Positions 1 to 64,000 of a stretch of DNA of 64,000 nt are shown in pieces. Origin of the DNA: a virus. Lineage: Duplodnaviria > Caudoviricetes. Below the pieces are notes generated by a model. That model was not told where the DNA came from. It worked only from the letters and a program-made list of their open reading frames with translations, and made no database searches. Numbering within the stretch: position 1 is the stretch's first letter; every line of letters starts with the position of its first letter. The DNA is taken from the IMG/VR virus record IMGVR_UViG_3300047457_000974, positions 2,209-66,208 of that record; one strand, written 5' to 3'. Made by a program: the position numbers and the translations under genes.

Positions 1-1
1 G

Positions 2-385
2 CAGAAATACGTTATCATCGACGGCTTTCACCGGTACTTCACCTGCCGCAACAACCAGGACATCCGTAATCGCAACCTCGGCATGCTTCCTATCGTCGTT
101 CTCGATAAACCCATCAATGATCGGATGGCTTCCACCGTCCGCCATAACCGCGCACGTGGCAAGCATTCCGTTGATGGCATGAGCAATATGGTCTTTCAGA
201 TGCTCGAAAATGGCTGGTCTGAAGCTGAAATCTGCGCTGAACTTGGCATGGAAGCCGAAGAAGTTCTCCGCCTTAAGCACATCACTGGCTTCAGTAAGCT
301 CTTTGAAGATGTTGAATACAAGCGAGCATGGGAATCAAAATTTCAGCTTAAGCTCCGCAAGCAGGCTGAAAAAGAAGCAGGGTAA
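2..385 (+). CDS. IbrB-like ParB/Srx-domain protein, 5'-truncated by the window edge
   Basis: Frame is open from base 2: QKYVIIDGFHRY...LPIVVLDKPINDRMASTVRHNRARGKH...LGMEAEEVLRLK. DGFHR and STxRHNRARGKH are typical of IbrB-type ParB proteins. Segment is visibly lower in GC. Confidence 0.8.
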   Translation, partial: QKYVIIDGFHRYFTCRNNQDIRNRNLGMLPIVVLDKPINDRMASTVRHNRARGKHSVDGMSNMVFQMLENGWSEAEICAELGMEAEEVLRLKHITGFSKLFEDVEYKRAWESKFQLKLRKQAEKEAG

Positions 386-393
386 TCTAAAAC

Positions 394-720
394 ATGGCTA
401 CCCCCCGCAGCACCGTCGCCGAGTCCGAGCTGCGCACGCAGCGCTTAGCTCGCATCATCGCCAGTGGCGGGAAGCGCTCTGACTGCCTGCGCTTTGCTGC
501 GGAGCAGTGGGGGATCGGTGAGCGGCAGACAGAGACTTACATTGCCCGCGCCCGCGAGCTGATCAAGGCCGACTGGAAGGAGATCCACCGCGATCAGATG
601 ATCGCTGATCTGCTCAGCCAGTACAGCACCCTGCAGATGGAAGCCCGTCGCTCCGGGCACCTCGCCGTCGCTCTCGGCTGCATTCACGGCGCCGCCAAAC
701 TCGCTCAGCTCGTCTCGTGA
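394..720 (+). CDS. Putative terminase small subunit (helical/HTH)
   Basis: Directly upstream of and overlapping terL; HTH-like segment WGIGERQTETYIARARE. Confidence 0.6.
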   Translation: MATPRSTVAESELRTQRLARIIASGGKRSDCLRFAAEQWGIGERQTETYIARARELIKADWKEIHRDQMIADLLSQYSTLQMEARRSGHLAVALGCIHGAAKLAQLVS

Positions 721-2249
721 GCATCCTTGCCGGTCGCCTTGGTGGCAGCGTCCTCAGCCAGCCGATCCCCTCAGCCCTTGCTGATCCCATCGACCCCGGC
801 ACCTTCGCCGACTTCATCCGCACCGTCTCCCCCACCTTCGGCTTCTACCGCCACGTCGATGTCCTGGTGGATCGCCTACAAGCCGTCGCTGATGGCAAGA
901 TCCGCCGCTTGATGATTTTTCTCCCGCCGCGGCACACGAAATCTCTTCTTGCTTCTCGGCTCTTCCCAGCCTACTATCTTCGTTGCTATCCCGAGAAATG
1001 GGTCGGCCTTGCTTCCTACGGCGGTGAATTAGCCGAAGGCTTCTCCCGCGAAGCTCGCGCCTATTTCATGGCACACGGCGGCTCCCTGGATCCAGGCAGT
1101 CGAGCCACGAACCGTTGGAACACCATCGCTGGTGGCGGCATGTGGGCTGTTGGTGTCGGCGGTAGCGCTACCGGTAAGGGCTACAGCCTGGGGATCGTCG
1201 ATGATCCAGTTAAAGACGCTCAGGAAGCCGACAGCCCAACGCATCGGCAGCGTGCTCGCGACTGGTGGGATTCGGTGTTCTCCACCCGGGCCGAACCCGA
1301 CGCTGCGCAGGTGGTGATCCAGACCCGCTGGCACCTCGACGACCTGTCGGGCTTCCTGCTTGAGACCGAGAGCACCACCGAGCGGCCCGAGGCCTGGCAT
1401 GTCGTGGACCTGCCGGCCATCGCTGGTGAGCCGGCCCTTGCCCTGCCAGCCAGCTGCACTGTCGAACCGGACTGGCGACAGCCGGGTGAGCCGCTGTGCC
1501 CGGAGCGGTTCCCCCTCGACCGCCTGGAGACGATCCGAGCCAGCACCGCCTCCCGCTGGTGGCAAGCGCTCTATCAGCAGCGGCCGACCCTGGCCGGTGG
1601 CGCGATCTTCGTGCGCGAGTGGCTGCGGTACTACGACCCAGCGCAGCTGCCGCAGACCGGCTGGATGCGCCTGCTGGCCAGCATCGACTGCACCTTCAAG
1701 GAGGCGGCCAGCTCCGACTTCGTGGCGCTCACGATCTGGGGCCAGCGGCCCGAGGGCCTGCTGCTGCTGGACGTGATCCACCGCCGGATGGGCTTCACAG
1801 GCACCGTTACCGCGATCAGTGGCGCCTGGGAGCGCTGGAAGTTCACCGAGCTGCTGGTGGAGGACGCCGCCAATGGCCCCGCCGTGATCGACACCCTCAA
1901 GCGCACCGCCGCCGGCTACAGCATCCGCGCGGTGCGGCCCCTGGGCGGCAAGGCGGCCCGCGCCAATGCCGCAGCGCCACAGTTCGAGCAGGGCCGCATC
2001 TGGCTGCCGCAGCAGGCGCCCTGGCTGCAGACCTACGTCGATCAGCTGCTGGCCTTCCCCAGCGCCGCGCACGATGACCTGGTGGACTCCACCACCCAGG
2101 CCATCAACCACGTGGCCGGCACCGGCCCCATGCGCGTCTCCACCGTCCACTACGGCCACGCCAGCGCCGGCCATGCGCCGGTTGACCCGTTCGCTGATGC
2201 GGACATGCCCAGGCGCCGCCGGCTGACCGGGGTGCCGGGGTTCCGCTGA
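717..2249 (+). CDS. terL: Terminase large subunit
   Basis: LPPRHTKS (Walker A variant), GIVDDPVKD (Walker B), IQTRWH, RNase H-like C-terminus SIDC...VEDAANG...FPSAAHDDLVDS. Confidence 0.95.
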   Translation: MSILAGRLGGSVLSQPIPSALADPIDPGTFADFIRTVSPTFGFYRHVDVLVDRLQAVADGKIRRLMIFLPPRHTKSLLASRLFPAYYLRCYPEKWVGLASYGGELAEGFSREARAYFMAHGGSLDPGSRATNRWNTIAGGGMWAVGVGGSATGKGYSLGIVDDPVKDAQEADSPTHRQRARDWWDSVFSTRAEPDAAQVVIQTRWHLDDLSGFLLETESTTERPEAWHVVDLPAIAGEPALALPASCTVEPDWRQPGEPLCPERFPLDRLETIRASTASRWWQALYQQRPTLAGGAIFVREWLRYYDPAQLPQTGWMRLLASIDCTFKEAASSDFVALTIWGQRPEGLLLLDVIHRRMGFTGTVTAISGAWERWKFTELLVEDAANGPAVIDTLKRTAAGYSIRAVRPLGGKAARANAAAPQFEQGRIWLPQQAPWLQTYVDQLLAFPSAAHDDLVDSTTQAINHVAGTGPMRVSTVHYGHASAGHAPVDPFADADMPRRRRLTGVPGFR

Positions 2250-2260
2250 TTCTCCCCACC

Positions 2261-3100
2261 ATGACTGCTGCACCAACCCGCCGCCGCCGCGCCGCCCAGC
2301 AGGCGGATCCCGACCCCTCCGCCCGACCCTTCCCGCCGCCGACCGAGCACAGCGAAGCGCTGGTCGAGGCCAACCTGGGCCTGGCCCGGCAAGCAGCCTG
2401 GCGCTGGTCCCGCAAGACCGGCCAGCCGTACGACGACCTGGAGGCGGTCGCGTTCGTCGGCCTGATCCGCGGCTGCCGCCGGTACGACCCCGAGCGGATC
2501 AACCCGGGCAGCGGCAAGCCCTATGCCCTGAGCACGATCGTCTGCCCCTTCGTCAATGGCGAGATCCTCCACTGGTTCCGCGATCGCGGCCATGCCGTCC
2601 GCTACCCCTCGAAGTGGCGCGAGGCCTGGGGCAAAGTCCAGCGGCTGATCGCTGACCCCGACGTGCCGGCCCACGATGTCGCCGCGCAGGCGGGCCTTAG
2701 CCCGGCGGAGCTCGACGAGATGCTGGCCAGCATGACCGGCACCGTCAGCCTCGATGACACCTTCGGCGCTGATGGCAGCCCACCGCCAGAGCCCGAGGAG
2801 CCCGATCGCCTGGCGCCGCTGCAGCGGCTGATCCTGCAGGCATGGAGCAACATGCACCCTGGCGACCAGAGCACGCTGCTGGCGTGGTGGAGCAAGCCTC
2901 ACCGGCTGGCACTACCACAGGGTCCGCTTCAGCAATTCCACGGCCGATTGAAAGCGCTGTTGTCCGGTCGCAGCTTGCGAGAGGTGCTGCAGCTGGAGCT
3001 TTGCCAGGTGGAGCGGGTCGAGGTGGAGAAGAAGCCCCGGGCGCAACGTCGCAGCCGGGATCTGGCGGTGGCCGCGGTGCAGTTGGGGTTATTGGCTTAG
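2261..3100 (+). CDS. Phage sigma-70 family factor (SigF/SigB-like region 2; region 4 looks degenerate)
   Basis: LVEANLGLARQAA...YDDLEAVAFVGLIRGCRRYDP...STIVCPFVNGEILHWFRD (regions 2.1-2.4) and VSLD (region 3.2). C-terminus VQLGLLA. Confidence 0.88.
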   Translation: MTAAPTRRRRAAQQADPDPSARPFPPPTEHSEALVEANLGLARQAAWRWSRKTGQPYDDLEAVAFVGLIRGCRRYDPERINPGSGKPYALSTIVCPFVNGEILHWFRDRGHAVRYPSKWREAWGKVQRLIADPDVPAHDVAAQAGLSPAELDEMLASMTGTVSLDDTFGADGSPPPEPEEPDRLAPLQRLILQAWSNMHPGDQSTLLAWWSKPHRLALPQGPLQQFHGRLKALLSGRSLREVLQLELCQVERVEVEKKPRAQRRSRDLAVAAVQLGLLA

Positions 3101-3226
3101 ACCGCTGCTACGATCGGATCAGCACCTGCGCAGGGCGTTGCGTTGGTGTTATGCCAGGCCCGGTCACCCTCGCGGCGGCCGGGCTTTGTGCTGTCCGGGG
3201 CGGAAAGCTGAGCCATAACCCGGCTC

Positions 3227-4702
3227 ATGCGCGTGGATACTCGGCTCAGTCACCCGATCGACGATCCGCAGCTGCCCAGCTACCGGCATCCGACGCTGCG
3301 TGAGTACGACGAAGATCTGCGCAGGGCGTTTGATGTCTACAGCAACCTGCGCGATTGCAAGGATCGCTACCTCGTTCAGGAGCCCGCCGAGCCGCCGGAG
3401 GCGTATCAGGCCCGGCTGGGCCGCTCGGTGTTCTCGGACTTCTTTCGCAGCTCCATCAAGGCGTTTGCAGGTGTCCTGACCCGCTTCAACCTGGTCGATC
3501 CGCCCGTCAGCTTCGAGCGCGCCGCGGACAACGTGGACCTAGAAGGCAGCAACCTCAGCTCCTGGTGGATGCGTGCCGACACACTGGTCATGCGTGATGG
3601 CGGCGTGGCGCTGCAGGTGGAGATGCCGCCTGATCGGCCCGCCAATGCCGCCGAGGAAGCAGCCATGGGCCGTCGGCCTTACCTGGTAATCCGGCCGCGA
3701 TCCAAGGTGCTCAACTGGCGGACCAGCATCATCAACGGCACCGAGCAGCTGGAGCGGGTGACGTTTCTGGAGATGGTCGAGGTAGAGGATGGCGAGTTTG
3801 GCGTCAAGCTGGAGCCCCGCTATCGGGTGATCACCCGCGGCGAGTGGTTTCTGTTCAAGATCGAAACCGACAGCAAGGGCAAGGCTGAGGCGGTCATCGT
3901 CGAGGAAGGCCCGTACCTCGGCCCTGGCGGCCAGCCGCTCAACGTGTGCCCGGTGATCTGGTACGCGGCCGACATCGGCACTGGCTTCGGACAGGGGGAT
4001 CTGCCGCTGCGGCAGGTGGCAGAGCACAACATCGAGCACTTTCAGCGCCGCTCGGATCTGCGCGAGAAGGATCACAAGTGCAACCTGCCGGTCCCGGTGG
4101 CGATCGGCCGCACGCCTCCCGCGCCAGGCGAGGCGCGCCGGCCGCTGGCGATCGGCCCGAACTCAGTGATCGATCTGGATCAGGGCGGATCGTTCAGCTT
4201 CGCCGAGCCCAGCGCCAGCAGCCTGGCCGAGAGCCGGGCGCAGATCCAGGAGGTCGAGAAGCTGATCGCCCGTCAGACCCTGGGCTTCCTCTACGGCGAC
4301 AGCAGCGGCACCAAGACCGCTACCCAGGCCGGATTGGAGTCTGCGCAAACGGAAGCGACCATCAAGCAGATCGGCGAGCAGAAGGCCTCCGCCATGCAGT
4401 CGCTGCTTGGCTTGTGGTGCCTGTTCACCGGCGAGGAGCTTCCCCAGGGCGCCGGCCTGCAGATGAGCAGCACGATCTACGACCGGCCGCTGGAGTCGCA
4501 GGACGTGGCGCAGATCCAGCAGCTGGCGGGTGGCATCGAGCTGATCAGTCAGGAGAGCGCGATCGAGATCCTGCAGCGGGCAGGGATCAACTCGGCGACC
4601 ACCAGCGTGGAGGACGAGCTGGAGCGCATCCGGGGCGAACAGCCAGAGCCGGCGGAGCCGGTGGGGCTGAATGATCTGGGGATGCTGCCGTCGGAAAGCT
4701 GA
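3227..4702 (+). CDS. Portal protein (DUF4055-like)
   Basis: 491 aa downstream of terL; EPAEPPEAYQARLGRS, NVDLEG, KTATQA motifs. Confidence 0.85.
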   Translation: MRVDTRLSHPIDDPQLPSYRHPTLREYDEDLRRAFDVYSNLRDCKDRYLVQEPAEPPEAYQARLGRSVFSDFFRSSIKAFAGVLTRFNLVDPPVSFERAADNVDLEGSNLSSWWMRADTLVMRDGGVALQVEMPPDRPANAAEEAAMGRRPYLVIRPRSKVLNWRTSIINGTEQLERVTFLEMVEVEDGEFGVKLEPRYRVITRGEWFLFKIETDSKGKAEAVIVEEGPYLGPGGQPLNVCPVIWYAADIGTGFGQGDLPLRQVAEHNIEHFQRRSDLREKDHKCNLPVPVAIGRTPPAPGEARRPLAIGPNSVIDLDQGGSFSFAEPSASSLAESRAQIQEVEKLIARQTLGFLYGDSSGTKTATQAGLESAQTEATIKQIGEQKASAMQSLLGLWCLFTGEELPQGAGLQMSSTIYDRPLESQDVAQIQQLAGGIELISQESAIEILQRAGINSATTSVEDELERIRGEQPEPAEPVGLNDLGMLPSES

Positions 4703-4723
4703 GCCATTGGTTGTTGAAGGCTG

Positions 4724-5455
4724 GTGGCTCGGACGTACAAGCGTGATGCGAGTGGGCGGTTCGCCAGCGGTGGCGGCAGCTCCGGCGGCGGCCGATCGGG
4801 CGGCAAGGCCGTTGCAAAGTCCAAGCCTGCCAAGCGCTCCGCACCGAAGAGCACCAGCGCTCGCGGTCGTGCCTTGCAGAATCAACGCCGTGCCGCCGCA
4901 TTGGTCAGTGCCAGCCGTGGTGGCAGGGGGCCCAGCGCTAAGGCGATCCGGTCCGTGCTGACCGCACAGCGTGCGAGGGCGTTCTATGCGGCGACCGGAG
5001 GCGGCAAGAAGCGTTCAGCGGTGAAGCCAGCAACGAAGAAGACCGCCAAGGCGACGGCGGCAGCGGTTCGGGCTAGGACAAAGGCTGGGAGTGGGGTGAA
5101 GGCGGCAGAGGCAAGGGCGAGGAGTTCGGGGCGGCCTAAGGCGAGGGTTGTGGCTAAGCCTGCAGCGCAGCGGCCGGCCCGCGAACCTAAGACCAATTCT
5201 CAAATCCTTTCTCAGACTCGGCGGATCATCGAAAAGGCGTCAGCACGCAAGCAGGCTGCGCGGCTTTCTTATGTCGTAGCGAAAAACGAGCGTCGCATTG
5301 CGAGGGCAACTGCTGTTCGGCAGGCCATCCTGAATCCGCCTAAGCCGAAGAAGTCGCGGAAGCCTCGCGATCCGAACCACTTGACCCCAACACAACTTGC
5401 AAACCGACGTTGGGCAGCGTCGATGAATGCGTGGAACCGTGGCATGGGCCGCTAA
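4724..5455 (+). CDS. Basic protein with MARTYKRDxxGRF leader (copy 1)
   Basis: GTG start; MARTYKRDASGRFASGGG; rich in R/K/A/S; late octamer at 4693-4700. Confidence 0.8.
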   Translation: MARTYKRDASGRFASGGGSSGGGRSGGKAVAKSKPAKRSAPKSTSARGRALQNQRRAAALVSASRGGRGPSAKAIRSVLTAQRARAFYAATGGGKKRSAVKPATKKTAKATAAAVRARTKAGSGVKAAEARARSSGRPKARVVAKPAAQRPAREPKTNSQILSQTRRIIEKASARKQAARLSYVVAKNERRIARATAVRQAILNPPKPKKSRKPRDPNHLTPTQLANRRWAASMNAWNRGMGR

Positions 5456-5492
5456 CCCGGCAACCTATCCCGTCCATCTCCACCCACCACCC

Positions 5493-5648
5493 ATGACCCT
5501 CTACGAGGCCATCCGCGCCGCCATCGACGAAGCCACCAGCGAAGACGAAGAGATGAGCCTTCCCGAGTTGATCGGCACCCTGGAGCTGATCAAGGCTGAG
5601 CTGATCGCCGCTGCCCTGGAGCCTGACGACGAGGACGACGAAGAATGA
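5493..5648 (+). CDS. Small acidic protein
   Basis: MTLYEAIRAAIDEATSEDEEM...EPDDEDDEE; preceded by octamer 5459-5466 and a CCA-rich leader; overlaps the MuF start. Confidence 0.7.
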   Translation: MTLYEAIRAAIDEATSEDEEMSLPELIGTLELIKAELIAAALEPDDEDDEE

Positions 5649-8600
5649 CAATCACGCCAGGGCCACGACGCCTGGTTGGCGTCGCTGACGATTACAGCAA
5701 GGCCCTGGATCAGCTGGAGCGCCGCGCCGTTGGCAATACCCGCGAGCTGCTGCGGCGCTCTCTGACCAATACGCTCGCCAGCCTCCGTCGGTCCTATGCG
5801 CTCTATCTGGAGGCGCTGGGCCCCATGAGCCGCGACCCATCCGGGCAGTTCATCCGCCGGCCGGGCAGCTACACCACCGCGGAGGCGACAGCGAAGTTCA
5901 GGGCGATCCTGGCCGATGCGCAGCGGTTCCTGCCCGACTGGGAGCTGGAGCAGTGGCGCATGCAGTACCAGGCCGATCTGCGGGAAGCCACCACACTTGG
6001 CGTTGAACTGGCCAGCGAGCTGACGCGCATGCAGCGGGTGCCGGCACCAGCCCCAGGCATGGGGCCCACTACTCCCGGGCAGGTGCAGCAGCTGGGGCAG
6101 GAGCTGGTCGCCATGGCGCAGCAGCCACCGCAGGCCTCGCCGTTCGCTGGCGTCAACCCCGAGGCGGTGCGGGCCGCTGCCCTGCAGGCCAGCGCCATGA
6201 TCCAGGGCGAGACGGCACGATTCCGCGATCAGATCGTGCAGATCGTCGGCGAGGGTGCATCCCGCGGCTGGGGCCCGAAGCGGCTTGAGCGCGACATCCG
6301 CCAGGCACTGGTCGGCGCTCGCGACCCGAACGGCATCACGAAGCGGTTGGGGCTGGAGCAACGGGCAGAGCTGATCGCCCGCAGCGAGCTGGCAGCGGCC
6401 TACTCCGGAGGGACGCTGCGCACCGCGCAGCAGCGGGGCATCGCCTACGTCAGGGTGATGGCCAGCAATGACGAGCGAACCTGCCCTACGTGTGCGGCGA
6501 GGAATGGCAGGGTCTATCCAGTTGATCGCGTGGCACTGCCGTTTCATCCGAGATGCCGCTGCGTTGCAGTCGAGGTGGAGAACGAGGCCGTCACCGAGAA
6601 GGATCCTGCACTGCGCGCCACCCTGCTCGACTCCCAGCGCTGGCAGGACGAGCACGACCGCGGCGTTGAGGCCTATGCAGAGGCTCGGCACCAGGAGCGC
6701 ATCGACGTGCTGCAACGGCAGGTGGACCGGGCCAAGGACGGCGACCAGAAGGATGCACTGAGCGCCCAGCTGCAGCAGCTGGTAGATCGCGGCCCAGACA
6801 TGGTGAAGGCCCGGGCTGAATTGGCCCAGGCCTTGCGGACGCCTACCGCGAGCGAGCGGCGGCTATTTGGGAAGGATGCGAAACCGCTGCGGGAAAGCGT
6901 GCCACTGTTCGGTGGTGACGAGCCGCCCGCCGCCGCAGCACCGCCGCCACCGCCGGCACCTCGCAAGCCATCGGCGCCCCCGATGGCCCAACGGGTCTCG
7001 CGCATGCGGACCTCGGACATCAGCGCCGATCCAGCCCGCTTTCAGTACAAGCTCAACGCCAACAGCGAAACCGGTGAAGTCGGCAGCCTGCGCGGCGTGC
7101 AGAAGTGGAACGAGGACCTGGCCGGCGTGCTCTCGGTATGGAAGGATCCAGCCGACGGCAAGACCTACGTCATCAATGGTCACAACCGGCTGGCACTGGC
7201 GAACAAGCTCGGCGCCAGCGAAGTGCCGGTGCTCAACATCGAAGCCAAGACGGCAGCAGAGGCCCGCGCGATCGGCGCCAAGCAGAACATCGCCAACGGC
7301 GATGGCACCGCGATCGATGCCGCCAAGTTCATGCGCGACACCGGTCAGCGCGCCAAGGACATGCTGGCCCAGGGCCTGAACCTCAAAGGCTCGGTGGCAC
7401 GCAACGGCGCCGCGCTCGCGGACCTGCCCGACTTCATGTTCTCCGCCGTGGTGGACGGCCGCCTCTCGGTGGACCACGGCGCCGCCATCGGCCGCAGCGG
7501 CCTGACCCACGGCCAGATGGCAGACGCCTACAAGGTGCTGCAGAGCAAGCCATCGATGAGCGCAGCCACCTTGGACGAGGTGCTGCAGGCGGCCCGGGCC
7601 AGCAAGGCCCGCACGCGCGAGGAAGCAACCCTCTTCGGAACCAGTCAGGTAGAGACCAGCACCATGATCGAGCGGGCGGAGCTGGCCGCCAAGCTGCGCG
7701 CCGGGCAGAACCAAGAGATCAGAGTGCTTGACAAAGCCGCCGGCAAGGCTGATGTGCTGGCCGCCAAGGGCAACAGGATCGACGTGCAGCAGGCGCAGAT
7801 CAGGGCAGCTGAGGCCCGCTCGCGTGCGGACGTGTTTGATCTGCTCAAGAACCAACCCAGCAGCGCCATCGCCAAGGCCCTGAACGATGCGGCGGCTGCC
7901 GTTCAGGATGCCCCAAACCGCGCGGCCAAGGCGCAGGCCACCAAGGACGGCAGCGCCCTGGTGAATGCCGCCATCGATCGCGAGCTGCGGCGCATGGCCG
8001 GCAGCAGCAAGGGCCTGCTGCTCAGCGTCGCCGACCTCAAGGCCAAGCGTGCCGGACAGCTCGCGCAACCGCCGGAGCTGGAGCTTGCGGCCAGGCCCGC
8101 GGATCTGACGCTCAGCAGGCTGCCGACGCGCCTGCTGGATCCCGCCACCGCCAAGGCCGGGTCCATCGGCTCCCTGCGACCCGATCAGGTGCGCGCTGAT
8201 GCCGAGCGCTTCCAGTACAAGGCGGCAACAGACGCCAGGACCGGTGAGGTCGGCAGCCTGGAGGGCGTCAGCAAGTACGACCCGGCTCTTGCCGGCGTGA
8301 TCAGCGTCTGGAAGGATCCAGCCAACGGGGAGACGTATGTCATCAATGGCCACAACCGACTGGCCGCCGCGAAGCGACTCGGCGCTGATGCCGTGAGCGT
8401 TCGCTATATCAATGCCGCCACTGCCGCTGATGCCAGGGCGATCGGCGCCTTGGCCAACATCGCCGAGGGCCAGGGAACGGCGATCGATGCCGCCAAGTTC
8501 ATGCGGGAGAAGGGGTACACCGCTGCGGACATGCTGGCGATGGGCATACCGCTCAAGAAGGCTGCTGCGCGCGATGGCGCTAATCTCGCCAGCCTGCCGG

Positions 8601-9223
8601 ATGACATCTGGTCTGCTGTCGTCAATGAAACGATCGGGATCGAAAAGGCCTCACAGATCGGCGGTGCTGGCCTCGACGCGCAGGGTATGCGGAATGTCGC
8701 CAGCGTCCTGGCCAGGCGCCCGAGCGCCAGTGCTGATGTCGTCCGGGAGCTGGTGGCTGCTGAGAAGGCGTCCATGCAGCAGGGGTCGACGATGGAACTG
8801 TTCAACGACCCCGATGCGGAGCGCTTCAAGCTGAGCCGCGCGGATGTGACCCGTTCGATGCGCGATGAGCTGATGAAGGACAAAACCCTGTTCAGCACAC
8901 TGGCTACCAGCAGGGCCGCTCAGGCACTGGAGAAAGCTGGCAGCCAACTGGACACCGCAGCGAATCGCCAGGCGTCCGCCGAGGTTGAGCGTGTGCTGAG
9001 CGTCTTCGATCAGATGAAGAACCTATCCGGCCCCGTTGGGCAGGCTCTGGATCGTGGCGCCAGAGAGATCATGGGCGCCCGCAACGCACAGGAGCGACTG
9101 GAGATTCAGCGCCGACTCAGGGGTGAAATATCAGGCGCTGTTCAGGAGGTGCTGAGCGTGATACCTGGTGGTCAACCACCGCCACCACCGGAAGCGCCAG
9201 GGCAGTCATCACTGTTCGGTTGA
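5645..9223 (+). CDS. MuF/SPP1 gp7-like head morphogenesis protein with two tandem ParB-like modules
   Basis: RAELIARSE...DERTCPTC...PFHPRCRC (MuF), then twice xDxxRFQYK...GVxSVWKDPAxGxTYVINGHNRL...NIAxGxGTAIDAAKFMR. Confidence 0.88.
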   Translation: MTITPGPRRLVGVADDYSKALDQLERRAVGNTRELLRRSLTNTLASLRRSYALYLEALGPMSRDPSGQFIRRPGSYTTAEATAKFRAILADAQRFLPDWELEQWRMQYQADLREATTLGVELASELTRMQRVPAPAPGMGPTTPGQVQQLGQELVAMAQQPPQASPFAGVNPEAVRAAALQASAMIQGETARFRDQIVQIVGEGASRGWGPKRLERDIRQALVGARDPNGITKRLGLEQRAELIARSELAAAYSGGTLRTAQQRGIAYVRVMASNDERTCPTCAARNGRVYPVDRVALPFHPRCRCVAVEVENEAVTEKDPALRATLLDSQRWQDEHDRGVEAYAEARHQERIDVLQRQVDRAKDGDQKDALSAQLQQLVDRGPDMVKARAELAQALRTPTASERRLFGKDAKPLRESVPLFGGDEPPAAAAPPPPPAPRKPSAPPMAQRVSRMRTSDISADPARFQYKLNANSETGEVGSLRGVQKWNEDLAGVLSVWKDPADGKTYVINGHNRLALANKLGASEVPVLNIEAKTAAEARAIGAKQNIANGDGTAIDAAKFMRDTGQRAKDMLAQGLNLKGSVARNGAALADLPDFMFSAVVDGRLSVDHGAAIGRSGLTHGQMADAYKVLQSKPSMSAATLDEVLQAARASKARTREEATLFGTSQVETSTMIERAELAAKLRAGQNQEIRVLDKAAGKADVLAAKGNRIDVQQAQIRAAEARSRADVFDLLKNQPSSAIAKALNDAAAAVQDAPNRAAKAQATKDGSALVNAAIDRELRRMAGSSKGLLLSVADLKAKRAGQLAQPPELELAARPADLTLSRLPTRLLDPATAKAGSIGSLRPDQVRADAERFQYKAATDARTGEVGSLEGVSKYDPALAGVISVWKDPANGETYVINGHNRLAAAKRLGADAVSVRYINAATAADARAIGALANIAEGQGTAIDAAKFMREKGYTAADMLAMGIPLKKAAARDGANLASLPDDIWSAVVNETIGIEKASQIGGAGLDAQGMRNVASVLARRPSASADVVRELVAAEKASMQQGSTMELFNDPDAERFKLSRADVTRSMRDELMKDKTLFSTLATSRAAQALEKAGSQLDTAANRQASAEVERVLSVFDQMKNLSGPVGQALDRGAREIMGARNAQERLEIQRRLRGEISGAVQEVLSVIPGGQPPPPPEAPGQSSLFG

Positions 9224-9261
9224 CGTATAATGAGCGGGCGACCACCGCAACCCACCACACC

Positions 9262-9528
9262 ATGGCCATTGATTTGACCGATAAAGCAATCCGCGAGAGC
9301 TTCGATGCAATGCTCGAAGCAGCCAGCACCTATCTGCAGCCGCAGGATCTGGTTCGCTGGCATCACAGAATCGAGAACTGCGACAACCTCAGCCAGGCTG
9401 CCGAGGTGACAACGGAAATGATCGGCCGGCCCATGAGTGCCACGGACCGGCGGATCGCAGATGAGGTTCGTCAGTCGCTGATCCTGCTGGGCGACCGGGT
9501 CGGCGCCAGCGAGGGATCAGCGGCCTGA
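9262..9528 (+). CDS. Hypothetical protein
   Basis: ATG after a CCACCACACC leader; TATAAT at 9226-9231 suggests a host sigma70-type promoter. Confidence 0.6.
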   Translation: MAIDLTDKAIRESFDAMLEAASTYLQPQDLVRWHHRIENCDNLSQAAEVTTEMIGRPMSATDRRIADEVRQSLILLGDRVGASEGSAA

Positions 9529-9529
9529 C

Positions 9530-9991
9530 TCAGAACGGCGCCAGCTCCCGCTCGGCATCAGCCGGTGCGTTGTCGTAGGTGACAACAGCAGGCTCCGCCG
9601 CGGGAGCGGGGCACGCGGCAGGGGCGGCAGGAGCATCGGCGGCAGCCTTGCGCAGCACCAGGGCGCCATCGATGTGCTCGATGTCCACCCGGTCGCCGTC
9701 GGCCACGCCGATCAGGGCGCTGTAGCCGGCGGTGACGGGGATCACGCCGGTCTTGCTGGCCTTGACGTTGAAGCTCAGCGGCTTCCCGCGGCCAGCCTTG
9801 ACCACCTTCGGCTCAGGCGTGCCGAGGTCCACGCCCTTGGCATCGATGATGGCCTCGTAGTAAGCGGAGAACAGAATCCGCTCGCTGCCATCCTTTTTTG
9901 TGGCGACATAGCCGCAGGCGCGGGCAATGTCCACCTTGGACAGGTGAGACAGCTCAGCGACCTTGGCCAGCAGTTCAGCGCCCTTCAGCAT
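9530..9991 (-). CDS. Cyanobacterial-type AbrB-like transcriptional regulator
   Basis: LKGAELLAKVAEL...IARACGYV...FSAYYEAIIDAKGV...GRGKPLSFNVKASKTGVIPVTAGYS resembles the cyAbrB pattern. Confidence 0.85.
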   Translation of the reverse strand: MLKGAELLAKVAELSHLSKVDIARACGYVATKKDGSERILFSAYYEAIIDAKGVDLGTPEPKVVKAGRGKPLSFNVKASKTGVIPVTAGYSALIGVADGDRVDIEHIDGALVLRKAAADAPAAPAACPAPAAEPAVVTYDNAPADAERELAPF

Positions 9992-10023
9992 CGTGGATCG
10001 TGGTGGGGAACGCCTATTGTACC

Positions 10024-10045
10024 GCTACGGTTTCGATACCGCAGC
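10024..10045. promoter_or_regulatory. 22-bp palindromic operator, copy between two divergent genes
   Basis: GCTACGGTTTCGATACCGCAGC matches consensus GCTnCGGTnnCGnnACCGnAGC seen at several other sites. Confidence 0.75.
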
Positions 10046-10047
10046 AA

Positions 10048-10248
10048 ATGGATTCACCACCTGACGATCTGGCGGCTTTCCTGCTGCTGCATGCCGCCGT
10101 GAGCGCACGCGACGAGGAGATCACGCGCCAGGCGCTACGGCAAGTCGCGACCGAGATGCCCACCACAACCGGCCACAAGGTCGCATCGACGCTGCATCGC
10201 TCGATCAGCGGCGGCGGGCGGTTGTGGCTCAGCCGGCTGGTGGCTTAG
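10048..10248 (+). CDS. Hypothetical protein
   Basis: MDSPPDDLAAFLLLHAAV...; starts 2 nt after the operator. Confidence 0.55.
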   Translation: MDSPPDDLAAFLLLHAAVSARDEEITRQALRQVATEMPTTTGHKVASTLHRSISGGGRLWLSRLVA

Positions 10249-10970
10249 GCCTTGGGCTTGCGGCGGCGGGGACGCTTGGGCTTGCCGCCGCCGCCACCGG
10301 TGTCACCAGCGGCCGGCAATGCCCTGCCGCCACTGGATCCACTGACGCGCCGACGGCCGCCGCTCCTGCTCCCGCTGATTGCACCGGCCGAGCTTGGCCC
10401 CGTGATTTCGGCAATCCCTCGCAGCCTGGCAGCATCGGCCTGGGCCAGTTGCCGCAGGGTGCCGCGCAATGTTCCAGCGACGCTGCCCGATCGTCCGCTG
10501 GAGCCACTGGAACCGCCGGAGCCATTGCCCCGTGGCGCCGACCTGGCGCTCGGCGCCTTGATCGGCTGACCGGTGATCTGTTCGATGCCTCGAATGAACC
10601 TGGCGTCTTGTTGTGCCAGCTCTCGCAGTGTTTCGCGCAACGTGTCGGCAATGCGAGGCTTCTTGCCGGCGGCTGGCGTTGTATTGACCCGCACGGCGTT
10701 GCCAGTGGTCGTCATCGCTCCGCCGCGGCGTGCCGCTCGGGCGGCGCTCGCCGCGCTCTTGTAGGCAGCTTTGGCTGCCGTTGGCTGAGCCTTGCCCTGG
10801 AATTGCGCGGTCCTGGCGGCTTGCTCCCTGGCGTTGCGACGCTGCTCGGCGCGTGTTCCGACCTTGCCGCCACGCGGTCCCGATCGTCCGACCTTGGCCG
10901 GGCCTCGGCCGCCACTAGAGCCTCCTCCAGTAAAGCGACCCTTGGCATCGCGGTTGTAGGTTCTGGCCAT
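10245..10970 (-). CDS. Basic protein with MARTYNRDxxGRF leader (copy 2)
   Basis: MARTYNRDAKGRFTGGG; internal duplication ADTLRETLRELAQQDARFIRGIEQITG / AGTLRGTLRQLAQADAARLRGIAEITG. Confidence 0.8.
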   Translation of the reverse strand: MARTYNRDAKGRFTGGGSSGGRGPAKVGRSGPRGGKVGTRAEQRRNAREQAARTAQFQGKAQPTAAKAAYKSAASAARAARRGGAMTTTGNAVRVNTTPAAGKKPRIADTLRETLRELAQQDARFIRGIEQITGQPIKAPSARSAPRGNGSGGSSGSSGRSGSVAGTLRGTLRQLAQADAARLRGIAEITGPSSAGAISGSRSGGRRRVSGSSGGRALPAAGDTGGGGGKPKRPRRRKPKA

Positions 10971-10999
10971 GGCAATAGCTCTCGCTCTTTAGGTTTTCG

Positions 11000-11294
11000 C
11001 TACTTCTTGCGCTGACGCTTGGGCTTCTTCTCAGGGTTGGCATTCCGCGGACCCGGCCGAATGTTGCTCTTGGCCTTGCGACGACTCCGCCTGCCTGGTG
11101 GCATCGCGGCCAGCTGCTGGTCGTAGAGCTGCGCCGCCCTGGCAGCCGGTTTGCTGCCAGCCGCAGCCAGCCGTGCGGCGCGTCTGGCGCGACGCTTGAT
11201 CTGCTGCACGCCGAGCTTTCAGCGTCCCGGCCTTGAACTCGTGGAACACCTTTGCGACCTTGCGGTCGCCGGCTGTGGGCTTCTTCTTGGCCAT
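11000..11294 (-). other. Two overlapping out-of-frame basic ORFs (KVAKVFHEFKAGTL-type head and K/R-rich tail); possible frameshifted or deleted gene
   Basis: 11031-11294 starts MAKKKPTAGDRKVAKVFHEFKAGTLK then loses its character; 11000-11209 in another frame is a coherent basic peptide. Confidence 0.45.
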
Positions 11295-11297
11295 GGA

Positions 11298-11813
11298 TCA
11301 GCCCTTCCCGCCACCCATCCGGGTAGCGCGACGTGCAAACCGTGCGGCACTTCTAGCCGCCTTATACGCAGCCTTGGCATTGGTCGGCGCAGCTTTCGAC
11401 CGGAAACGCTGAGTGCGCTCAGCCTGAGCCTTTGCGTTACGGCGCTGCTGGGTCTTGGTGCCTGATTTGCCGCCACGTGGGCCGCGTCGCCTGTCCATGG
11501 CCGCTGCGGCAGAACGTGCTGCCGCCTTAGCCGTCACTGCGGCGGCACGACGAGCGGCCTTGCTGCCCTTGCCTGCCGCACCATCACGCTCTGCCTGCGC
11601 ATTCCGATTCTGAGCCTTGATGTATCGCTCTCGCTGCGGGTTGCGCTTGCCCTTGCCGCTGAGCATTGAGCTGCTGACCTCACGATTCATCGCCTGCTTC
11701 CTGGCTGCCACCGTGCCGCCCGATTTCCTCCCGCCGCTCCTGCCGCCGCCGGATCCACCGCCACCGCCTCCGGCAAAACGGCCGTTGGAGTCTCGTTTGT
11801 AGGTGCGAGCCAT
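11298..11813 (-). CDS. Basic protein with MARTYKRDxxGRF leader (copy 3)
   Basis: Likely start ATG 11813: [24 protein letters not shown]; reverse octamer at 11838-11845. Confidence 0.8.
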   Translation of the reverse strand: MARTYKRDSNGRFAGGGGGGSGGGRSGGRKSGGTVAARKQAMNREVSSSMLSGKGKRNPQRERYIKAQNRNAQAERDGAAGKGSKAARRAAAVTAKAAARSAAAAMDRRRGPRGGKSGTKTQQRRNAKAQAERTQRFRSKAAPTNAKAAYKAARSAARFARRATRMGGGKG

Positions 11814-11837
11814 GATCAAGGCAGGGGAAGCTAGCCC

Positions 11838-11853
11838 AGCTTTCCGGCAACCT
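11838..11853. promoter_or_regulatory. Back-to-back divergent late-promoter octamers
   Basis: AGCTTTCC|GGCAACCT between starts at 11813(-) and 11874(+). Confidence 0.7.
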
Positions 11854-11873
11854 ATGCCAGATTCCCTGCCACC

Positions 11874-12383
11874 ATGCCGGCGCCAATTCCGACGCTCAAC
11901 CCACTGTGGCGGCCCAATGGCAGCAGCGCCCGCGACGATCGCGAGCTGATCAGGGGCTATGCCATGTGGCCGGTCTCGGCCTACAACCTGACGCAACTGA
12001 CAACGGTGCTCAACCGCGTTGCCGATACCTCCGCAGCAACCGTCAAGCAGGTGCAGGCCTGGATTGATGAGATCGAGAACCTGGAGCAGGACTGGTCGGA
12101 CAAGGTGGCTGATGGCACCGCTCATCTCGGCAACGTGCAGCGCTACCGCGGCCCGGCGCCTAGTACCACGCTGACCCGTGATGATCTGCGCAAACGCGCA
12201 GACGTGCTGGAGTGGGATACAAGCCTGCTGCAGGTGGAGTACGAAAGCGGCGGCAGGCCTGATGCCACCGCTGGCGGCACGATCTCGAACCGGATTGCGC
12301 AGCTCAAAAGCCGGATCCTGGAGACGATTGGCATCAAGGCCAGCGATCGCTCCGGCGGGCAGGCAACACTGGTGCGCAGCTGA
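11874..12383 (+). CDS. Putative head-completion/structural protein
   Basis: First of three coupled ORFs ahead of the tail chaperone genes; assigned by position only. Confidence 0.5.
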   Translation: MPAPIPTLNPLWRPNGSSARDDRELIRGYAMWPVSAYNLTQLTTVLNRVADTSAATVKQVQAWIDEIENLEQDWSDKVADGTAHLGNVQRYRGPAPSTTLTRDDLRKRADVLEWDTSLLQVEYESGGRPDATAGGTISNRIAQLKSRILETIGIKASDRSGGQATLVRS

Positions 12384-12853
12384 TGGCCACCGACTTCGCC
12401 GCCTACGCCAACCTGCGGTTCCTGTGGCCGCAGCCGGCAGCGATCACCACCCTGCGCAACGGCATGCCATCACCTGCTGCCCTGGTGGCCATCGAGGTGT
12501 TTGCCAAGGGTGAAACCGGTTCACCCGAGCAGATTCCATCGCTGCACATCGGCACTCGCACGATGGAGGGCTACATCACCCGATGGGCGCCGCTGCCATC
12601 CGGCGCCAGCTGGCTGGCAAGCGGTAACAGCTGGAGCTGGACCGATACTGGACTGATGCCTCCAGGCCTGGCGGCAGAAGCCCGCGGCAAGGCGTACCTG
12701 GGACCGCTGGAGTCGCTGCCCACCCTCGGCGGACTGGTGGGTGAGGTGACGATCATGCAGTTGGGTGGCACGTTCGGGATCGGTGGTATCGGCGCTGAGC
12801 TGCGCACCGCGCTGGGCGATGCGATCCGCCTGCAGTTCGCCACAGTGCAATGA
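12383..12853 (+). CDS. Putative head-closure/structural protein
   Basis: TGATG coupling, beta-rich; assigned by position. Confidence 0.5.
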   Translation: MATDFAAYANLRFLWPQPAAITTLRNGMPSPAALVAIEVFAKGETGSPEQIPSLHIGTRTMEGYITRWAPLPSGASWLASGNSWSWTDTGLMPPGLAAEARGKAYLGPLESLPTLGGLVGEVTIMQLGGTFGIGGIGAELRTALGDAIRLQFATVQ

Positions 12854-13323
12854 GCATTCGCGTCAGGGTCGCCAGCGATGGGATCACCGCCAGGGCTGAA
12901 ACGGCAGCGCAGCGTGCTACGCAGGCGGTGATGCGGGAATTGTTCGCGGCGTTCCAGCAGAGCTTCACTGCGCAAGCATGGGACTGGCCGCAGGCCACGG
13001 TCAGGCGCAAGGCCACCAAGCGACGCAAGGCGGTGATCGCTGAGTCACCGCGGAACCTGATCGATGTTGGCAATCTCCGCCAGTCCGGTTTCTGGCAGAT
13101 GACCGGCTCATACTCAGCCCGGTTTACATGGTCAGCCGACTACGCCACTGCCGTGCATGAGGGTTACCGGCGATTTCGTGCGGATGGCAGCTTCTCCACC
13201 TGGCCGGCTCGCCCCTGGACGCATGCCGTACTGGGTCGGGTGACGGTGCCGGGGATTCAGCCGTTCCCGATGCAGCAGCGGCTGAAGGATGTATGGCTGG
13301 CGACGTTTCGGGCGGGGCGTTGA
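12850..13323 (+). CDS. Putative neck/tail-completion protein (HK97 gp10-like)
   Basis: PRNLIDVGNLRQS...WSADYATAVHEG...PARPW pattern. Confidence 0.65.
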   Translation: MSIRVRVASDGITARAETAAQRATQAVMRELFAAFQQSFTAQAWDWPQATVRRKATKRRKAVIAESPRNLIDVGNLRQSGFWQMTGSYSARFTWSADYATAVHEGYRRFRADGSFSTWPARPWTHAVLGRVTVPGIQPFPMQQRLKDVWLATFRAGR

Positions 13324-13359
13324 CGGGCGGCAACCTATCCCACCCACCCACAGGCAGTC

Positions 13360-14082
13360 ATGCCAGAGCTTCCGTTTCAGGTTGCGCCGAAGCGACGCAC
13401 CGAGATGATTTCGGTAACTATTGATGATGACACCTATAGTCTTGAGTTTCCTGTTTACCGCAGCCTTCGCGCTGGCGAAGAAATCCAGATTCGCGATGCA
13501 GATTATCAGGCCGCTGTCTATCGCGAATGCTCGCGATTTGCTGATGCGCTTGTCAATGAGGGCATTGAGGAGTTATACGCTCAGCGACTTGCTATCCGCT
13601 GCTTGAGCACCAGGCTGGGTATCCCCATCTCGCTGACTGCGGAGGAGCATCGCGCATTGTTGCGCCATGCCGCCATGGTGGCCGACATTCAGTCGGTTCT
13701 GGCTGCCGAATACGCACGGCAGGTGCGACGCACCGTTACCGCGCTGATTGCCCATCGCCTGCCCGGGTGCAAGGGCTGGACTGAGGATGACACTGATCGC
13801 GCCGTACCTGGTCCGCTGCGGGACGCGATTGCTGCATTCGCTGATCGTGAGCGCAATGCCAATCAGCCGCAACGCACGCCGGAAGAAATGATCGAATCCA
13901 TGGCTGAAACGCTGGGAAAGCTCGGGCCGGAACCATGCCGAAACCCACCGACTGGACAGCTATCTACTGGCGCTGCCGAGAGCTCTGGCCAGCTGCTCCT
14001 GAGTTCGGACCCGATCGATTCGCATCCCTCCCCGTCAACTACATCCTCGCTGCCATTGAAGCCGGCACCCGCCGAGAGTTGA
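13360..14082 (+). CDS. Tail assembly chaperone (gpG-like)
   Basis: Contains in-frame G GGA AAG slippery heptamer at 13914-13920. Confidence 0.65.
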   Translation: MPELPFQVAPKRRTEMISVTIDDDTYSLEFPVYRSLRAGEEIQIRDADYQAAVYRECSRFADALVNEGIEELYAQRLAIRCLSTRLGIPISLTAEEHRALLRHAAMVADIQSVLAAEYARQVRRTVTALIAHRLPGCKGWTEDDTDRAVPGPLRDAIAAFADRERNANQPQRTPEEMIESMAETLGKLGPEPCRNPPTGQLSTGAAESSGQLLLSSDPIDSHPSPSTTSSLPLKPAPAES

Positions 14083-14579
14083 CACTGCTGCAGGATGCAG
14101 AGCGGCCGATCGCCTACCTCCATCAGCGGCTGATCGCGGTCAACTCCACCGCCGATGGCCCGCCGGTGCCGTCACTCGATGACCTGTGCCTCTACCGCAT
14201 CCGTGAACCAGGCGACGCACCACCGGCTGAAGCTGGCGCGGCGATGCTGGCGCTGATCCGTGCGCAGCAGTTCCCCGGCTGGGCGCTGACGTTCTATGAG
14301 GCGCTGGAAGCCGTCGGCCGCGATCAACCGCCACCGCCAACCCTGGCCCTGGTGGCAGAGGATGCAATCCTGCTGGCGCCGCGGTTCACGCCGGGCGGCT
14401 GGCAGGGATTCCTGATCGCGGAGGGTCCGGCGGCAGGTCAGCCGCGGGCGTTCTATCCGCCGAATCAACCGGAGGCGATGACGTGGCTCGCAGTGCCAGC
14501 CGCTCCTGAGCCAGGCGCAGTGTGGGCGGCGGCATCTGCATCTCTGCCCACTCTGCCGCCTCCCGGTAGCAGCGATTGA
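13914..14579 (+). CDS. -1 frame extension (gpT-like) of the tail chaperone, or a separate ORF from ATG 13935
   Basis: The -1 frame from 13914 reads GGG AAA GCT CGG GCC GGA ACC ATG CCG..., continuous with ORF 13935-14579. Confidence 0.65.
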   Translation, partial: GKARAGTMPKPTDWTAIYWRCRELWPAAPEFGPDRFASLPVNYILAAIEAGTRRELTLLQDAERPIAYLHQRLIAVNSTADGPPVPSLDDLCLYRIREPGDAPPAEAGAAMLALIRAQQFPGWALTFYEALEAVGRDQPPPPTLALVAEDAILLAPRFTPGGWQGFLIAEGPAAGQPRAFYPPNQPEAMTWLAVPAAPEPGAVWAAASASLPTLPPPGSSD

Positions 14580-14718
14580 CCGCCAGCTCGGCTGCCAGCA
14601 CCGAACGGTAATAGCCCAGGCTCCAACGCCGGCCGCCCCACCACACACGGGCCTGGAACGGCCGGCTGGGGTTGGCCTGCGGCACGTAGGACACACCGCG
14701 GGGATAGGCGCCGCTCAC
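14386..14718 (-). CDS. AP2-like DNA-binding domain protein
   Basis: YPRGVSY...RPFQARVWWGGRRWSLGYYRSVLAAELA matches the AP2 pattern. Confidence 0.65.
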   Translation of the reverse strand: MSGAYPRGVSYVPQANPSRPFQARVWWGGRRWSLGYYRSVLAAELAVNRCYREAAEWAEMQMPPPTLRLAQERLALRATSSPPVDSADRTPAADLPPDPPRSGIPASRPA

Positions 14719-14821
14719 GGCTTGCGACAGGTAGCTGCCGTCAGTATTCCGGCCCTGTTGTCAAGCCATGGGGCCGGCTTGTGAGATCGGGACTTCTGAC
14801 GGGAGTCCACAGGATCCCGTC

Positions 14822-15652
14822 ATGCCGCAGGTCTACTCTCAGGCGTATGGCTACAACTTCTACATTCAGCTGATCAAAAAAGAAGAGCTGGATTTCGCTG
14901 ATCTGAACCTTGGTGGAATTGGTGTCGGCAAGTTCCTGGACATCAGCACCCTGGCCAGCAACGCATCCTCTGTCGTGAAGGTCGGCACCGTTGCCACGCT
15001 TGGCATCGGTGTCGGCACCAACAAGGCCACCACCAAGGCGGCACTGTCAAGCAACGTCGTTACATTGACGTTTGCTGCTGCCCATAGCTTCACCGTGGGG
15101 CAGACGATCGCCGTATCCGGCTTCACCGGTGCGCTTGCCGGCATCAATGGCAAGGCCACGGTCGCCAGCGTGACAACATCCAGTCCGTTCACGCTGACCT
15201 ATGCGCTCACTGCCGCCAACATCGCTGAGGCATCGGTGGTGGGTTCCGTCCTGCCGGCCCTGAAGCTGGACGGCACCGATGCACCGATCCGCCTGCTGGG
15301 GTTGACCAATGCCGCTCCGCAGGAGGGTGAGGGCGAGGAAACGGTGATCACCTACGACGACGAGGCCAAGTCGTTTGATACCAGCATCGCCACCAGCAAG
15401 TCTTTCAGCTGGACGATCGAGGGTGTGACCGATCACAGTGACGCGGCCTACAAGCTGCTGCGCCTGGCCTCCAAGGAATCGGTGCGGGAAGGCCTGATGG
15501 TGAAGTACGCCAGGATCGGTCCGGTCGGCAAAACCGAGACCACGTTCGGCTTCGGTCGTATCACCGGCTTCAATGAGACGCCACCTGCTGGCGGCATCGT
15601 GAAGTGGTCGAGCGGCATCAAGGCCTATGGGCCGTATGAGCTGGAGTTCTGA
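14822..15652 (+). CDS. Major tail tube protein with an inserted beta-rich domain
   Basis: MPQVYSQAYGY...; C-terminal ETVITYDD...TSKSFSWTIEG...FNETPPAGGIVKWS tube-like region; internal VVTLTFAAAHSFTVGQTIAVSG module. Confidence 0.75.
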   Translation: MPQVYSQAYGYNFYIQLIKKEELDFADLNLGGIGVGKFLDISTLASNASSVVKVGTVATLGIGVGTNKATTKAALSSNVVTLTFAAAHSFTVGQTIAVSGFTGALAGINGKATVASVTTSSPFTLTYALTAANIAEASVVGSVLPALKLDGTDAPIRLLGLTNAAPQEGEGEETVITYDDEAKSFDTSIATSKSFSWTIEGVTDHSDAAYKLLRLASKESVREGLMVKYARIGPVGKTETTFGFGRITGFNETPPAGGIVKWSSGIKAYGPYELEF

Positions 15653-15655
15653 TCC

Positions 15656-15874
15656 CTAGGGCTCTGCATTGGCCCCTGCCGGTTCGCCGGTGGGGGCCTT
15701 TTGCCGCGGCAGCGTGGCGCGTGCCTGCGCCATGGCGTAAGCGCGTTGGGCGATGCCCCAGTCCAGGATGGTATGCGCGATGCGACGCAGTGCCTCCACG
15801 TCACCGGGGCCTGCCTGTTCAATCAGCCGTCTCCATTTCTCATGGCTCAGTTGTTCATGCAATGGCAATGGCAT
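15656..15874 (-). CDS. NblA-like small helical protein
   Basis: MPLPLHEQLSHEKWRRLIEQ...DVEALRRIAHTILDWGIAQRAY recalls the LxLxxQ/two-helix pattern of picocyanobacterial and cyanophage NblA-like proteins; own octamer at 15895-15902. Confidence 0.5.
   Translation of the reverse strand: MPLPLHEQLSHEKWRRLIEQAGPGDVEALRRIAHTILDWGIAQRAYAMAQARATLPRQKAPTGEPAGANAEP
15671..15702 (+). terminator. Intrinsic terminator after the tail tube gene
   Basis: GGCCCCTGCCGG-TTCG-CCGGTGGGGGCC-TTTT. Confidence 0.7.
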
Positions 15875-15894
15875 GGCGGTGCGGCGGTTGGGTG

Positions 15895-15910
15895 AGGTTG
15901 CCGGAAACCT
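15895..15910. promoter_or_regulatory. Back-to-back divergent late-promoter octamers
   Basis: AGGTTGCC|GGAAACCT between starts at 15874(-) and 15934(+). Confidence 0.7.
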
Positions 15911-15933
15911 AGAGGCAATGAGCATCAGCGGCC

Positions 15934-16911
15934 ATGGCCCGGACCTACAAGCGAGACAGTCGTGGGCGGTTCACCTCTGGTGGCGGAGGTGGCGGAGGTG
16001 GCGGATCTGGTCGCAGCCGTAAGACACCAAAAACCAGTATCGATGGACGACGCGGGCCTCGTGGTGGCAAATCAGGTACCAGGGCGGAGCAAGCACGAGC
16101 GAAACGTGAGCAGCAGGCCAGAAGCCAGCAATTCAGAAGCAAGGCTACGCCAACAACAGCAAAGCTGGCTTACAAGAAAACACAAGGCGAAGCACGCAAA
16201 GCAGCCAAGGCTGCCACGAGCAGGGCAAGCCAGCGTCGCTCAAATCCAGCGGCAAAACGTGCTCGGGACATGGCAAACAGGACTGGTACGGCCAAAGGCA
16301 GGTTTTACGAGGATGGGCAGACTCGGACAACAATGAGTTTGGCTCAACTGCGATCTGCCGTTCGTGGTTACGCCAGATCACAAGGAGTTAATAACAGGCA
16401 AGACTTCTTAGAGCAGGTATCGCTAGCCGCTAACTTGACGCGAACAGGCGCCAGGGGCATGGCTGAAGGACGAATGCCAAAAACTCGCGGTGAGTGGGAG
16501 CAAATCTATAAAACTTTGGTTCGCGTTCCTGATTACACCAGAGGGCAAAAGCAACGTCGTGGAATGGTCAACGGTATTGACATTCACAGAGATTTCAGGC
16601 CATGGGCTGTATTCGGCCTGAATCCCAAAACAGCAACCGCACAGGATGTCAGAAACAGGTTCCGCAAGCTAGCGATCAAGGTTCATCCTGACACTGGCGG
16701 CAGCGCCAGGGATTTCGAGCGGCTGAAGCAGATGCGCGATTCGATGTTGGCATTCAGGCCAGCATCAAAGACAGCCGGCAGCAGCAGGCGCCGCAGCAAA
16801 CAGGCTGCATCGGCATCACCTGCTGCAACCGGGCCGATCAATAGCCAGCGATTGTTGCCGCCATCACGCACCACTAAGCCGCCGCGCAGACGTCGCAAGC
16901 CGGCAAGCTGA
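15934..16911 (+). CDS. MARTYKRDxxGRF-leader protein with C-terminal DnaJ J-domain (copy 4)
   Basis: Leader plus PWAVFGLNPKTATAQDVRNRFRKLAIKVHPDTGGSARDFERLKQMRD with an intact HPD. Confidence 0.85.
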   Translation: MARTYKRDSRGRFTSGGGGGGGGGSGRSRKTPKTSIDGRRGPRGGKSGTRAEQARAKREQQARSQQFRSKATPTTAKLAYKKTQGEARKAAKAATSRASQRRSNPAAKRARDMANRTGTAKGRFYEDGQTRTTMSLAQLRSAVRGYARSQGVNNRQDFLEQVSLAANLTRTGARGMAEGRMPKTRGEWEQIYKTLVRVPDYTRGQKQRRGMVNGIDIHRDFRPWAVFGLNPKTATAQDVRNRFRKLAIKVHPDTGGSARDFERLKQMRDSMLAFRPASKTAGSSRRRSKQAASASPAATGPINSQRLLPPSRTTKPPRRRRKPAS

Positions 16912-16931
16912 GTTACTGAGCATCAGCAGCC

Positions 16932-17903
16932 GTGGCCCGAACCTACAAGCGAGACAGCCGCGGACGGTTCGCGGGCGGGGGAGGATCCAGCGGCGGCGGC
17001 AAGAAGGCATCAGGCGGGAAGCGGAGCGGTCCGAAGACCACCAGCGCCAGGGGAAGGGCACTGGCCAATCAGCGACGGGCAGCGGTGCAGGTTCGAGCGA
17101 ACCGCGGCGGCACGGGGCCGAGTGCGAGAGCTGTTCGATCGATGCTCACGGCTCAGCGAGCACGGGCGTTCTATGAATCGACCGGGACCGGCACGAAGCG
17201 ATCGGCCATGCGGGCGGTAAGCAGCACGGCAAAGGCCAAGGCCGCACGGGCAGAGACGCGGGCGAAGCGGCAGGCAGTGAGGGAGAATGCGGCGAAGCGA
17301 CCGAAGGCGCAGGCAGTGGCAAAAACGACATCACGGCGGTTGAGCGGTATGGGCCGAGCGCCTGCGACGAGGCTGCCAGCCGCAAACTCTGACGCATACA
17401 AATACAACAAGTCCGGCTTCATTGCCACCCCACAGGAAAGAGCACGGATGCGCGGCAGGGATCGCGCTCGTGAAAAGAACGCTGCTCTCGCGCAGCAACA
17501 AGCAGCAGGAGAACTTAGGGCGGAACGTCGAGCTGCAAGAAAGATGACATCAGATCGCACAGAGATTATGAGCGTGCTTCGCCACTCGCCAACGTTCAAC
17601 GCGGCCGAAAGATTTATGCAGCGTTTTGCTAAGCGAGTTGACGAAAACTTTAGACAGGGCGTTCAGCTTGAACGCCAAAAGTCGGCATTGACGGCCAAGG
17701 CGATCAAGATGCAGCAAAAAGCAGCAGAGCGAAAAGCTCAGGGCAAAAAGATTACTCAGACCATGGAATCAAACTTTCAGCAGCTCAGGCAGCAGATTGC
17801 CAAAATTGACAGAAGTTTGACAACGCGACGTAGGGCGATGGATGTTTTCCGCAGCCAGTCTCGGCGCGTGACGATCAACACCAGAGAGCGCAGCAGGTAC
17901 TGA
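16932..17903 (+). CDS. Basic protein with MARTYKRDxxGRF leader and coiled-coil tail (copy 5)
   Basis: GTG start; shares the TSARGRAL.NQRRAA...LTAQRARAFY module with copy 1; octamer at 16902-16909. Confidence 0.8.
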   Translation: MARTYKRDSRGRFAGGGGSSGGGKKASGGKRSGPKTTSARGRALANQRRAAVQVRANRGGTGPSARAVRSMLTAQRARAFYESTGTGTKRSAMRAVSSTAKAKAARAETRAKRQAVRENAAKRPKAQAVAKTTSRRLSGMGRAPATRLPAANSDAYKYNKSGFIATPQERARMRGRDRAREKNAALAQQQAAGELRAERRAARKMTSDRTEIMSVLRHSPTFNAAERFMQRFAKRVDENFRQGVQLERQKSALTAKAIKMQQKAAERKAQGKKITQTMESNFQQLRQQIAKIDRSLTTRRRAMDVFRSQSRRVTINTRERSRY

Positions 17904-17926
17904 TGCCCTAACCGGCAACCTACAGC

Positions 17927-18355
17927 ATGCCCCTCCCCGCCACCGCTCAAGCTCTTCACGACCTGCTGGCGGCTGATCCGATCATCAGCGCTGGCCTCGG
18001 CACCTACACGTTCGCCAACGGCTCGCAGATCCCGGCGATCGCCGTGCTGTTCGGCAATGAGCACCTGCCGCCTGGTACCACGGTCAACGGCGTGGAGGTA
18101 ACGATCACAGCCCTGCCCGGTTACGGCTCACAGCCGCTGCTGACGTTCGAGACGCTGCTGAATCCAACCTGGCGGATCTACATCGCCGGTTGGCAGTCGG
18201 CCGCCACCCTGCAGGCCATTGCGCAGCGGGTGATCGCCATCCTGCCTGGCGCTACCGCATCGGCGCCAACACCAGATCCACCCGGTGAAGGCATGGGGGT
18301 AATCGATCAGATCGTGGTGGCGTGGACCAATCCTGTTGCATCTGTGGAGGCTTGA
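17927..18355 (+). CDS. Putative tail terminator protein
   Basis: 142 aa immediately before the tape measure gene; ALHDLLAADPII start. Confidence 0.55.
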   Translation: MPLPATAQALHDLLAADPIISAGLGTYTFANGSQIPAIAVLFGNEHLPPGTTVNGVEVTITALPGYGSQPLLTFETLLNPTWRIYIAGWQSAATLQAIAQRVIAILPGATASAPTPDPPGEGMGVIDQIVVAWTNPVASVEA

Positions 18356-18358
18356 TCA

Positions 18359-21300
18359 ATGGCGGACTACACCATCACGCTTGATGCCGATCCTCAGCAG
18401 GTGCTGCAGGCATTCCGGCAGATTGAGCAAAATGCGCAACGTACTGGGCAGGTCATCGGCGAGCGCTTCGGCGAGGGCGTCAAGAGGTTTTCCACGGAAT
18501 CGCTGGCTGGCATGCAGGCCGAGCTGAACCGCCTCCAGCAACGGCAGCTCACCGTCGGTGTCAACACCGCAGCGTTTGACAAGCTCGGGCAGCGGATCAA
18601 TGAGGTTCGAGCGCAGCTTGATGCTGCTAGCCGCAAGCAGCTGTCGATCGGTGTAGACGATCGATCTGTGACGGCATTGCAAGCTCGCCTTTCAACACTG
18701 CAGGGCGAGCTGAACCGCGTTGCCATCGGCAGCAAGCGATTCCGAGAGCTGCAGGATGCAGTTGAAGCCACCAATCGCGAGCTGGCCAAGGCCGGCGAAA
18801 GCGCCGATGGGTTTCGCCTCCTGGATGGCGTCGTAGAGGGCATCGGCATTGGCATCACCAACTCCGTATTGGGTGCCGCCAGTGCTGCGGCCAATGCGCT
18901 GCAGGGCCTGGTGATGGACTACGCCCGGCTCGATACCGAGTTACGGCAGGCTGCAGCCGCAGACGGCACTGCCGGCGCCTATGACAAAATCGCCAGCGCG
19001 GTCGATCGTGTTGGCATCGAGGCCGCCGGCAGCACTCAGGACGTTGCCGCATTGGCTACTGAGCTGATTCGTGGTGGCATGACCGCCGATCAGGTTGGCG
19101 CATCACTGGGCGATATTGTCCGAGGCGCGGAAGCCACTGGCACGGCCTACGCCGCAATGGGCTCCAATGTATCGGCAGCGCTCAAGGGTTTCGGCCTGGC
19201 TGCCAGTGATGCCCGCCGCGTGGTGGACGCAATGGTGACCGGTGCCAATGCTTCCGCTACCAGCGTGGAAGGCATGGGCATGGCGTTCAAGTACGCCGCG
19301 CCAGTAGCAAAGATCCTGGGTGTTTCAATCGAGGACCTGGGTATTGCCGTGGGGTTGCTCACTAATGCTGGTATCGATGCGTCAGAAGCTGGCGTGACCC
19401 TCCGTAATGGCCTATCGAAGCTGGCCAGCGCTGCACCGCAGGCAGCAGGTAGCACTCAGCAGCTGTCCGGACAAGCCGCGGATGCTGCGCGAGCAATGCG
19501 CAGCCTTGGTGTCAATATCTATAACTCAAACGGCACCCTAAAGCCCATGCGCGAGACACTGCTTTCGCTCAAGGGTGCATTTGACAAGCTAGGGCCATCA
19601 GCCAAAATCCGCCTTGCTGCAAGCCTTTTCGGCGGCGAGGATGACGGCACAAAATGGCTTGCATTGCTCAATCAAAGCAATGAAGAGATCATCAAGATGT
19701 CTGACACTATGAGCAATACAGGCGGTGCAACCGATAAAGCTCGCGATGCAATGCAGGGCTTTGAGATGTTGACGAAACAAATCAGCGGAACAATCGGTAG
19801 CCTGGGCAATGTACTGGGAAAGGTTACCGTTGCTGCGCTAACGCCTTTTGTGCAGGTGGCCAATATCTTGCTCGGCGTGATGTCATCACTACCGGGTCCG
19901 GTTAAAGACCTGATCGCTGGAATGGTGCTGCTTACTGGTGGTGTCATCGCAGCTACGGCTGCTACGGTGATCTATCAGCGTGTGATGGCATCAGCTATAG
20001 CGCAAAAGTCTATCGCTGAAGTCACAGCACTTGCAAGTGCTTTTCGCACACAGCTCAGCGGTGGCATTACGGCAGCGGCGTCAAGGCTGCCGATGTTGAT
20101 TGGTGGCCTGACAAACCTGCTGCTGCGCATGGGATATGTGATCCTCGCGTACAACCTGTTCAAGGCAGTTACCGGCGCCAATGAAAGAGTTGGCAAAGGA
20201 TTTGCCGAGCGACTTGCCGAAACAAAGAAAGCCCTAGAAAGTATCACACCAGCAGCGGAAAAGGCCGGCAAAGCACTTGATGGCAGCGTAAAGGTTGACG
20301 GAGTAGAGCAGTTTCGTAGTGATATGCGGAGCTTCTTCGATATTGTCGGCAACTTTTCTCGCGCCGCTGATCTCAACACCATACGGGATCAAACAGCGCA
20401 GCTTCAATCTGCATTTGACGGGGTACAGGACTCTGCAATGCAGACTTTCGAGGCGCTGAAAAATGCAACCACTCTCACAGGAGAGCAACGCAAAGATCTA
20501 GGCGATCGCATCAAGGCGCTTGAGGCCATCAGCATTCAAGCCGATGCACAGGCAAAGGCGTATCGCACGCTTGCCCAGGAATATCGTGCAGCAGGTAGAG
20601 CTGCAGAAGCCAAAATTGCAACAAATAATGCCAACGCCATGCAAGCAGAGGCTGAAGTAGCAAATCGCCTGATTATCGGATTGAGAGAAATCGCAGTTCG
20701 CACCGAGGGCGCAGCTGCAGCGTCCGAGCAGTTCATGACTGTAACCGAACGTCTCACGGAGGCTACGCGTGCGCGCATCGCTGCCGAATCGCAGATCAGC
20801 AGAATCGATCAACAACTCTCTATTGGTAAAGCCATGCTGGAGATCAGCAAGGCAATGACCGAATCCGATCAATCGCGATTCAATATCAATAAAGCCAGCT
20901 TGGATCTTGAAATTAAACAGGCTCAGTCACGTGGCGCTAGTGAAGGCGCCATCGAAGCCATTAGATTGCGCATGGCCAGCAACGATCGCCAATCGCTTTC
21001 TGCTCGCTATCGAGCGCTTGTCGATGAGCAACGGATGCAAGCAAGTCTGCTTGAGCTAGAGCAAGCAAGAGAGACTATCTCTAAGCGCATGGAGCTCGGC
21101 GATCTTAGAAAAGAAAGACTTAAAGCGGAACAAGAGCTGCAGAAAGCCGCCTCCAATAATGAGAAGAAAGATATTGAGCTGAACATTGAACGGCTAGAAG
21201 CGCAGATTCAGCTCAGGGAAAGCGATATTCGGCTGCTGGAGCAAACACAGCCCATTCAGCGGCGCATCGCCGCCATTCAGGCTGAAACCGCACGATCTGC

Positions 21301-22612
21301 ATTGCAGGCCCAGGCGGCCCAGGACGGCTATCGCATTGCCGCTGGTGGATCCCTCGTAGCAGTCAACGCTCTGGCGCAACAGACGCAGCAAATAGCAGAG
21401 CGCGAGCTAGCCGCCAACCAGCAACGGATCAGGAACTCCGAGGCCGTTGCCGGCGCAGTGCAATCCATTGGTGCGGCGGAACAAAGCCGGTTTGGCGTTG
21501 CCCGTTCTGCACTGGAATATGAACTGCAACAAGCTGAAGCCAGAAAAGCCAACGAACGGGAAATAGCATCGCTTAGGCAGGCGATTGCAACTCAAGATCG
21601 ACTGGCACTAGAAGCCAAGTATCAGCAGCTGCTGCGTGAACATGAGCTAGAAATGCTCATCCTGGCTATTAAGCAACGGCAGCAAGAAACCACCTTGCAA
21701 ATGGGCGTGCGCGCAATAGAGCTTGACCTCAGCACCGCACAGATAAACCAGCTTCGCGCCAGGGAAAGCGGTGACCAAGCAGCTATCGCCGCCGCTGATA
21801 ATCTGGTTCAGAAACAGCAGATCCTGCTTGCGGGCGAACGCGAAAAGCTCCGGCTGACTCGTGAGGCGAATGCGCTCGAACGAGCAACAATAGTGATGCG
21901 GCAAAGTGCTGCGATCAATTCCGTCCGCGCCGAACAGGCATCGCGTGGCATGCCTATCGCGCCTGAAAACACTGCGGCGCAGATGCAAGCACAGCTAACG
22001 ATCAATCGAGCGCTAGGTAGCGTATTGCGAGAAAATGCACAACTTGCCAATGCTCAGTCCACGGCGGTTTCTCAAAATCAGCTTTATGTAAGCAGGGCTG
22101 CTGACGGTTCTATCGTTATCACAAATAGCCTCCTGGAATCGGCTCGTGCGGCACAGGAAATCAACAATGCGAACCTGGCTGGCGGCATGCGTGCTGCTGC
22201 CGATCAGGCCGAACGGTTCTTGGTCTCGCTGCGTTCTGCTGCTGCACTGCCCGCCGCCAGATTTGCCGGCGGCCCTGTCGAAGCAGGTGAGTCTTACCGA
22301 ATCAATGAGCTGGGGCAGGAGGCGTTCCTGTCTGCTGGTCGGCTGTCGATGATCGACGCGCCGCCCAATAGCATCTGGCGTGCCCCGTCAGAGGGTGTCG
22401 TCATCCCAGCTGGCATCACCGCCCGGCTGCAGGGCCGCACGCAGGCCACCATCTCGCATGGTGGCATCAGCGGCGGCACTGCCGAGCTAGCGATCGAAGT
22501 CGGCAAACTGAGGCAGGAGGTCGGCAACCTGGCCCGCCGCGACTGGTCTGTTCAAGTCACCCAGCGCACAGGGCCCACTGGCTCCCAGGTGATGCGAACA
22601 CTGCTGCGCTGA
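18359..22612 (+). CDS. Tail tape measure protein (TP901 family)
   Basis: 1417 aa, Ala-rich and helical; MGMAFKYAAPVAKILGVSIED...GIDASEAGVTLR core; RFAGGPV...YRINELGQE C-terminus. Confidence 0.93.
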   Translation: MADYTITLDADPQQVLQAFRQIEQNAQRTGQVIGERFGEGVKRFSTESLAGMQAELNRLQQRQLTVGVNTAAFDKLGQRINEVRAQLDAASRKQLSIGVDDRSVTALQARLSTLQGELNRVAIGSKRFRELQDAVEATNRELAKAGESADGFRLLDGVVEGIGIGITNSVLGAASAAANALQGLVMDYARLDTELRQAAAADGTAGAYDKIASAVDRVGIEAAGSTQDVAALATELIRGGMTADQVGASLGDIVRGAEATGTAYAAMGSNVSAALKGFGLAASDARRVVDAMVTGANASATSVEGMGMAFKYAAPVAKILGVSIEDLGIAVGLLTNAGIDASEAGVTLRNGLSKLASAAPQAAGSTQQLSGQAADAARAMRSLGVNIYNSNGTLKPMRETLLSLKGAFDKLGPSAKIRLAASLFGGEDDGTKWLALLNQSNEEIIKMSDTMSNTGGATDKARDAMQGFEMLTKQISGTIGSLGNVLGKVTVAALTPFVQVANILLGVMSSLPGPVKDLIAGMVLLTGGVIAATAATVIYQRVMASAIAQKSIAEVTALASAFRTQLSGGITAAASRLPMLIGGLTNLLLRMGYVILAYNLFKAVTGANERVGKGFAERLAETKKALESITPAAEKAGKALDGSVKVDGVEQFRSDMRSFFDIVGNFSRAADLNTIRDQTAQLQSAFDGVQDSAMQTFEALKNATTLTGEQRKDLGDRIKALEAISIQADAQAKAYRTLAQEYRAAGRAAEAKIATNNANAMQAEAEVANRLIIGLREIAVRTEGAAAASEQFMTVTERLTEATRARIAAESQISRIDQQLSIGKAMLEISKAMTESDQSRFNINKASLDLEIKQAQSRGASEGAIEAIRLRMASNDRQSLSARYRALVDEQRMQASLLELEQARETISKRMELGDLRKERLKAEQELQKAASNNEKKDIELNIERLEAQIQLRESDIRLLEQTQPIQRRIAAIQAETARSALQAQAAQDGYRIAAGGSLVAVNALAQQTQQIAERELAANQQRIRNSEAVAGAVQSIGAAEQSRFGVARSALEYELQQAEARKANEREIASLRQAIATQDRLALEAKYQQLLREHELEMLILAIKQRQQETTLQMGVRAIELDLSTAQINQLRARESGDQAAIAAADNLVQKQQILLAGEREKLRLTREANALERATIVMRQSAAINSVRAEQASRGMPIAPENTAAQMQAQLTINRALGSVLRENAQLANAQSTAVSQNQLYVSRAADGSIVITNSLLESARAAQEINNANLAGGMRAAADQAERFLVSLRSAAALPAARFAGGPVEAGESYRINELGQEAFLSAGRLSMIDAPPNSIWRAPSEGVVIPAGITARLQGRTQATISHGGISGGTAELAIEVGKLRQEVGNLARRDWSVQVTQRTGPTGSQVMRTLLR

Positions 22613-22616
22613 GACC

Positions 22617-23363
22617 ATGAGCATCACCGTCGGCAGCCTCGCCATCCGCAACCTGCAGCAGCTGCCGTTTGAGCACAACGGCGACAGCATCACAGGCCAG
22701 ACAGCTCGTCGCTGGCCGATCAAGGCGCTGCTCACGCCGGCTGAGTGGCTCACGCTGGATGGCATCTACACCACCTGGCGCAGCGCTCGCCTCGCTGACC
22801 CAGACACCATGGTTAGCCTCACGATCGGCAGCACCGTGGCCACCAGCGGCAGCATCTGGGGCATGAGCTGGAGCAATGTTGCCGCCTGGTTCTCTGCTCC
22901 GCCGACACCATCCGGCGCCGGCTCCTACGTGTCGGTGTCGTTCGAGCTGATCGATGCTGCACAGCAGCTGGCGGTCATGCTCCGCGGCGAAACTCGCACC
23001 GTTGAGACGCAGGACAATGAATCGACCTACGGCACCTACACGCTCGCAGGCGTTGTCCTGAACCTTACCGGTGCCTTGTATGACTACCAGGACGGACCAA
23101 CGGCTGACCTTAGCGCTGCGGGTGTGCATGTCATTAAGGGCGCCTTGGTGGCGAGCAGGGTGCTGCGCATCCAAGGCTGGACACATACGGCAAACGCTGG
23201 TAGCGCCATCCGCAGCTGGTACGAAACCCAAGTGGCAACACTGCCGACTGTCGGTGCGTTTTGGCCCATTAGCCCACCACAGATCGAGCAGGCGCCTGTC
23301 ATCGTCAATGGCGCCAGAGTGACGCGCTACCTGGTGACGGTTGATCTGTTGGAGGTTCGCTGA
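22617..23363 (+). CDS. Putative distal tail protein
   Basis: Immediately after the tape measure gene; beta-rich. Confidence 0.55.
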   Translation: MSITVGSLAIRNLQQLPFEHNGDSITGQTARRWPIKALLTPAEWLTLDGIYTTWRSARLADPDTMVSLTIGSTVATSGSIWGMSWSNVAAWFSAPPTPSGAGSYVSVSFELIDAAQQLAVMLRGETRTVETQDNESTYGTYTLAGVVLNLTGALYDYQDGPTADLSAAGVHVIKGALVASRVLRIQGWTHTANAGSAIRSWYETQVATLPTVGAFWPISPPQIEQAPVIVNGARVTRYLVTVDLLEVR

Positions 23364-25618
23364 TGGCCGTTGATCTGCGCGCTGTGGTTGCATCGGACCT
23401 AGGACTTGTCATCAGCGGTGACATCGGCGCTAATCACATTTCCGATCGTTCTGGACTGGTGATGACTGCCGGTCGCCTGGTGATCGATGGCCTGTTGGCA
23501 CCAGCACGCGGCACGGTAGTCAATCTGCTAGTTGCATGCCCGCAGCGCAATGCTGTAACACGGTTTCCGAAGGTGTTGCGGGTGATTCGCAGCAATGCTT
23601 ACCCTGCCGATCGCAGGACAGAAGTTTCCGTTGGCTGTGCTCTGACGCTATCAAAAGATCGGCGAGATACAGAGAACTATTTTGCGGTTGGCACGAATCC
23701 GATCAATGCACAGGACCTGCTGACGTTTTGCCTACAGCGGATTGGCATTGTTCAGGCGCCTGGCACAAGACAGCTGAGTCGCCAGTACCTGCTGCCACAG
23801 GTTGATCTATCCCGCGGCTATGTCGAGATCATTGGTGACCTGATCCGATCTGAAGGCTGCTTTGGCAGGCTACGGCCGGACGACAAGCTGGAAATCCTGC
23901 CGGCCACCATGCAATCGACCGGCAAAGGTCCAGTGTTGACCACTGCCGATTGGGTGACATTTGAGCCGATTGCATCCGGCAATGAACCGCCGGATCGATT
24001 CACCGTCCGGTACAAGGCGGCAGAGCGCAATGCGTCATCAGGGACAGGAGGCAATACAAATGAAACGGTTTCTCCACTGCTTGGGTATTGGACATCAAGC
24101 ACTACCGAATCGTCGCCAGATTATGTCTACGTGCGATACACAAACAATCAAGGCGTCGAAAAATCATTCAGCTATCTGAATCGAGTCAGGAGCACCAGTA
24201 GCACGGAATACCGGATGATTGAATACAGAGATAAAGACGGCAAAACACAGCGCCAAGACGTTACCAGCTACAAAATTGACATCAAAGAAGCAGCGGCAGG
24301 TTCGGTCAACTCCAGCCTGCTATCCAGCGTTCAGCGCTGGGACCTAGCGGTGGCCGGATTAAATCCAGGGCTTTTTTCTGTCCCCGTCGAATCTGTTAAT
24401 CAAACCTGGTACGAATACATATCAACAACCGATGGTCCGATGCTGGTACGCGAGGTCACTGAACAGAGAGTGAGCGAACTTGAGCTCGCAGCTAGCCTCA
24501 GTATTCCTGACTATGTAACGTTGGTGCCGTCTATCGGTGGCACCTTTGTGCCCACGCTGTACTACATGCCAGGGCTAGGAGCTGAGTACACGTCAACTCG
24601 CACGGTTGTCGAGTACGAAACAGTCACCATCAATGTCGGTGGTGGCCTTACAAGAACCGTCACCAGGACCAAGACCAGCCGCTGGATGTCACGGGGGCTG
24701 ACGCAAGAAGGACAGCAAGAGTTTCAGTGGCTCATCAAAGAAAGAAAGACCGATGCAATTATCCCTACGATTGTCCAAGAATACAGTGCATTGAAGTTTG
24801 AGGGCACCGAGGTGCAGACCAGCGAAGGCAAGCCCGCAATCGCAACCAGGCCTCAACCGCAAGATGTTGCAGCGGCAGGCATTGCGCAGAATGGCACCGC
24901 AGACAATACGGTTACCGGAGTTGTGCTTTACACCGCTGGCATGCCGTCCAATAACGTCACCACCACAGCAACGTATGACATGCCATTTTGCCCAGACGAT
25001 GTAACCACAGCAGGCGTTGCGCAGGCAGCAGCCCTGGCATTTGGGCAATCGGAAGCGGCGCTCGATGTTGGCCACGCTTACGGATTCAATGTCGTCACGA
25101 GCTTTGATCGGCTCCCAACACCTGAACTCTCACCGGTTTACATCCGCCTAGCAGGCATTGAGGTTGCATTCCTGACCGATAGCCTCAGCTATGCGTTCGA
25201 CGCCTCTGGCATGGTGGTTAGCAGTGACTTGATGCTGCTAGGCGTCACCGGGTACTACGGCAGCACTGCGCCTGCTAGCAGCTGGATACAACTGTCAGTG
25301 CCGACGTCTGCATTGCGGCAGACAGGGAACACTGCCGCTGATGCTGTAGCGGCCAAGGCCAACACGATTGCGTATCCATCCGCCTTTAATCCTCGCAATC
25401 CTGCAGCTGTATTTGCATTGCTTGGCAATACCGGTGTTGACACGTTCGCTGCGTACAAAGCCGATCAAACGGTAATTGGCCCGACCCTGGTATTTGACGT
25501 GCTTACTGCCATGGCTGGTCCACTGGTCGCCATGGTGGAGCTGGATTATCCGTTTGATACCGGCACCGAATCTCTCAGCGCCCTGACTGGTGTGCTGATC
25601 GCCTACGACGAGTGGTAA
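23363..25618 (+). CDS. Putative tail tip/hub protein
   Basis: 751 aa, Thr/Ser/Val-rich, second gene after the tape measure gene. Confidence 0.55.
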   Translation: MAVDLRAVVASDLGLVISGDIGANHISDRSGLVMTAGRLVIDGLLAPARGTVVNLLVACPQRNAVTRFPKVLRVIRSNAYPADRRTEVSVGCALTLSKDRRDTENYFAVGTNPINAQDLLTFCLQRIGIVQAPGTRQLSRQYLLPQVDLSRGYVEIIGDLIRSEGCFGRLRPDDKLEILPATMQSTGKGPVLTTADWVTFEPIASGNEPPDRFTVRYKAAERNASSGTGGNTNETVSPLLGYWTSSTTESSPDYVYVRYTNNQGVEKSFSYLNRVRSTSSTEYRMIEYRDKDGKTQRQDVTSYKIDIKEAAAGSVNSSLLSSVQRWDLAVAGLNPGLFSVPVESVNQTWYEYISTTDGPMLVREVTEQRVSELELAASLSIPDYVTLVPSIGGTFVPTLYYMPGLGAEYTSTRTVVEYETVTINVGGGLTRTVTRTKTSRWMSRGLTQEGQQEFQWLIKERKTDAIIPTIVQEYSALKFEGTEVQTSEGKPAIATRPQPQDVAAAGIAQNGTADNTVTGVVLYTAGMPSNNVTTTATYDMPFCPDDVTTAGVAQAAALAFGQSEAALDVGHAYGFNVVTSFDRLPTPELSPVYIRLAGIEVAFLTDSLSYAFDASGMVVSSDLMLLGVTGYYGSTAPASSWIQLSVPTSALRQTGNTAADAVAAKANTIAYPSAFNPRNPAAVFALLGNTGVDTFAAYKADQTVIGPTLVFDVLTAMAGPLVAMVELDYPFDTGTESLSALTGVLIAYDEW

Positions 25619-25651
25619 CGGCAAGCTGCAAGACCTACCGCCGCTACTGCC

Positions 25652-26053
25652 GTGACGTTTGCTATTACGCCAGGAGAGCTTGAGTTTCAGTATGGACTGG
25701 CGCTCAATGGACAGACCTACAAAATCTTTGCCGCCACGACCGGATCGCTGACGCTCGCCAGCACGTTGACGGCATGGGAGGCTGCAGAGATTGCCACAAT
25801 CAACGGCTACGCAGCTCTGACGGGCACCCTGCCAGCTGGCACCTATGACGCGACTGCAGGCCGATACACTCCGCCCATAATCAGCGGCCAGTTTGGCCCG
25901 GCAACTGGTGCCGGCTTTCAGTTCGATGCCATGGTGATCAAAATCGGGACCAGCCGCACACGACCGTATGCGGTGCGACTGCTGCCAGCTCCGGTGCTGC
26001 TGATTGCAGGTCAAACTCGATCGTTTGAGATCACGATTGGCACCAAGGTCTGA
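25652..26053 (+). CDS. Minor tail/structural protein
   Basis: GTG start after octamer 25620-25627. Confidence 0.55.
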   Translation: MTFAITPGELEFQYGLALNGQTYKIFAATTGSLTLASTLTAWEAAEIATINGYAALTGTLPAGTYDATAGRYTPPIISGQFGPATGAGFQFDAMVIKIGTSRTRPYAVRLLPAPVLLIAGQTRSFEITIGTKV

Positions 26054-27411
26054 TGTTAAATCTCACCCTAGAGGATGTACCATTTGCAATTCTTGATGCA
26101 GTCCAGGCTCGAATCCTGCGTAGCCGTGCGAGGCGTGATCCGCCGGCACGTCCACGGCCATCGTTGCGGCCACGACCCCAGCAGCGACGGTTTGGCGCCA
26201 GCAGCAGCCGATGGGTACGGCCACAGGCCGCTGTAGCTCCAGTTCAGAGGAGCCCAATTGGGCATCTCTGGTGGTTCGGCAAAGATGAAGGCATCACCAA
26301 TTTTGGCGTACGATACGATTCACTGTTTGGCCGTGTGACATATAGAGAGTGGTTTGTCGGATACAGATATACAACGCGGCTGTACTGCGGCAACGGCACA
26401 CAGTATATAGAAATTAGCCATGGCCTGCAGCAAGGCCAGATGTTGGCTGGTTATTCTGGTTTTTCGGTAGGATCCACTGTTGGAGCTACCATCGCTGAAG
26501 CGGGTGAGCAGGGATCTGATCTGTTCGTTATGCCAGCAGGCAGGGACAACATGATTGTATTGTTTTTTGCATGGAACTATAGGTCTTACATCAATACACT
26601 GGTTGAAATTGAGGAGTATTTTGGCGAATCATACGGTTCTATTGTGGCCAGCGCCAAGCGACCGGCGACAGGCACGTCGTCGGTCGTAGGAGGCCTGGAG
26701 TACGTACCGTTGTCTAGCTTCAGCAAGGCAGAGCAGGTCTCATCGGTTGTTAGAGCTTTTGTATGCAGCAATACTGGCATCAGGGAGATCACGGTGCCAT
26801 CTGGTTTTGCAGGCATCCGCAATGCAATTTTTTCTCAGTCTGTGCAGGACCATCGCTTCACCCATCGAGACGGGCTCAGTAACAGATTTTTTTATGCTGA
26901 TTCCACGATTCCAGTTTTTACCAGGCGATGGACCTACGCCTCGCTTGAATCCACCGCAGGCATGTCAATCTTCAGGGGTTACCCACGGACTCCAGCGGTT
27001 TACCACGTAGCGTGCAGCGCCTTGCCGCCAGCGTCTTTTGCTTGGAGCAATGTTATCGGCAATATCGTGCAACCAATCAATCCGCGCCTTGGCTGGATTG
27101 TGGATGAAGGGATTAGAGGCCACAATGGATACGACTACATGGATAGCAGGCCGCTGTACTACCGTCAGCTGCTGCGACCGATCGCCCAGATTCCTGATAC
27201 ATGGAGAGACGATCCATCAACTTATAGCGAAGAACAACCAGATCGATCGCATCGACTGCATCCAAATCGCATTGAGCCAGAAGGTTTCAGCCTCTTTTCA
27301 TCATTTGACCTACCGTCTGGACTGCGTGCTGTGTGGGACTGGGATAATCCGGGATACTGCCGTGACGTATGCCTAGCACTGGGGTTCCGTGCCGCTGATC
27401 TTCAGCCATGA
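26053..27411 (+). CDS. Hypothetical tail-associated protein with a lower-GC central region
   Basis: 452 aa coupled ORF. Confidence 0.55.
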   Translation: MLNLTLEDVPFAILDAVQARILRSRARRDPPARPRPSLRPRPQQRRFGASSSRWVRPQAAVAPVQRSPIGHLWWFGKDEGITNFGVRYDSLFGRVTYREWFVGYRYTTRLYCGNGTQYIEISHGLQQGQMLAGYSGFSVGSTVGATIAEAGEQGSDLFVMPAGRDNMIVLFFAWNYRSYINTLVEIEEYFGESYGSIVASAKRPATGTSSVVGGLEYVPLSSFSKAEQVSSVVRAFVCSNTGIREITVPSGFAGIRNAIFSQSVQDHRFTHRDGLSNRFFYADSTIPVFTRRWTYASLESTAGMSIFRGYPRTPAVYHVACSALPPASFAWSNVIGNIVQPINPRLGWIVDEGIRGHNGYDYMDSRPLYYRQLLRPIAQIPDTWRDDPSTYSEEQPDRSHRLHPNRIEPEGFSLFSSFDLPSGLRAVWDWDNPGYCRDVCLALGFRAADLQP

Positions 27412-27536
27412 CCGAGCAGCAGCAACCCATCACCGACGAACAGGCTGCCCTGGTGGATGCCGCGCAGATGCGCATCGCAACGCAGCGCCTGAAGCTACAG
27501 CAGAAGCAAGAGGCCCGGAAAGCTGGAAGGCCATAG
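27408..27536 (+). CDS. Small hypothetical protein (42 aa)
   Basis: MTEQQQPITDEQAALVDAAQMRIATQRLKLQQKQEARKAGRP; ATGA overlap with the previous stop. Confidence 0.4.
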   Translation: MTEQQQPITDEQAALVDAAQMRIATQRLKLQQKQEARKAGRP

Positions 27537-27548
27537 GCGTGATGCCCA

Positions 27549-28304
27549 GTGCCCGACCCCACCACCGTTGATACTCAGTCCCTGGAGGATGCCGCCAGCC
27601 AGACCACAGACGCCGGCAACGGCGACGACAGCCTCTCCGATATTGAGCGACTGAAGCATGCGTTAGAGCGCGAACGCAAGGAGCGCAAGCAGGCCGCTGC
27701 CCGTGCCGCGCAACTGGAGGCGCAGATCAAGCAGGCGGATCAGATCAACCCGCAGGTGATCCAGGAAGCCATCGCTCGTGCTCAGCAGGAGGAAGAGAAG
27801 CGCCGGTTGATCGAGGAGCAAACCGGCATCCGCCTGCGGGAGCTGGAGGGCAAGTACCAGGAGCAGCTGACCAAGGTGACCCGCGACCTGCAGGCCGCCA
27901 AGGAAGCCGCCGAACGTGAAGCCGTGCGCGTGCTGGCCGAGAAAGCCTTCCTTGCCGCCAAGGGCAGTGTCGAGGCCAGCAGCGTTGATGGCAAGACACC
28001 TTTCGACTACATCTGGCTGGCGTTCAACGATCGATTCCGCGCCGACAGGCAGGGCTTGTACCTGGTGGATGGCGATGGCGATCCGGTGATCGACGAGGAG
28101 ACCGGCAAGCGGTTGCCGCCCAACAAGTGGTTTCAGAAGCTGCGGCAGGACCCCGTGCATGGGCTGCATTTCCAACCCGAGTACGGCTCTGGCAGCGGCG
28201 CCCGCGGTGGCCGTGATGGCCGCGTGACCAGCACGAAGGATCTCTCGAAGCTCAGCACTAGCCAGCTGTTTCGTGAGGCATTCCAGCGCAAAGGCACGGC
28301 TTGA
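27549..28304 (+). CDS. Capsid scaffolding protein
   Basis: Coiled-coil LKHALERERKERK and GSGSGA tail; immediately before the major capsid gene. Confidence 0.8.
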   Translation: MPDPTTVDTQSLEDAASQTTDAGNGDDSLSDIERLKHALERERKERKQAAARAAQLEAQIKQADQINPQVIQEAIARAQQEEEKRRLIEEQTGIRLRELEGKYQEQLTKVTRDLQAAKEAAEREAVRVLAEKAFLAAKGSVEASSVDGKTPFDYIWLAFNDRFRADRQGLYLVDGDGDPVIDEETGKRLPPNKWFQKLRQDPVHGLHFQPEYGSGSGARGGRDGRVTSTKDLSKLSTSQLFREAFQRKGTA

Positions 28305-28395
28305 AGCCGCAGGCAACTTTGCGCAGACCCGGTAGGCGTGATGCCCACCAGCGACCAGGCGTGACGCCATCCAACCAAACAACCCCTAACCAGAG

Positions 28396-29319
28396 ATGGG
28401 ACTGACTCTTCTGGAGGCGGCTAAGTCGGAGCAGGATCCGGCACGCCTCGCTGTAATTCGTGAACTCTCCGAGGGAGAGCTGATGGGCGTGATTCCGTTC
28501 CAGGACGTGGAGGGCGAAGGCGTCTTCTACGACCAGGAGGGCGAGCTGCCTGCTGTCGGCTTCCGCGGCATCAACGAAACCCTGGACGCCACCTATGGCG
28601 TGCTCAACCCCCAGGCCGAGAAGCTCAAGATTCTGGGCTCCGAGATTGACGTGGATACCGCCATCATCGATATGCGCGGTCCGCAGGCAATCGCCGATCA
28701 GGTGCAGATGAAGGTCCGCTCCATGCGGCTCACCTTCGAGGATCAGTTCATCAACGGTGACGAAAGCGCCAACCCTCGCGCCTTCGATGGCCTGAAGCGC
28801 CGCATCAACGTCGGCAGCTCCCAGGCGATCAACATGGGCACCGCTGCCCTGTCGTTGTCGGCACTGGACGAACTGATCGATGCCGTTGACGCCATGGGCG
28901 GCAACAAGGTGCTGATCATGAACCAGAAGCTGCGCCGTCGGCTCTCGGCCGCGTCGCGTGCGACTGGCGTTGGTGGCTTCATCAACTACACGCAGGACGA
29001 GTTCGGCCGTCAGGTGCAGATGTATGGGGACATTCCCATCATCACCACCAAAGTGAACGCTCAGAACCAGCAGATCCAGCCCTTCAATGAGGCCAGCTCG
29101 ACCACCAGTATCTACTGCGTGGCCTTCGGTGATCTGCTCACTACCGCCTTGCAGGGCCGTGCCCGCGGTCAGTTTGGCGTCAGCGTGCGCCCGCTGGGCG
29201 AGGTGCCGGATGCGCCGGTCGATCGCACCCGGATTGAGTGGTATTGCGGCACAGCCATCTACAACGGTCGGTCTGCCGCCCGTCTGTATGGTATCACCGA
29301 TGCGGCCGTAGGGGCCTGA
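28396..29319 (+). CDS. Major capsid protein
   Basis: MGLTLLEAAK...LPAVGFRGINE...FINGD...AFDGLKRRI...LDELIDAV...RTRIEWYCG. Confidence 0.9.
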   Translation: MGLTLLEAAKSEQDPARLAVIRELSEGELMGVIPFQDVEGEGVFYDQEGELPAVGFRGINETLDATYGVLNPQAEKLKILGSEIDVDTAIIDMRGPQAIADQVQMKVRSMRLTFEDQFINGDESANPRAFDGLKRRINVGSSQAINMGTAALSLSALDELIDAVDAMGGNKVLIMNQKLRRRLSAASRATGVGGFINYTQDEFGRQVQMYGDIPIITTKVNAQNQQIQPFNEASSTTSIYCVAFGDLLTTALQGRARGQFGVSVRPLGEVPDAPVDRTRIEWYCGTAIYNGRSAARLYGITDAAVGA

Positions 29320-29347
29320 TCAATTCATCTAATCCTGGAGACTCATC

Positions 29348-29836
29348 ATGGGAGCACGCTCTACTGGCCTTCTGCCCCGGAGGGGCTATACGATCGACGC
29401 GCTGACCGTTCTGGTTGGTGCCGTCGCTGCTGGCGCCCGAGGCCGCGACGCCGAAACCCGCACCGGTGCCGCCCGGCTCCTGAATACCCGCCTGGAGGCC
29501 CAGGACGTGTTCAAGGTCGTGGTGCATGGCCAGACCAGCAACTCGGCTGGCGGCTACATCATCGAGGCCGCTCACGTGCCCGAGGGTGGCGCCCTGTCTG
29601 ACGCCTCGACCTACGCGCCGATCGCCACGGTGACCTGCGCGCCTGGCATCAATGAGATCGCGCTGAGCGGTGCTCAGATCCGCGAGCTGGTTCGTGCCGC
29701 TGGCAGCGTTACCGGTGACGTTCGAGTGGTGGCCATCCGCGCTACTGCCGGCACGAAGACCGCTCAGGTGGCCGGCAATGGTGTCTTTGTGCCCGTCGGG
29801 ACCAACACGATCAGCCTGCAGACCGAGTGCTGCTGA
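29348..29836 (+). CDS. Putative capsid decoration/cement protein
   Basis: 162 aa beta-rich ORF after the capsid gene, followed by a hairpin. Confidence 0.55.
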   Translation: MGARSTGLLPRRGYTIDALTVLVGAVAAGARGRDAETRTGAARLLNTRLEAQDVFKVVVHGQTSNSAGGYIIEAAHVPEGGALSDASTYAPIATVTCAPGINEIALSGAQIRELVRAAGSVTGDVRVVAIRATAGTKTAQVAGNGVFVPVGTNTISLQTECC

Positions 29837-29856
29837 TCGCCTGATCACACCATCAC

Positions 29857-29878
29857 GGGGCCCCAATCGGGGCCCTTT
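29857..29878 (+). terminator. Possible terminator after the capsid operon
   Basis: GGGCCCC-AATC-GGGGCCC-TTT. Confidence 0.5.
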
Positions 29879-29883
29879 ACATC

Positions 29884-30060
29884 ATGGGATTTTCGATACC
29901 GCAGGGGATGACCCTGGAGCAGGTGCTGTTGGCAATGGGGCAGGCATCTGAGCCGGAACCGGAGGAGAAGCCAGCCCGTAAGCGTGCGCGGGATGCCGCG
30001 GGAAGGATGATGGGAGACGATCCGGCGACGGCTGAGAACGAGGCCTGGCAGGAAAGCTGA
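29884..30060 (+). CDS. Small protein with RARDxxGR..DDPxT..NEAW motif
   Basis: MGFSIPQGMTLEQ...KRARDAAGRMMGDDPATAENEAWQES; 58 aa, below the ORF-track cutoff. Confidence 0.6.
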   Translation: MGFSIPQGMTLEQVLLAMGQASEPEPEEKPARKRARDAAGRMMGDDPATAENEAWQES

Positions 30061-30063
30061 TCC

Positions 30064-30438
30064 ATGCCACGCATCACCCCCGCGACCTACACGCTCCGAG
30101 TTCCCCAGCGGGCGACGCTGGAGGAATCCATGGTGCTCAAGGCCAGTGGGCAGCCGCTGAACTTGACCGGCTACACAGTCCTGGCTTCGATCTACAAGCT
30201 GGTTCAACCCGATGGCATCGCTCAGGTTGCGCAACGCGGCGCCAAGATCGCTGATCTCACGGTTGTCTACGTGAACCGTGCAGCCGGCAGCATCAAACTG
30301 CGACTTGATCGCAGCGTGACGCGAACCATCACGGAAAGCGGCTACTGGGATCTACTGGTGATTGAGCCAGGAGGAGATGCGGATTACTGGCTGGAAGGAC
30401 CGGCAACACTTGACATCGGATTGACGGACAACGTATGA
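30064..30438 (+). CDS. Virion structural protein (fibre adaptor-like)
   Basis: PLNLTGYTV...GYWDLLV...YWLEG pattern; possibly leaderless, starting 5 nt after octamer 30051-30058. Confidence 0.6.
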   Translation: MPRITPATYTLRVPQRATLEESMVLKASGQPLNLTGYTVLASIYKLVQPDGIAQVAQRGAKIADLTVVYVNRAAGSIKLRLDRSVTRTITESGYWDLLVIEPGGDADYWLEGPATLDIGLTDNV

Positions 30439-30653
30439 GCAACCAAGTTGAGATCATTCAGAGTCAAGCCACTCCGAATGTCATTGAGCTTTCGGCGCCA
30501 GGCGGATCTCAGGGACTGCCGGGGCCTGGCGTTGCCGCTGGTGGCAATATCGGCCAGGGGCTGCGGAAGAGCGGCGCTGGCGACTACGAAACTGACTGGG
30601 CTGATTTTGCCTCCGTCTCGCTTGCTACTGGCCTTGCTATCGCTCTGGGCTGA
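30435..30653 (+). CDS. Small fibre-related protein
   Basis: GPGVAAGGNIGQGLRKSGAGDYETDW fibre-type motif. Confidence 0.55.
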   Translation: MSNQVEIIQSQATPNVIELSAPGGSQGLPGPGVAAGGNIGQGLRKSGAGDYETDWADFASVSLATGLAIALG

Positions 30654-31579
30654 TGAAGTACACGCTTCCCGCTGCTAACTACAGCTTCAACGCATCCGCT
30701 AAGACGATCACGTTTAGCGGAACGATTCCAGCGCGGATTAGCAATGTCATGCACGTTGCTAACATCACCAGAGGCGTAATCTACTTTCAGCCTCAGGCGG
30801 GAGTTGCATTTTCTGGTAGCTATACCTCGCCCGTGCTGACGCTTGCGGCAAGCACGAGCGGCCACTCCAGCTCCGATGATCTATTGATCGTCCTGGATGA
30901 TTCCACCACTGCGCTGACGGACGCTCAGCTGCGAGCTTCGGCGGTTCCGGTAAGCGTGTCTGGTGTTGCAACAGCAGCCAACCAGGCCACGACCAACACC
31001 ATCCTCGGCAACATTGATGGCGACATCGGGGCGCCTGCTGATGCTGCCGCGAGCAGCGATACGGGGACGTTCTCGGTGATCGCACTGGTGAAGCGTGGCC
31101 TGCAGAACTGGACGACGCTGCAGGCGAAGATCCCGGCGCTGGTATCGGGTGCCGTGCCCACATCGCCCAATCTGACCCGCAGCTCCGGCAACGTCGACGC
31201 CAACACGCTGCGAACGGTACTGGCCGCCGATGGACCCGCGGTAACGACGCTCAGCAGCATTGACGGCAAGACCGCTGCGCTGATCAACGGCCGCAGCGGC
31301 GTGGAGCCCCTGGGGCAGCCCGGCGTGGCCCGGCAGTTGGCGGCATCCAGCACCAGCACCAACACAGCACTGACGACCACCTGCCGGCGGATCAGTGCGT
31401 TTGCCCGCGGCGCGGACATCCGGTTCGCGATCGGCTCCAGCAGCCAGACCGCCAGCAGCACGAGCCACTACATCGCCAATGGCGAGAGGCTTGATCTGGT
31501 GGTGCCGGCGACGCCGAACATTGCCGTGATCAGAGCCGGCAGCATCGACGGCACGCTGGAAGTTTCGGAGCTGGTCTGA
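30653..31579 (+). CDS. Putative fibre/structural protein
   Basis: YSFNASAKTITF start; LTDAQLRASAVPVS motif. Confidence 0.6.
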   Translation: MKYTLPAANYSFNASAKTITFSGTIPARISNVMHVANITRGVIYFQPQAGVAFSGSYTSPVLTLAASTSGHSSSDDLLIVLDDSTTALTDAQLRASAVPVSVSGVATAANQATTNTILGNIDGDIGAPADAAASSDTGTFSVIALVKRGLQNWTTLQAKIPALVSGAVPTSPNLTRSSGNVDANTLRTVLAADGPAVTTLSSIDGKTAALINGRSGVEPLGQPGVARQLAASSTSTNTALTTTCRRISAFARGADIRFAIGSSSQTASSTSHYIANGERLDLVVPATPNIAVIRAGSIDGTLEVSELV

Positions 31580-32613
31580 TGCGCGGCACTCGCGGTGCTA
31601 CGCGGTCCAGGGGCCAGCGGCTGCTGTATCCGCCGCCGAGCCTAGATCTGCGCTTCGCCGAGACCAAGAGCCTGACTGACTGGATCAGCGGCCAGAACCT
31701 GATCACGTTCAGCCGCGCCAGCAGCGGCACCGTGGTCAACGCTGCGGGCGCCCTGGAGACCGTGGCGAGCAACCTGCCGCGGTTGACGCACAACCCGCTG
31801 ACAGGCGAGAGCCTGGGGCTGCTGCTGGAGGAGCAGCGGACGAATCTGCTGCTCAATAGCGCAACTCTGAGCACGCAGAATGTCACAGTCACAGCCGTGG
31901 CTCACACGCTGAGCTTTACCGGGACTGGCACCGTCACATTGTCTGGTGTCAGCACAGCCGGGCCGCTGGTTGGCACAGGCGCAGGCGAGGTCAATCGAGT
32001 CAGCCTCACATTCACCCCAACAGCTGGAACGTTGACGCTGACGGTGAGCGGCACCGTCACAGATGCGCAGCTGGAGGCAGGATCGCTTCGTAGCAGCTAC
32101 ATCCCCACCACCACCGCCGCTGCCACCCGCAGCGCTGACTTGGGGAGCATCACGGGGGCCAGCTTCAGCTCTTGGTATCGGCAGGACGAGGGAACGGTGT
32201 TTGCGGAAGGATCGGTAGTACAACCAGTCACCGCGGGAAATCAGTTCTTTTTTCGTACGAGCGATAATGGCTACAGCAATAGTATTGCGTTAAACATTCA
32301 ATCCACCGGCTTCCCCTCGCTTGCCACATCTGCCGCCGGAGTGTTCGACGGCAATGCCTCAAGCATTGTTTCTTTGCCTGCCAACACTGCGGCCAAATTC
32401 ATTGGCGCCTATGCAGCAAACAATCTAGGCGTATCTCTTAATGGTGCGACAGTGGCTACTGATTTGTCAGCGACAATACCAACCACGCTAAACCGTTTAG
32501 ACATTGGTTCTGACCACCTTGGCTTTAATCGGATCAGATCTGGCATCATTCGCCGCCTGACCTACTGGCCGCAGCGCCTGCCGAACAGCAGCCTTGTGGC
32601 AATCACCCGATGA
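31579..32613 (+). CDS. Head/tail spike-fibre protein with a lectin-like C-terminal domain
   Basis: ITFSRASSGT, GLLLEEQRTNLL, AQLEAG..SSYIPTT..ATRSAD, LTYWPQRL. Confidence 0.75.
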   Translation: MRGTRGATRSRGQRLLYPPPSLDLRFAETKSLTDWISGQNLITFSRASSGTVVNAAGALETVASNLPRLTHNPLTGESLGLLLEEQRTNLLLNSATLSTQNVTVTAVAHTLSFTGTGTVTLSGVSTAGPLVGTGAGEVNRVSLTFTPTAGTLTLTVSGTVTDAQLEAGSLRSSYIPTTTAAATRSADLGSITGASFSSWYRQDEGTVFAEGSVVQPVTAGNQFFFRTSDNGYSNSIALNIQSTGFPSLATSAAGVFDGNASSIVSLPANTAAKFIGAYAANNLGVSLNGATVATDLSATIPTTLNRLDIGSDHLGFNRIRSGIIRRLTYWPQRLPNSSLVAITR

Positions 32614-32906
32614 CCCACTACCTGCGGTTCCCCGATGAAGCCACCGGCATGGCAGCCCTGGGCGCCGCAGGGCTGCTGGTGGTCGATCCCGACACTGGCG
32701 AGCAGCGGCCGATTCTGGCCAGCCACAGCCATGCGCTGGATGTGATCGGCCCGATCTACACAGGTGGCAGCTGGGACGCTGAGGGCATCGTGATCGAGCC
32801 GCCTGCGTTGCTGCCGGGCTGGCACGTGAACTTCATCGGCAAGCTGCCGGACGGCTGGGATGCCCATCTGGTGGATCCCAGGCGCCCTCGCAGGGTGTTC
32901 GCCTAA
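32610..32906 (+). CDS. Fibre-associated small protein
   Basis: YLRFPDE...DVIGPIY...GWHVN...PRRVFA. Confidence 0.6.
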   Translation: MTHYLRFPDEATGMAALGAAGLLVVDPDTGEQRPILASHSHALDVIGPIYTGGSWDAEGIVIEPPALLPGWHVNFIGKLPDGWDAHLVDPRRPRRVFA

Positions 32907-32923
32907 TCACGGAAAGCTGCGCC

Positions 32924-33273
32924 ATGGCATGGATCGAAAACGAAACCTGGGCGATGGAGCAGGGCATTGACGCCCTGAAGGTGTTTGAGCTGTTCAGTGA
33001 CACTGCGCAGACCGTTCCGTATGTGTTCACCGGCAGCGACGTGAATGCCACGGTTTCAGATGCTAATGGACGTAACGTCTATCCAGTCACGGTAGAAACT
33101 GTGCCGGCAAGTGGCATCATTCGGTTGATACTGCCTGAGGCGATCGTCAATAGCCTCAAGGTTGGCGGCACCTATCGCTACGACTGCCTGATGGTGCCGC
33201 CCGGTCCTGTCAACGACTATTTCGTCGCGACCGGTCCCGTCACCGTGGCATTGCGCAGCAGCAGGAGGGATCC

Positions 33274-33277
<4 letters not shown>
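32924..33277 (+). CDS. Virion structural protein (fibre adaptor-like)
   Basis: Similar organisation to 30064-30438 (YRYDCLM); possibly leaderless, starting 5 nt after octamer 32911-32918. Confidence 0.55.
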
Positions 33278-34793
<1,516 letters not shown>

Positions 34794-34797
<4 letters not shown>

Positions 34798-35033
34798 TGA
34801 CCGATCCAATCCCCTACGCCATCCTCAACAGCGATGGCCAATGCATCAATCGCATCCTCTGGGATGGCGATGAGTCCATCTGGCAGCCGCCGGATGGATG
34901 CTCGGCGGTCGCTGATCCTGACAACCTCCACCCGATCTACCAGGAGCCGCAGCCACCGGCGGACGTCGATCCGTTGCAGACATTGACTCTGGAGCAGAAG
35001 CGGGCGTTAATTGCGCTGCTTACGGCAAGCTAG
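34794..35033 (+). CDS. Small fibre-assembly-like protein
   Basis: [18 protein letters not shown]...WQPP, directly after the Gly-rich fibre gene. Confidence 0.55.
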
Positions 35034-35051
35034 TGCAATCGTTCGTTACGC

Positions 35052-35282
35052 ATGACTCCCAGCCCGTTCTGGAGCGAGGTCAAAGCGCAGGCTGCTGCTG
35101 GTACCGTCGTGATCATTATCGGCAGCATCCTTGCCGGTATTGTCTACCTCATTCATACAGTCCCACGGCAACTGGATGAAGTGTTAGACAACCAGGCGCA
35201 ATCCAAGGGTCGCATAGATGTGCTGGAACGGAAGGTGGACAACCAAGGCGAACGATTGATACGCCTGGAGGCCCAGAAATGA
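35052..35282 (+). CDS. Membrane protein (one TM plus coiled coil), lysis cassette
   Basis: Hydrophobic GTVVIIIGSILAGIVYLI. Confidence 0.6.
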   Translation: MTPSPFWSEVKAQAAAGTVVIIIGSILAGIVYLIHTVPRQLDEVLDNQAQSKGRIDVLERKVDNQGERLIRLEAQK

Positions 35283-35482
35283 TCAAACTTGTTACCACCA
35301 CGCTGATCAGCTGCGTTGTGTTGTCCGCTATTGGTGGATTCGGAGCACCGTTGCTCTGCCGGCAGTCCGCAGATCAGGAGAAGTGCGGCGATCAATGGCG
35401 CGTTGCCGCCGCAGGTGCTCTCACCGCAGCCGGCAGTCTCGGCACCCTGCTGGCCAGGATGGCAGATACGGATCAGCCCTGA
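35279..35482 (+). CDS. Holin-like two-TM protein
   Basis: Two hydrophobic segments, upstream of the endolysin. Confidence 0.5.
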   Translation: MIKLVTTTLISCVVLSAIGGFGAPLLCRQSADQEKCGDQWRVAAAGALTAAGSLGTLLARMADTDQP

Positions 35483-35778
35483 GCCTGCTGCACCCGACGC
35501 AGCTGGTAGCCCTCAGCGATGTCATCGACATAGCCTTCCAGCTCGCGGGTGCTGGTGGTCCTGGTGCCGACGATCAGCAGCTCGGCATCCTCATCGATCT
35601 GGTGGCTCCCGTTCCGCGTCGGCTTCGCACGGGCGCCAATCACGCCATGCAGCAACGCACCAGCGGCCCGCATCGTGCCGGCTGGCAACAGCTCGAACTC
35701 TCGGCCGAAGATGCACTGGCGGCTTCCTGGCAGTCGATACAGCAGCTCCTCACCCCATGCCAACGTCGGTGCTGTCAT
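35473..35778 (-). CDS. Hypothetical protein, antisense within the lysis cassette
   Basis: MTAPTLAWGEELLYRLPGSRQ...; fills the gap exactly and has its own reverse octamer at 35799-35806. Confidence 0.6.
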   Translation of the reverse strand: MTAPTLAWGEELLYRLPGSRQCIFGREFELLPAGTMRAAGALLHGVIGARAKPTRNGSHQIDEDAELLIVGTRTTSTRELEGYVDDIAEGYQLRRVQQAQG

Positions 35779-35835
35779 CGCCCTGCAGGGACTGCCGCAG
35801 GTTGCCGGGAAAGCTCGATCAGCAACCCCGCCACC

Positions 35836-37011
35836 ATGGGCAACATCCCGCTCTGGGACTACGCACGGTTCACGCGAGATAGCAGCCATCACCGGGCGTT
35901 CTGGAACGCCCTGGACGATGCGCTGACGCCAGAGCAGAAGGCCCGCATCGCATCCGGTGGCGATCTGCGCGGCATCTGGGAGGCACAGCCCGCTGAAGCC
36001 GCACCGGTCGCGCCGACGGGCACGGACTGGCTTACGCCATGCCGTCGCATCGTGCGGGAGTTCGAGGGCTGTCGACTCCAGGCCTACCCGGACCCCGGTA
36101 CTGGCGGTGACCCGTGGACGATCGGCTGGGGGCACACCGGCCCTGAGGTGAAGCCTGGCCTGACCTGGACCCAGCAACAGGCCGACGCAGCTCTCGATGC
36201 CGAGCTGTCCCGCGTTCGCTCTGCTGCTGTTGCCCTGCTGCCGATGATGCCGCGGTGGAACGGTGCCCAGCAGGCTGCGATCATCTCGTTGACCTACAAC
36301 ATCGGTACCGGCGCCCTGGAGGCCAGCACGCTGCGTCGACGCCTGCTGGCGGGCGAGGATCCAGGCACCGTCGTGCGGCAAGAACTGCCGCGCTGGAACA
36401 AGGGCGGCAACGGCGTGATGCCAGGCCTGACGCGACGCCGGGCGGCAGAGGTAGCGCTGTTCATCGGTGCAGCTGATGCGCCAATCTGGCCGGCCGGTAT
36501 GGTCGGCCCTCGCAAGCGGCCTCCGCTCAAGCCTGGTGATCACCATCTCATCGCTGATGACCGCTCGCAGACCCTGACGGCATTCACCCACGACGGTCGC
36601 CAGCTGTGGAAGATCCCCTGCCTCTGCCGCGGGCAGGGCGGCGAGGCCGAATGGAACACCACCGGCAGCGACACACCACCAGGCCTCTATCGCATCGGCA
36701 GGGCTTATCGCGACTACGAACAGGATCCATCGGAGCGGTTCACCCCTGATCGCCGCGCCTATGGCTGGTACTCGCTGGACCTAGAGGGGCAGGAAGGCCA
36801 GGAAGGCCCCGGCAGCAGCAATGGCCGCGACGGGATCATGATGCACGGCGGCGGCTCCGCCTGCGGCTGGCCTGGCGCCTGGGCGCCGCGGCAGGATCTG
36901 CATCCCACCCTCGGCTGCATCCGCTGCCATAACCAGGATCTCAGAGAGCGGATCCTGCCGCTGCTGAGCCTCGGGACCGTCTGGGTATCGGTGCTGCAGG
37001 AACGTGCCTGA
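35836..37011 (+). CDS. Endolysin: GH24 lysozyme fused to an L,D-transpeptidase (YkuD-like) domain
   Basis: EFEGCRLQAYPDPGTGGDPWTIGWGHT...GLTRRRAAE; DTPPGLY...GIMMHGG...TLGCIRCHN. Start ATG 35836 follows octamer 35808-35815. Confidence 0.88.
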   Translation: MGNIPLWDYARFTRDSSHHRAFWNALDDALTPEQKARIASGGDLRGIWEAQPAEAAPVAPTGTDWLTPCRRIVREFEGCRLQAYPDPGTGGDPWTIGWGHTGPEVKPGLTWTQQQADAALDAELSRVRSAAVALLPMMPRWNGAQQAAIISLTYNIGTGALEASTLRRRLLAGEDPGTVVRQELPRWNKGGNGVMPGLTRRRAAEVALFIGAADAPIWPAGMVGPRKRPPLKPGDHHLIADDRSQTLTAFTHDGRQLWKIPCLCRGQGGEAEWNTTGSDTPPGLYRIGRAYRDYEQDPSERFTPDRRAYGWYSLDLEGQEGQEGPGSSNGRDGIMMHGGGSACGWPGAWAPRQDLHPTLGCIRCHNQDLRERILPLLSLGTVWVSVLQERA

Positions 37012-37306
37012 TCGCCACCGCATCGACGGGGTGGAGCTGGTAACCAAGCGTGACGGCAAGGCTAGGCTCAGGCGCGGTATCTTCGAGGCATGGGGCAATG
37101 GTTGCGCCTACTGCGGTTGTCCGGCGGACACACTTGATCATGTCCGCCCGCTGGCGCGTGGTGGCCTCACGGTGCGGGAGAACCTGATCCCCGCCTGCTC
37201 GGGCTGCAATCTGCGCAAGGGTCACGCCGACGCCTTGACGTGGTTTCGCGCCCACCACGGCTGGACGGCCGATCGAGAAGCGCGGCTGCTGGCCTGGATC
37301 GCCTAG
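37004..37306 (+). CDS. HNH endonuclease
   Basis: CAYCG...TLDHVRPLARGG...NLIPACSGCNLRKG. Confidence 0.92.
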   Translation: MPDRHRIDGVELVTKRDGKARLRRGIFEAWGNGCAYCGCPADTLDHVRPLARGGLTVRENLIPACSGCNLRKGHADALTWFRAHHGWTADREARLLAWIA

Positions 37307-37521
37307 ACGCCAGGCTCATCTACCTCCGACGGGCCGCGCTCCGGGATTGCCGGGCCGATCACCGGTGGCTCAATGCCGCGGGCGCGACACAGGGCCTCGA
37401 ACTCCGCTGTCGCGCCGGTGCCGCTGGGGCCCTCCACGCACATTCCCAGCCCGCAGATCCGCCAGATCGCCTGGCCATCGCGGATGACCATCTCCCTGGT
37501 GGGCAGGCTGCGCTGATCCAT
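37303..37521 (-). CDS. Hypothetical protein
   Basis: MDQRSLPTREMVIRDGQAIWRICGLGMCVE; reverse octamer at 37542-37549. Confidence 0.55.
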   Translation of the reverse strand: MDQRSLPTREMVIRDGQAIWRICGLGMCVEGPSGTGATAEFEALCRARGIEPPVIGPAIPERGPSEVDEPGV

Positions 37522-37622
37522 CGCCGCTGCGTCGCTGTCACAGGTTGCCGTGCGCTTTGTTGACCACATCAAAGGAGAACTTGTCCATAGCGCACAATGG
37601 GGGGGGGTAGTGGTTGAGTCGT

Positions 37623-40010
37623 TCAGCCGGCGCTGCTGTCCGGTGCGGCCAGCGGCAGCAGGCACTTGTCGGAATCGCAGCCGGCCGGACCGGCATCGAT
37701 CAGTTCGCCGCTGTCATAGCGACGCAGGGCCTCGAAGAAGTCCTGGCTGCGGCGACGGGCCTTCACCTCAGCCTGTCGCTGCTGGTAGGTGGCTTGATCG
37801 ATCGGCTCGAACGGCAGCCGCGGGAAGGTGGCGTTGGCATCAAACCGCGCCAGCAGGGCGGCGGAGATGTAGCCATCGTCGTTGTGGATGGCGTGATGGA
37901 TCGCACCTGCCAGCGGCTCGATCTCATGCTCACGCAGCTCCACCGTGGCCGAGGTGTTGTGGGTTGTGTAGTGCCTCTGTACCTGCATGTAGAAGTCGAA
38001 CTGGGCCAGGGCCGAGAAGCGGTTGATCTCCACAACATCGGCACCGGGCAGGTTGGCCCAGCTCACCTCGGTGGGAATCTCCACCAGCCATTCGCTGCAG
38101 CGCGGATCAAACGGATCATCAAGCAGGCGGCCCTGTTCATCCTTGTCGGACTGGGAGGGCACAATCGTGTAGCCGTAATCCAGGCAGGCCAGGGCCACCG
38201 GATCATTCTTGCGGAAGGTGATGCGGCGGATAAACCGTTGGGCCTTGGGGGGATGCCAGCCCGGCGACGCCCCCGTCAGCAGGCTCTTGGTGCCGGCGGG
38301 TTGCACGGTGGTGCAGCGATTGGGACGGCGCAGGCCGTGGCGATCGCAGTAGTCCCACACCACATCGTTCACAATCTGCCGCCAGCGGTTCAGGTACTGG
38401 GCCTCGCTGGCGCGGAATGCACGGCCCTCCTCGCTGTCGGGGCGGCCGGCCTCCCACCACTGCAACCAGGGCGTGCCGAAGGCATGCACACAGAAATCAA
38501 ACAGGCCGGTGAAGCTCACACCTACGATCGGATCCAGGATTCGGCTCTGGTGATAGCGCTCTACCTCGAAGCGATGATTCAGCAAGCTGGCTACCGACAG
38601 CGCCGCCGCCCGGAAAGCATCCTCCTGATCCTGCCGATCGTGGGGATCGATGCGATTGAGATGCACTTCTGACAGGTTGCAGTGATAATCGGTGCCAATT
38701 ATTTCGCCGCAGGGGTTGAGACCATAACGACTTAAGCGATGCTCCAGTTCCGCCGGGCTCATCTGCGGCTGTCGCTGCAGCAGCCACTGGCCGGCCTGGT
38801 GGCGACCCTGCTCGCAATAGAGGCTGATGAAGGCCTGACGCAGCTCCGGCGTGGGGAGCAGATCGGCATTGGAGCGGGCGATCGCTTCAGGTGCGAACTG
38901 GATCGCCCCTTCGCCCGACTGAAACTGGCGCTGCACCGCCTCACGCACCACCTCCAGGCTGGGGCGATCGTGAAACACCCGCGTGTGGTTCGCCATGCGC
39001 AGCGCATCCCGCTCCGGATCGATGCGCCAGTTGCCCTCGGCATCCTGCTGCCAGAGGTTGGCCTTGGCGGTGGCCGCCTCCTGGTCCTCAGCCGCGAACT
39101 GACGCATGCCCGCCGATCGGCGGATGTTGCCGGCCACGATCGTGACGGCCGCTTCATCGATCAACAGGCAGCACTCCACCGAGGTGAGCTGGCGGCCTTG
39201 GGCCCTGTTGAGGATCTGCGCCACTCTCCCGTACAGATCGCGCAGCTTGACGGGATTGGCCACCCCGCCGAAGCCCGCCAGCTTCTCGCCCACGGGTCGC
39301 ACATCGCCCAGATCGACCGCCACCTGCACGGTGCCGGCAAAGCGCTCGTCGCTGCAGAGCTCCAGCAGCAACCGGTAGCTCTGCACCCAGCCGCGGCGGG
39401 TGTCGCCCACCTGCAGGAACACCTGCTGACCCTCGATCTGATGGGTGCTGTCCTGGCGGCGCTGCGCCGCGGGGGTGACACCGATGTCGCGCACGACCTC
39501 GACGCTGAGGCGGTTGCGTACCACCGGCAGGCGGGAGATCAGCCGGGGCTCAAGGATGGCGCCGGTGCCGCAGCCCATCATCGCCAGATCCATCATCAGG
39601 GCGAAGGCATCCCAGTCCACCAGGTTGGTGGAGGTGCAGTTGTAGGCGCCGGAGAAGTTGTCGGGATCCTCGACCCAGGCCGTGCCACCGACCCACAGCC
39701 AGCGCCCCGAGGGCAGGGCCTTCTGCTGCCGCTGCATGCGGCGGATCAGATCCACCTCGCTGTCGCGCAGCCGGCCGAGCCGCTCCAGGCCGGTCAGGCT
39801 GCGCTCGGACGCCTCCTGCCAGCTTTCGCGACCGCTGGCGGTCTTGCGGCTGTAGGTGCGGTAAAAGACTGGGTTGGCCGCTGGCGCGGTGCTCGGGAAA
39901 TCGGCTGGCCCTGCCGGCTGCGGATCCTGCGGATCGGTCGCGACAGCCCCCGGGACGGAACGACAGGGGGACAGGGTCACAGGATGCAGCGGCGGGGATG
40001 CAGGCACCAT
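37623..40010 (-). CDS. nrdJ: Class II (B12-dependent) ribonucleotide reductase, cyanobacterial type
   Basis: APAANPVFYRTYSR, PSGRWLWVGGT, VAGNIRRSAG, GLNPCGEI, TTVQPAGTKS, GPAGCDSDKC. Start at 40010 or at GTG near 39980. Confidence 0.95.
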   Translation of the reverse strand: MVPASPPLHPVTLSPCRSVPGAVATDPQDPQPAGPADFPSTAPAANPVFYRTYSRKTASGRESWQEASERSLTGLERLGRLRDSEVDLIRRMQRQQKALPSGRWLWVGGTAWVEDPDNFSGAYNCTSTNLVDWDAFALMMDLAMMGCGTGAILEPRLISRLPVVRNRLSVEVVRDIGVTPAAQRRQDSTHQIEGQQVFLQVGDTRRGWVQSYRLLLELCSDERFAGTVQVAVDLGDVRPVGEKLAGFGGVANPVKLRDLYGRVAQILNRAQGRQLTSVECCLLIDEAAVTIVAGNIRRSAGMRQFAAEDQEAATAKANLWQQDAEGNWRIDPERDALRMANHTRVFHDRPSLEVVREAVQRQFQSGEGAIQFAPEAIARSNADLLPTPELRQAFISLYCEQGRHQAGQWLLQRQPQMSPAELEHRLSRYGLNPCGEIIGTDYHCNLSEVHLNRIDPHDRQDQEDAFRAAALSVASLLNHRFEVERYHQSRILDPIVGVSFTGLFDFCVHAFGTPWLQWWEAGRPDSEEGRAFRASEAQYLNRWRQIVNDVVWDYCDRHGLRRPNRCTTVQPAGTKSLLTGASPGWHPPKAQRFIRRITFRKNDPVALACLDYGYTIVPSQSDKDEQGRLLDDPFDPRCSEWLVEIPTEVSWANLPGADVVEINRFSALAQFDFYMQVQRHYTTHNTSATVELREHEIEPLAGAIHHAIHNDDGYISAALLARFDANATFPRLPFEPIDQATYQQRQAEVKARRRSQDFFEALRRYDSGELIDAGPAGCDSDKCLLPLAAPDSSAG

Positions 40011-40050
40011 AATCAGCGGTTGATCGTGGATCACAGCTTTCCTGGACGCG

Positions 40051-41385
40051 ATGGAGCCTGCGGTAATCATCGGCTACGCGAGGGTGAGCAGCGACGAGCA
40101 GGCCGATGCGCTGCCTGCCCAGATCAGCCGCCTGGCCAGCGCCGGCTGCACACGGCTGATCAGCGACATTGAATCTGGCCGCAGCAATGACCGCGATGGC
40201 CTGCTGGCGCTGATGGCCATGGTTCGAGCTGGCGAGGTTCGAGAGGTGGTGGTCGATCGGATGGATCGGCTAGGCCGCGATGCCGCCTATACCGATGCGC
40301 TGCTGGCTGAGTGTGGCGCGCATGGCGTGACCGTGAGGGCACTGGTGGGCGGCGTGATCGAGACGACTACGCCTCAGGGGTTTTTGATGGCTCGGCTGCA
40401 GACCAGCTTGGCCGAGATGGAGTCCCGTATGTTGAGTTTGCGCATCCGCCGGCAATTCACGATCTATCGAGCAGAAGGTCGCCATCTGCGTCGTCGCAAG
40501 CCGTTTGGCTATTGCAATGGTCCAAATCATCGCTTAGCACCGGATCCGGACCAGTGGTCAGAAGCGCTGCAAATCTTGCAGGAACTGCGGATGATCGGGT
40601 CATTTTCTGGGGTGGCGAGCCGTCTGCCGAACTGGTGCAGCTGGACTCCAGCACCGGGCAGCTTGCAGAACTGGTTCTGCAACCCCGTCATCCGCGGGCA
40701 CATCGGCCATCACCTCGACAGGCGGTCTGGCCGTGGTTGGCAGCAGCGCTGGGGTGAGATCCGCCGCGATCAGCATCCGCCGTTGATCACAGATGCGGAC
40801 TGGCACGATCTGGCGGCAATGCTGCGCCGGCCGCGCAACCGGTTTCTGGGCGGCGGCAACACCGAAACCCGCCATGGGCTGACCGGACTGTTGCGTTGCT
40901 GTTGTTGCGGCCACCTGCTGCGGCGCAATAGCTCTGCGGGAGTGGTCTGGTGGCGGTGCCGCCATCGGTTGTGCCAGGACCGCGGGGCGATTCGGGAAAC
41001 GATTGTGCTGCCGGTTGCTGTGAGTGCGTGTGCGCAGGAGGCACGGCGACTAGCCCAGTTGGCTGCAGCACCGCAATCGACCGATCCGGAAGTAGCGGCA
41101 ATGGTCGCAGAGCTAGAGTTAATGCAACAGATGTCGGCGCGCAATCCCGGCAATCGCGCCATGGCTGCAGCAGTGGCGGAACAGCAGCAACGAATTGACG
41201 CCATACAACAAAGCGACCACCAGCCGGCAAGCCCGGAGGTAGTCGCGATGTTGCAGGATCCTGCGTTTTTTACCGGGGCGACACCGGAGCAGCAACGGGT
41301 GTTGTTTGCGGCGGTTTTGTCGTCGTTGTCGATCGGTCGCGGTGTTGTTGCCTCCATTCAGGCTCGAAATCTCGCAACCGGCTGA
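40051..41385 (+). CDS. Large serine recombinase (integrase)
   Basis: IGYARVSS, DRMDRLGR, PFGY, HPPLIT, LTGLLRCCCCG zinc ribbon, coiled coil. Confidence 0.93.
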   Translation: MEPAVIIGYARVSSDEQADALPAQISRLASAGCTRLISDIESGRSNDRDGLLALMAMVRAGEVREVVVDRMDRLGRDAAYTDALLAECGAHGVTVRALVGGVIETTTPQGFLMARLQTSLAEMESRMLSLRIRRQFTIYRAEGRHLRRRKPFGYCNGPNHRLAPDPDQWSEALQILQELRMIGSFSGVASRLPNWCSWTPAPGSLQNWFCNPVIRGHIGHHLDRRSGRGWQQRWGEIRRDQHPPLITDADWHDLAAMLRRPRNRFLGGGNTETRHGLTGLLRCCCCGHLLRRNSSAGVVWWRCRHRLCQDRGAIRETIVLPVAVSACAQEARRLAQLAAAPQSTDPEVAAMVAELELMQQMSARNPGNRAMAAAVAEQQQRIDAIQQSDHQPASPEVVAMLQDPAFFTGATPEQQRVLFAAVLSSLSIGRGVVASIQARNLATG

Positions 41386-41406
41386 GCAGTGCTTCTCGTA
41401 GTGTCA

Positions 41407-41664
41407 TCATTTGTCTAGCTGAAACACTGAACAGTTTTTGGCGAAGGCAAGACCTTCTCTTTCTGGTTCTGGCAGCCCGATGGTGCAGCGACCGTCGATC
41501 CATTGAATGCAGTCAAGGCAGCTGATAGCGACAGGGTCAACGTTCATCCACTCCAGCCAGCTGTAGTTGCAGGATCTACAGGTAATCTGGCGACGAATGT
41601 TGCCATTTACATTGCGCCTAGTTTCCAGGATCCTGGCCGATCCTGTGCAGTTGGGGCACTTCAT
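41407..41664 (-). CDS. Zinc-ribbon protein (NrdR N-terminal-like)
   Basis: MKCPNC...ILETRR...IRRQITCRSC plus a second Cys cluster. Confidence 0.7.
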   Translation of the reverse strand: MKCPNCTGSARILETRRNVNGNIRRQITCRSCNYSWLEWMNVDPVAISCLDCIQWIDGRCTIGLPEPEREGLAFAKNCSVFQLDK

Positions 41665-42173
41665 CCGCGGCTCCCCTGTACTGTTGCATCGCCGTTGTAC
41701 CGGCCGGTGATGGCATAACTGCGGCGCGGTGCAGAGCAGGAATGAAAAACAATCTGACCGACTCGCATGCCGGGCCACAGCGGCAACCAGTGGAGTTGTC
41801 GGTTGTTGCGCAGCTCTAGTGTCAGCACAGACTGATGCCAGCCTGGATCAAGCCATACTGCCAGGGCCTGATCGGCGCCCTCTCGTGCTCGGCTGGATTT
41901 GAGGCGAAACTCACCGGCCACGGTGTTCGGCATGCTGAATGTCTCCATGGTTGGCGCCAGCACAAATTGCCCTGGTCGCCACTGGTAGGGACATGCTTCG
42001 GTATGGCGGTGCAGCGGATACGGAACCAGAGCCAGTGATTCTGCGGATTCAATCAACAGGGTATCGCCGAGCCTTACATCCAGGCTGGCTGGATTGAGCA
42101 GACTAGGCTCGAATGGTGTCACCATGCCGGCGCGACACAGTGTCTCGATCTGGTAATCGACGAGAATAGACAT
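41661..42173 (-). CDS. dcd: dCTP deaminase
   Basis: LNPASLDVRLG, LKSSRAREG, DPGW..VLTLEL, GMRVGQIVF. Confidence 0.92.
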   Translation of the reverse strand: MSILVDYQIETLCRAGMVTPFEPSLLNPASLDVRLGDTLLIESAESLALVPYPLHRHTEACPYQWRPGQFVLAPTMETFSMPNTVAGEFRLKSSRAREGADQALAVWLDPGWHQSVLTLELRNNRQLHWLPLWPGMRVGQIVFHSCSAPRRSYAITGRYNGDATVQGSRG

Positions 42174-42418
42174 CAGCGTCGATCCTGTTGTTGCTGACTG
42201 GCCTGCAGCAGGAACCTGGCCCAGCCGATGTGAGTCATCAGCGCATGGGTGCCGGGCGGCGTGGGATAAGACTGCTGCCACCAGGTGCGGAATAGAACTT
42301 CTAGTTGAGAGTCGGTTGGGTTAAACATGCGCAATACAGTGGTGAGCGAAACTGCAACGAATAGACCTAGTAGGGTGCCGCACGTCAGGCCATGCAGCCA
42401 GGCGATCGTCGGCGTCAT
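42173..42418 (-). CDS. Hypothetical protein
   Basis: Coupled ORF between thyX and dcd. Confidence 0.5.
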   Translation of the reverse strand: MTPTIAWLHGLTCGTLLGLFVAVSLTTVLRMFNPTDSQLEVLFRTWWQQSYPTPPGTHALMTHIGWARFLLQASQQQQDRR

Positions 42419-43140
42419 GGCGCTAATCGAGCCCTGCCGTACCTGGTGGTCAGATACCAGCCGGCAATCTCCGGCGCCCATGCCTGCAGATGCGGCAGCA
42501 TCAGCTGGCACAGATCGCGGATCTCCTGCTGCGCATCGGCCTTCGCCCGTAGGTCGAGGAAGTGGAGCAGCGCCCGCAGGGTGAAGCTGACGACGAAGTG
42601 CTGGCGCACGTCGAACGGCAGGATGCCGCGGGCGTGCTCTTCGGCCGCGCCATTGGCGAGCCGCTGCGCATAGCGCTCGGCGGCCATGCGACACAGCTCC
42701 AGGTCCGCGTAGCGATCCTCTGCCGTGTACTCATACCGCTTTCCCTGTCGGTCGCTGTAGCTGCCCACCGGGCGGAGGTAGATCACCTGCTCCAAGGGGA
42801 GCTCACCCCGGGCAGCAGCGCAGATCCGCTGGCCGGTGTAGCGCATTGACTGCACATCGAAGCTCACCCCCACCCGATGGGTGCGGGCCTGCTGCATCAC
42901 CGAATGGGGAAACCATCCGACGTTGAGCACGATCTGGGCATGCTCCAACGGGCCGTAATGGCCCCTCTCCCCCGCCAGGAGCCGCTTTACGCAGGTCTCA
43001 CCCGCCTGATGCTCATCGGGCCAGCTGTCCCGGTCGGCGGCGACAAAGCCCTCGCTGTAGTCCTGGTGCATCGCCGCATAGACGCATTGCTGCGGATTGG
43101 GCGTGGCGGTGATCAGATCAACCCGGAAGCGCGGATCCAT
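42415..43140 (-). CDS. thyX: Flavin-dependent thymidylate synthase
   Basis: GHYGPLEH, QQARTHRVGVSFDVQSMRYT, LDLRAKADAQQEI (cyanobacterial type). Confidence 0.95.
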   Translation of the reverse strand: MDPRFRVDLITATPNPQQCVYAAMHQDYSEGFVAADRDSWPDEHQAGETCVKRLLAGERGHYGPLEHAQIVLNVGWFPHSVMQQARTHRVGVSFDVQSMRYTGQRICAAARGELPLEQVIYLRPVGSYSDRQGKRYEYTAEDRYADLELCRMAAERYAQRLANGAAEEHARGILPFDVRQHFVVSFTLRALLHFLDLRAKADAQQEIRDLCQLMLPHLQAWAPEIAGWYLTTRYGRARLAP

Positions 43141-44174
43141 CACGAGGCCTCCATGAGCCGAACCAGTGCAGCATTGGGATGCCGAGCACGGCAAAACTGC
43201 AGCGCCTGGTCACCGTTCATGGCTCGAACGTAGCTGTACAGCGGTGATTGGTTTCTGGTCAGCACTTCAACCCAGTACATGGATGAGCCGGGTTCACTGC
43301 ATCTGGTGATGCCCTCGCCCAGTACGTCAGGCTGATTCGGGTCTTTGATGAGAAACTTCTTGAATGCCATTTGTCGAATTGGTAGTGGTCCAGTTTGCAC
43401 ACCAGTTGTTTGGCTGCACGGCACGGAACGGGGAGGAGATGAGCGAGCATTCCAACCCCAATTCCGTTGCGATAACGTGTCTGCAGGTTGCGCAGACGGT
43501 AATCACTTTTGACGGTGCTGAGTGGATTGCCTATCGTGATGCAGTACGGCAATGCCAGTCACTGCAACAACGACAAGAAAAGCAGTGATAATTGCATTGC
43601 CAATTCGCTGCTGAGCTGCAGCGGCTTTACGACCACGTTGAATCACCGTATCTGTAGGCAGGTGGCTATAGGGTGAGCTGGGTGATGCCGAGCAGGGTTG
43701 CGGTCGGGAAGCGATGTCGAAACGTTTGGATGACATCTTCAATCGTGAAACCTGTTGGACACGTCCATTCGAGCTGTTCATTGGTTTTGAGTTGAGAGAT
43801 GTATTGAATAAGAACGATCATCAGACCAGCTCCTTGCCTGTCATCGACGGAAGGCTCCAGGCGCTGGCGTCCGGGCACTGGGTGGCATTGACCAGGTCGT
43901 CCGCGATGGCGCGGCACTGCCGGGCCAGCTCGTCGGCCAGCTCCTTGGGCAGTGGCAGGGAGTCATCCCAGGCGTTGTCGCCCACGGCTCGCGCAGTGAC
44001 GTGCGCGGCATCGATCAGGGCCATCAGCAGCGGGATCAACGGCTGCTGCTTGGTGGCCAGTCGGACGGCATCAGGCAGCTGGAAGCGGGCGGCGGCATCG
44101 GCAGGCATGGCGGCGCGAGCGGCCTGCAGCACCGCGTCGCTCATGGCGGCTTCGCATTCGAGGGCTGTGGACAT
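43140..44174 (-). CDS. Cluster of small hypothetical ORFs (43140-43370, 43503-43781, 43666-43821, 43821-44174)
   Basis: Short minus-strand ORFs, some overlapping; exact boundaries uncertain. Confidence 0.4.
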
Positions 44175-44209
44175 GGGGTGGCGTGGTGGGTGAACGGTGG
44201 AATCATGGC

Positions 44210-44231
44210 GCTCCGGTTACGTTACCGAAGC
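44210..44231. promoter_or_regulatory. 22-bp palindromic operator
   Basis: GCTCCGGTTACGTTACCGAAGC, intergenic, upstream of 44174(-). Confidence 0.75.
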
Positions 44232-44247
44232 AGTTGGTGGTAATCGG

Positions 44248-44796
44248 TTACCGGATCGTCCAGCTGCGGCGCTCCACCAGGGATGCGCCTGGCACGTCGG
44301 CACCGGCCGCTAGGGCAGCCTTGATGGCAGTCTTGTCAGCGCTGTAGGTGGTCTTGACCCGGTAGAGACCATCGGGCAGGTCCACCGGCGCCACGTCGGG
44401 ATCGAGCTCCACGCTGACGGTGCGGCGGCTGGTGAGCTTGTGCTCTGGCAGTGGCCAGGTGGTGCGGTCCGGGTCGATCCGCTGCAGGGCATCCGTCAGC
44501 CGGTCCTGCAGCACGTCAGCGCGATGCTCGGCATCGGTGGCCAGCTCCGCCAGGCGGCGGGCGTGATCGCGTTGCGTAGCGGCCGTGGCCCGCAGTTGAT
44601 CGATCACCCAGCACCACGCGTCGGCCTTCGCCTCCAGTGCCTTGCGGTTGTCAGCCTCGCTGCTGATCAACGCCTCCAGTTCAGTAGTGGCGGCTGCCAC
44701 CTCTGCGGGATCGTCGCTGAACAGATGCTCGGCGGCGGTGTTGATGCGGGCCTGGATCAGCAGGGCGTCACCAGTGAGGGCATAAAGGGAGGTCAT
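44248..44796 (-). CDS. Siphovirus Gp157-family protein
   Basis: MTSLYALT..., KADAW, DKTAIKAAL..GADVPGA.L. Confidence 0.85.
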   Translation of the reverse strand: MTSLYALTGDALLIQARINTAAEHLFSDDPAEVAAATTELEALISSEADNRKALEAKADAWCWVIDQLRATAATQRDHARRLAELATDAEHRADVLQDRLTDALQRIDPDRTTWPLPEHKLTSRRTVSVELDPDVAPVDLPDGLYRVKTTYSADKTAIKAALAAGADVPGASLVERRSWTIR

Positions 44797-44798
44797 GA

Positions 44799-45200
44799 CT
44801 AGAAGGGTTTGGAATAAGCGATGACGTAGTAGCAGCGATGCCTGGGCTGGAATAAATCAGGCATCCGGCTTACGGCATTTCCGAGTGTCGTTTGCCACCT
44901 AGGACGCTTGTCGACAATCTCCAAATCCCGTGGCAGTAGCTGGATGTTGCTTTGCACGAAGTCTTGCAAAACCTTGATGTGGATAGGGTTGCGACCGAAT
45001 CGCTCCAGCAATTCGTCCCTGCGCTCCCAGAGAAAGTCACGCAACGCCGGGGCGCTGTGCTGAAGCCTTGGCGCTAACGGTTGAGTCGCCGCAGGGTTGT
45101 TGCTGCTCGTATCAGACAGAACCTGGAAAAGCGCTTCTTTAGCGAGCGGCTCAAAACGGGTCCACAAGGCCTGGAACTCAAGCGGTGTCATCAGCGGCAC
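44799..45200 (-). CDS. Hypothetical protein
   Basis: 133 aa, lower GC. Confidence 0.5.
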   Translation of the reverse strand: MPLMTPLEFQALWTRFEPLAKEALFQVLSDTSSNNPAATQPLAPRLQHSAPALRDFLWERRDELLERFGRNPIHIKVLQDFVQSNIQLLPRDLEIVDKRPRWQTTLGNAVSRMPDLFQPRHRCYYVIAYSKPF

Positions 45201-45484
45201 AGCGATGGGTTGCGTTCGGCGGCGGTCAGGGCCTCGATGCCGTCCGGTGGATCGATCGGCTCGTGGTCATCCTGCAGCTCCCAAGCCGGCGCCTGGGGCA
45301 GGGCATCGGCTGGCAGCCAGTGGGTATCGCAGCCCCAGGGCTCGGCGGCCAGGCTCCACGTGGGGTGGTAGGGCTCACGGGTCTGTGGATCACTGATCAG
45401 CCCGTGGCCCCACCAGCAGCGACCGCAATGGTCGCGATCACCGGGGGCGGGCATGGTCTCGTCAATCAGGGTCGGTTTGGGCAT
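45191..45484 (-). CDS. Hypothetical protein
   Basis: CCACCACGCCACC leader; THWLP and LTAAERNPSL motifs. Confidence 0.6.
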   Translation of the reverse strand: MPKPTLIDETMPAPGDRDHCGRCWWGHGLISDPQTREPYHPTWSLAAEPWGCDTHWLPADALPQAPAWELQDDHEPIDPPDGIEALTAAERNPSLCR

Positions 45485-45513
45485 GGTGGCGTGGTGGATG
45501 GTGCAGCAGCATT

Positions 45514-45535
45514 GCTGCTGTATCGAAACAGTAGC
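45514..45535. promoter_or_regulatory. 22-bp palindromic operator, symmetric variant
   Basis: GCTGCTGTATCGAAACAGTAGC; both arms changed symmetrically (CTGT/ACAG). Confidence 0.7.
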
Positions 45536-45600
45536 GCAACGGTGCCGTAGCAGGCAATTGCAGGGCTTGGCCGCAGCGGCAGCTTGCTGAGGTGGGAATC

Positions 45601-45630
45601 AAGCCCTGGTTGCAGCACCAGGGCTTTTTT
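45601..45630 (+). terminator. Intrinsic terminator with the U-tract on the + strand
   Basis: AAGCCCTGGT-TGCAGC-ACCAGGGCTT-TTTT. Confidence 0.75.
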
Positions 45631-45650
45631 TGGCTCAGCGGCCTGGAGGA

Positions 45651-48139
45651 TCAGCCGGCGAGCACCAGCGGATACAGCCGAGCGATCAGCCGTTCCAGCG
45701 CCTCGCGCAGGGCAGCAAGGCCGGCGGTGATCGGGGCAACGGCCGGCAGGGGCTGTGCTGCCACCAGCACGGCCGAGCGATCAGCCACGACCATCAGTTG
45801 GCGGCGGCTCCACTGCCCGGCGCGGTAGCAGCGCTCCGCCTGGTAGCGAGTCCACCGGCCGGCGGTGAAGGTGGCGGCGATGGTGGCGACGACGGCAGCG
45901 CGGATCTGCTCGCGGTGCTCGTAGGCGATGGCGGCCAGCAGGGCCAGGCCTGCGGTGATCAGCTGAGCGGCGATCCGGCAGGCGCGGAAGCCGGCAGCGG
46001 TGTGGTTGGCATAGGTGGCCCAGGGGAGAGCCTGCAGGCGGGCCAGGGCGGCCCGGAGGGTCGTGGTGGTCATGGTGGGAAATGCTTGTGGGGTGATCGC
46101 CGGGGCCAACTCAGGGCCTCACCGGTGATGGGGAGAGTGTAGCCTGCCAGGGTCGCTGGGGTGGTTCCTGGCGATGGCATCGGGTTCGCCCGGTGTGGTG
46201 GTGGGGAGCCTCTCGGGGCTCCCCTGCACCACAATCAGGCTGCGAGCCAGGCGCGGGCCTCGGTTTCGGTCATTGCGTCGGTGACCGGCCAGCTGTCCAC
46301 CTGCAGGCAGGTGACGCGCTCCCATGAGTAGCCGAACCAGGCGCCGGCGATCTGATCGCGGCGAATGGTGCGGCCAGAGGGCTTGAGTGGATTGGTGGAG
46401 ATGACGCGGGCGGCGGTCATGGCGGTAGCGGTGTGGTGGTGTGGTGGTTGGCCGGGATTGGTTGCGGCTCCCGGCGGGCCGCGCCATCAGGCGTCCCGCT
46501 CCAGCTCGTCCAGCTGGGCGGCGATGGCGGCCTGTTCCGCCTCGATCGCGTCGAGTGCCGCGGTGTTCTCGGCGGAGAGCGCCTGCAACGCTGCCAGTTG
46601 GCCGCTGATGGAGTGGACCGGCACCGGCCGCGCCAGCAGCGCATCGAGCCGGGCGCTCGTCTCGGTCCAGGCCGCCTCCATGGCGTCGATCTCCGCCATC
46701 AGCGCGTCGATGTCGGTGGTGGGGGTGGCGGTGTCCATGGCGGATGGCGGTGGTGGTGGTGTGGTGGTTGACCGGGATTGGAGACGGCTCCCGGCGGGCC
46801 GTGGGCGGGTCAGCGTTGCTGCACCCGGTACACGCGGAAACTACCGCGCTGCAACTGTTGCCAGGCCTCGATGGCCTCGGCCTCGGTGTCGTGCTCGCTA
46901 ACCAGCACCTCGGTTCCAGCATCGACGACACGCCAGGGCAGCGAGTAGGTGAGGGGGGTGTGAGCCATGGATTTTCCAGGGTGGTGTGGTGGTCGGGATC
47001 GCTCCCGATGCACATACATTAGCCCGTAGCGTGACAACCGGCAGCCACTGCCAGGGCCAGTTCACACATCGTCACGCTTCCGGCGCTTCTGGGCATTGAC
47101 GACGCGGCGCAGTCGATCGGCGCGGCCCTCGGGGGTCAGGGCCAACCAGCAGGCGCGGCACAGCGGCGTGTGGCGCCCACGGTGGGGCTTGCCGCATGTG
47201 ACGCATAGGAGCGGTTCAGCTGGCGGCAGCTCCCCCCGCTCGCGGGCTCGCTGGCGCCGCTTGCGCTCGGCGGGTGTGTCGGGACTCACGAAGATGGCGT
47301 GGTGGGAATGGGTGCCGGGATGGGCTCCCGGCGGGCCGTGGGGATGGGTCAGGCAGCGGCGTCGCGGACGACTGCAACGCGCAGCGTGCCGCCGCACAAG
47401 CGGTTCGCCAGCGCCCGGAGAGCGTTCGCGTCGGTGCGGGTGCGGAATGTATCGGCGCTCGTGATGCGGCAGAGCTCAGGCAGGCGGTTGGGGTTCAGGC
47501 GGACGCCGAACGTCCAGCGGCTGCCGTCGTGACACTCGACTCGGTAGGTGGTGTTGGCCATGGGTCCTGTGTGGTGTGGGTGGTGGTGTGCCGGGATGGG
47601 CTCCCGGCGGGCCGTGATGAGTCAGAACGAGTGGTGGTCGTGGATGGTGTTGTCTGCAGGGCGCAAGCCTTTGCCGCGCAGATCGCTGTAGCGCTGGCGC
47701 ATGATGCCGATCCAGTTGCAGCCAGAAGACAGGAGCTGCCAGTTGCCGGCGTCGTCTTTGACGTAACGGCGGCAGTAGGCCTGATGGCCGCCGCAAGGCT
47801 GAAACTCGTAGCGCGCTTGGCCATTGACGGTTTCAAGCGCGAAGTAGGCGGGGAAGGTGGCGGTGGTCATGGCCGGTGGTGTGGTGGTGGTGTGGTGGTT
47901 GGCCGGGATTGGAGACGGCTCCCGGCGGGCCGTGGAAGCGATCAGGGCCCGTTGCCCTCCAGGCAATCCTCCAGAGAGGCGCAGGCGCTGACCAGTTCGG
48001 CGATCAGCGGGTGTGCGTCCTCGATGACGGCCCATTGCGCATCGCTGTAGGCGTCGCGGATCGCCTGCATCGCATTCGCGACATCGGCGCTGGCTTCAAC
48101 AACGTGAGCCAGATGGATCAGGGAATTGGCGAGGCTCAT
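45651..48139 (-). CDS. Array of eight small early ORFs: 45651-46073, 46235-46420, 46487-46738, 46810-46968, 47062-47289 (Cys-rich, basic), 47349-47561, 47622-47870, 47942-48139
   Basis: Each begins after a CCA-rich leader and most end a few bases before a repeat hairpin. Confidence 0.7.
46421..47934 (-). repeat. Intergenic hairpin-plus-CCA-tract repeat (five full copies, one short variant)
   Basis: + strand CCGGGA-n-GCTCCCGGCGGGCCG at 46452, 46772, 47315, 47591 and 47903; variant TCGGGATCGCTCCCGA at 46993. Confidence 0.92.
47015..47035 (-). promoter_or_regulatory. Duplicated putative early promoter (second copy near 48165-48185)
   Basis: ACATTAGCCCGTAGCGTGACA occurs at both heads of the small-ORF array. 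Confidence 0.65.
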
Positions 48140-48212
48140 GGGGTGGTGGTGCGGTGGCTTCACCACATTAGCCCGTAGCGTGACAGGGTGGCAACCCTGC
48201 CGGCCGGTCAGC

Positions 48213-48506
48213 TCACCATTTCGCTCGATCCGCCCAGTACGCAGCGCTCATCTTCCCCTTCGCGATGTTCTTCGCGTGCCTGGCCTTGAAACTCGCCCGC
48301 CGGGCCTTGGCCGCCGCGCTCTCCCCCTTGCGGGCCGGGCTGCCGGTCACTCCCTGCTGGCCGAACCGGATCAGCTGGTAGCGGCCACCATCGGCCGCCA
48401 TCACCATGTGGCTCTTGGTGGGGTGCTTCGGCGTGCGCTTCGGCTTGTTGACGCCCTCCAGGCCCAGGCGGGCCATGGTGGCGCGGACGCGTTCGGGGAC
48501 TGTCAT
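48213..48506 (-). CDS. Conserved basic viral protein (IRFGQQG...RRASFKARH...SAAYWA)
   Basis: Recognisable motif family of unknown function; late octamer at 48513-48520, 6 nt before the ATG. Confidence 0.75.
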   Translation of the reverse strand: MTVPERVRATMARLGLEGVNKPKRTPKHPTKSHMVMAADGGRYQLIRFGQQGVTGSPARKGESAAAKARRASFKARHAKNIAKGKMSAAYWADRAKW

Positions 48507-50046
48507 GTAGGCAGGTTGCCGGCCTCCATCAACTCCTCAGACACCATCTCAAGCCAGGCTTTGCTCAGGTGCTGCCCCTGCGCCATGCCCTGCTCAAACT
48601 CGTCTGGCGGCTCTCTGGTCAGCTCCTGAATAGGCAGGTGCTGCGCCAGGGCCCAGAGCATGTCCGCCGCCATGCACAAACGGGTCGGCTCGTGGTCGTA
48701 GCTGCGACGCATCGCAGACAGGACGGCCGCAGCGGCGGAGCTCAGCGGCGGGCGGTTGGGGTGGTCATGGTTGGGGTTCCGGGGTGGCGCTTGCAGGGTG
48801 AAACAGAGTGACAGAGGCCGGCAGGGAATAGCACCTACCTGTGTTCACATCGCCTGAAACAACAACAGAATCACTGCCCAGGTGAACGTCGATCACCTTG
48901 ACGGGTCCGTAGACATCATCACTGGCCATGTGTTGGTGCATAACCGACCGGCCAATCAGGGCCGCAAGCTGCGATGGGGTGCGGTTAATCATCACTTCAC
49001 CTCCCCCGCAGGCAGCGGCATGGGCGTGGGGCTTAAGTCAGCCTTGTTTTCCAGTTCCTGCAAGCGCTTCAGTGCGGCGCGGATGGTGTCAAACCGTTTG
49101 ATTTTCTTATGGCCTGTTACCGGCATGAGTAGAACCACAGTTCGCTCCAGCTCCTTCAACGCCAACTCCGCCACATCCCTCGCAGCCATCGGCGCGGGCG
49201 CAGCTTCATCGACCCGCTCGCCAATGACCTGCGCTGCCCAGGTCAACATCCCGGCGTCGGTTGGTTGGCCCGCATCTGCAGCCTGGCAGGCCTGTTCGGA
49301 CAGCCAGGCGATCAGCGAGCCAACCGCCTCGATGGATGGGCCAGGGCCGACCATTTTCGTGGCGTCAGGAGAATGGTGGCCCCAGCGGGCCAGGACGGCA
49401 CGGGCGAACTTAAAGGCGTCCAACGATTCGCCGGGCTCCCAGCCATCTTCGCGGAACCACATCGCCAGCAGGTCTTCATCGCTAGGCTCCCCAACGACGG
49501 AGGCCGGTTCCCTGCCCTCGGGCACAGCCGGTCCATCTGCCTCAGCGGCCAGGGCAGCGCGGGCGCGGTCAAGCAGAGCTTTGTAGGTGCCAGAGGCAGC
49601 CTCTCCTGTTGATGCCAGCCCATCGGCCATCTCCTCACACAGCGCTCTCCAATCAGTACTCATCGTGGTATCTCGGTGTGGTGGGTCTGATGTGAATGAT
49701 CTCCGCCGTGGGGTGCAGCTTCCGCCACAGCCAGCCGGCGGACCACTGGCCGTGGGCTTTGATCCGATAGTCGCGGGTGCGGGAGGCATCGAGCCTGACC
49801 GTCACCCACCAGTCGCACAGATCAGGACGCATCTCGCATCTGCTGTAGCAGCCGCTCAGCGGCCTCCAGCACCCACGGCAGCTCCTCGGGATCCAGCTCG
49901 ATCTCCTGATCTTCCTGCTGCAGGCGGATGAAGAAACCGCCGGCTCGATCGCCGGCCAGTTGCACCTTGACGGCCTTGTAGCTCAGGGGATCGTCCGTGG
50001 CCGAATGCACGGCGATGTCCGTGATGGTGGTGCGATGCTCAGCCAT
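48503..50046 (-). CDS. Hypothetical ORFs (48503-48712, 48765-48995, 48992-49663, 49822-50046)
   Basis: Coupled minus-strand ORFs; 48992-49663 contains ARAALA/FARAVLARWG motifs common in cyanophage hypotheticals. Confidence 0.5.
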
Positions 50047-51154
50047 TGCGCACCTGCACCGGCATCACCAGGTACTGGAAGCCCGAATCGTCCTCCACCG
50101 GCTCCAGCACGACCGGTGCGGTGGCTGCGTTGGCCTGCAGGACAACCTGATCGGCGCCGATCGCCTTCAGCCCCTCCAGCAGGTAGCGCACGTTGAACGC
50201 AATCGTTTCGGCCTCGCCAGTGATCACCGCAGCCAGCGACTCGGACCCGCGGCCCAGTTCCTGTGCATCGGCGCGGACGGTCACCTGGTTCCGGTCGGGG
50301 TCAATGGTCAGCTTCACCACGTTGTTGTGCGGATCAGCCAGTACCGCGACCCGATCCAATGCCGCCAGCAGCGTCCGGCGGTTGATCACGATGCTGCGGC
50401 TGAAGCCACCGGGGATCAACTGCCGGTAGTTGGGATAGGTGCCCTCCAGGATCCTGGTGGTGAGCAGCCTGTCGCCGCTGATCAGCACCGCCTGGCCCTT
50501 GTCGGCGAACAGCTGCAGGCTGCCGCCGTTGCCGCCCAGCAGACGCTCCAGCTCTCGCAGCGACCGGGCGGGGATCGTCAGCTTCAGATCACCGCCGCTG
50601 CTGGAGACGGTCAGCACCGCCAGGCGGTGGCCATCGGTGGCGGCACACTCCAGACCATCGGCACTGAGCTGCAGATGCACACCAGTGAGCAGCTGCTTCG
50701 ACTCGTCGCTGCTGCTGGCGAACAGGGTGGAGCGCAGCCCCGCCAGCAGGGCAGCCGCATCGATGGTGATCGGCGCGCCGGTCTGCTGCAGCGGCAGGTC
50801 GGGATAGTCGCTGGCCGGCATGCCCCGCAGCTCGTAGCTGCCGGACAGGCTGGTGAGCGTCGCCGTATCGTCACTGGCCGTCAGTGTCACCGGCGCAGCA
50901 TCCGGCAGGCGCGACACGATGTCCCCCAGCAGACGGGCCGGCAGGGTGATGCTGCCGCTGGTTTGCACCGCGGCGGCGATGCTGGTCTGGATGCCGAGTG
51001 ACAGATCGAAGCCCGTCAGGCTCAGCCGGCCGGTGGCGGCATCGGCGGTGAGCAGCACGTTGGCCAGCACCGGATGGGTGGGGCGGCTGGAGACGGCACG
51101 GCTGACGATCTGAAGGCTGGCGCTGAGTTCGGCCTGGGAGGTGGTGAGTTGCAT
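50039..51154 (-). CDS. dnaN: DNA polymerase III beta sliding clamp
   Basis: SRAVSSRPTHPVLANVLL, GFDLSLGI, ATDGHRLA, EGTYPNYRQLIP, IAFNVRYL, YLVMPVQVR. Confidence 0.95.
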   Translation of the reverse strand: MQLTTSQAELSASLQIVSRAVSSRPTHPVLANVLLTADAATGRLSLTGFDLSLGIQTSIAAAVQTSGSITLPARLLGDIVSRLPDAAPVTLTASDDTATLTSLSGSYELRGMPASDYPDLPLQQTGAPITIDAAALLAGLRSTLFASSSDESKQLLTGVHLQLSADGLECAATDGHRLAVLTVSSSGGDLKLTIPARSLRELERLLGGNGGSLQLFADKGQAVLISGDRLLTTRILEGTYPNYRQLIPGGFSRSIVINRRTLLAALDRVAVLADPHNNVVKLTIDPDRNQVTVRADAQELGRGSESLAAVITGEAETIAFNVRYLLEGLKAIGADQVVLQANAATAPVVLEPVEDDSGFQYLVMPVQVRNG

Positions 51155-51639
51155 CAGAACGGCACCTCGCTGGCATCGAAACCATTGGCTGCAGGCGCCG
51201 GGCTGGCCTGCCATACCGGCGCTGCTGCGGTTGCGTTACCGGAGCCGGCTGGAGCGGCAGGAGCCGGGGCCTGGCCTGCAGGCTGGCCGGCCTGGCGCAG
51301 CACGCGCCACGTCTCGGCTTTGATCACGAGCGCCACCTTTGGCTCACCATCACGGGTGGTGTACTGCTCGCTTTTGACGCGGCCGATCACCTCCACCAGG
51401 TCGCCGCGGTGGGCGTTGTCGCCGAAGGCTTGAGCCTCTTCGTTCCAGAGCTCAACCTTGAACCAGTCGGTTTTGTCCTTCTCGTCACGCTTGGCATCAG
51501 GCCAGCTGATCGCCATGCGGGCATTGCAGACGGAGCTGCCGGACTCAAAAAATCGCAGCTCGGGCTCGGCGCCGAGCCGCCCGACAAACCGGTGCGACTC
51601 GGACCGCGCCACTGTGGCGAGGATTTCAATGGCTTTCAT
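51154..51639 (-). CDS. ssb: Single-stranded DNA-binding protein
   Basis: GRLGAEPELRFFESG, TDWFKVELW, C-terminal EVPF. Confidence 0.92.
   Translation of the reverse strand: MKAIEILATVARSESHRFVGRLGAEPELRFFESGSSVCNARMAISWPDAKRDEKDKTDWFKVELWNEEAQAFGDNAHRGDLVEVIGRVKSEQYTTRDGEPKVALVIKAETWRVLRQAGQPAGQAPAPAAPAGSGNATAAAPVWQASPAPAANGFDASEVPF
51224..51245. promoter_or_regulatory. 22-bp palindromic operator inside the ssb linker, upstream of dnaN
   Basis: GCTGCGGTTGCGTTACCGGAGC. Confidence 0.65.
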
Positions 51640-52559
51640 CAGGATTCAGCGGTGGGGTCGGAATCGGTCCAAGTTGCCGGCATGTCGTCGTCGGCAGCGA
51701 TGGTCAGCGCTGCACCTGCAGCGTTAAACCGGTCGGCGGTTTCCTGCGTCACGCCGGATTTCGCCAGTCGGGCCAGGATGTTGGGCGGCAACGCATCCAG
51801 GCTGGTGGCCTCGCCGCTGCTCAGCTCCTGGCACAGGGCCAGGATGCCGTCGGGAGTCATCCCACGGGCCTCGCAGGCGCGGCGGGCACCGGCGGCCAGC
51901 TCCTCAGGGGTGCTCAGCGTGCGCTGCTGGGTGCGGTGGGGCGGCAGCTCTTCGGCGATGGTGGCGACGACCACGCCGTTCTCATCGATCTGCCCTTGGG
52001 CGCCCAGCTCCTCCGGGGTGAAGGCGCCCATGCCGCCGAGAGCATCGGGGCAGTGAGTGCGCATCCCGGCGGTGAGGCAGCGGGCGAACAGCATCGCTTC
52101 TGGATACTGCGCCCACGGGCCGGATCCCTTCACCAGGCCGGCGCGCTTGGCCATCTCCATGGTGAACGTCTCGATGCCCAGCTCCTCACGGCCGGCGAGG
52201 AACCGGATGCGGCAGACCTGCTCGGTCTTCTCCAGCACCCGGTAGTCGTACAGCGGGTGGCGCTTGATCGCCTGCGCGAGCAGGTTGGCGCCAAACCCGG
52301 GGCGGCCGTTGATCACGGTGACGCCCGCGATCGAGGCGAACGGCGCGAAACCGGCCTCAGCCCCGGCGAGGATCTTGGTGGCGCACTCGGCCATGTGTGC
52401 GTCGGGGTTGTTGCTGCGACCGAACAGGCCGGAGGCGCTAAAGATCCGCGCCAGGCGCTGCAGCTCGTCGATGCCAGACAGCCGCAGGCTGAAGCTGGCG
52501 CCCTGCTGCAGTGCCAGGGCGTTGCCGTTGGTGGTAGCCAGTGCCGATGGGGGGGACAT
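51639..52559 (-). CDS. RecT-like single-strand annealing protein
   Basis: VINGRP, FTMEMAKRAGL..GPWAQYPEAMLFAR...CPDALGG. Confidence 0.75.
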   Translation of the reverse strand: MSPPSALATTNGNALALQQGASFSLRLSGIDELQRLARIFSASGLFGRSNNPDAHMAECATKILAGAEAGFAPFASIAGVTVINGRPGFGANLLAQAIKRHPLYDYRVLEKTEQVCRIRFLAGREELGIETFTMEMAKRAGLVKGSGPWAQYPEAMLFARCLTAGMRTHCPDALGGMGAFTPEELGAQGQIDENGVVVATIAEELPPHRTQQRTLSTPEELAAGARRACEARGMTPDGILALCQELSSGEATSLDALPPNILARLAKSGVTQETADRFNAAGAALTIAADDDMPATWTDSDPTAES

Positions 52560-52684
52560 GGCGCGGTGGTGTGGTGGCCACGCAATCGTAGCGCAACGGA
52601 ACCGGAGCGGTACAGTAGGGGGCAACGTGCGTCAGTGGTACGACCATACCGCTATCCTGCAGCACGACCACCACGCCATAGCCC

Positions 52685-52903
52685 ATGATTCGCATTCACG
52701 CCTCAAACGCTATCGAAGCCGACGCCGCATGGAACATGGCAATCGGCGCCAGCTTGCCATGCGAGATTTATCTCGATGGTGCTGGATTGTTGGCTGTAGT
52801 AGAGCGTGATTCTGTCAGTCGTCAGTTGCGCCTCCGCCGGACTGCCGACGATCACGCGACAGCTCCTCGTACAGCTCTATCGGTCCGTAGTCACTCGCGG
52901 TGA
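52685..52903 (+). CDS. Hypothetical protein
   Basis: CCACCACGCC leader; divergent from the RecT-like gene. Confidence 0.45.
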   Translation: MIRIHASNAIEADAAWNMAIGASLPCEIYLDGAGLLAVVERDSVSRQLRLRRTADDHATAPRTALSVRSHSR

Positions 52904-53669
52904 GGCCTCGCAAGCCGGCGACGACGCCGGCTAATCCACACAACTCTGCCTCGATTTCGGCGCTGTCATAGCTGGTGGCGCCAATCAGTACCGACGCGAA
53001 CCGATCGCGTCGCTCTCGATCCGCTATCGGATACAGGCGCACTAAGTGCCGCACCTGATCTCGCGGTGACTCAGTGGAGACCAGTCCCAGCAGCAGCCAG
53101 CACAGCTCATCGGAGAGTTGTGGCCCTTCGTTGGGCGCCAGGATCGGGCTGGTCACGCACGGCAGATTCAGATAGCCGGTCGCTATGTCGAACCAGTCCG
53201 CTGGTCGCAGCGGTTCAGTCGGGTAGTCGGGATGCGCCAGCCAAATGGCGCGATCTAACCACTCAGCCCGTACCCTGTTTTTCGTGAGCGGGCCGAGCTT
53301 GCTGATTGCGGCGTGTTCACCTTGGGTCTGCCACAACCAGATGGCCTCATTCGCGCAGCCGCAAGCGTCGAGGTAGCGGGTTGGAATCTCGCGGCCGAAT
53401 GCGTTGCGACGCAAATGGCTGATTTTCCCATCGCTGAGCCAGCCGGAATGATCCAGCCCCCAGTCGGCAATGCGGCTCAACTGCCTGGTGGTCAGGTCTG
53501 ACCGCATGATCCAGTGGTTCAAAACGCTGGCCAAATGGGCCTTGCCACGCTGGTGGCGATCGACGGCGGGCAGGCTCGGCCGGATCCGGCGTGTGCGCTC
53601 AGCAGACGGCTCGGGAGGGTTGGACATCGGGCACGACCACGCCTCGTGAGAGGCGATCGAGATTTTCAT
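52815..53669 (-). CDS. Putative HTH-containing regulator
   Basis: LASVLNHWIMRSDLTTRQLSRIA...LSDGKISHLRR resembles an XRE-type HTH. Confidence 0.45.
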   Translation of the reverse strand: MKISIASHEAWSCPMSNPPEPSAERTRRIRPSLPAVDRHQRGKAHLASVLNHWIMRSDLTTRQLSRIADWGLDHSGWLSDGKISHLRRNAFGREIPTRYLDACGCANEAIWLWQTQGEHAAISKLGPLTKNRVRAEWLDRAIWLAHPDYPTEPLRPADWFDIATGYLNLPCVTSPILAPNEGPQLSDELCWLLLGLVSTESPRDQVRHLVRLYPIADRERRDRFASVLIGATSYDSAEIEAELCGLAGVVAGLRGLTASDYGPIELYEELSRDRRQSGGGATDD

Positions 53670-53695
53670 TCCCGTAGCGTACCGGCAGCAGAGCG

Positions 53696-54040
53696 CTACA
53701 GCCCGGCGGTGATCCGCATTGCGTCATCGATGCTCCGAGCGATTCCCGCGCGGCCGCCAGCTTGACGGACGTGATCCAGGAACGCAGCCTGCTCCGGTGT
53801 CGGCCGGCCCGTGGGGGTCTTGACCTCCACGGCGGTGAAGACGGCGATGCGCTGGCCCACCATGTCGGGCGTCACCTCGACGGTGGTGTAGCCGATCAGG
53901 TCGGCGGAGCCCTTGCACAGGCCGAAGCGCACCATGCGGCCATTGGCGTCAGGCAGGCAGCCGGTGTTGTTCCTCCACAGGCGGGCGGCACCGCGGCCGA
54001 GGGCCAGGAGGATGCGTTGCTGGAGGGCTTGCTCGGTCAC
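53696..54040 (-). CDS. VRR-NUC domain nuclease
   Basis: TEQALQQRI, WRNNTG, GSADLIG, EVKTPTGRPTPEQ; GTG start at 54040. Confidence 0.9.
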   Translation of the reverse strand: MTEQALQQRILLALGRGAARLWRNNTGCLPDANGRMVRFGLCKGSADLIGYTTVEVTPDMVGQRIAVFTAVEVKTPTGRPTPEQAAFLDHVRQAGGRAGIARSIDDAMRITAGL

Positions 54041-55422
54041 GCCACTCGGCTCCAATGCCCCTTGGCTTGCCGCGCCGCCATCACATGCTGCGCCCACCCT
54101 CGGGGGTTCTTCATGCCGCGGCGCTTGCCGACTTCCACCAGCTGCTCCAGGGTTTGCGCAGTGCCCTGCTCCGCCCGGCGCTCCCGCTGCTCGGCCTGGC
54201 GCTGCAGCTCCCGCAGCTCCCCCTCTACGTGCTGCAGCTCCCGGCGCTCGGGCGCAAACCGGTGCTGGCACTCGGGGCACACCTGCGCCTGGCTGCTGAT
54301 GGCGCTGAAGCACGCCGGGCAGACCTTGACGCTGGGAGCCGCCTCGCGCTGACGCTTGCTAATCCCCTCCAGGGTCCACTCCCGATCGTCCAGGTGGTGG
54401 CCATTCCGCAGGCAGTTGCCGACGTGATCGAGCACCACGGCCACCTTGCCGGGCTGTGGCCTGAGGCAACGGCCGATCATCTGCAGGTGCAGGCTCACGC
54501 TCTGAGTAGGCCGCAGGAGGATGCAGCCGGCGACGCTCGGCACGTCTACGCCCTCGCCGATCAGGGCGCAGCTGGTGAGCACCTTCAGGCGGCCGGCGCC
54601 CAGGTCCGCCAACCGCTGCTCCCTGGTGGCGGCGTCCATCGTGCCGTCGATGCTCGCCGCGGTGATCCCGTGGCTCTGGAACAGCTCCGCCACCGCTTCG
54701 GCGTGCGCGACTGAGCAGCAGAACGCAATCGCCGTCTGACCATTCAGGTGCTGCCGGTAGTGGCTCACCGCATCGCCCATCGCCTGGCCGCTGCGCAGCG
54801 CATCCTCTGCATCGCGCATGTCGAAGTCGCCCATCCGCTTCCGCAACCCCTGCACCTGGAAGCCCGGCGGGGCCAGGACGCGGGCCGGGGCCAGATAGCC
54901 GCGATCGGTCAGCCATGCCGGCGTGGGGCCCAGCACCATCGCTGAGTACCACTCGCCCAGGCCCCGGCCATCGGTGCGGCAGGGCGTGGCCGTGACGCCG
55001 AGCACCTTCGCGCTGGCGCAGTGGATCAGCACCGTGGCCCAGGTGCCGGCATTGCTGTGGTGGCACTCGTCAACCACCAGCAGGCGGAACCAGTCGGGCG
55101 GGATGTGGCGCAGGCGGCGGGCGATCGTCTGGACTGAGGCGACCTGCACGGGCTGGGACAGGTCCATCGATCGGCCGGCGGCGATCAGGCCATGCCGGAT
55201 GCCCATGGCCGTGAGGCTGGCGCTGGCCTGGCGCAGCAGTTCGGCGCGGTGGACCAGGATGCACACCCTGCCCTTGGTGGCTGCCTGCTGCGTGATGTAG
55301 CTGAATACGACTGTCTTGCCGCCGCCGGTCGGCAGGACAAACAGCACGGCGCGGTGTCCGGTTCCGTAAGCGTGGCGGATGGCGGCAACGGCGTCCTGTT
55401 GGTAGGGGCGGAGCTCAACCAT
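54037..55422 (-). CDS. SF2 (DExH) helicase with C-terminal zinc ribbon
   Basis: LRPYQ, PTGGGKT, DECHH, TATP, QMIGRCLR, CPAC/CPEC. Confidence 0.93.
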   Translation of the reverse strand: MVELRPYQQDAVAAIRHAYGTGHRAVLFVLPTGGGKTVVFSYITQQAATKGRVCILVHRAELLRQASASLTAMGIRHGLIAAGRSMDLSQPVQVASVQTIARRLRHIPPDWFRLLVVDECHHSNAGTWATVLIHCASAKVLGVTATPCRTDGRGLGEWYSAMVLGPTPAWLTDRGYLAPARVLAPPGFQVQGLRKRMGDFDMRDAEDALRSGQAMGDAVSHYRQHLNGQTAIAFCCSVAHAEAVAELFQSHGITAASIDGTMDAATREQRLADLGAGRLKVLTSCALIGEGVDVPSVAGCILLRPTQSVSLHLQMIGRCLRPQPGKVAVVLDHVGNCLRNGHHLDDREWTLEGISKRQREAAPSVKVCPACFSAISSQAQVCPECQHRFAPERRELQHVEGELRELQRQAEQRERRAEQGTAQTLEQLVEVGKRRGMKNPRGWAQHVMAARQAKGHWSRVA

Positions 55423-55965
55423 CGATCAAGCCCTCAATCTCCCACGTATCCCCTCGCACCGGAGACCCGCAGCTGGGGCAGAAGTTGACGCGAGGCGCGC
55501 CGGGCACCGGTTGGCCGATGACAGGGCACACAAGCTCCCCGTCGGGCGGATCAACCTGAAACCAGCCGAGTAGCGGCCGGATCTTGGGCCAGTAGTCGCA
55601 GCAGTGGTCCGCCATCACAGCCCACCCCACCGCGCCGGCACTGGCCGCAGGCCGCAGTAGCAGGCCCAGAACTCCGTCGGACCCCATCGGGTCGTCTCGC
55701 CGTCCCAGTCGCCCAGCGGCACGATGCCCGGCTGCTGGTTCAGCTCGCCCAGGGCCATGAAGGTGACGCTCTGCAACTCACCGGCTTTGCCCTGCTCCAG
55801 CTGCTGCCAGAGGCCGTAGGGCACGGGCCGGAAGCCGCGAAGCTCAGCCAGCTGCGCCGGGCCATGGATGGGCCAGTCGTTGGCCGCACGCCAGCGGACC
55901 AGCATCCAGCCGAACGCGGCGCGGTGCTTGGACTGCTCGGCCAGGAGGGTTTCGTAGGTGATCAT
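55415..55965 (-). CDS. Two hypothetical ORFs (55415-55615 Cys-rich; 55615-55965)
   Basis: Coupled ORFs between the two helicases. Confidence 0.5.
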
Positions 55966-57566
55966 CGGTCGGCCACCACATGCAGGCTCTCGGCGGCCCT
56001 GGTGATGCCGACGTAGGCCAGTTGGTTCTGCTGAGCGGTTGGCGCCGATCCCCAGCCGTCAATACTCCAATGCAGCCAGACGTTCTTGAAGGTGCTGCCC
56101 TGGCTCTTGTGGATCGTCAACGCGGACGCAGGTTGCAGCTTGCCTACTGAGTCCTTGTATTTGAAGTACAAATCCCACAGATCTCGACGGTATTCGCCCG
56201 TGGCTTCCTTTGCCATGCCTGCGATGGCTCGCTGTGCATTGTTCCACTGCTTCTCAAAATCTTTATGAATGACCTTGAAGCTGACCGGGTGGACGTACTC
56301 ACCCGGAAATGCAACCGTTAAATCCCATACCTTCCAATCGACGGGAATGTCGTCGATGCCAAGCGCTTTCGCTTGGTCGTCAAGGTAGAAGCCCGGGCAA
56401 CATGGAAGATCCTCAACTCGAAACCTATGCGTAATAACGCTTGCTTCTTTTATGATCACGTCCATGGTGCTGTTGATCAACGGTTGTCCGCCATCCGGGC
56501 CAGGAATCGCATCCACCGTCACGCATGTCATGCCAGACAGGAACTGCGGCGCCCCTGGTCCGTAGCGTCGAACGTGAATGCGATCGTTGAGATCCTCCAC
56601 GGCCTTGTTTGTCCATGCCAGCGCTCGGCAGAAGTCGGGATCACCGAGAGCCTCTGTTGATGCCGCAAGCTCCAGTAGCTCATTCAGCCACTGTTCGCGA
56701 CTGCGGTGGGCCACCACGCGAGAGCCGCCGCCTTGTGCAGCTGCAAACGGTGCGCGACCCACTGCCATCTGCCTGGTGGCCGTGGCGATGTTCAGGATCG
56801 CGCCGTCGTGACGCAGCACCTCTGTCAGCCGATACAGCGACTTCGCTTCGGTGAATGCCCGGCAGACCTGATCCTCGCCAACCGGCAGCAGCTGGCGATC
56901 GTCACCGACAAACACCACCGGCCGGCCATTCAGCTCGCGCAGCAGCAGGTCGTAAAGCTCACTGCTGAGCATTGATGTTTCGTCAACGATGACAACATCA
57001 ACCGGGGCGATTGGAACGCGCTCGCAAAGCTCTTCGTCCCACTTGTCCTTTTTGCTGAGCATGTTCTTGCCGTTCTTGTCCGGCTCAAACGTCTCCTTGC
57101 CGCTGCTTTTGTCGCGCACTTGTTTTAGGCCCAGCATCCGGTGAACCGTCACCGCCTCAAAGCCATCAGCGCCGCAGGCCAGTAGCGCTCGCTCAACCTG
57201 TGCCCGGGCCTTGTGCGTCGGCGTGGCGACCACCACACGCTTGTCGCGGTCGATCAGCGCCGAGACGAGCGCAGCGGTGGTGACGGTCTTGCCGGTGCCG
57301 GCGTAGCCGCAGAGCACCGCCCTGGCGCCGGGCTGGCCGATGTCCTGCAGGATGCCGTCGATCGCTTTCTGCTGATCGGATGTCAGCTGCAACGTTTCGG
57401 GTCGCTCGGCTGGCTCGGCCTCTTCGGCCAGCATCGCCTGGTGGGTCAGCGCGTTGTAGGCAGCGGCCGGCAATTCGCACAGCTCCTCCAACCAGTCGCG
57501 GATCGCCAGGATCTCGTTGGCGCCGACCAGGCGCCATAGCGGATTCGTATCAGGAGTGATCGTCAT
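55962..57566 (-). CDS. SF1B helicase (Dda/RecD-like)
   Basis: GYAGTGKT, TPTHKA, VDETSM, GDDRQL, TIHKSQGSTF, YVGITRA. Confidence 0.92.
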   Translation of the reverse strand: MTITPDTNPLWRLVGANEILAIRDWLEELCELPAAAYNALTHQAMLAEEAEPAERPETLQLTSDQQKAIDGILQDIGQPGARAVLCGYAGTGKTVTTAALVSALIDRDKRVVVATPTHKARAQVERALLACGADGFEAVTVHRMLGLKQVRDKSSGKETFEPDKNGKNMLSKKDKWDEELCERVPIAPVDVVIVDETSMLSSELYDLLLRELNGRPVVFVGDDRQLLPVGEDQVCRAFTEAKSLYRLTEVLRHDGAILNIATATRQMAVGRAPFAAAQGGGSRVVAHRSREQWLNELLELAASTEALGDPDFCRALAWTNKAVEDLNDRIHVRRYGPGAPQFLSGMTCVTVDAIPGPDGGQPLINSTMDVIIKEASVITHRFRVEDLPCCPGFYLDDQAKALGIDDIPVDWKVWDLTVAFPGEYVHPVSFKVIHKDFEKQWNNAQRAIAGMAKEATGEYRRDLWDLYFKYKDSVGKLQPASALTIHKSQGSTFKNVWLHWSIDGWGSAPTAQQNQLAYVGITRAAESLHVVADR

Positions 57567-57590
57567 CGGTGTGGTGGGTTGAGTGGTTGC

Positions 57591-57612
57591 GCTCTGGTTG
57601 CGACACCGGAGC
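57591..57612. promoter_or_regulatory. 22-bp palindromic operator
   Basis: GCTCTGGTTGCGACACCGGAGC, upstream of the SF1 helicase. Confidence 0.7.
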
Positions 57613-57916
57613 ATTTGCAGGCGTGGAGTGATGCGACCAGCACTGCTGCCACGCCTCCCCCTGCACCCCGCAGGGATCGCGCAGCTGCCAGCCCCACCAA
57701 TCGATGGGCAACAGGGCCAGGGCCAGGCCGGTCAGGCGGAGGGTCACAGCCGGGCCTCCATGCTCACCGTGTAGGTGCAGCCATCACGGCCGCGGGACAG
57801 CAGGCACTCCACATCCAGCTGATCGACCCGCAGGCCGGTGGCGTCGGTGAACTCCTGCAGTGCCTTGGCGATGGCAGCCTCAGCAGTGGCCTTCGCGGCA
57901 CGGGCGGTTTTGAGGT

Positions 57917-58252
57917 TCATCCCACCACCTCCCGCAGCTGCTTGCGCACCGCTTCCCAGCGCTCTGCCCTGGTGCGTTGATCCAGCCGTCGCGCCTCACG
58001 ATGTCGCGTCAGCTCTACCAGCAGGTAGCGGCCATAATTGCTCTCGACCCGGTAGTAGCCCAGGTTCGCCACGGCGGCCATACGCCGTGACACCTGCGCC
58101 TGGGACAGCCCCCACAGCTTCTGCAGCAGTCGCACAGGCGCTGCACCTGGCGCCATCCCCAGCTGTTGCAGATGCAGCAGATCCAGGATCGCTAGATCCC
58201 TGCCACGGGTGCCGTTGCGGTGGTCGTGGATGTTGATGGCGGGAATGGTCAT
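57917..58252 (-). CDS. Hypothetical HTH-like protein
   Basis: LQKLWGLSQAQVSRRM. Confidence 0.5.
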   Translation of the reverse strand: MTIPAINIHDHRNGTRGRDLAILDLLHLQQLGMAPGAAPVRLLQKLWGLSQAQVSRRMAAVANLGYYRVESNYGRYLLVELTRHREARRLDQRTRAERWEAVRKQLREVVG

Positions 58253-58545
58253 GGCTCAGCACGCAGACGATCAACCAATCGCTGCAGATACCAGGCTGCC
58301 TTCCCCGCATCCTGCGCTGCATGGCCCTTGTGGTGGAGCCGCAGCAGATACTTCAGCGCCGTGGCATGCAGGTGAGCAGCTACAGGGTCGGTGCAGTTGC
58401 CGATGGCTGCCTCGATCACGTCAATAGCTTCTACCGGCCCGTACGTGTAGTGGGGTGGATGATTGACCGGATCCGGCATGGCAAAGGGTGGGTTGATCAG
58501 GAAGCCGCCGGTGCCGGCGGCGGGGGGATACCAGGTGATGGTCAT
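58249..58545 (-). CDS. DUF3310-family protein
   Basis: DPVNHPPHY...EAIDVIE...ALKYLLR..HKG...D..KAAWYL. Confidence 0.88.
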   Translation of the reverse strand: MTITWYPPAAGTGGFLINPPFAMPDPVNHPPHYTYGPVEAIDVIEAAIGNCTDPVAAHLHATALKYLLRLHHKGHAAQDAGKAAWYLQRLVDRLRAEP

Positions 58546-59149
58546 GTGACCTCCGGCCAGTGCTGCAGCAGTTCCCGTCCAATCACACCCATGGCGGCTG
58601 ACTGGCTGGGGCAGCTGGTGATCTTCACGCCGGGATAGAGCCGATCAGGTCGTGGCCGAATCGCGCCCTCCCAGTGCTCGGTGCCAGCCTGCGGCCGGAT
58701 CACTGCAATGCACTGCCCCCACGCGGCGAACACCTGCCAGGTGTCCGGCTCGGTGGGGTGAAGCTGCCAGGCCATCACTTCACCTCCCCTGCGGCGCGAG
58801 CGGCACGTGGTGGCTCGGCCTTCATCTCCTCCACCACCTTGCGCCAGGCCTCCCGGCGATCGGGGGCCATGGTCTGGCCAGGCTGCAGCGCGGCAAACTC
58901 CGCATCCCAGGCCCTGGCGAAGCCCTTGGCCCTCTCCAGGCTGCCCATGCAGCTGCCGAGCGCCAGCGCCGTCGGGATATGCGTCAGCCGCCAGTAGCCC
59001 CGGACCGGATCGAAGGTCGCCTCGCCATTCTCTGCAACATGCAGCGGCTTGTGGATGGCGATGCCTTGGCCGGCCCAGTGCGGCCTGATCCGGACGACCC
59101 GCTCGCCAAAGTCGCGAGTCATCAGGCGGATCGAAACGGTGCGAGCCAT
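58542..59149 (-). CDS. Two hypothetical ORFs (58542-58778, 58775-59149)
   Basis: Coupled ORFs. Confidence 0.5.
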
Positions 59150-59577
59150 CAGATGAACCCCACCCACGAGGTCCGGCTGTCGACGGTGCCGCTGCCCAGG
59201 AACGCGCCGCGGAGCTGCGCGATCAAGTCGCCGCCGGCCAGCACCTCCGTGCCGCTCTGGGTCTGCCGGAAGGTGTACCGCAGGCCCCGGGCCAGGATCA
59301 GCTGGTCGCGCTGCGCCAGGCTGAAGTCGGTGATGAGCGCATACCCGCTGGCGCCATCGCCCAGGTATCCCCCGGCCACCACGAACCGATCGGCCCCGCG
59401 GCCGCCAGTCAGGGTGTCGATCTCGTTCCTGGCGCTGGCCCCCAGCTGGTGGCCGACGAGGATGTCGTCGCCATCGCCACCGTTGATCGTGTCGTTGCCG
59501 CCCAGGCCGATCAGCAGGTCAGCGCCAGAGCTGCCCGTGATGCGGTCGCGGGAAGTGGATCCGAGTTGGATGTTCAT
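59149..59577 (-). CDS. Minimal RTX (hemolysin-type Ca-binding) repeat protein
   Basis: GSSGADLLI, GLGGNDTIN, GGDGDDILV, GGRGADRFV nonapeptides, then YALITDFS..RDQL. Confidence 0.88.
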   Translation of the reverse strand: MNIQLGSTSRDRITGSSGADLLIGLGGNDTINGGDGDDILVGHQLGASARNEIDTLTGGRGADRFVVAGGYLGDGASGYALITDFSLAQRDQLILARGLRYTFRQTQSGTEVLAGGDLIAQLRGAFLGSGTVDSRTSWVGFI

Positions 59578-59626
59578 GGTTTCAGGTAGTGATTTGCAGT
59601 GATTTCACCGGCCGGCATAGTGACGA

Positions 59627-59833
59627 TCACGGCTCAATTTCGATCTCGGTAATCTCACGCTGCGGAACCATTGGCAGCAGATACCAGCCACTGGGAAACC
59701 ATCCCCAGACGCTGCCATCGCTGCACAGTGCGTACATCTCGCCGCCGGCAGCAGCGATCTGCACAACACGCCGCCGCTTCTTCGTCGCGGGCGTCGGCTC
59801 ACCTGGAAGCCAGGGGGCAGTAGCAATCGGCAT
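59627..59833 (-). CDS. Hypothetical protein
   Basis: VVQIAA...MYALCSDGSVW; CCA-rich leader. Confidence 0.55.
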   Translation of the reverse strand: MPIATAPWLPGEPTPATKKRRRVVQIAAAGGEMYALCSDGSVWGWFPSGWYLLPMVPQREITEIEIEP

Positions 59834-59866
59834 CGGTGTGGTGCGGTGGAACACGGGCGCCGTAGC

Positions 59867-59888
59867 GCTCCGGTATCGTTACCGTAGC
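59867..59888. promoter_or_regulatory. 22-bp palindromic operator at the main divergence point
   Basis: GCTCCGGTATCGTTACCGTAGC between the leftward early arm and the rightward RHH/primase operon. Confidence 0.8.
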
Positions 59889-59911
59889 ATCACCATGCAC
59901 CGAACGCCACC

Positions 59912-60100
59912 ATGGCCACCTACCCGCTGCCCCCCGGGCGCCGACAGATCAACCTGGAGATGCCAGAAGAGATGGTCCGCCATCTAGACCGACGTGCTCG
60001 CGAGCTTTCCAGCACCGCGGTTCGCTGCAGCCGAGCCAGTTACGTACGACGCCTGATCGAGGCCGACATGACGGCCAGTCAGTCCGGCACGGCGGCCTGA
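59912..60100 (+). CDS. Ribbon-helix-helix regulator
   Basis: RQINLEMPEEMVRHLDRRA...SRASYVRRLIEADM. Confidence 0.75.
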   Translation: MATYPLPPGRRQINLEMPEEMVRHLDRRARELSSTAVRCSRASYVRRLIEADMTASQSGTAA

Positions 60101-60103
60101 CCC

Positions 60104-62737
60104 ATGCCCGACATCCTCGCTGCAGCATCCGGTCGGTGGCCGGAGCTGCTGATGGAGCTTGGCGGCCTGACGCCAGACCAGCTCACGGACGACCACCAGC
60201 CCTGCCCCGCCTGCGGCGGCACCGATCGCTACCGCTGGGATCGCGACGACGGCCCCGGCGGCTGGTTCTGCAACCAGTGCGGCGGGAAGGACCACCAGGG
60301 CGGCGCCGGCTCCGGCCTTGACCTGCTGATGCGCGTCCGCGGCTGGGACCTCAAGCAGGCCCTGGCCGCGGTTGAGCGGCATCTCGGGCTGGAGCCCGAC
60401 GCACCCGCCCGCAGCCGCAAGCCCGGCCGACCGCACCGGGCCCCGGACAAGCCACCGCCGTTCGCCGCGCCGCCGCGCCTGGGCAACGCCGTTGCGCAGT
60501 GGTGTTACCGCGATGCCAACGGCGAGCAGCTGTTCTGGATCCAGCGGTTCGACCCCGCACCCGGCCGCAAATCGTTCATCCACCGCGTCTGGCTTGATGG
60601 TCAGTGGCACTACCCACGCTCCCGCGGCGTTGATGCTGACCCGTTCACCTGTGAATGGCCCTCACCCCGGCCGCTCTACCGCCTGCCGGACCTGATCGAT
60701 CGGCCCGACGAGCCGGTGCTGGTGGTCGAAGGCGAGAAGGCTGCCGATGCCGCCGCGGCGCTGTTCCCCGATCACGTCGTCGTCAGCTGGTCCAATGGCT
60801 CCAAGGCCATTCGGCATGTGGACTGGCAGCCGCTGGCCGGCCGCACCTGCCGCCTTTGGCCCGACAACGACACCCAGGGCCGCGAGGCGATGACCGCCCT
60901 GGCCGCCCGGCTGGTGGTCATCGGCTGCAGTGTTGCCATCGCCGACTACCCGGCTGACTCCGTGCCCGAAGGCTGGGACCTGGCCGATGCGAACTGGACG
61001 CCGCAGACGGCCGCCGGGGCACTTGAGCGGGTGCTGCGGGAGGTGAAGGCGCCGGCTAAGCCCGAGCCCGCACCGGCTGAGCCTGCCCCCGCGGCGCCCG
61101 CCGCTGCCGATGCTCCCCAGCCGTTCACATGCCTCGGCTTCGATGACGGCGGCTACTACTACCAGCCGGGTGATACCGGCCAGGTCATCCGCATCGGTGG
61201 CAGCAGCCACAACGCGACCAACCTGCTGCGCCTCGCTGACATCGCCTACTGGGAGACGCTGTTCCCCGGCCCCCGCGGCACCAACTGGAACTCTGCCATC
61301 TCGCACCTGTTCCGTCAGCAGGCCCGCGTCGGTGTCTACAGCCCCGATCGGATCCGCGGCCGTGGTGCCTGGTGGGACAAGGGTCGCAGCGTCCTGCACC
61401 TGGGTGATCGCCTCATCGTTGACGGCACCACCTACCCGGTCACGGCACCACCACCCAGCACCTACAGCTACCAGCGGCTGGCCAGCATCGAGATCCCCGA
61501 TGGCCTGGAGCCCCTCAGCGACATCGAAGGGATGGAGCTGCTCGACATCGCCAACCGCTTCCTCTGGGAGGTGCCCGCCTCCGGCCTGCTGATGGCTGGA
61601 TGGGTCGCCCTGGCGCCGATCTGTGGGTCGCTCAGCTGGCGCCCCCATCTCTGGCTCACCGCCGCCGCTGGCAGCGGCAAAACCGCCCTGCTCGATCGCT
61701 ACATCGGCCCGCTGCTCGACAGCCTGGCGCTATGGCCTGAAGGCAACACCACCGAGGCCTTCATCCGGCAGGAGCTGCGCAGCGATGCCCGGGCCGTCGT
61801 CTTCGACGAGGCCGAGAGCAACGAGAAGGCCGACCGCGATCGGATCCAGAACATTCTGGCGCTTGCCCGCGTCGCATCCAGCTCCGGCCGTGGCGTCATC
61901 GGCAAGGGTGGCGCCGATGGTGCCGCGCAGCGCTTCGTCGTGCGCTCCATGTTCCTGCTCTGCTCCATCAGCACCGCGCTCAAACAGGGCGCCGACCAGT
62001 CCCGCTTTGCGCAGCTCACCCTGCGCTCGCCCAACTCCCTCGCCAAAATCGAACGCCAGGCGCATTGGAAGGCGCTCGACAGCGACCTGGCGCGGCACGT
62101 CACCGCAGAGGCCGGACACCGCCTGCTGCTGCGCTCCGTGGCGCTTATCCCGATCATCCGCGACTCCGCTGCCGTATTCCGCCGCGCCGCTGCCGATCGC
62201 TTCGACTCCCAGCGACAGGGCGACCAGTACGGCACCCTCCTGGCTGGCGCATGGTCACTCTTCAGCTCACAGGTGCCGACCGAAGCGCAGGCGCTGCAGC
62301 TCATTGACGACAACGACTGGCAGCCCTATCGCGAAGCGTCCGATCGACCTGATGAGCTGCGCTGCATTCAGGCGATCCTCCAGCATCAGATCCGCGTTGA
62401 GGGTGATCGCGGTAACGCCTACCAGCGGACCATCGGCGAACTGGTAGAACTGGCCAATCCCGCAGCCGTCGTCATGTCCCCGGAGGTGAGCGGCAAGGCT
62501 GCTGCTGACCACCTGGGCCGCATCGGGCTGCGGGTCGAAGATGGCGCCCTGCTAGTCAGCAACACCGCCGAGGGCATTCGCAAGATCCTGGCTGACACCG
62601 CCTGGGCGCACTGCTGGCCCACGGTGCTCTGCCGCATCGCCGGCGCACGCAAGGAGGGCGCCAAGCGGTTCAACAAAGGCCCCGGTGGTGTGTCGAGATG
62701 CGCAGCGCTGCCGCTCTCGCAGCTCGACTCAGATTGA
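60104..62737 (+). CDS. Primase-helicase (zinc-binding domain, Toprim, P-loop helicase)
   Basis: HQPCPACGGTDRYR, VEGEKAAD, WPDND, GWDLAD, AAAGSGKT, FDEAE. Confidence 0.92.
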   Translation: MPDILAAASGRWPELLMELGGLTPDQLTDDHQPCPACGGTDRYRWDRDDGPGGWFCNQCGGKDHQGGAGSGLDLLMRVRGWDLKQALAAVERHLGLEPDAPARSRKPGRPHRAPDKPPPFAAPPRLGNAVAQWCYRDANGEQLFWIQRFDPAPGRKSFIHRVWLDGQWHYPRSRGVDADPFTCEWPSPRPLYRLPDLIDRPDEPVLVVEGEKAADAAAALFPDHVVVSWSNGSKAIRHVDWQPLAGRTCRLWPDNDTQGREAMTALAARLVVIGCSVAIADYPADSVPEGWDLADANWTPQTAAGALERVLREVKAPAKPEPAPAEPAPAAPAAADAPQPFTCLGFDDGGYYYQPGDTGQVIRIGGSSHNATNLLRLADIAYWETLFPGPRGTNWNSAISHLFRQQARVGVYSPDRIRGRGAWWDKGRSVLHLGDRLIVDGTTYPVTAPPPSTYSYQRLASIEIPDGLEPLSDIEGMELLDIANRFLWEVPASGLLMAGWVALAPICGSLSWRPHLWLTAAAGSGKTALLDRYIGPLLDSLALWPEGNTTEAFIRQELRSDARAVVFDEAESNEKADRDRIQNILALARVASSSGRGVIGKGGADGAAQRFVVRSMFLLCSISTALKQGADQSRFAQLTLRSPNSLAKIERQAHWKALDSDLARHVTAEAGHRLLLRSVALIPIIRDSAAVFRRAAADRFDSQRQGDQYGTLLAGAWSLFSSQVPTEAQALQLIDDNDWQPYREASDRPDELRCIQAILQHQIRVEGDRGNAYQRTIGELVELANPAAVVMSPEVSGKAAADHLGRIGLRVEDGALLVSNTAEGIRKILADTAWAHCWPTVLCRIAGARKEGAKRFNKGPGGVSRCAALPLSQLDSD

Positions 62738-62739
62738 CC

Positions 62740-63100
62740 CACCAGCAAGCGTTACAGCCCCAGATCCCTTGCGGCAACAGGGGTCTGGGGCTTTCGCATG
62801 CCTGTAACGCCTGTAGCGGCCGTAATAGGGCCTGTAACCGCTCAAATCGCTTGCAGCGCAAGGGGTTTGGGGCGGTCGGCCGGTTTGTAACGCTCCGGCG
62901 GGAACACATCCCCCCCCCTACACGTGTACGCGCATGTGCGCAAGTGCGTAACGCACTAGACCCCTCTCTCTATATATATATCTCTTTGGTTACAGGGTTA
63001 CATACGTTACAGGGGGCCGAGAACCCAGTCAGGGCGCGGAATCCGGCTGTAACGGTTTCTGTAACGCCCCGAGTTCATGCCGTTACAACCCTTGCAACGA
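62740..63100. other. Putative replication origin (GTTACA iterons plus CT/TA tract)
   Basis: About ten GTTACA/TGTAAC hexamers around CTCTCTCTATATATATATCTCTTT (about 62964-62987), directly after the primase gene. Confidence 0.75.
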
Positions 63101-63205
63101 CTGGGCTCCTGCTGTTGCGCCTGGCGGGGCCTGGCGTTACTGGGGCGCCACGGTTGCGGTAACGCAGCACAATGGCGCTATGCTTCCCGCATCGCCGCGT
63201 TGCCG

Positions 63206-63799
63206 ATGGCCACCCTCCGCGACCTCAAGCCGGATCCCCGCAACGCCCGCAAGCGCACCGACCGCTCCGCGTCGCTGATCCAGGAGTCTCTGCAGCGCTT
63301 CGGCGCCGCCCGCTCGATCGTCATTGATGAGGACAACCGGATCCTCGCCGGCAACGGCACCGTCGAAGGCGCCAAGGCCGCCGGCATCGAGAAGGTCCGC
63401 ATCATCGAGGCCAGCGGCGATGAGCTGGTGGCCGTACGCCGCACCGGCCTCACTGAGGAGCAGAAGATCGGCCTGGCGCTGGCCGACAACCGCACCAGCG
63501 ACCTGAGCGACTGGGATCCGCTGATGCTGCAGCAACTCAGCGAGACGCACGACGTGTCGCCGTGGTTTGAGCCGGAGGATCTCAACGCACTGATCGGCGA
63601 TCCCGAGCCTGAGCGTCCTAGCTACACCCCTATTCTTAACCCTATCCAGGGATCTGGCCTTGGCGTCACGGATGAAAAGATTGCGCAGCAGCAAGAAAAG
63701 CTTGACAATCAGTTCATTGCTAAAGCCAATCAAAACTTAGTCCAGATTACTTGTCCACATTGCGACGAGACATTTACCCTTGAAAAGGAATCGATCTGA
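63206..63799 (+). CDS. ParB N-terminal-like domain protein
   Basis: LKPDPRNAR, SIVIDEDNRILAGNG, LADNRTSDLSDWD, C-terminal CPHC. Confidence 0.85.
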   Translation: MATLRDLKPDPRNARKRTDRSASLIQESLQRFGAARSIVIDEDNRILAGNGTVEGAKAAGIEKVRIIEASGDELVAVRRTGLTEEQKIGLALADNRTSDLSDWDPLMLQQLSETHDVSPWFEPEDLNALIGDPEPERPSYTPILNPIQGSGLGVTDEKIAQQQEKLDNQFIAKANQNLVQITCPHCDETFTLEKESI

Positions 63800-64000
63800 T
63801 GACCGCTCTCTTAACGATGACGACTCAGCAGGTCGGCGAGCTGCTTGAACAGCAAAAGTACGTTTTCGCCAAGACCATGCCGTGGTGCCCACACTGGTAC
63901 ACCCTCAAGAAAACGTGGAGCGACGGAAACATCTATCGCGATGTCATCGCCTGGATCCTTAAAAACGGCGAGCTTCGCAAGTGGGGCAAACGTTCTGCCG
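63799..64000 (+). CDS. Hypothetical protein, 3'-truncated by the window edge
   Basis: MTALLTMTTQQVGELLEQQKYVFAKTMPWCPHWYTLKK..., open to the end of the window. Confidence 0.6.
   Translation, partial: MTALLTMTTQQVGELLEQQKYVFAKTMPWCPHWYTLKKTWSDGNIYRDVIAWILKNGELRKWGKRSA

Follow-up and report, generated by a model that had tools for sequence, protein, structure and literature searches.

A cyanophage sigma factor apparently lacking the -35-reading region 4.2 and ending in a candidate beta-clamp-binding motif

The window, a 64,000-nucleotide stretch of viral DNA, covers nearly the entire genome of an uncultured siphovirus-like phage that infects picocyanobacteria of the Cyanobium/Synechococcus type. 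A sigma factor gene is located in its packaging/head module, between terL and the portal gene, and the following features are distinguished:

717-2249, terL, the upstream neighbour of the sigma gene
2261-3100, + strand, sigma factor gene (ORF and translation, 279 aa)
2345-2596, + strand, sigma region 2 (core binding, -10 recognition), residues 29-112, from hhalign and model helices
2609-2764, + strand, sigma region 3, residues 117-168, from hhalign to region 3 of cellular SigB/F
2813-3001, + strand, reduced sigma-4-like domain, residues 185-247, with the 4.1 helices kept and the first 4.2 HTH helix absent
2990-3004, + strand, internal QLELC, where relatives read QLGLGL, QLSLAV or QLALAV
3005-3079, + strand, basic, poorly conserved linker of ~25 residues, with R263 nearly invariant and pLDDT 55-76
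3080-3094, + strand, C-terminal QLGLL at residues 274-278, with only A279 between it and the stop; by the motif definition, a candidate beta-clamp-binding motif
3227-4702, portal gene, the downstream neighbour of the sigma gene

In related loci, terL lies upstream of the sigma gene in 58 of 66 cases and the portal gene lies downstream in 36 of 45. Relatives of the sigma are encoded by 139 IMG/VR stretches, and the clade comprises at least 58 clusters at 50% identity.

The product of ORF 2261-3100 ends in ...AVAAVQLGLLA and reads ...EVLQLELCQ... internally, and the translation thus reproduces the ORF, the VQLGLLA end and the internal LQLEL of the original prediction. In a Pfam scan at E<=0.01, the sole match is Sigma70_r2 (25.4 bits against a cut-off of 24, residues 34-82), which is matched in 50 of 53 family members; PHROG 36098, 'RNA polymerase sigma factor', matches residues 33-192 with an E value of 7.7e-27. 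The NCBIfam matches to SigF/SigBFG are partial (residues 29-171) and lie far under the family cut-offs (55.1 bits versus 234.35 for TIGR02980, and 77.1 versus 261 for PRK07408); judged by these profiles, the sigma is kin to the SigB/SigF/SigG subfamily and, by the NCBIfam rule, a non-member. A Foldseek search with the full model returned sigma factors in RNAP complexes (E ~1e-4, ~240 columns). In hhalign (A1 against cellular SigB/F), residues 30-206 were aligned to 71-249 with a probability of 99.4, an alignment that spans both region 2 and region 3 and bears out the claim that the sigma keeps them. Region 2 is the best-conserved part of the family, and its modelled helices (29-37, 39-53, 57-74 and 90-112) have pLDDT values above 88. 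Pfam Sigma70_r3 finds just 3 of the 53 members, and generic HTH families give weak matches, anywhere in the protein, in 16-18 of them.

The same hhalign alignment passes through region 4.1 and breaks off at residue 206, immediately short of the HTH in the cellular SigB/F sigmas. The helices modelled in the sigma-4-like domain (185-196, 200-211 and 220-234) reach a pLDDT of ~95, and VIA-align of residues 185-247 gave sigma-4 domains as its best rows (Z 5-6.2). The best of these is the SigL sigma-4 domain of 3hug_A, with an rmsd of 3.4 over 61 aligned residues (model 3-63, chain 98-177) and a Z of 6.2, a modest score of a size that VIA-align describes as common for helical models; further sigma-4 rows are 6dv9_F, 4nqw_A, 8x6g_H and 2h27_D. 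The domain is ~16 residues shorter than the sigma-4 chains aligned to it by VIA-align, and Foldseek with this domain alone gave nothing at E<=0.001. Among the matches listed, which cover the best 25 of 32 matched families (the remaining families having at most one member each), a region-4 Pfam family (Sigma70_r4 or r4_2) occurs in 0 of 53 members at E<=5. In a precomputed list, PF04545/PF08281 are found in none of the homologues P0001-P0114 and are present in P0115-P0119. These comparisons indicate that the sigma has regions 2, 3 and 4.1 and is without the -35-reading 4.2 HTH. Hence, the original claim that region 4 had been lost stands for the 4.2 HTH and fails for the 4.1-like domain, which stays and which probably binds the beta flap.

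The published definition of a clamp-binding motif is Q-phi-x-[L/M]-[F/L], or a hexamer form of it, located in a disordered terminus or loop, and the clamp peptide of Pol II ends in QLGLF, as given in PMC11139829. The sigma tail QLGLL, which follows the low-confidence linker, fits this definition, with Leu at position 5 instead of the higher-affinity Phe. In an alignment of 53 sequences, conservation of Q274 is 90% or higher, and the linker before the tail is variable. The terminal pattern Q[LMPACVF][GSADV][LF]x is found in 105 of 114 sigma homologues (the post-hoc pattern matched 107, two of these being the internal motif); in this relaxed form, and in the conservation of Q274, the conserved terminal QLxL(L/F) that had been anticipated is strongly evident. 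The strict published definition is found in the last 25 aa of 52 of the 114 homologues, versus 3 of 92 more distant sigmas. Similarly, Qxx[LM][FLIVM] occurs in the last 40 aa of 31 of 58 representatives (50%-identity clusters at E<=1e-30) versus 7 of 92 distant matches, the density in the body of the protein being 0.067 per 40 aa. The variants among the representatives include QLDLF, QLGLF, QLALF, QPSLF and QMGLF. Distant clades have 12-19 residues between the motif and the C-terminal end, and the conserved feature is consequently the Q..L[LF] core and not the C-terminus itself. Against a clamp motif, many homologues end in QLGLV, QLGLI or QLGLM or have P at position 2, and P0106 and the truncated-looking P0093 are motif-less.

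The internal QLELC of the window falls outside the published clamp-motif definition. Q244, L247 and V250 are each at least 90% conserved in the 53 sequences, two Q-phi-x-[LM] cores are present in the last 60 aa of 79 of 114 members, and QLGLGL is found in 12. The element may serve as an additional clamp-binding motif of lower strength, or it may be no more than the final helix of the sigma-4-like domain.

A clamp-motif-like end, QSSLFG, is also seen in the MuF-like head protein of the same phage (5645-9223), and the one orthologue found, in G004, ends in QESLFG.

The replication block of the phage contains the following genes:

50039-51154, - strand, phage dnaN, beta sliding clamp, 371 aa (TIGR00663, three Pfam clamp domains)
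51154-51639, - strand, SSB gene, adjoining dnaN on its upstream side (Pfam SSB, E 3.3e-18)

The dnaN gene is real, with a TIGR00663 score of 333 bits (cut-off 137.65) and matches to all three Pfam clamp domains, and because the TIGR00663 match begins at residue 21 of the long ORF, the start is placed at 51154, as originally predicted. Phage DnaN is 65-66% identical to the DnaN proteins of Cyanobium, Synechococcus and Vulcanococcus, and the columns matching the E. coli peptide pocket, a correspondence inferred by offset, are invariant in 34 phage and host DnaNs. Family matches to PolA, Pol III alpha, PolB and dnaX were found neither in the 66,208-bp record nor in the 7 other near-complete relatives, and no dnaX/RFC-like clamp loader was found in any of the 8 genomes by a search whose control was positive in bacteria and archaea. 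The earlier statement that no DNA polymerase or clamp loader is visible thus extends to the whole record, and the phage, having neither of its own, must replicate via the host Pol III holoenzyme. The supposed co-occurrence of the sigma with dnaN did not hold, as 7 of 25 related records carry dnaN and so do 3 of the 8 that are at least 90% complete, whereas the tail is kept in 24 of 24 related sigmas checked, with or without phage dnaN. Since dnaN is patchy and the tail is found in all 24, the phage clamp is an optional extra, and it would generally be the clamp of the host that acts as partner.

The octamer GG(A/C)AA(G/C)CT is a candidate single-element late promoter that would be read by the sigma, and the + strand copies and their extended forms include:

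3202-3209, + strand, octamer GGAAAGCT, 17 nt before the portal start; no + strand copy precedes it in the window
5457-5467, + strand, CCGGCAACCTA (contains octamer GGCAACCT), 26 nt before an ATG; also at the orthologous intergenic site in G004, G011, G015 and G021
11844-11854, + strand, CCGGCAACCTA, 20 nt before the ATG at 11874; G001 and G002 have orthologous sites
13327-13337, + strand, GCGGCAACCTA, 23 nt before an ATG; G011, G015 and G023 have orthologous sites
13915-13922, + strand, octamer GGAAAGCT, 12 nt before the ATG at 13935
15901-15911, + strand, CCGGAAACCTA, back-to-back with a - strand octamer at 15895-15902
17912-17922, + strand, CCGGCAACCTA, 5 nt before the ATG at 17927, a spacing typical of a leaderless transcript
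27517-27524, + strand, octamer GGAAAGCT, 24 nt before the start at 27549
30051-30058, + strand, octamer GGAAAGCT, 5 nt before the ATG at 30064
32911-32918, + strand, octamer GGAAAGCT, 5 nt before the ATG at 32924

The octamer occurs in 27 copies, versus 9.19 +/- 2.96 in shuffled sequences, and none of 100 shuffles reaches 27. Its strand follows that of the local genes, and all 17 + strand copies lie within 3202-35815, which is the + strand structural block. An ORF start (at least 45 aa) follows within 27 nt for 23 of the 27 octamers, versus 9.5 +/- 2.3 for random positions. In relatives, 20-30 copies are found against 4-7 for a reversed control, with enrichment in 8 of 8, and in each of the 8 near-complete genomes most octamers are on the strand of the sigma gene. 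In addition, the 11-mer C(C/T)GG(C/A)AACCTA occurs at orthologous intergenic sites of diverged relatives. Across 20 aligned CCTA-type sites, which had been picked by the motif itself, there is no conserved upstream block (information of no more than 0.4 bit at any position between -50 and -3), and sigma-70-type -35/-10 matches in the first 20 kb number 2 versus 2.8 expected. Within the window, no octamer lies upstream of terS, terL or the sigma gene. Two observations count against the promoter reading: the exact octamer is found within 300 nt after the sigma stop in just 16 of 43 distinct loci, and the distance from octamer to start codon, 5-26 nt, would also suit an RNA-level or translational signal. 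Of the original claim that the late promoters are lone octamers, what stands is a real, strand-coherent motif near gene starts and the lack of a -35 block at the CCTA-type sites; the promoter function itself is what we infer.

By analogy with T4, we consider it somewhat better than an even bet that the sigma is a one-chain, bacterial-clamp counterpart of gp55 plus gp33. In the proposed mechanism, the host Pol III holoenzyme would load beta clamps, either host or phage DnaN, onto replicating phage DNA. Regions 2, 3 and 4.1 of the sigma would bind core RNA polymerase and read a -10-type element, and in place of the lost HTH the sigma would offer its ~25-residue basic linker and QLGLL tail, possibly with the second, weaker motif upstream. 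The tail would tether the sigma holoenzyme to DNA-loaded clamps, and the clamp would replace the missing -35 contact at single-element GG(A/C)AA(G/C)CT promoters before the portal, head and tail genes. Finally, late transcription would thereby be tied to ongoing replication. The position of the sigma gene in the packaging module, away from early genes, is a point against this proposal, as it bears on the timing of the sigma's own expression.

In T4, the clamp-binding motifs of gp33 and gp55 are borne on linkers, and the hold of gp33 on the flap tip helix is like that of sigma region 4, as described in PMC7892883. Set beside that description, the phage studied here resembles T4 in having a specificity factor without -35 recognition (T4 late promoters consist of a -10-like element only), C-terminal clamp motifs on flexible linkers (21 residues in gp55 versus ~25 here), a flap-binding module without a DNA-reading HTH and, as proposed here, late genes coupled to replication (PMC7892883). 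On the other hand, regions 2, 3 and 4.1 and the tail are combined here in one sigma-70-family chain, whereas T4 uses two proteins; the clamp would be a bacterial DnaN ring, host or host-derived (TIGR00663), and not the gp45 trimer; gp45 has its own loader, gp44/62, whereas this phage has no clamp loader or polymerase; and no sequence relation to gp55 or gp33 was seen in the Pfam scan at E<=0.01, which gave Sigma70_r2 alone.

[quoted passage not shown] Use of the host beta clamp through near-consensus motifs for late transcription would be common to MuC and, as proposed, the present sigma (PMC12867686), but MuC is a DNA-binding activator with a Mor/C-type fold that works with host sigma-70, whereas here the clamp motif is on the sigma itself; homology between the two is not expected. 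Pol II, Pol IV and Pol V likewise have a Q-phi-x-[L/M]-[F/L] pentapeptide ending a disordered tail (PMC11139829; PMC9690074); the Pol V motif is QLNLF. No sigma factor is among the partners that we found named in these two sources.

Cultured relatives, homologous in regions 2-3, are the 'type III rpoS' products of the cyanosiphoviruses P-SS2 (34% identity over residues 35-196) and S-CBS2 (44% over residues 32-130), which share the gene order terS-terL-rpoS; P-SS2 ORF003 is termed a group-3 sigma of unknown regulon in PMC2784084. Unlike the sigma of the window, the P-SS2 (213 aa) and S-CBS2 (206 aa) proteins end soon after region 3/4.1, with no linker and no clamp motif, so the tail is not needed for such sigmas to work. 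Cellular SigB/SigF/SigG members differ in having the full 4.2 HTH.

The tail might also bind the beta clamp without activating promoters, serving as a sigma/RNAP sink or an anti-sigma-like store, competing with host clamp partners and so disturbing host replication and repair, or recruiting RNAP or packaging factors to replication forks, which we regard as unlikely. The tail-motif evidence fits such binding just as it fits clamp activation, and the QSSLFG and QESLFG ends of the MuF-like protein hint that the clamp is more widely used as a docking hub. Overexpression of MuC is lethal, an effect that the authors of PMC12867686 tie to Hda and DnaN. However, the lost -35-reading HTH and the single-element motifs before late genes favour activation, and the conserved core-binding regions argue for a working sigma.

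Quite unlikely, in our judgement, is a tail that contains no clamp motif and is instead a linear motif for another partner (terminase, RNAP or an anti-sigma) or a C-terminal degradation tag. Many tails finish in ...LLA, ...LLVA or ...LLAA at the extreme C-terminus, roughly one member in two falls outside the strict clamp-motif definition, and the endings LLA, LVA and LAA recall ssrA-type ClpXP tags. Yet in distant clades the core (QPSLF, QMGLF, QADLF or QLALF) has a further 12-19 residues of unrelated sequence behind it, so the terminal residues are not the conserved part; moreover, tails such as QLDLF and QLGLF in the most divergent members are the nearest to the canonical QL[SD]LF. The invariant Gln and the hydrophobic positions 4 and 5 are hallmarks of clamp motifs as set out in PMC11139829.

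We consider it very improbable that this is a conventional group-3 phage sigma in which an unusual region 4 still reads an upstream promoter element, with an incidental tail and an octamer acting in translation or RNA processing. In favour of that reading, the tail-less P-SS2 and S-CBS2 relatives are presumably functional, the octamers are near start codons and the conserved helix 220-234 could still touch DNA; against it, the 20 motif-chosen sites have no upstream block, the tail is conserved across more than 100 clusters, and the octamer is unlike a Shine-Dalgarno sequence and varies in its spacing to starts.

Returning to the clamp-activated sigma, a broader form of the proposal, to which we give somewhat less than an even chance, is that this widespread cyanophage sigma clade is a single-chain gp55+gp33 equivalent that binds core RNAP through regions 2-4.1, reads the single-element octamer promoters and, instead of a -35 contact, needs a DNA-loaded host or phage beta clamp, engaged through one or two motifs, for replication-licensed expression of late genes. 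In this form, the QSSLF tail of the MuF-like head protein may tie head assembly or cargo to the same clamp hub. To our knowledge, the only cases of clamp-activated transcription reported so far are T4 and Mu, the latter in 2026. A literature search of the main texts of papers found none that ties a phage sigma-70-family factor to the beta clamp. If true, the proposal would represent a third independent origin of clamp-activated transcription, beside T4 and Mu, and the first to place the clamp motif on a genuine member of the sigma-70 family. With one sigma, host core RNAP, DnaN and an 8-11 bp promoter, it would offer a simple, testable system that could address how a sliding clamp substitutes for -35 recognition. 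It would also mean that the coupling of late genes to replication re-arose from ordinary bacterial parts and is common among those environmental cyanophages that rely on a borrowed host replisome.

The gene for the sigma factor, a SigF-like protein of 279 residues, lies on an IMG/VR virus record of 66,208 bp that has direct terminal repeats and a completeness rating of 100%; the window covers bases 2209-66208 of this record and has a G+C content of 63.6%. The main features are arranged as follows.

~80 to 37,300, + strand: + strand block with a ParB-like gene, a small ORF, terL, sigma, portal, a MuF-like protein and head, tape-measure and tail genes
717-2249, + strand: terL
2261-3100, + strand: sigma gene
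3227-4702, + strand: portal
37,300-59,900, - strand: - strand block with a class II ribonucleotide reductase, dnaN, ssb, a RecT-like gene and two helicases
50039-51154, - strand: dnaN
51154-51639, - strand: ssb
60104-62737, + strand: primase, after the - strand block

The setting of the sigma gene is the packaging module. With looser distances, terL precedes it in 58 of 66 loci and portal follows it in 36 of 45 (17/71 and 31/69 under tighter thresholds). Bases 1-2600 of the record, before terL, are lower in G+C and hold a methyltransferase-like ORF (4-759), a PAPS-reductase-like ORF (756-1940) and a ParB-like ORF (1937-2593), names that come from reading the translations alone. The phage DnaN is 65-66% identical to the DnaN proteins of Cyanobium, Synechococcus and Vulcanococcus, and this identity, along with the base composition, argues for picocyanobacteria as the host.

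The phage sigma is a sigma-70-family protein that lacks a recognizable region 4.2 and falls below the NCBIfam subfamily cut-offs. Its sole Pfam match is to region 2 (25.4 bits, cut-off 24); residues 29-171 show a partial SigF/SigBFG likeness in NCBIfam, far under the cut-offs, and PHROG 36098 corresponds to residues 33-192. When 53 family members were searched against Pfam at E≤5, Sigma70_r2 was matched in 50 and r3 in 3, and no member matched a region-4 family among the families listed. Similarly, none of the 114 close homologues in a precomputed list carries a region-4 Pfam domain, whereas such domains are present in the five cellular sigmas that close the list. In the hhalign comparison of the family with five cellular SigB/F-type sigmas (probability 99.4), residues 30-206 were aligned to 71-249, and the alignment ends at the 4.1 helices, the point where the cellular HTH starts. 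The AlphaFold model built from 53 homologues (mean pLDDT 82) has high confidence for a helical domain spanning residues 185-247 and low confidence for the tail beyond it. With the C-terminal 105 residues folded alone, Foldseek returned nothing at E≤0.001. VIA-align of the C-terminal domain against 48,161 chains placed sigma-4 domains in the top rows, the best being 3hug_A (Z 6.2, rmsd 3.4, 61 residues aligned, model 3-63 against chain 98-177), with further rows for 6dv9_F, 4nqw_A, 8x6g_H, 5wuq_A, 7lq4_A, 8z6g_B and 2h27_D; these Z values are modest and of a size common for helical models. The sigma-4 likeness of the domain is drawn from the repeated appearance of such domains among these top rows, together with the hhalign result. 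The model spans approximately 16 residues less than the sigma-4 chains aligned to it, which would fit the loss of one HTH helix. The original prediction of a sigma without a region-4 HTH therefore holds in part: the HTH is absent by Pfam and hhalign, but the domain is not gone, and a 4.1-like helical domain stays at 185-247.

The octamer GG(A/C)AA(G/C)CT, whose core was found independently as CCGG(C/A)AACCTA, occurs 27 times in the window, compared to 9.19 ± 2.96 in shuffles. All 17 copies on the + strand are located within 3202-35815, inside the + strand block, and the octamers within the - strand block sit on the - strand. A start codon of an ORF of at least 45 aa follows within 27 nt at 23 of the 27 octamers (random positions gave 9.5 ± 2.3 and never more than 18 over 300 trials), and the spacings cluster at 5-6 nt, which is leaderless-like, and at 12-26 nt. 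The octamers are candidate promoters but could also be signals at the RNA level. A strand bias of the octamer extends to two cultured cyanosiphoviruses with short sigmas of the same type, P-SS2 (18 copies forward, 0 reverse) and S-CBS2 (13 and 4); since the bias is found there as well, the octamer appears to belong to this sigma type in general. In eight near-complete genomes with this sigma, 20-30 octamers were counted in each, against 4-7 for a reversed control, and the octamer-richer strand is the strand of the sigma in all eight. The 11-mer C(C/T)GG(C/A)AACCTA is present at orthologous intergenic sites with non-conserved flanks in the related records G001, G002, G004, G011, G015, G016, G021 and G023, and no conserved upstream block was found across 20 aligned 11-mer sites, which were picked by the motif itself. 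The first + strand octamer of the window directly precedes portal. Across 43 loci, the 400 nt ahead of sigma contain no octamer, and an exact octamer within 300 nt past the sigma stop is found in just 16, although it was expected in all relatives.

A GC-rich hairpin at 3157-3185 (+ strand, 9+2 pairs, then UUUGUG) lies past the sigma stop and ahead of the portal octamer, where it could terminate the transcript of terL and sigma; it is not claimed as a terminator, as the intergenic fold does not stand out statistically (z -1.03) and the terminator scan made no call for it. The sequence GCCGATCAGG was considered as a sigma-28-like -10 element and dropped, its copies being almost always inside genes. 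Paralogous basic proteins at 9530-11820 (- strand) and at 4707 and 15934 (+ strand) start with MARTY(K/N)RD..GRF and continue into poly-Gly, and several of them have an octamer approximately 20-25 nt upstream. The most over-represented 10-mers of the window come from two sources, coding repeats of collagen-like type (33.4-33.8 kb) and a repeated cassette (46-48 kb). The former are Gly-X-Y repeats at 33344-34066 (+ strand), where a 240-aa ORF in the tail region contains seven copies of GCCCCCAGGG; the latter, at 46100-48200, has TCCCGGCGGG 5 times and GGTGTGGTGG 7 times on the + strand, between very small - strand ORFs. The most intergenic-enriched 7-mer is CGCTACG/GCTACGG (CGCTACGG), with 9 of 14 copies intergenic, mostly in the - strand replication block.

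10024, 45551, 47030, 48179, 52587, 53678 and 59866-59888: CGCTACG/GCTACGG sites, several of them 2-9 nt ahead of a start codon

The 7-mer, which at three sites falls within a longer palindrome-like element, GCTAC(G/T)GT(T/A)(T/A)CGATAC, is regarded as a candidate early promoter or operator and was not linked to the sigma. The intergenic region 62738-63076, adjoining primase, contains a TATATATATA run and approximately seven GTTACAG/CTGTAAC repeats (7 of the 9 copies in the window) and is a candidate replication origin with iterons.

[quoted passage not shown] Translation confirmed the ORF and the two peptides of the original prediction, the end ...AVAAVQLGLLA and the internal ...EVLQLELCQ.... 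In the 114 family members obtained from a search of 5.8 billion proteins, the C-terminus or the stretch adjoining it carries Q[LM][GA]L[LIVM] after a basic linker of variable sequence, and more distant members have QPSLF (11), QMGLF, QCDLF, QADLF or QLALF 12-19 residues before the end. A relaxed tail pattern, set post hoc, matches 107 of the 114, two of them by an internal motif, so that the predicted conservation of a terminal QLxL(L/F) is borne out for the tail core in 105. The members missing this pattern include the near-variants QLVMC, QLGII, QLVMV, QLGLP and ELGLI, an apparent truncation (P0093) and a true absence (P0106). In an alignment of 53 sequences, Q244, L247, V250, R263 and Q274 are at least 90% conserved, and the residues between them are not. 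A passage of PMC11139829 gives the canonical clamp-binding motif as Q-phi-x-[L/M]-[F/L] or Q-phi-x-[L/M]-x-[F/L], with QLxLF as the tightest binder and QLGLF as the end of the Pol II peptide, and a passage of PMC9690074 gives it as QL(S/D)LF. The QLGLL of the sigma in the window satisfies the published definition, which makes the sigma, by its sequence, a predicted clamp ligand. Applied strictly to the last 25 residues, that definition covers 52 of the 114 members (64 with Met at position 2), compared to 3 of 92 more distant sigmas; approximately half of the family is thus outside it. A profile search of 1.84 billion cluster representatives yielded 58 clusters at E≤1e-30, and Qxx[LM][FLIVM] occurs in the last 40 residues of 31 of these versus 7 of 92 weaker matches; the bodies of these proteins give a background rate of 0.067 per 40 residues. 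The cluster tails include QLDLF, QLGLF (three), QLALF and QPSLF. Toward the more divergent sequences, the family consensus thus approaches the canonical motif. A C-terminal degradation tag is a poor explanation of the tail, because the Q..L core persists in members where it is not terminal.

Complex prediction for a DnaN dimer and sigma residues 235-279, both supplied as alignments and run without folded controls, gave a score of 0.31 against a mark of 0.32, and 0.00 in a second run, which weighs on neither side of the question of binding. The tail is absent from the sigmas of P-SS2 and S-CBS2 (213 and 206 aa), which implies that this sigma type can work without it. A cultured relative with the tail was not found among 40 matching phage-collection records, none of which covers 80% of the sigma. 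The MuF-like head protein (1192 aa, 5645-9223, + strand) ends in ...PPPPPEAPGQSSLFG, with a clamp-motif-like QSSLF after a Pro-rich linker (tail at 9203-9217). Of the ORFs called in the window (18,367 residues), none but those of this protein and the sigma encode a clamp-like motif in the last 20 residues; an orthologue was found only in G004, one of 24 related records searched, and ends in ...EAPGQESLFG.

The phage dnaN was confirmed by TIGR00663 (333 bits), the match beginning at the ATG at 51154. T172, G174, H175, R176, L177, N320, Y323, M362 and P363 are invariant in 34 phage and host DnaNs and correspond by offset to E. coli pocket residues, a match inferred from match ranges and not from a printed alignment. 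The reported lack of a DNA polymerase or clamp loader was upheld in 8/8 near-complete genomes: neither the whole record nor seven other near-complete relatives matched PolA, Pol III alpha, PolB or dnaX, with positive controls that matched in named genomes. This gene content implies that these phages would use the replisome and clamp loader of the host. The expected co-occurrence of the sigma with dnaN fails, since 7 of 25 related records contain dnaN (3 of the 8 whose completeness reaches 90%), and the tail motif is nonetheless kept in 24/24 related sigmas read, with or without phage dnaN. It is likely, judging from these genomes, that the general clamp partner is the host clamp and that the phage copy is a host-derived accessory.

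From the anatomy, conservation, gene content and motif statistics, we infer the following functional steps. Host sigma factors would transcribe the replication block and probably also the terS-terL-sigma unit. Primase, the helicases, SSB and the RecT-like protein would recruit host Pol III, whose loader would deposit beta clamps on the phage DNA. Regions 2, 3 and 4.1 of the phage sigma would bind core RNAP, and the clamp-binding tail, on a 25-residue basic linker, would hold the holoenzyme to the clamp-bearing DNA; as there is no -35 contact, the sigma would depend on this tail. Finally, the holoenzyme would open single-element promoters before the portal, head and tail genes.

In T4, as described in PMC7892883, gp33 holds the flap tip in the manner of sigma region 4. 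[quoted passage not shown] The phage sigma would act likewise in late transcription, but from bacterial parts. Similarly, two clamp motifs of Mu MuC engage the host clamp, as stated in a section of PMC12867686, and the proposed mechanism mirrors this use of the host clamp. The sigma is placed outside the T4 and Mu protein families, its Pfam content being Sigma70_r2 alone. The literature searched, supplements aside, yielded no description of a sigma-70-family phage factor with a clamp motif. P-SS2 and S-CBS2 share the terS-terL-rpoS order and the short sigma of the same type, but the clamp tail is missing in both, and the P-SS2 paper, in the portion dealing with its group-3 sigma, gives the regulon as unknown (PMC2784084). 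These two phages could serve as tail-less comparison systems.

Follow-up and report, generated by a model that had tools for sequence, protein, structure and literature searches.

Predicted two-helix elements between the small genes of a tailed-phage array belong to a widespread family

The small-gene array and its promoter-like boxes

The window analysed here, the whole stretch of 64,000 nucleotides, is part of a 66-kb tailed-phage genome. The host is probably a picocyanobacterium, and the source habitat of the phage is freshwater. The phage encodes RecT-like, Gam-like, SSB and clamp proteins, and no integrase was found among the 20 large ORFs scanned. An array of small genes, situated in a variable early region of the phage, runs along the minus strand as follows (coordinates are those of the window).

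48165–48194, minus strand: promoter-like box P1 (TTGCCA at 48189–48194, 18-nt spacer, TAATGT at 48165–48170)
48140–48164, minus strand: 5′ leader of g1 (hairpin GGTG AAGC CACC at 48153–48164, then a CA-rich tract)
47942–48139, minus strand: g1, 65 aa, from the ORF list (homolog in L107, 69% aa)
47899–47939, minus strand: element copy 1, long loop (covariance model 46.6 bits)
47622–47870, minus strand: g2, 82 aa, variable cassette (read depth 0 in runs X6 and X9, flanks covered)
47587–47621, minus strand: element copy 2, short loop (model 49.1 bits; fold −16.4 kcal/mol, z −3.1)
47349–47561, minus strand: g3, 70 aa, from the ORF list (homologs in L115 and L123)
47311–47345, minus strand: element copy 3, short loop (model 51.5 bits; fold z −2.7)
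47062–47289, minus strand: g4, 75 aa, GTG start (conserved zinc-ribbon family)
47016–47036, minus strand: promoter-like box P2, the 21-mer TGTCACGCTACGGGCTAATGT (from the repeat and alignment with relatives)
46993–47008, minus strand: 5′-leader hairpin UCGGGA-GCGA-UCCCGA behind P2 (from reading and folding)
46810–46968, minus strand: g5, 52 aa, read and translated (sole match a weak DUF2188 below cut-off)
46768–46808, minus strand: element copy 4, long loop, G-U closing pair (model 43.6 bits)
46487–46738, minus strand: g6, 83 aa, from the ORF list, predicted helical, acidic
46448–46488, minus strand: element copy 5, long loop (model 42.9 bits)
46235–46420, minus strand: g7, 61 aa, from the ORF list (homologs in L087/L319 and L118)
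46197–46232, minus strand: unrelated strong hairpin GGGGAGCC...GGCUCCCC (fold −29.8 kcal/mol, z −5.2)
46070–46180, minus strand: g8, 36 aa (ATGA stop-start overlap with g9)
45651–46073, minus strand: g9, 140 aa (ATGA stop-start overlap with g8)
45601–45626, no strand assigned: 10-bp hairpin at the end of the array (fold −23.2 kcal/mol, z −3.0)
45485–45565, minus strand: third promoter-like box region (TTGCCT...TACTGT), then a hairpin and a CA tract

The ORFs of the array are 36–140 aa long (g1–g7, 52–83 aa), and the six detected by the gene caller have a third-position GC of 0.80–0.94. No array ORF has a PHROG match or a Pfam match above the curated cut-off, g4 alone belonging to a conserved, arginine-rich zinc-ribbon family; the host-takeover or anti-defence role suggested for these genes is putative. 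A g2 homolog is absent from all fetched loci, and the counterparts of g8 and g9 are fused into a single frame in L320.

The 21-mer of P2 occurs twice in the window, at 47016–47036 and at 48165–48185 (0 expected), and the third box region, which heads a 97-aa gene at 45191–45484, aligns with P1 and P2. All three align with counterparts in L319 and L320, with TAnnnT invariant, so that the proposal of gene blocks headed by a 21-bp promoter-like sequence is supported both by its two copies and by conservation of the box in relatives. A strict sigma-70 consensus scan did not call P1, and the 18-mer of the promoter box had 0 matches in viral contigs. Sigma-54 and NtcA sites were rejected because of wrong spacing. 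A promoter for a single-subunit RNA polymerase was also dropped, no such polymerase being present among the 20 ORFs scanned. A hairpin comes next in all seven aligned boxes, its stem sequence differing from that of the element described below, followed by a CA-rich tract that is clear in six of the seven. The g1 leader folds with −10.6 kcal/mol (z −2.8), its stem being retained in L320_a, and the stem-loop behind P2 (TCGGGAGCGATCCCGA) recurs after the box in L319 (L319_c). None of g2, g3, g4, g6 and g7 is headed by its own promoter box.

Two other hairpins lie in the lower part of the array. The one at 46197–46232 is extended by GUGGUG/CACCAC and enters a CCACCACACC tract ahead of g8. The one at 45601–45626 carries a T-run on the plus strand and an A-run on the array strand, with a terminator-like call on the plus strand.

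A repeated element between the genes

The pattern CCGGGAG-N3-15-ATCCCGG matches the window at five places, each on its minus strand, against 0.01 expected by chance and with none of 100 shuffles of the window reaching five; a pattern search over all 66,208 bp of the genome found no further copy. With a covariance model trained on 110 instances, the five copies score 43–52 bits, the next best match in the window reaching 13.7, and thus pattern and model agree on the five full copies that had been placed at 46452, 46772, 47315, 47591 and 47903. The loop is short in the copies at 47315 and 47591 and long in those at 46452, 46772 and 47903. By reading of the sequence, stop codons lie 6–11 nt on the 5′ side of the copies. 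The CCACCACACC tract said to follow the repeat is likewise enriched, with 11 occurrences in place of the 0.16 expected, 7 of them within the array. A sixth site, at 46993, had been described as a variant with a compensatory outer pair. It is a genuine hairpin, one pair of which is compensated (C-G to U-A), but not a full copy of the element: the hairpin at 46993–47008 has a GCGA loop and lacks the 5′ half of the element, and the covariance model does not call it.

Covariation in two predicted helices

Across the family, the element is predicted to fold as two helices, both maintained by compensatory changes: a 7-bp hairpin (helix 2), and 3–6 bp by which the loop of that hairpin pairs with the 5′ flank (helix 1). 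The closing pair of helix 2 (n = 109 copies) is G-C in 97, G-U in 10 and A-U in one; further compensated forms are GCCCGGA/TCCGGGC and GCCGGGG/CCCCGGC, and in some copies shortenings by 1 bp are matched on both arms. Each of the three core pairs of helix 1 shows a double compensatory change in some copy, to A-U in L084, to C-G in L088, to U-A in L258, and to C-G in phage S-H1 and in L350. Helix 1 also extends further past 3 bp than in permuted flanks (mean 4.09 vs 3.73; 0 of 2000 permutations reach the observed value). In the window, copy 1 has ACGGC/GCCGU as helix 1 and GCCGGGA/UCCCGGC as helix 2, and copy 5 has GCGGC/GCCGC, a compensated G-C where copies 1 and 4 have A-U. A loose scan of 43 rows gave 19 G-U against 9 A-C pairs, favouring the sense strand. 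Because compensatory changes and G-U pairs preserve the helices, we conclude that the repeat would fold on the coding strand, where an RNA or single-stranded DNA stem had been proposed; the description as a stem alone overlooked the other helix, in which the loop pairs with the 5′ flank.

The two helices together may make either a pseudoknot or a two-state switch. Covariation supports both of them, as in an H-type pseudoknot, and all five copies in the window are compatible with both helices at once, helix 1 having either 3 bp and a linker of 2 nt or 5 bp and a linker of 6 nt. In six copies elsewhere, with 7-nt loops, helix 1 has 6 bp and the linker is 1 nt, and therefore both helices cannot coexist there, so that pseudoknot and alternative hairpins are both candidate folds. 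ViennaRNA z-scores for the long-loop copies are −0.1 to −1.3. In the consensus, (A)CGGCCCGCCGGGAGCC..ATCCCGGC, the sequence is highly conserved, and nearly all conserved bases are paired, with 2–4 unpaired.

Position between stop and start codons

The element occupies a fixed place between genes. A stop codon within 30 nt upstream and a start codon within 70 nt downstream, on the element's strand, are found for 70 of 90 unique instances, compared with 11 of 90 in the reverse-strand control. The stop-to-element spacing is 5–10 nt in 60 of 76 cases, about 7 nt being typical, and the distance to the start has quartiles of 24, 26.5 and 32 nt. Leaders after the element are SD-like in 34 cases and CA-rich without SD in 23, and in L167 a tRNA-Gly gene begins 6 nt past the element, the only such arrangement in 60 sources scanned; the element is independent of the type of ribosome-binding site and of translation. 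ARAGORN made no call on tRNA-like stretches past the element in L159 and Zooman. In a high-GC clade the conserved unit reaches across the stop codon, with CCCCAC 59–93% conserved per position and Ala-Ala ends in 15 of 77 upstream genes.

Distribution of the element family

The repeat had been treated as private to this phage; it belongs to a large family, mostly with one or few copies per contig. Its 16-base core was found in at least 118 other viral contigs. Among the matches listed, the full hairpin was found by strict pattern in 82 of 118 core-bearing loci, the covariance model gave 110 hits in 100 core-bearing viral loci, and most element-bearing contigs carry one or two copies. The model gave 0 hits in 80 unrelated viral loci (849,790 bases). 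The element also occurs in the cultured Synechococcus phage S-H1 (two copies; host Synechococcus WH 7803), a Microbacterium phage, a Bacillota isolate genome and Cyanobium chromosomes. In eight aligned Cyanobium/Synechococcus loci it lies directly past the stop of a conserved gene, identical in seven and differing at three positions in L262.

A search of GenBank phages with the 35-nt short-loop copy gave no match; longer queries found S-H1 and a weak match in Zooman, the other rows being chance matches of 18–24 nt. Gapped-pattern matches in high-GC bacteria (Streptomyces, Micromonospora and others) have long loops that do not start with GCC and were excluded, having the look of chance matches or of coding sequence. 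The low-GC and high-GC element-bearing loci have no ORF family of 80 aa or more in common, the largest one, in 21 of 119 sources, being confined to high-GC sources, and shared genes linked the phage to a host by single weak matches to Cyanobium loci only.

Rfam 15 gave two unrelated weak hits in the region 45300–48700 at E up to 10, none overlapping the element, and at gathering score only a tRNA in 10 further element-bearing loci. A weak Yfr1-like match at 48505–48562 was set aside (22 bits against a gathering score of 38), lying on the opposite strand and outside the element. The core string had no occurrence in the literature searched, and we regard the family, as delimited by these searches, as widespread and previously undescribed.

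Element-bearing genomes span 38–70% GC. Much of the apparent sequence conservation stems from the exact-word searches, and conservation across this range exceeds what a purely structural barrier would need, which suggests a sequence-specific partner or constraint behind it.

Gene content and order at the joints

Gene content and gene order differ between relatives at the joints. In reads of four DNA runs, g2 has zero depth in X6 and X9 with its flanks covered, and an X9 contig (47917–48199) passes from g1 directly into a short-loop copy. The g6 homolog of L163/L320 (86% aa) is followed by the element and then by a different gene, and in L320 g6 stands before g4. A P2-like box is fused to the g7 leader in L319, the two alignments overlapping in the CA tract, and gene order is also shuffled in L107. 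The joints of the reordered or replaced genes in L319 and L320 fall at the element or the CA tract, sites of repeats at which short-read assembly contigs also break for technical reasons. The objection that fixed gene content would have raised against exchange falls away, because both content (g2 absent in X6 and X9) and order (L319, L320) vary among relatives. Metagenomes scanned for the exact 3′ terminus of g1 yielded three unrelated high-GC contigs and no relatives.

The proposed modular shuffling array is partly supported by these few gene-sized differences at the joints. In a neighbourhood test the same upstream neighbour was found in 1 of 9 comparisons for element joints, 21 of 166 for other spaced gaps and 22 of 94 for tight ones, with no clear difference and with a crude gene caller that assigned the element to only 15 joints.

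Readings of function

We consider the element to be a structured RNA at cistron boundaries that also serves as a recombination linker between gene cassettes, a reading to which we give a probability of roughly 0.5. On polycistronic early transcripts the element would mark cistron boundaries in cis, its hairpin and flank-loop helix giving a compact pseudoknot or, where the linker is short, two alternative hairpins. Occupying the ribosome-free gap from a stop codon to the next start, it would shield both adjoining cistrons from exonucleases, the upstream one at its 3′ end and the downstream one at its 5′ end, and would keep the G-poor, CA-rich translation leader from being paired by coding sequence nearby. 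On primary transcripts the promoter box, a different 5′ hairpin and the CA tract would make an equivalent design. At the DNA level, homologous recombination at the linkers may add, remove and reorder cassettes among related phages, because a 35–60-nt linker (stop, element and leader) recurs between unrelated genes. That RNA is the active form, that it acts as a barrier or insulator, and how recombination proceeds are what we infer from these patterns.

Several known systems share parts of this design. Intercistronic RNase III hairpins in T7 and SP82 early mRNAs remain at the processed ends as stabilisers, and the array resembles such early units in its promoter(s), early genes split by conserved hairpins, and terminator. 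RNase III, however, requires ~20 bp of dsRNA, roughly two turns, and helices of 7 bp and 3–6 bp are too short for it. The REP/BIME sequences of enterobacteria are GC-rich imperfect palindromes in operons, a few nt past stop codons, which stabilise upstream mRNA and, near the stop, affect translation of the upstream gene; they are high-copy, species-specific repeats of host chromosomes that occur in either orientation and are moved by RAYT transposases, whereas the element is mainly phage-borne, sense-strand in 70 of 90 instances and conserved across phyla. The start-associated sequences (SAS) of Cluster K mycobacteriophages are 13 bp long, 3–7 bp from the start codon and overlapping the Shine-Dalgarno position, confined to that cluster, of unknown function and tied to gene starts, with little support found by the authors for RNA hairpins in the extended form, ESAS (PMC3203893). 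SAS and the element are alike in being asymmetric, in one orientation, limited to the non-structural half of the genome and placed before many unrelated genes (PMC3203893). Unlike SAS and ESAS, the element ends ~26 nt before the start (quartiles 24–32), clear of the ribosome-binding site, precedes SD-like and SD-less leaders alike, and has covarying helices.

A more specific form of the cistron-boundary reading is possible, if rather unlikely: the element could be a new class of self-folding RNA, a miniature pseudoknot of ~26–40 nt that acts as a bidirectional exoribonuclease roadblock at cistron boundaries. The exoribonuclease-resistant RNAs (xrRNAs) of flaviviruses and plant viruses are stem-loops that pair with a 3′ tail in a knot-like fold and stop 5′–3′ exonuclease. 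The element would resemble them as a compact stem-loop whose loop is paired outside the hairpin, but has no sequence or Rfam relation to them, is much smaller and belongs to a bacterial and phage setting, exonuclease resistance being putative here. In plastids, PPR/HAT barriers consist of a protein bound to an unstructured site, in contrast to the self-folding GC-rich RNA proposed for the phage element. The plastid intercistronic expression element is short, lies between cistrons and yields stable translatable units from a polycistronic transcript (PMC2230500); the phage element is likewise intercistronic, in a setting of cyanobacterial-type gene expression. Such a roadblock, tentatively, would be conserved at the nucleotide level in picocyanobacterial chromosomes as well as in phages that infect cyanobacteria, Bacillota and Actinobacteria, would yield stable monocistronic units as a bacterial counterpart of xrRNAs and plastid protein barriers, and might, as a portable insulated joint, let phages trade small genes without re-tuning expression.

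It is unlikely that the element is mainly a DNA-level recombination linker of the PeSL or attC kind, its folding being incidental or taking place in ssDNA during recombination by the phage RecT-like protein, a protein whose part in shuffling at the repeat is inference only. The attC sites of integrons are imperfect inverted repeats with GTT-type core sites and low sequence but high structure conservation; the consensus of the element lacks the GTT core and is highly conserved in sequence. PeSLs are closer. PeSL (promoter-early stem-loop) cassettes are mobile regulatory units of T4-type phages, each with a strong sigma-70-like promoter and a stem-loop that terminates transcription (PMC2839356). 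Both PeSL and element are short conserved intergenic stem-loop units in a variable region of small ORFans, and each is proposed to supply the homology on which the phage's own recombination machinery acts (PMC2839356); here, too, the differences among relatives in a variable, ORFan-rich region are bounded by the units. The element differs in that it holds no promoter (no −35/−10), three boxes (two of the 21-mer, one related) serving 9–10 genes; its hairpin has no T-run, with at most two T in the 8 nt after the stem in 85 of 91 phage copies, a count from sequence only; it has a second covarying helix; and it is found far beyond one phage group, host chromosomes included. A purely DNA-level linker would fit an array placed in the variable early region of this phage, with its RecT-like, Gam-like, SSB and clamp proteins, the presence or absence of g2 bounded by the element, the shuffled orders in L319, L320 and L107 with joints at the element or CA tract, and the unit of the high-GC clade that spans the stop codon (CCCCAC; Ala-Ala ends in 15 of 77). 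PeSL cassettes show such behaviour (PMC2839356). Against it stand the two covarying helices and the sense-strand excess of G-U pairs, the single chromosomal copy nearly unchanged in eight cyanobacterial genomes, a tight stop and start spacing that DNA recombination does not require, and the neighbourhood test. Most contigs, among the matches listed, have only one or two copies, which cannot drive rearrangement within a genome.

An RNA or DNA site for the g4-family protein, of the nut/boxB or operator kind, through which the phage would control read-through or translation of early cistrons, is quite unlikely. The g4 protein combines an arginine-rich N-terminal helix with a zinc ribbon (CxxC...CxxC) and a C-terminal helix that is basic, with four invariant Cys in the family alignment (A4), and arginine-rich peptides can bind RNA hairpins, as lambda N does with boxB. 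Among the array genes g4 alone has a wide family, tblastn placing it in 27 loci, 26 of them bearing the element, against at most seven for each other array gene. The element was present on the same strand, mostly 200–600 nt upstream, in 15 of 17 loci fetched via g4 alone and in 9 of 11 previously unseen contigs fetched in this way, compared with 3 of 18 Gam-selected and 0 of 80 g0-selected loci. This co-occurrence, however, is explicable by shared descent and linkage in one phage clade, and the element exists widely without g4, host chromosomes included, because the g4 profile matches only 1 of 23 low-GC element-bearing viral loci (at 53% GC) and 1 of 120 bacterial loci. The g4 AlphaFold2 model (mean pLDDT 87) found no PDB match at E < 1, the best at E = 1.0, and hence no significant match to an RNA- or DNA-binding protein.

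That the hairpin is a transcription attenuator or terminator grading expression along the array is improbable. The host chromosomal copy in Cyanobium, the same hairpin followed by ATTTCTCT, is called terminator-like, and PeSL stem-loops are reported as effective terminators (PMC2839356). The phage copies, by contrast, mostly lack the T-run, and none in the window was called; g2, g3, g4, g6 and g7 need read-through because they have no promoter box of their own; and a second helix and a conserved 5′ flank are alien to terminators.

A small ligand-sensing or self-cleaving RNA would explain the nucleotide-level conservation among very different genomes, and its pseudoknot-compatible fold of ~26–35 nt lies within the size range of the smallest known aptamers, yet such a riboswitch or ribozyme is very improbable, as no Rfam family covers the array (E up to 10) or the 10 further loci, the conserved bases are nearly all paired, much of the conservation stems from the exact-word searches, and there is no expression platform because the element overlaps neither a ribosome-binding site nor a terminator. 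A tRNA-like 3′ end was rejected, the matching 5′ acceptor strand being missing, and mimicry of CRISPR repeats was dropped on reading the sequences against known repeats.

Implications

The element is thus not local to one phage but a widespread family with a second predicted helix, and its conservation at the nucleotide level across phyla points to a further partner or constraint. The cultured pair of S-H1 and Synechococcus WH 7803 makes the system testable. If the cistron-boundary reading is true, a short, easily recognised RNA element would mark gene boundaries in many uncultured phages and in picocyanobacterial hosts, giving a new signal by which to annotate small early genes overlooked by gene callers, and a compact natural part with which operons could be insulated or stabilised in cyanobacteria and perhaps in further bacteria. 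It would also provide a concrete system in which to study accessory-gene shuffling far outside the T4-type phages, the group from which linkers of this sort were first reported.

Setting and layout of the array

The phage genome is a single contig of 66,208 bases with a tailed-phage layout, of which the window covers 64,000, and GC is 54–70% along the window.

Genes of the phage (window positions)
717–2249, plus strand: terminase large subunit (family search of large ORFs)
Plus strand: DUF4055 portal-like protein
Plus strand: Mu-F-like protein
18359–22612, plus strand: tape-measure protein
33274–34797, plus strand: fibre-like protein (collagen triple-helix repeats, glycine-rich domain)
35383–37011, plus strand: lysozyme/YkuD fusion, one 542-aa ORF
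44248–44796, minus strand: Mu Gam-like protein
Minus strand: dCTP deaminase, thymidylate synthase
Minus strand: sliding clamp, SSB, RecT-like protein, two helicases

A phage lysozyme domain and a YkuD L,D-transpeptidase domain share the fusion ORF, a pairing unusual for an endolysin. No tRNA genes were found in the window by ARAGORN. Public runs containing the locus, all of DNA, mostly carry freshwater, aquatic or lake labels, with drinking water, wastewater and soil making up the rest.

The array lies on the minus strand between the Gam gene and the gene of a 97-aa protein (48213–48506) that is widespread in phages (phrog_7595). On the plus strand, the stretch at 48505–48562, antisense to the junction of the 69-aa and 97-aa genes, weakly resembles Yfr1, a cyanobacterial sRNA; at 22 bits (gathering score 38; E 0.28) the match falls below threshold and is probably due to chance.

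Order of features along the minus strand (g1–g9, small array genes; P1 and P2, promoter-like boxes)
Block 1: box P1, small hairpin, CA tract, g1, element, g2, element, g3, element, g4
Block 2: box P2, hairpin UCGGGA-GCGA-UCCCGA, CA tract, g5, element, g6, element, g7
Array end: a different strong hairpin leading into a CCACCACACC tract, g8/g9, 10-bp hairpin
Past the array: a third related box, hairpin, CA tract, next gene

The five copies of the folded repeat described in the sequence-only reading were all recovered: CCGGGAG-N3-15-ATCCCGG occurs at 46452, 46772, 47315, 47591 and 47903, always on the minus strand, against an expectation of 0.01, and no sixth occurrence was found elsewhere in the 66,208-base genome. 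The 21-mer box that was said to head the gene blocks is likewise real, with two occurrences where none is expected, and CCACCACACC is found 11 times (0.16 expected), with 7 of the 11 inside the array. The six array ORFs picked up by the gene caller have a third-position GC of 0.80–0.94. At the far end, g8 (36 aa) and g9 (140 aa; together 45651–46180, minus strand) overlap at ATGA and are continuous as a single 171-aa frame in the related contig L320 (about 5790–6320), so that g8 may be a split-off N-terminal extension or a coupled upstream ORF. The hairpin closing the array (45601–45626) has a plus-strand T-run, with an A-run on the array strand and no plus-strand gene ending nearby; it may be a bidirectional terminator or a stop for antisense transcription.

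The element folds through two helices

The hairpin itself (helix 2) pairs GCCGGGA with UCCCGGC. Of 109 distinct copies, 97 have a G-C closing pair, 10 a G-U and 1 an A-U, and diverged copies hold the helix through matched changes (GCCGGA/UCCGGC, GCCGGG/CCCGGC, GCCGGGG/CCCCGGC and GCCCGGA/UCCGGGC). A second helix (helix 1), which had escaped the sequence-only reading, is formed by GGC in the 5' flank and the GCC that opens the loop. Double compensatory changes are found at all three of its pairs (A-U in L084, C-G in L088, U-A in L258, C-G in Synechococcus phage S-H1 and L350), and within the window a fifth pair is G-C in copy 5 versus A-U in copies 1 and 4. Helix 1 lengthens outward up to the loop limit, with a mean of 4.09 bp compared to 3.73 bp for permuted flanks, and none of 2000 permutations reached 4.09. 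This covariation evidence rests on a minority of variant copies, because exact-word searches account for a large part of the seeming invariance. G-U pairs exceed A-C pairs by 19 to 9 in a loose scan (43 rows, chance rows included), indicating folding of the sense strand.

Judged by their helix and linker lengths, the five copies in the window are compatible with a compact H-type pseudoknot, with either 3 bp and a 2-nt linker or 5 bp and a 6-nt linker ending in AA. Six copies outside the window have a helix 1 of 6 bp and a linker of 1 nt, and there the two helices must alternate. Nested folding places helix 2 of the short-loop copies at -16 kcal/mol and gives two hairpins of nearly equal energy for the long-loop copies.

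A widespread family at gene boundaries

The 16-base core CGGCCCGCCGGGAGCC occurs in at least 118 IMG/VR contigs, and 82 of 118 core-bearing loci carry the complete hairpin by a strict pattern. A covariance model built from 110 element instances recovered exactly five copies in the window (43–52 bits; next match 13.7 bits) and 110 matches across 100 element-selected loci, compared to none in 80 unrelated viral loci (849,790 bases in total). Among 50,697 GenBank phage records, Synechococcus phage S-H1 (host WH 7803) carries two copies (40.8 and 26.9 bits), which lie at L337 3496–3536 and 1730–1764, and Microbacterium phage Zooman an element-like copy directly after the stop of gene 124 (32.3 bits). 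The string GCCCGCCGGGAGCC is absent from 8.4 million full texts searched, and the array described in the accessible portion of a recent preprint on non-coding element mining is a different one.

In contigs of bacterial genomes, a gapped pattern has at least 120 matches. Among the matches listed are Cyanobium and Synechococcus genomes and the isolate Paludifilum halophilum, whose match is identical to viral contig L195; others listed come from MAGs labelled Bacillota, Clostridia, Thermosipho, Desulfovibrio, Bdellovibrionota and Chloroflexota, labels that are weak evidence on short contigs. Many high-GC actinobacterial matches, with long loops not starting in GCC, look like chance and were set aside. 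Within the chromosomes of eight Cyanobium/Synechococcus genomes, the element directly follows the stop of a conserved gene of ~110 aa; seven of these copies are identical and one (L262) differs at three positions, with variation in third codon positions and in the spacer downstream. Three Cyanobium loci (L222, L257, L264) share a second recurrent chromosomal site, where another hairpin (GGGCCCC...GGGGC) stands ahead of the element, and in L222 and L257 the apparent end of a convergent gene comes after it.

Placement relative to genes is regular. With an upstream stop counted only if it closes an ORF of at least 40 codons, 70 of 90 unique flanked instances have, on the strand of the element, a stop no more than 30 nt upstream and a start no more than 70 nt downstream, compared to 11 of 90 on the reverse strand. 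The stop lies 5–10 nt from the element in 60 of 76 cases, the start follows at quartiles of 24, 26.5 and 32 nt, and the downstream ORF has a median of 82 codons. The element is not a ribosome-binding site, since it precedes leaders with SD-like words (34 cases) as well as CA-rich leaders devoid of them (23 cases), and in L167 a tRNA-Gly gene that starts 6 nt past it. By ribosome footprints, the gap that the element fills is a stretch covered by neither the terminating nor the initiating ribosome. Our preferred reading, to which we give a probability of roughly 0.5, is a cistron-boundary RNA structure that acts as a barrier or insulator and serves as a recombination linker as well.

Several loci show further features. 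The deposited S-H1 CDS at L337 3112–3510 (MK105819.1 6242–6640) is on the opposite strand and may be a mis-annotation; a same-strand ORF (about 3281–3496) ends 7 nt before the GGC core of the element, as in the general pattern. Upstream of CA-rich leaders, S-H1 carries a repeated promoter-like box of its own (GCAATAATT/GCAATACTT). Six low-GC contigs (L150, L151, L221, L275, L301, L306) share a box, (C)CTGGC(G/A/C)CAC(G/A)T(A/T/G)T(A/AAAA), directly 5' of the element. In Zooman (L338 420–520) and L159 the stretch after the element looks tRNA-like by eye, with a T-arm-like GGGTTTCGAATAC in Zooman; ARAGORN called no tRNA in either.

Gene exchange within the array

The sequence-only reading had proposed that genes are shuffled at the repeat, and comparison across relatives and reads bore out that gene content is not fixed. 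When contigs from four independent DNA runs were compared with window positions 44800–49000, gene 2 (47620–47900) had a depth of 0 in runs X6 and X9 and of 3–4 in X5, with both flanks at 16–65, and an X9 contig covering 47917–48199 runs on into a short-loop copy. Joints of 47343/47344 to 47942 appear in X5 and X6. We place weight only on the depth gap and the bridging contig, because contig ends at nearly every copy also arise from short-read assembly at repeats.

Among contigs retrieved through Gam, the closest relatives show differences in the array. Gene order in L320 (=L163) is g0, a new 67-aa gene, g6, element, a new ~110-aa gene, g4 and g8/g9, placing g6 ahead of g4, the reverse of the window. 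L319 joins a P2-like box and hairpin to the g7 leader, and the CA tract is where the two alignments overlap; L107 reads g1, short-loop copy, g4-like gene. The conserved unit of the high-GC clade extends upstream over the stop codon: CCCCAC is 59–93% conserved per position, 67 of 77 stops are TGA, and the upstream gene ends in Ala-Ala in 15 of 77. Unrelated upstream genes in high-GC viral loci often share the ending GCC GCC TGA in the 30 nt upstream of the element, a recurrence suggesting that the final codons and stop of the upstream gene belong to the exchanged linker.

These exchanges could be taken to mean that the element acts as a linker at the DNA level. Three observations count against a special recombination role: of 18 Gam-selected loci just 3 contain the element; the whole region is variable; and the same upstream neighbour family recurred in 1 of 9 comparisons at element joints, in 21 of 166 at other spaced joints and in 22 of 94 at tight joints, with no clear difference among these classes (the element was tied to 15 joints by the gene caller). 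We consider a DNA-level linker unlikely, though the strongest of the alternatives to a cistron-boundary RNA structure.

g4 is a conserved companion of the element in one clade

The array ORFs, described earlier as unrelated, gave no PHROG match and no Pfam match above the cut-off; the exception is g4, which is not an ORFan but a member of a conserved ~75-aa family almost confined to element-bearing contigs. The 75-aa product of g4 (47062–47289, minus strand) has an arginine-rich N-terminal helix, a CxxC...CxxC zinc ribbon with four invariant Cys and a basic C-terminal helix; a fold search gave no significant match. Homologs occur in 27 retrieved loci, 26 of them with the element, and retrieval by g4 only placed the element on the same strand in 15 of 17 loci, and in 9 of 11 new contigs. 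An element that serves as the g4 binding site is a slightly weaker contender than the DNA-level linker: the g4 profile matches 0 of 80 g0-selected loci, a single one of the 23 low-GC element loci and a single one of the 120 bacterial loci. From this distribution, g4 is a candidate partner of the element within one clade, not a general one.

Relation to known systems and to the phage's leaders

The chromosomal Cyanobium/Synechococcus copies are followed by ATTTCTCT and were called terminator-like. Of 91 copies, just 6 show at least 3 T within the 8 nt that follow the stem, so that the phage copies are not canonical terminators, and the element misses at least one tested defining feature of intrinsic terminators; we regard an attenuator as improbable. 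A riboswitch or ribozyme has very little in its favour, no Rfam family matching the element in the array region or ten further element-bearing loci.

The element was also compared with described repeats. As far as the available text of the source describes them, the promoter-early stem-loop cassettes (PeSLs) of T4-type phages share the setting and evolutionary behaviour of the element, whereas the element has no promoter and no terminator tail, has a second helix and is far more widely distributed (PMC2839356); for these reasons we do not file it as a PeSL. Relative to the start-associated sequences (SAS/ESAS) of Cluster K mycobacteriophages, as the available part of their description has it, at least one tested defining feature is absent (PMC3203893), and the same holds for attC sites and RNase III sites, while REP elements differ in at least one defining feature.

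The promoter-like box is kept in the relatives L319 and L320 with an invariant TA...T; a strict sigma-70 consensus scan did not call it. A hairpin follows the box in 7 of 7 aligned regions, with stem sequences that differ among regions, and then a CA-rich tract, clear in 6 of 7 and weakest in L319_a. SD-like words are found at few of the phage's genes. CA-rich, G-poor leaders (CA of at least 0.70 over the last 30 nt) precede 11 of 12 genes in 43821–48139 versus only 2 of 22 plus-strand genes examined. Since the box regions share a hairpin and CA tract and the array genes have CA leaders, the standard of this phage appears to be a hairpin at the 5' end with an unstructured CA leader behind it. 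Among the facts left unexplained, the strongest is that the element is conserved at the nucleotide level across genomes of 38–70% GC. Within the hairpin-and-CA-leader design, the element would supply the hairpin at internal cistrons.
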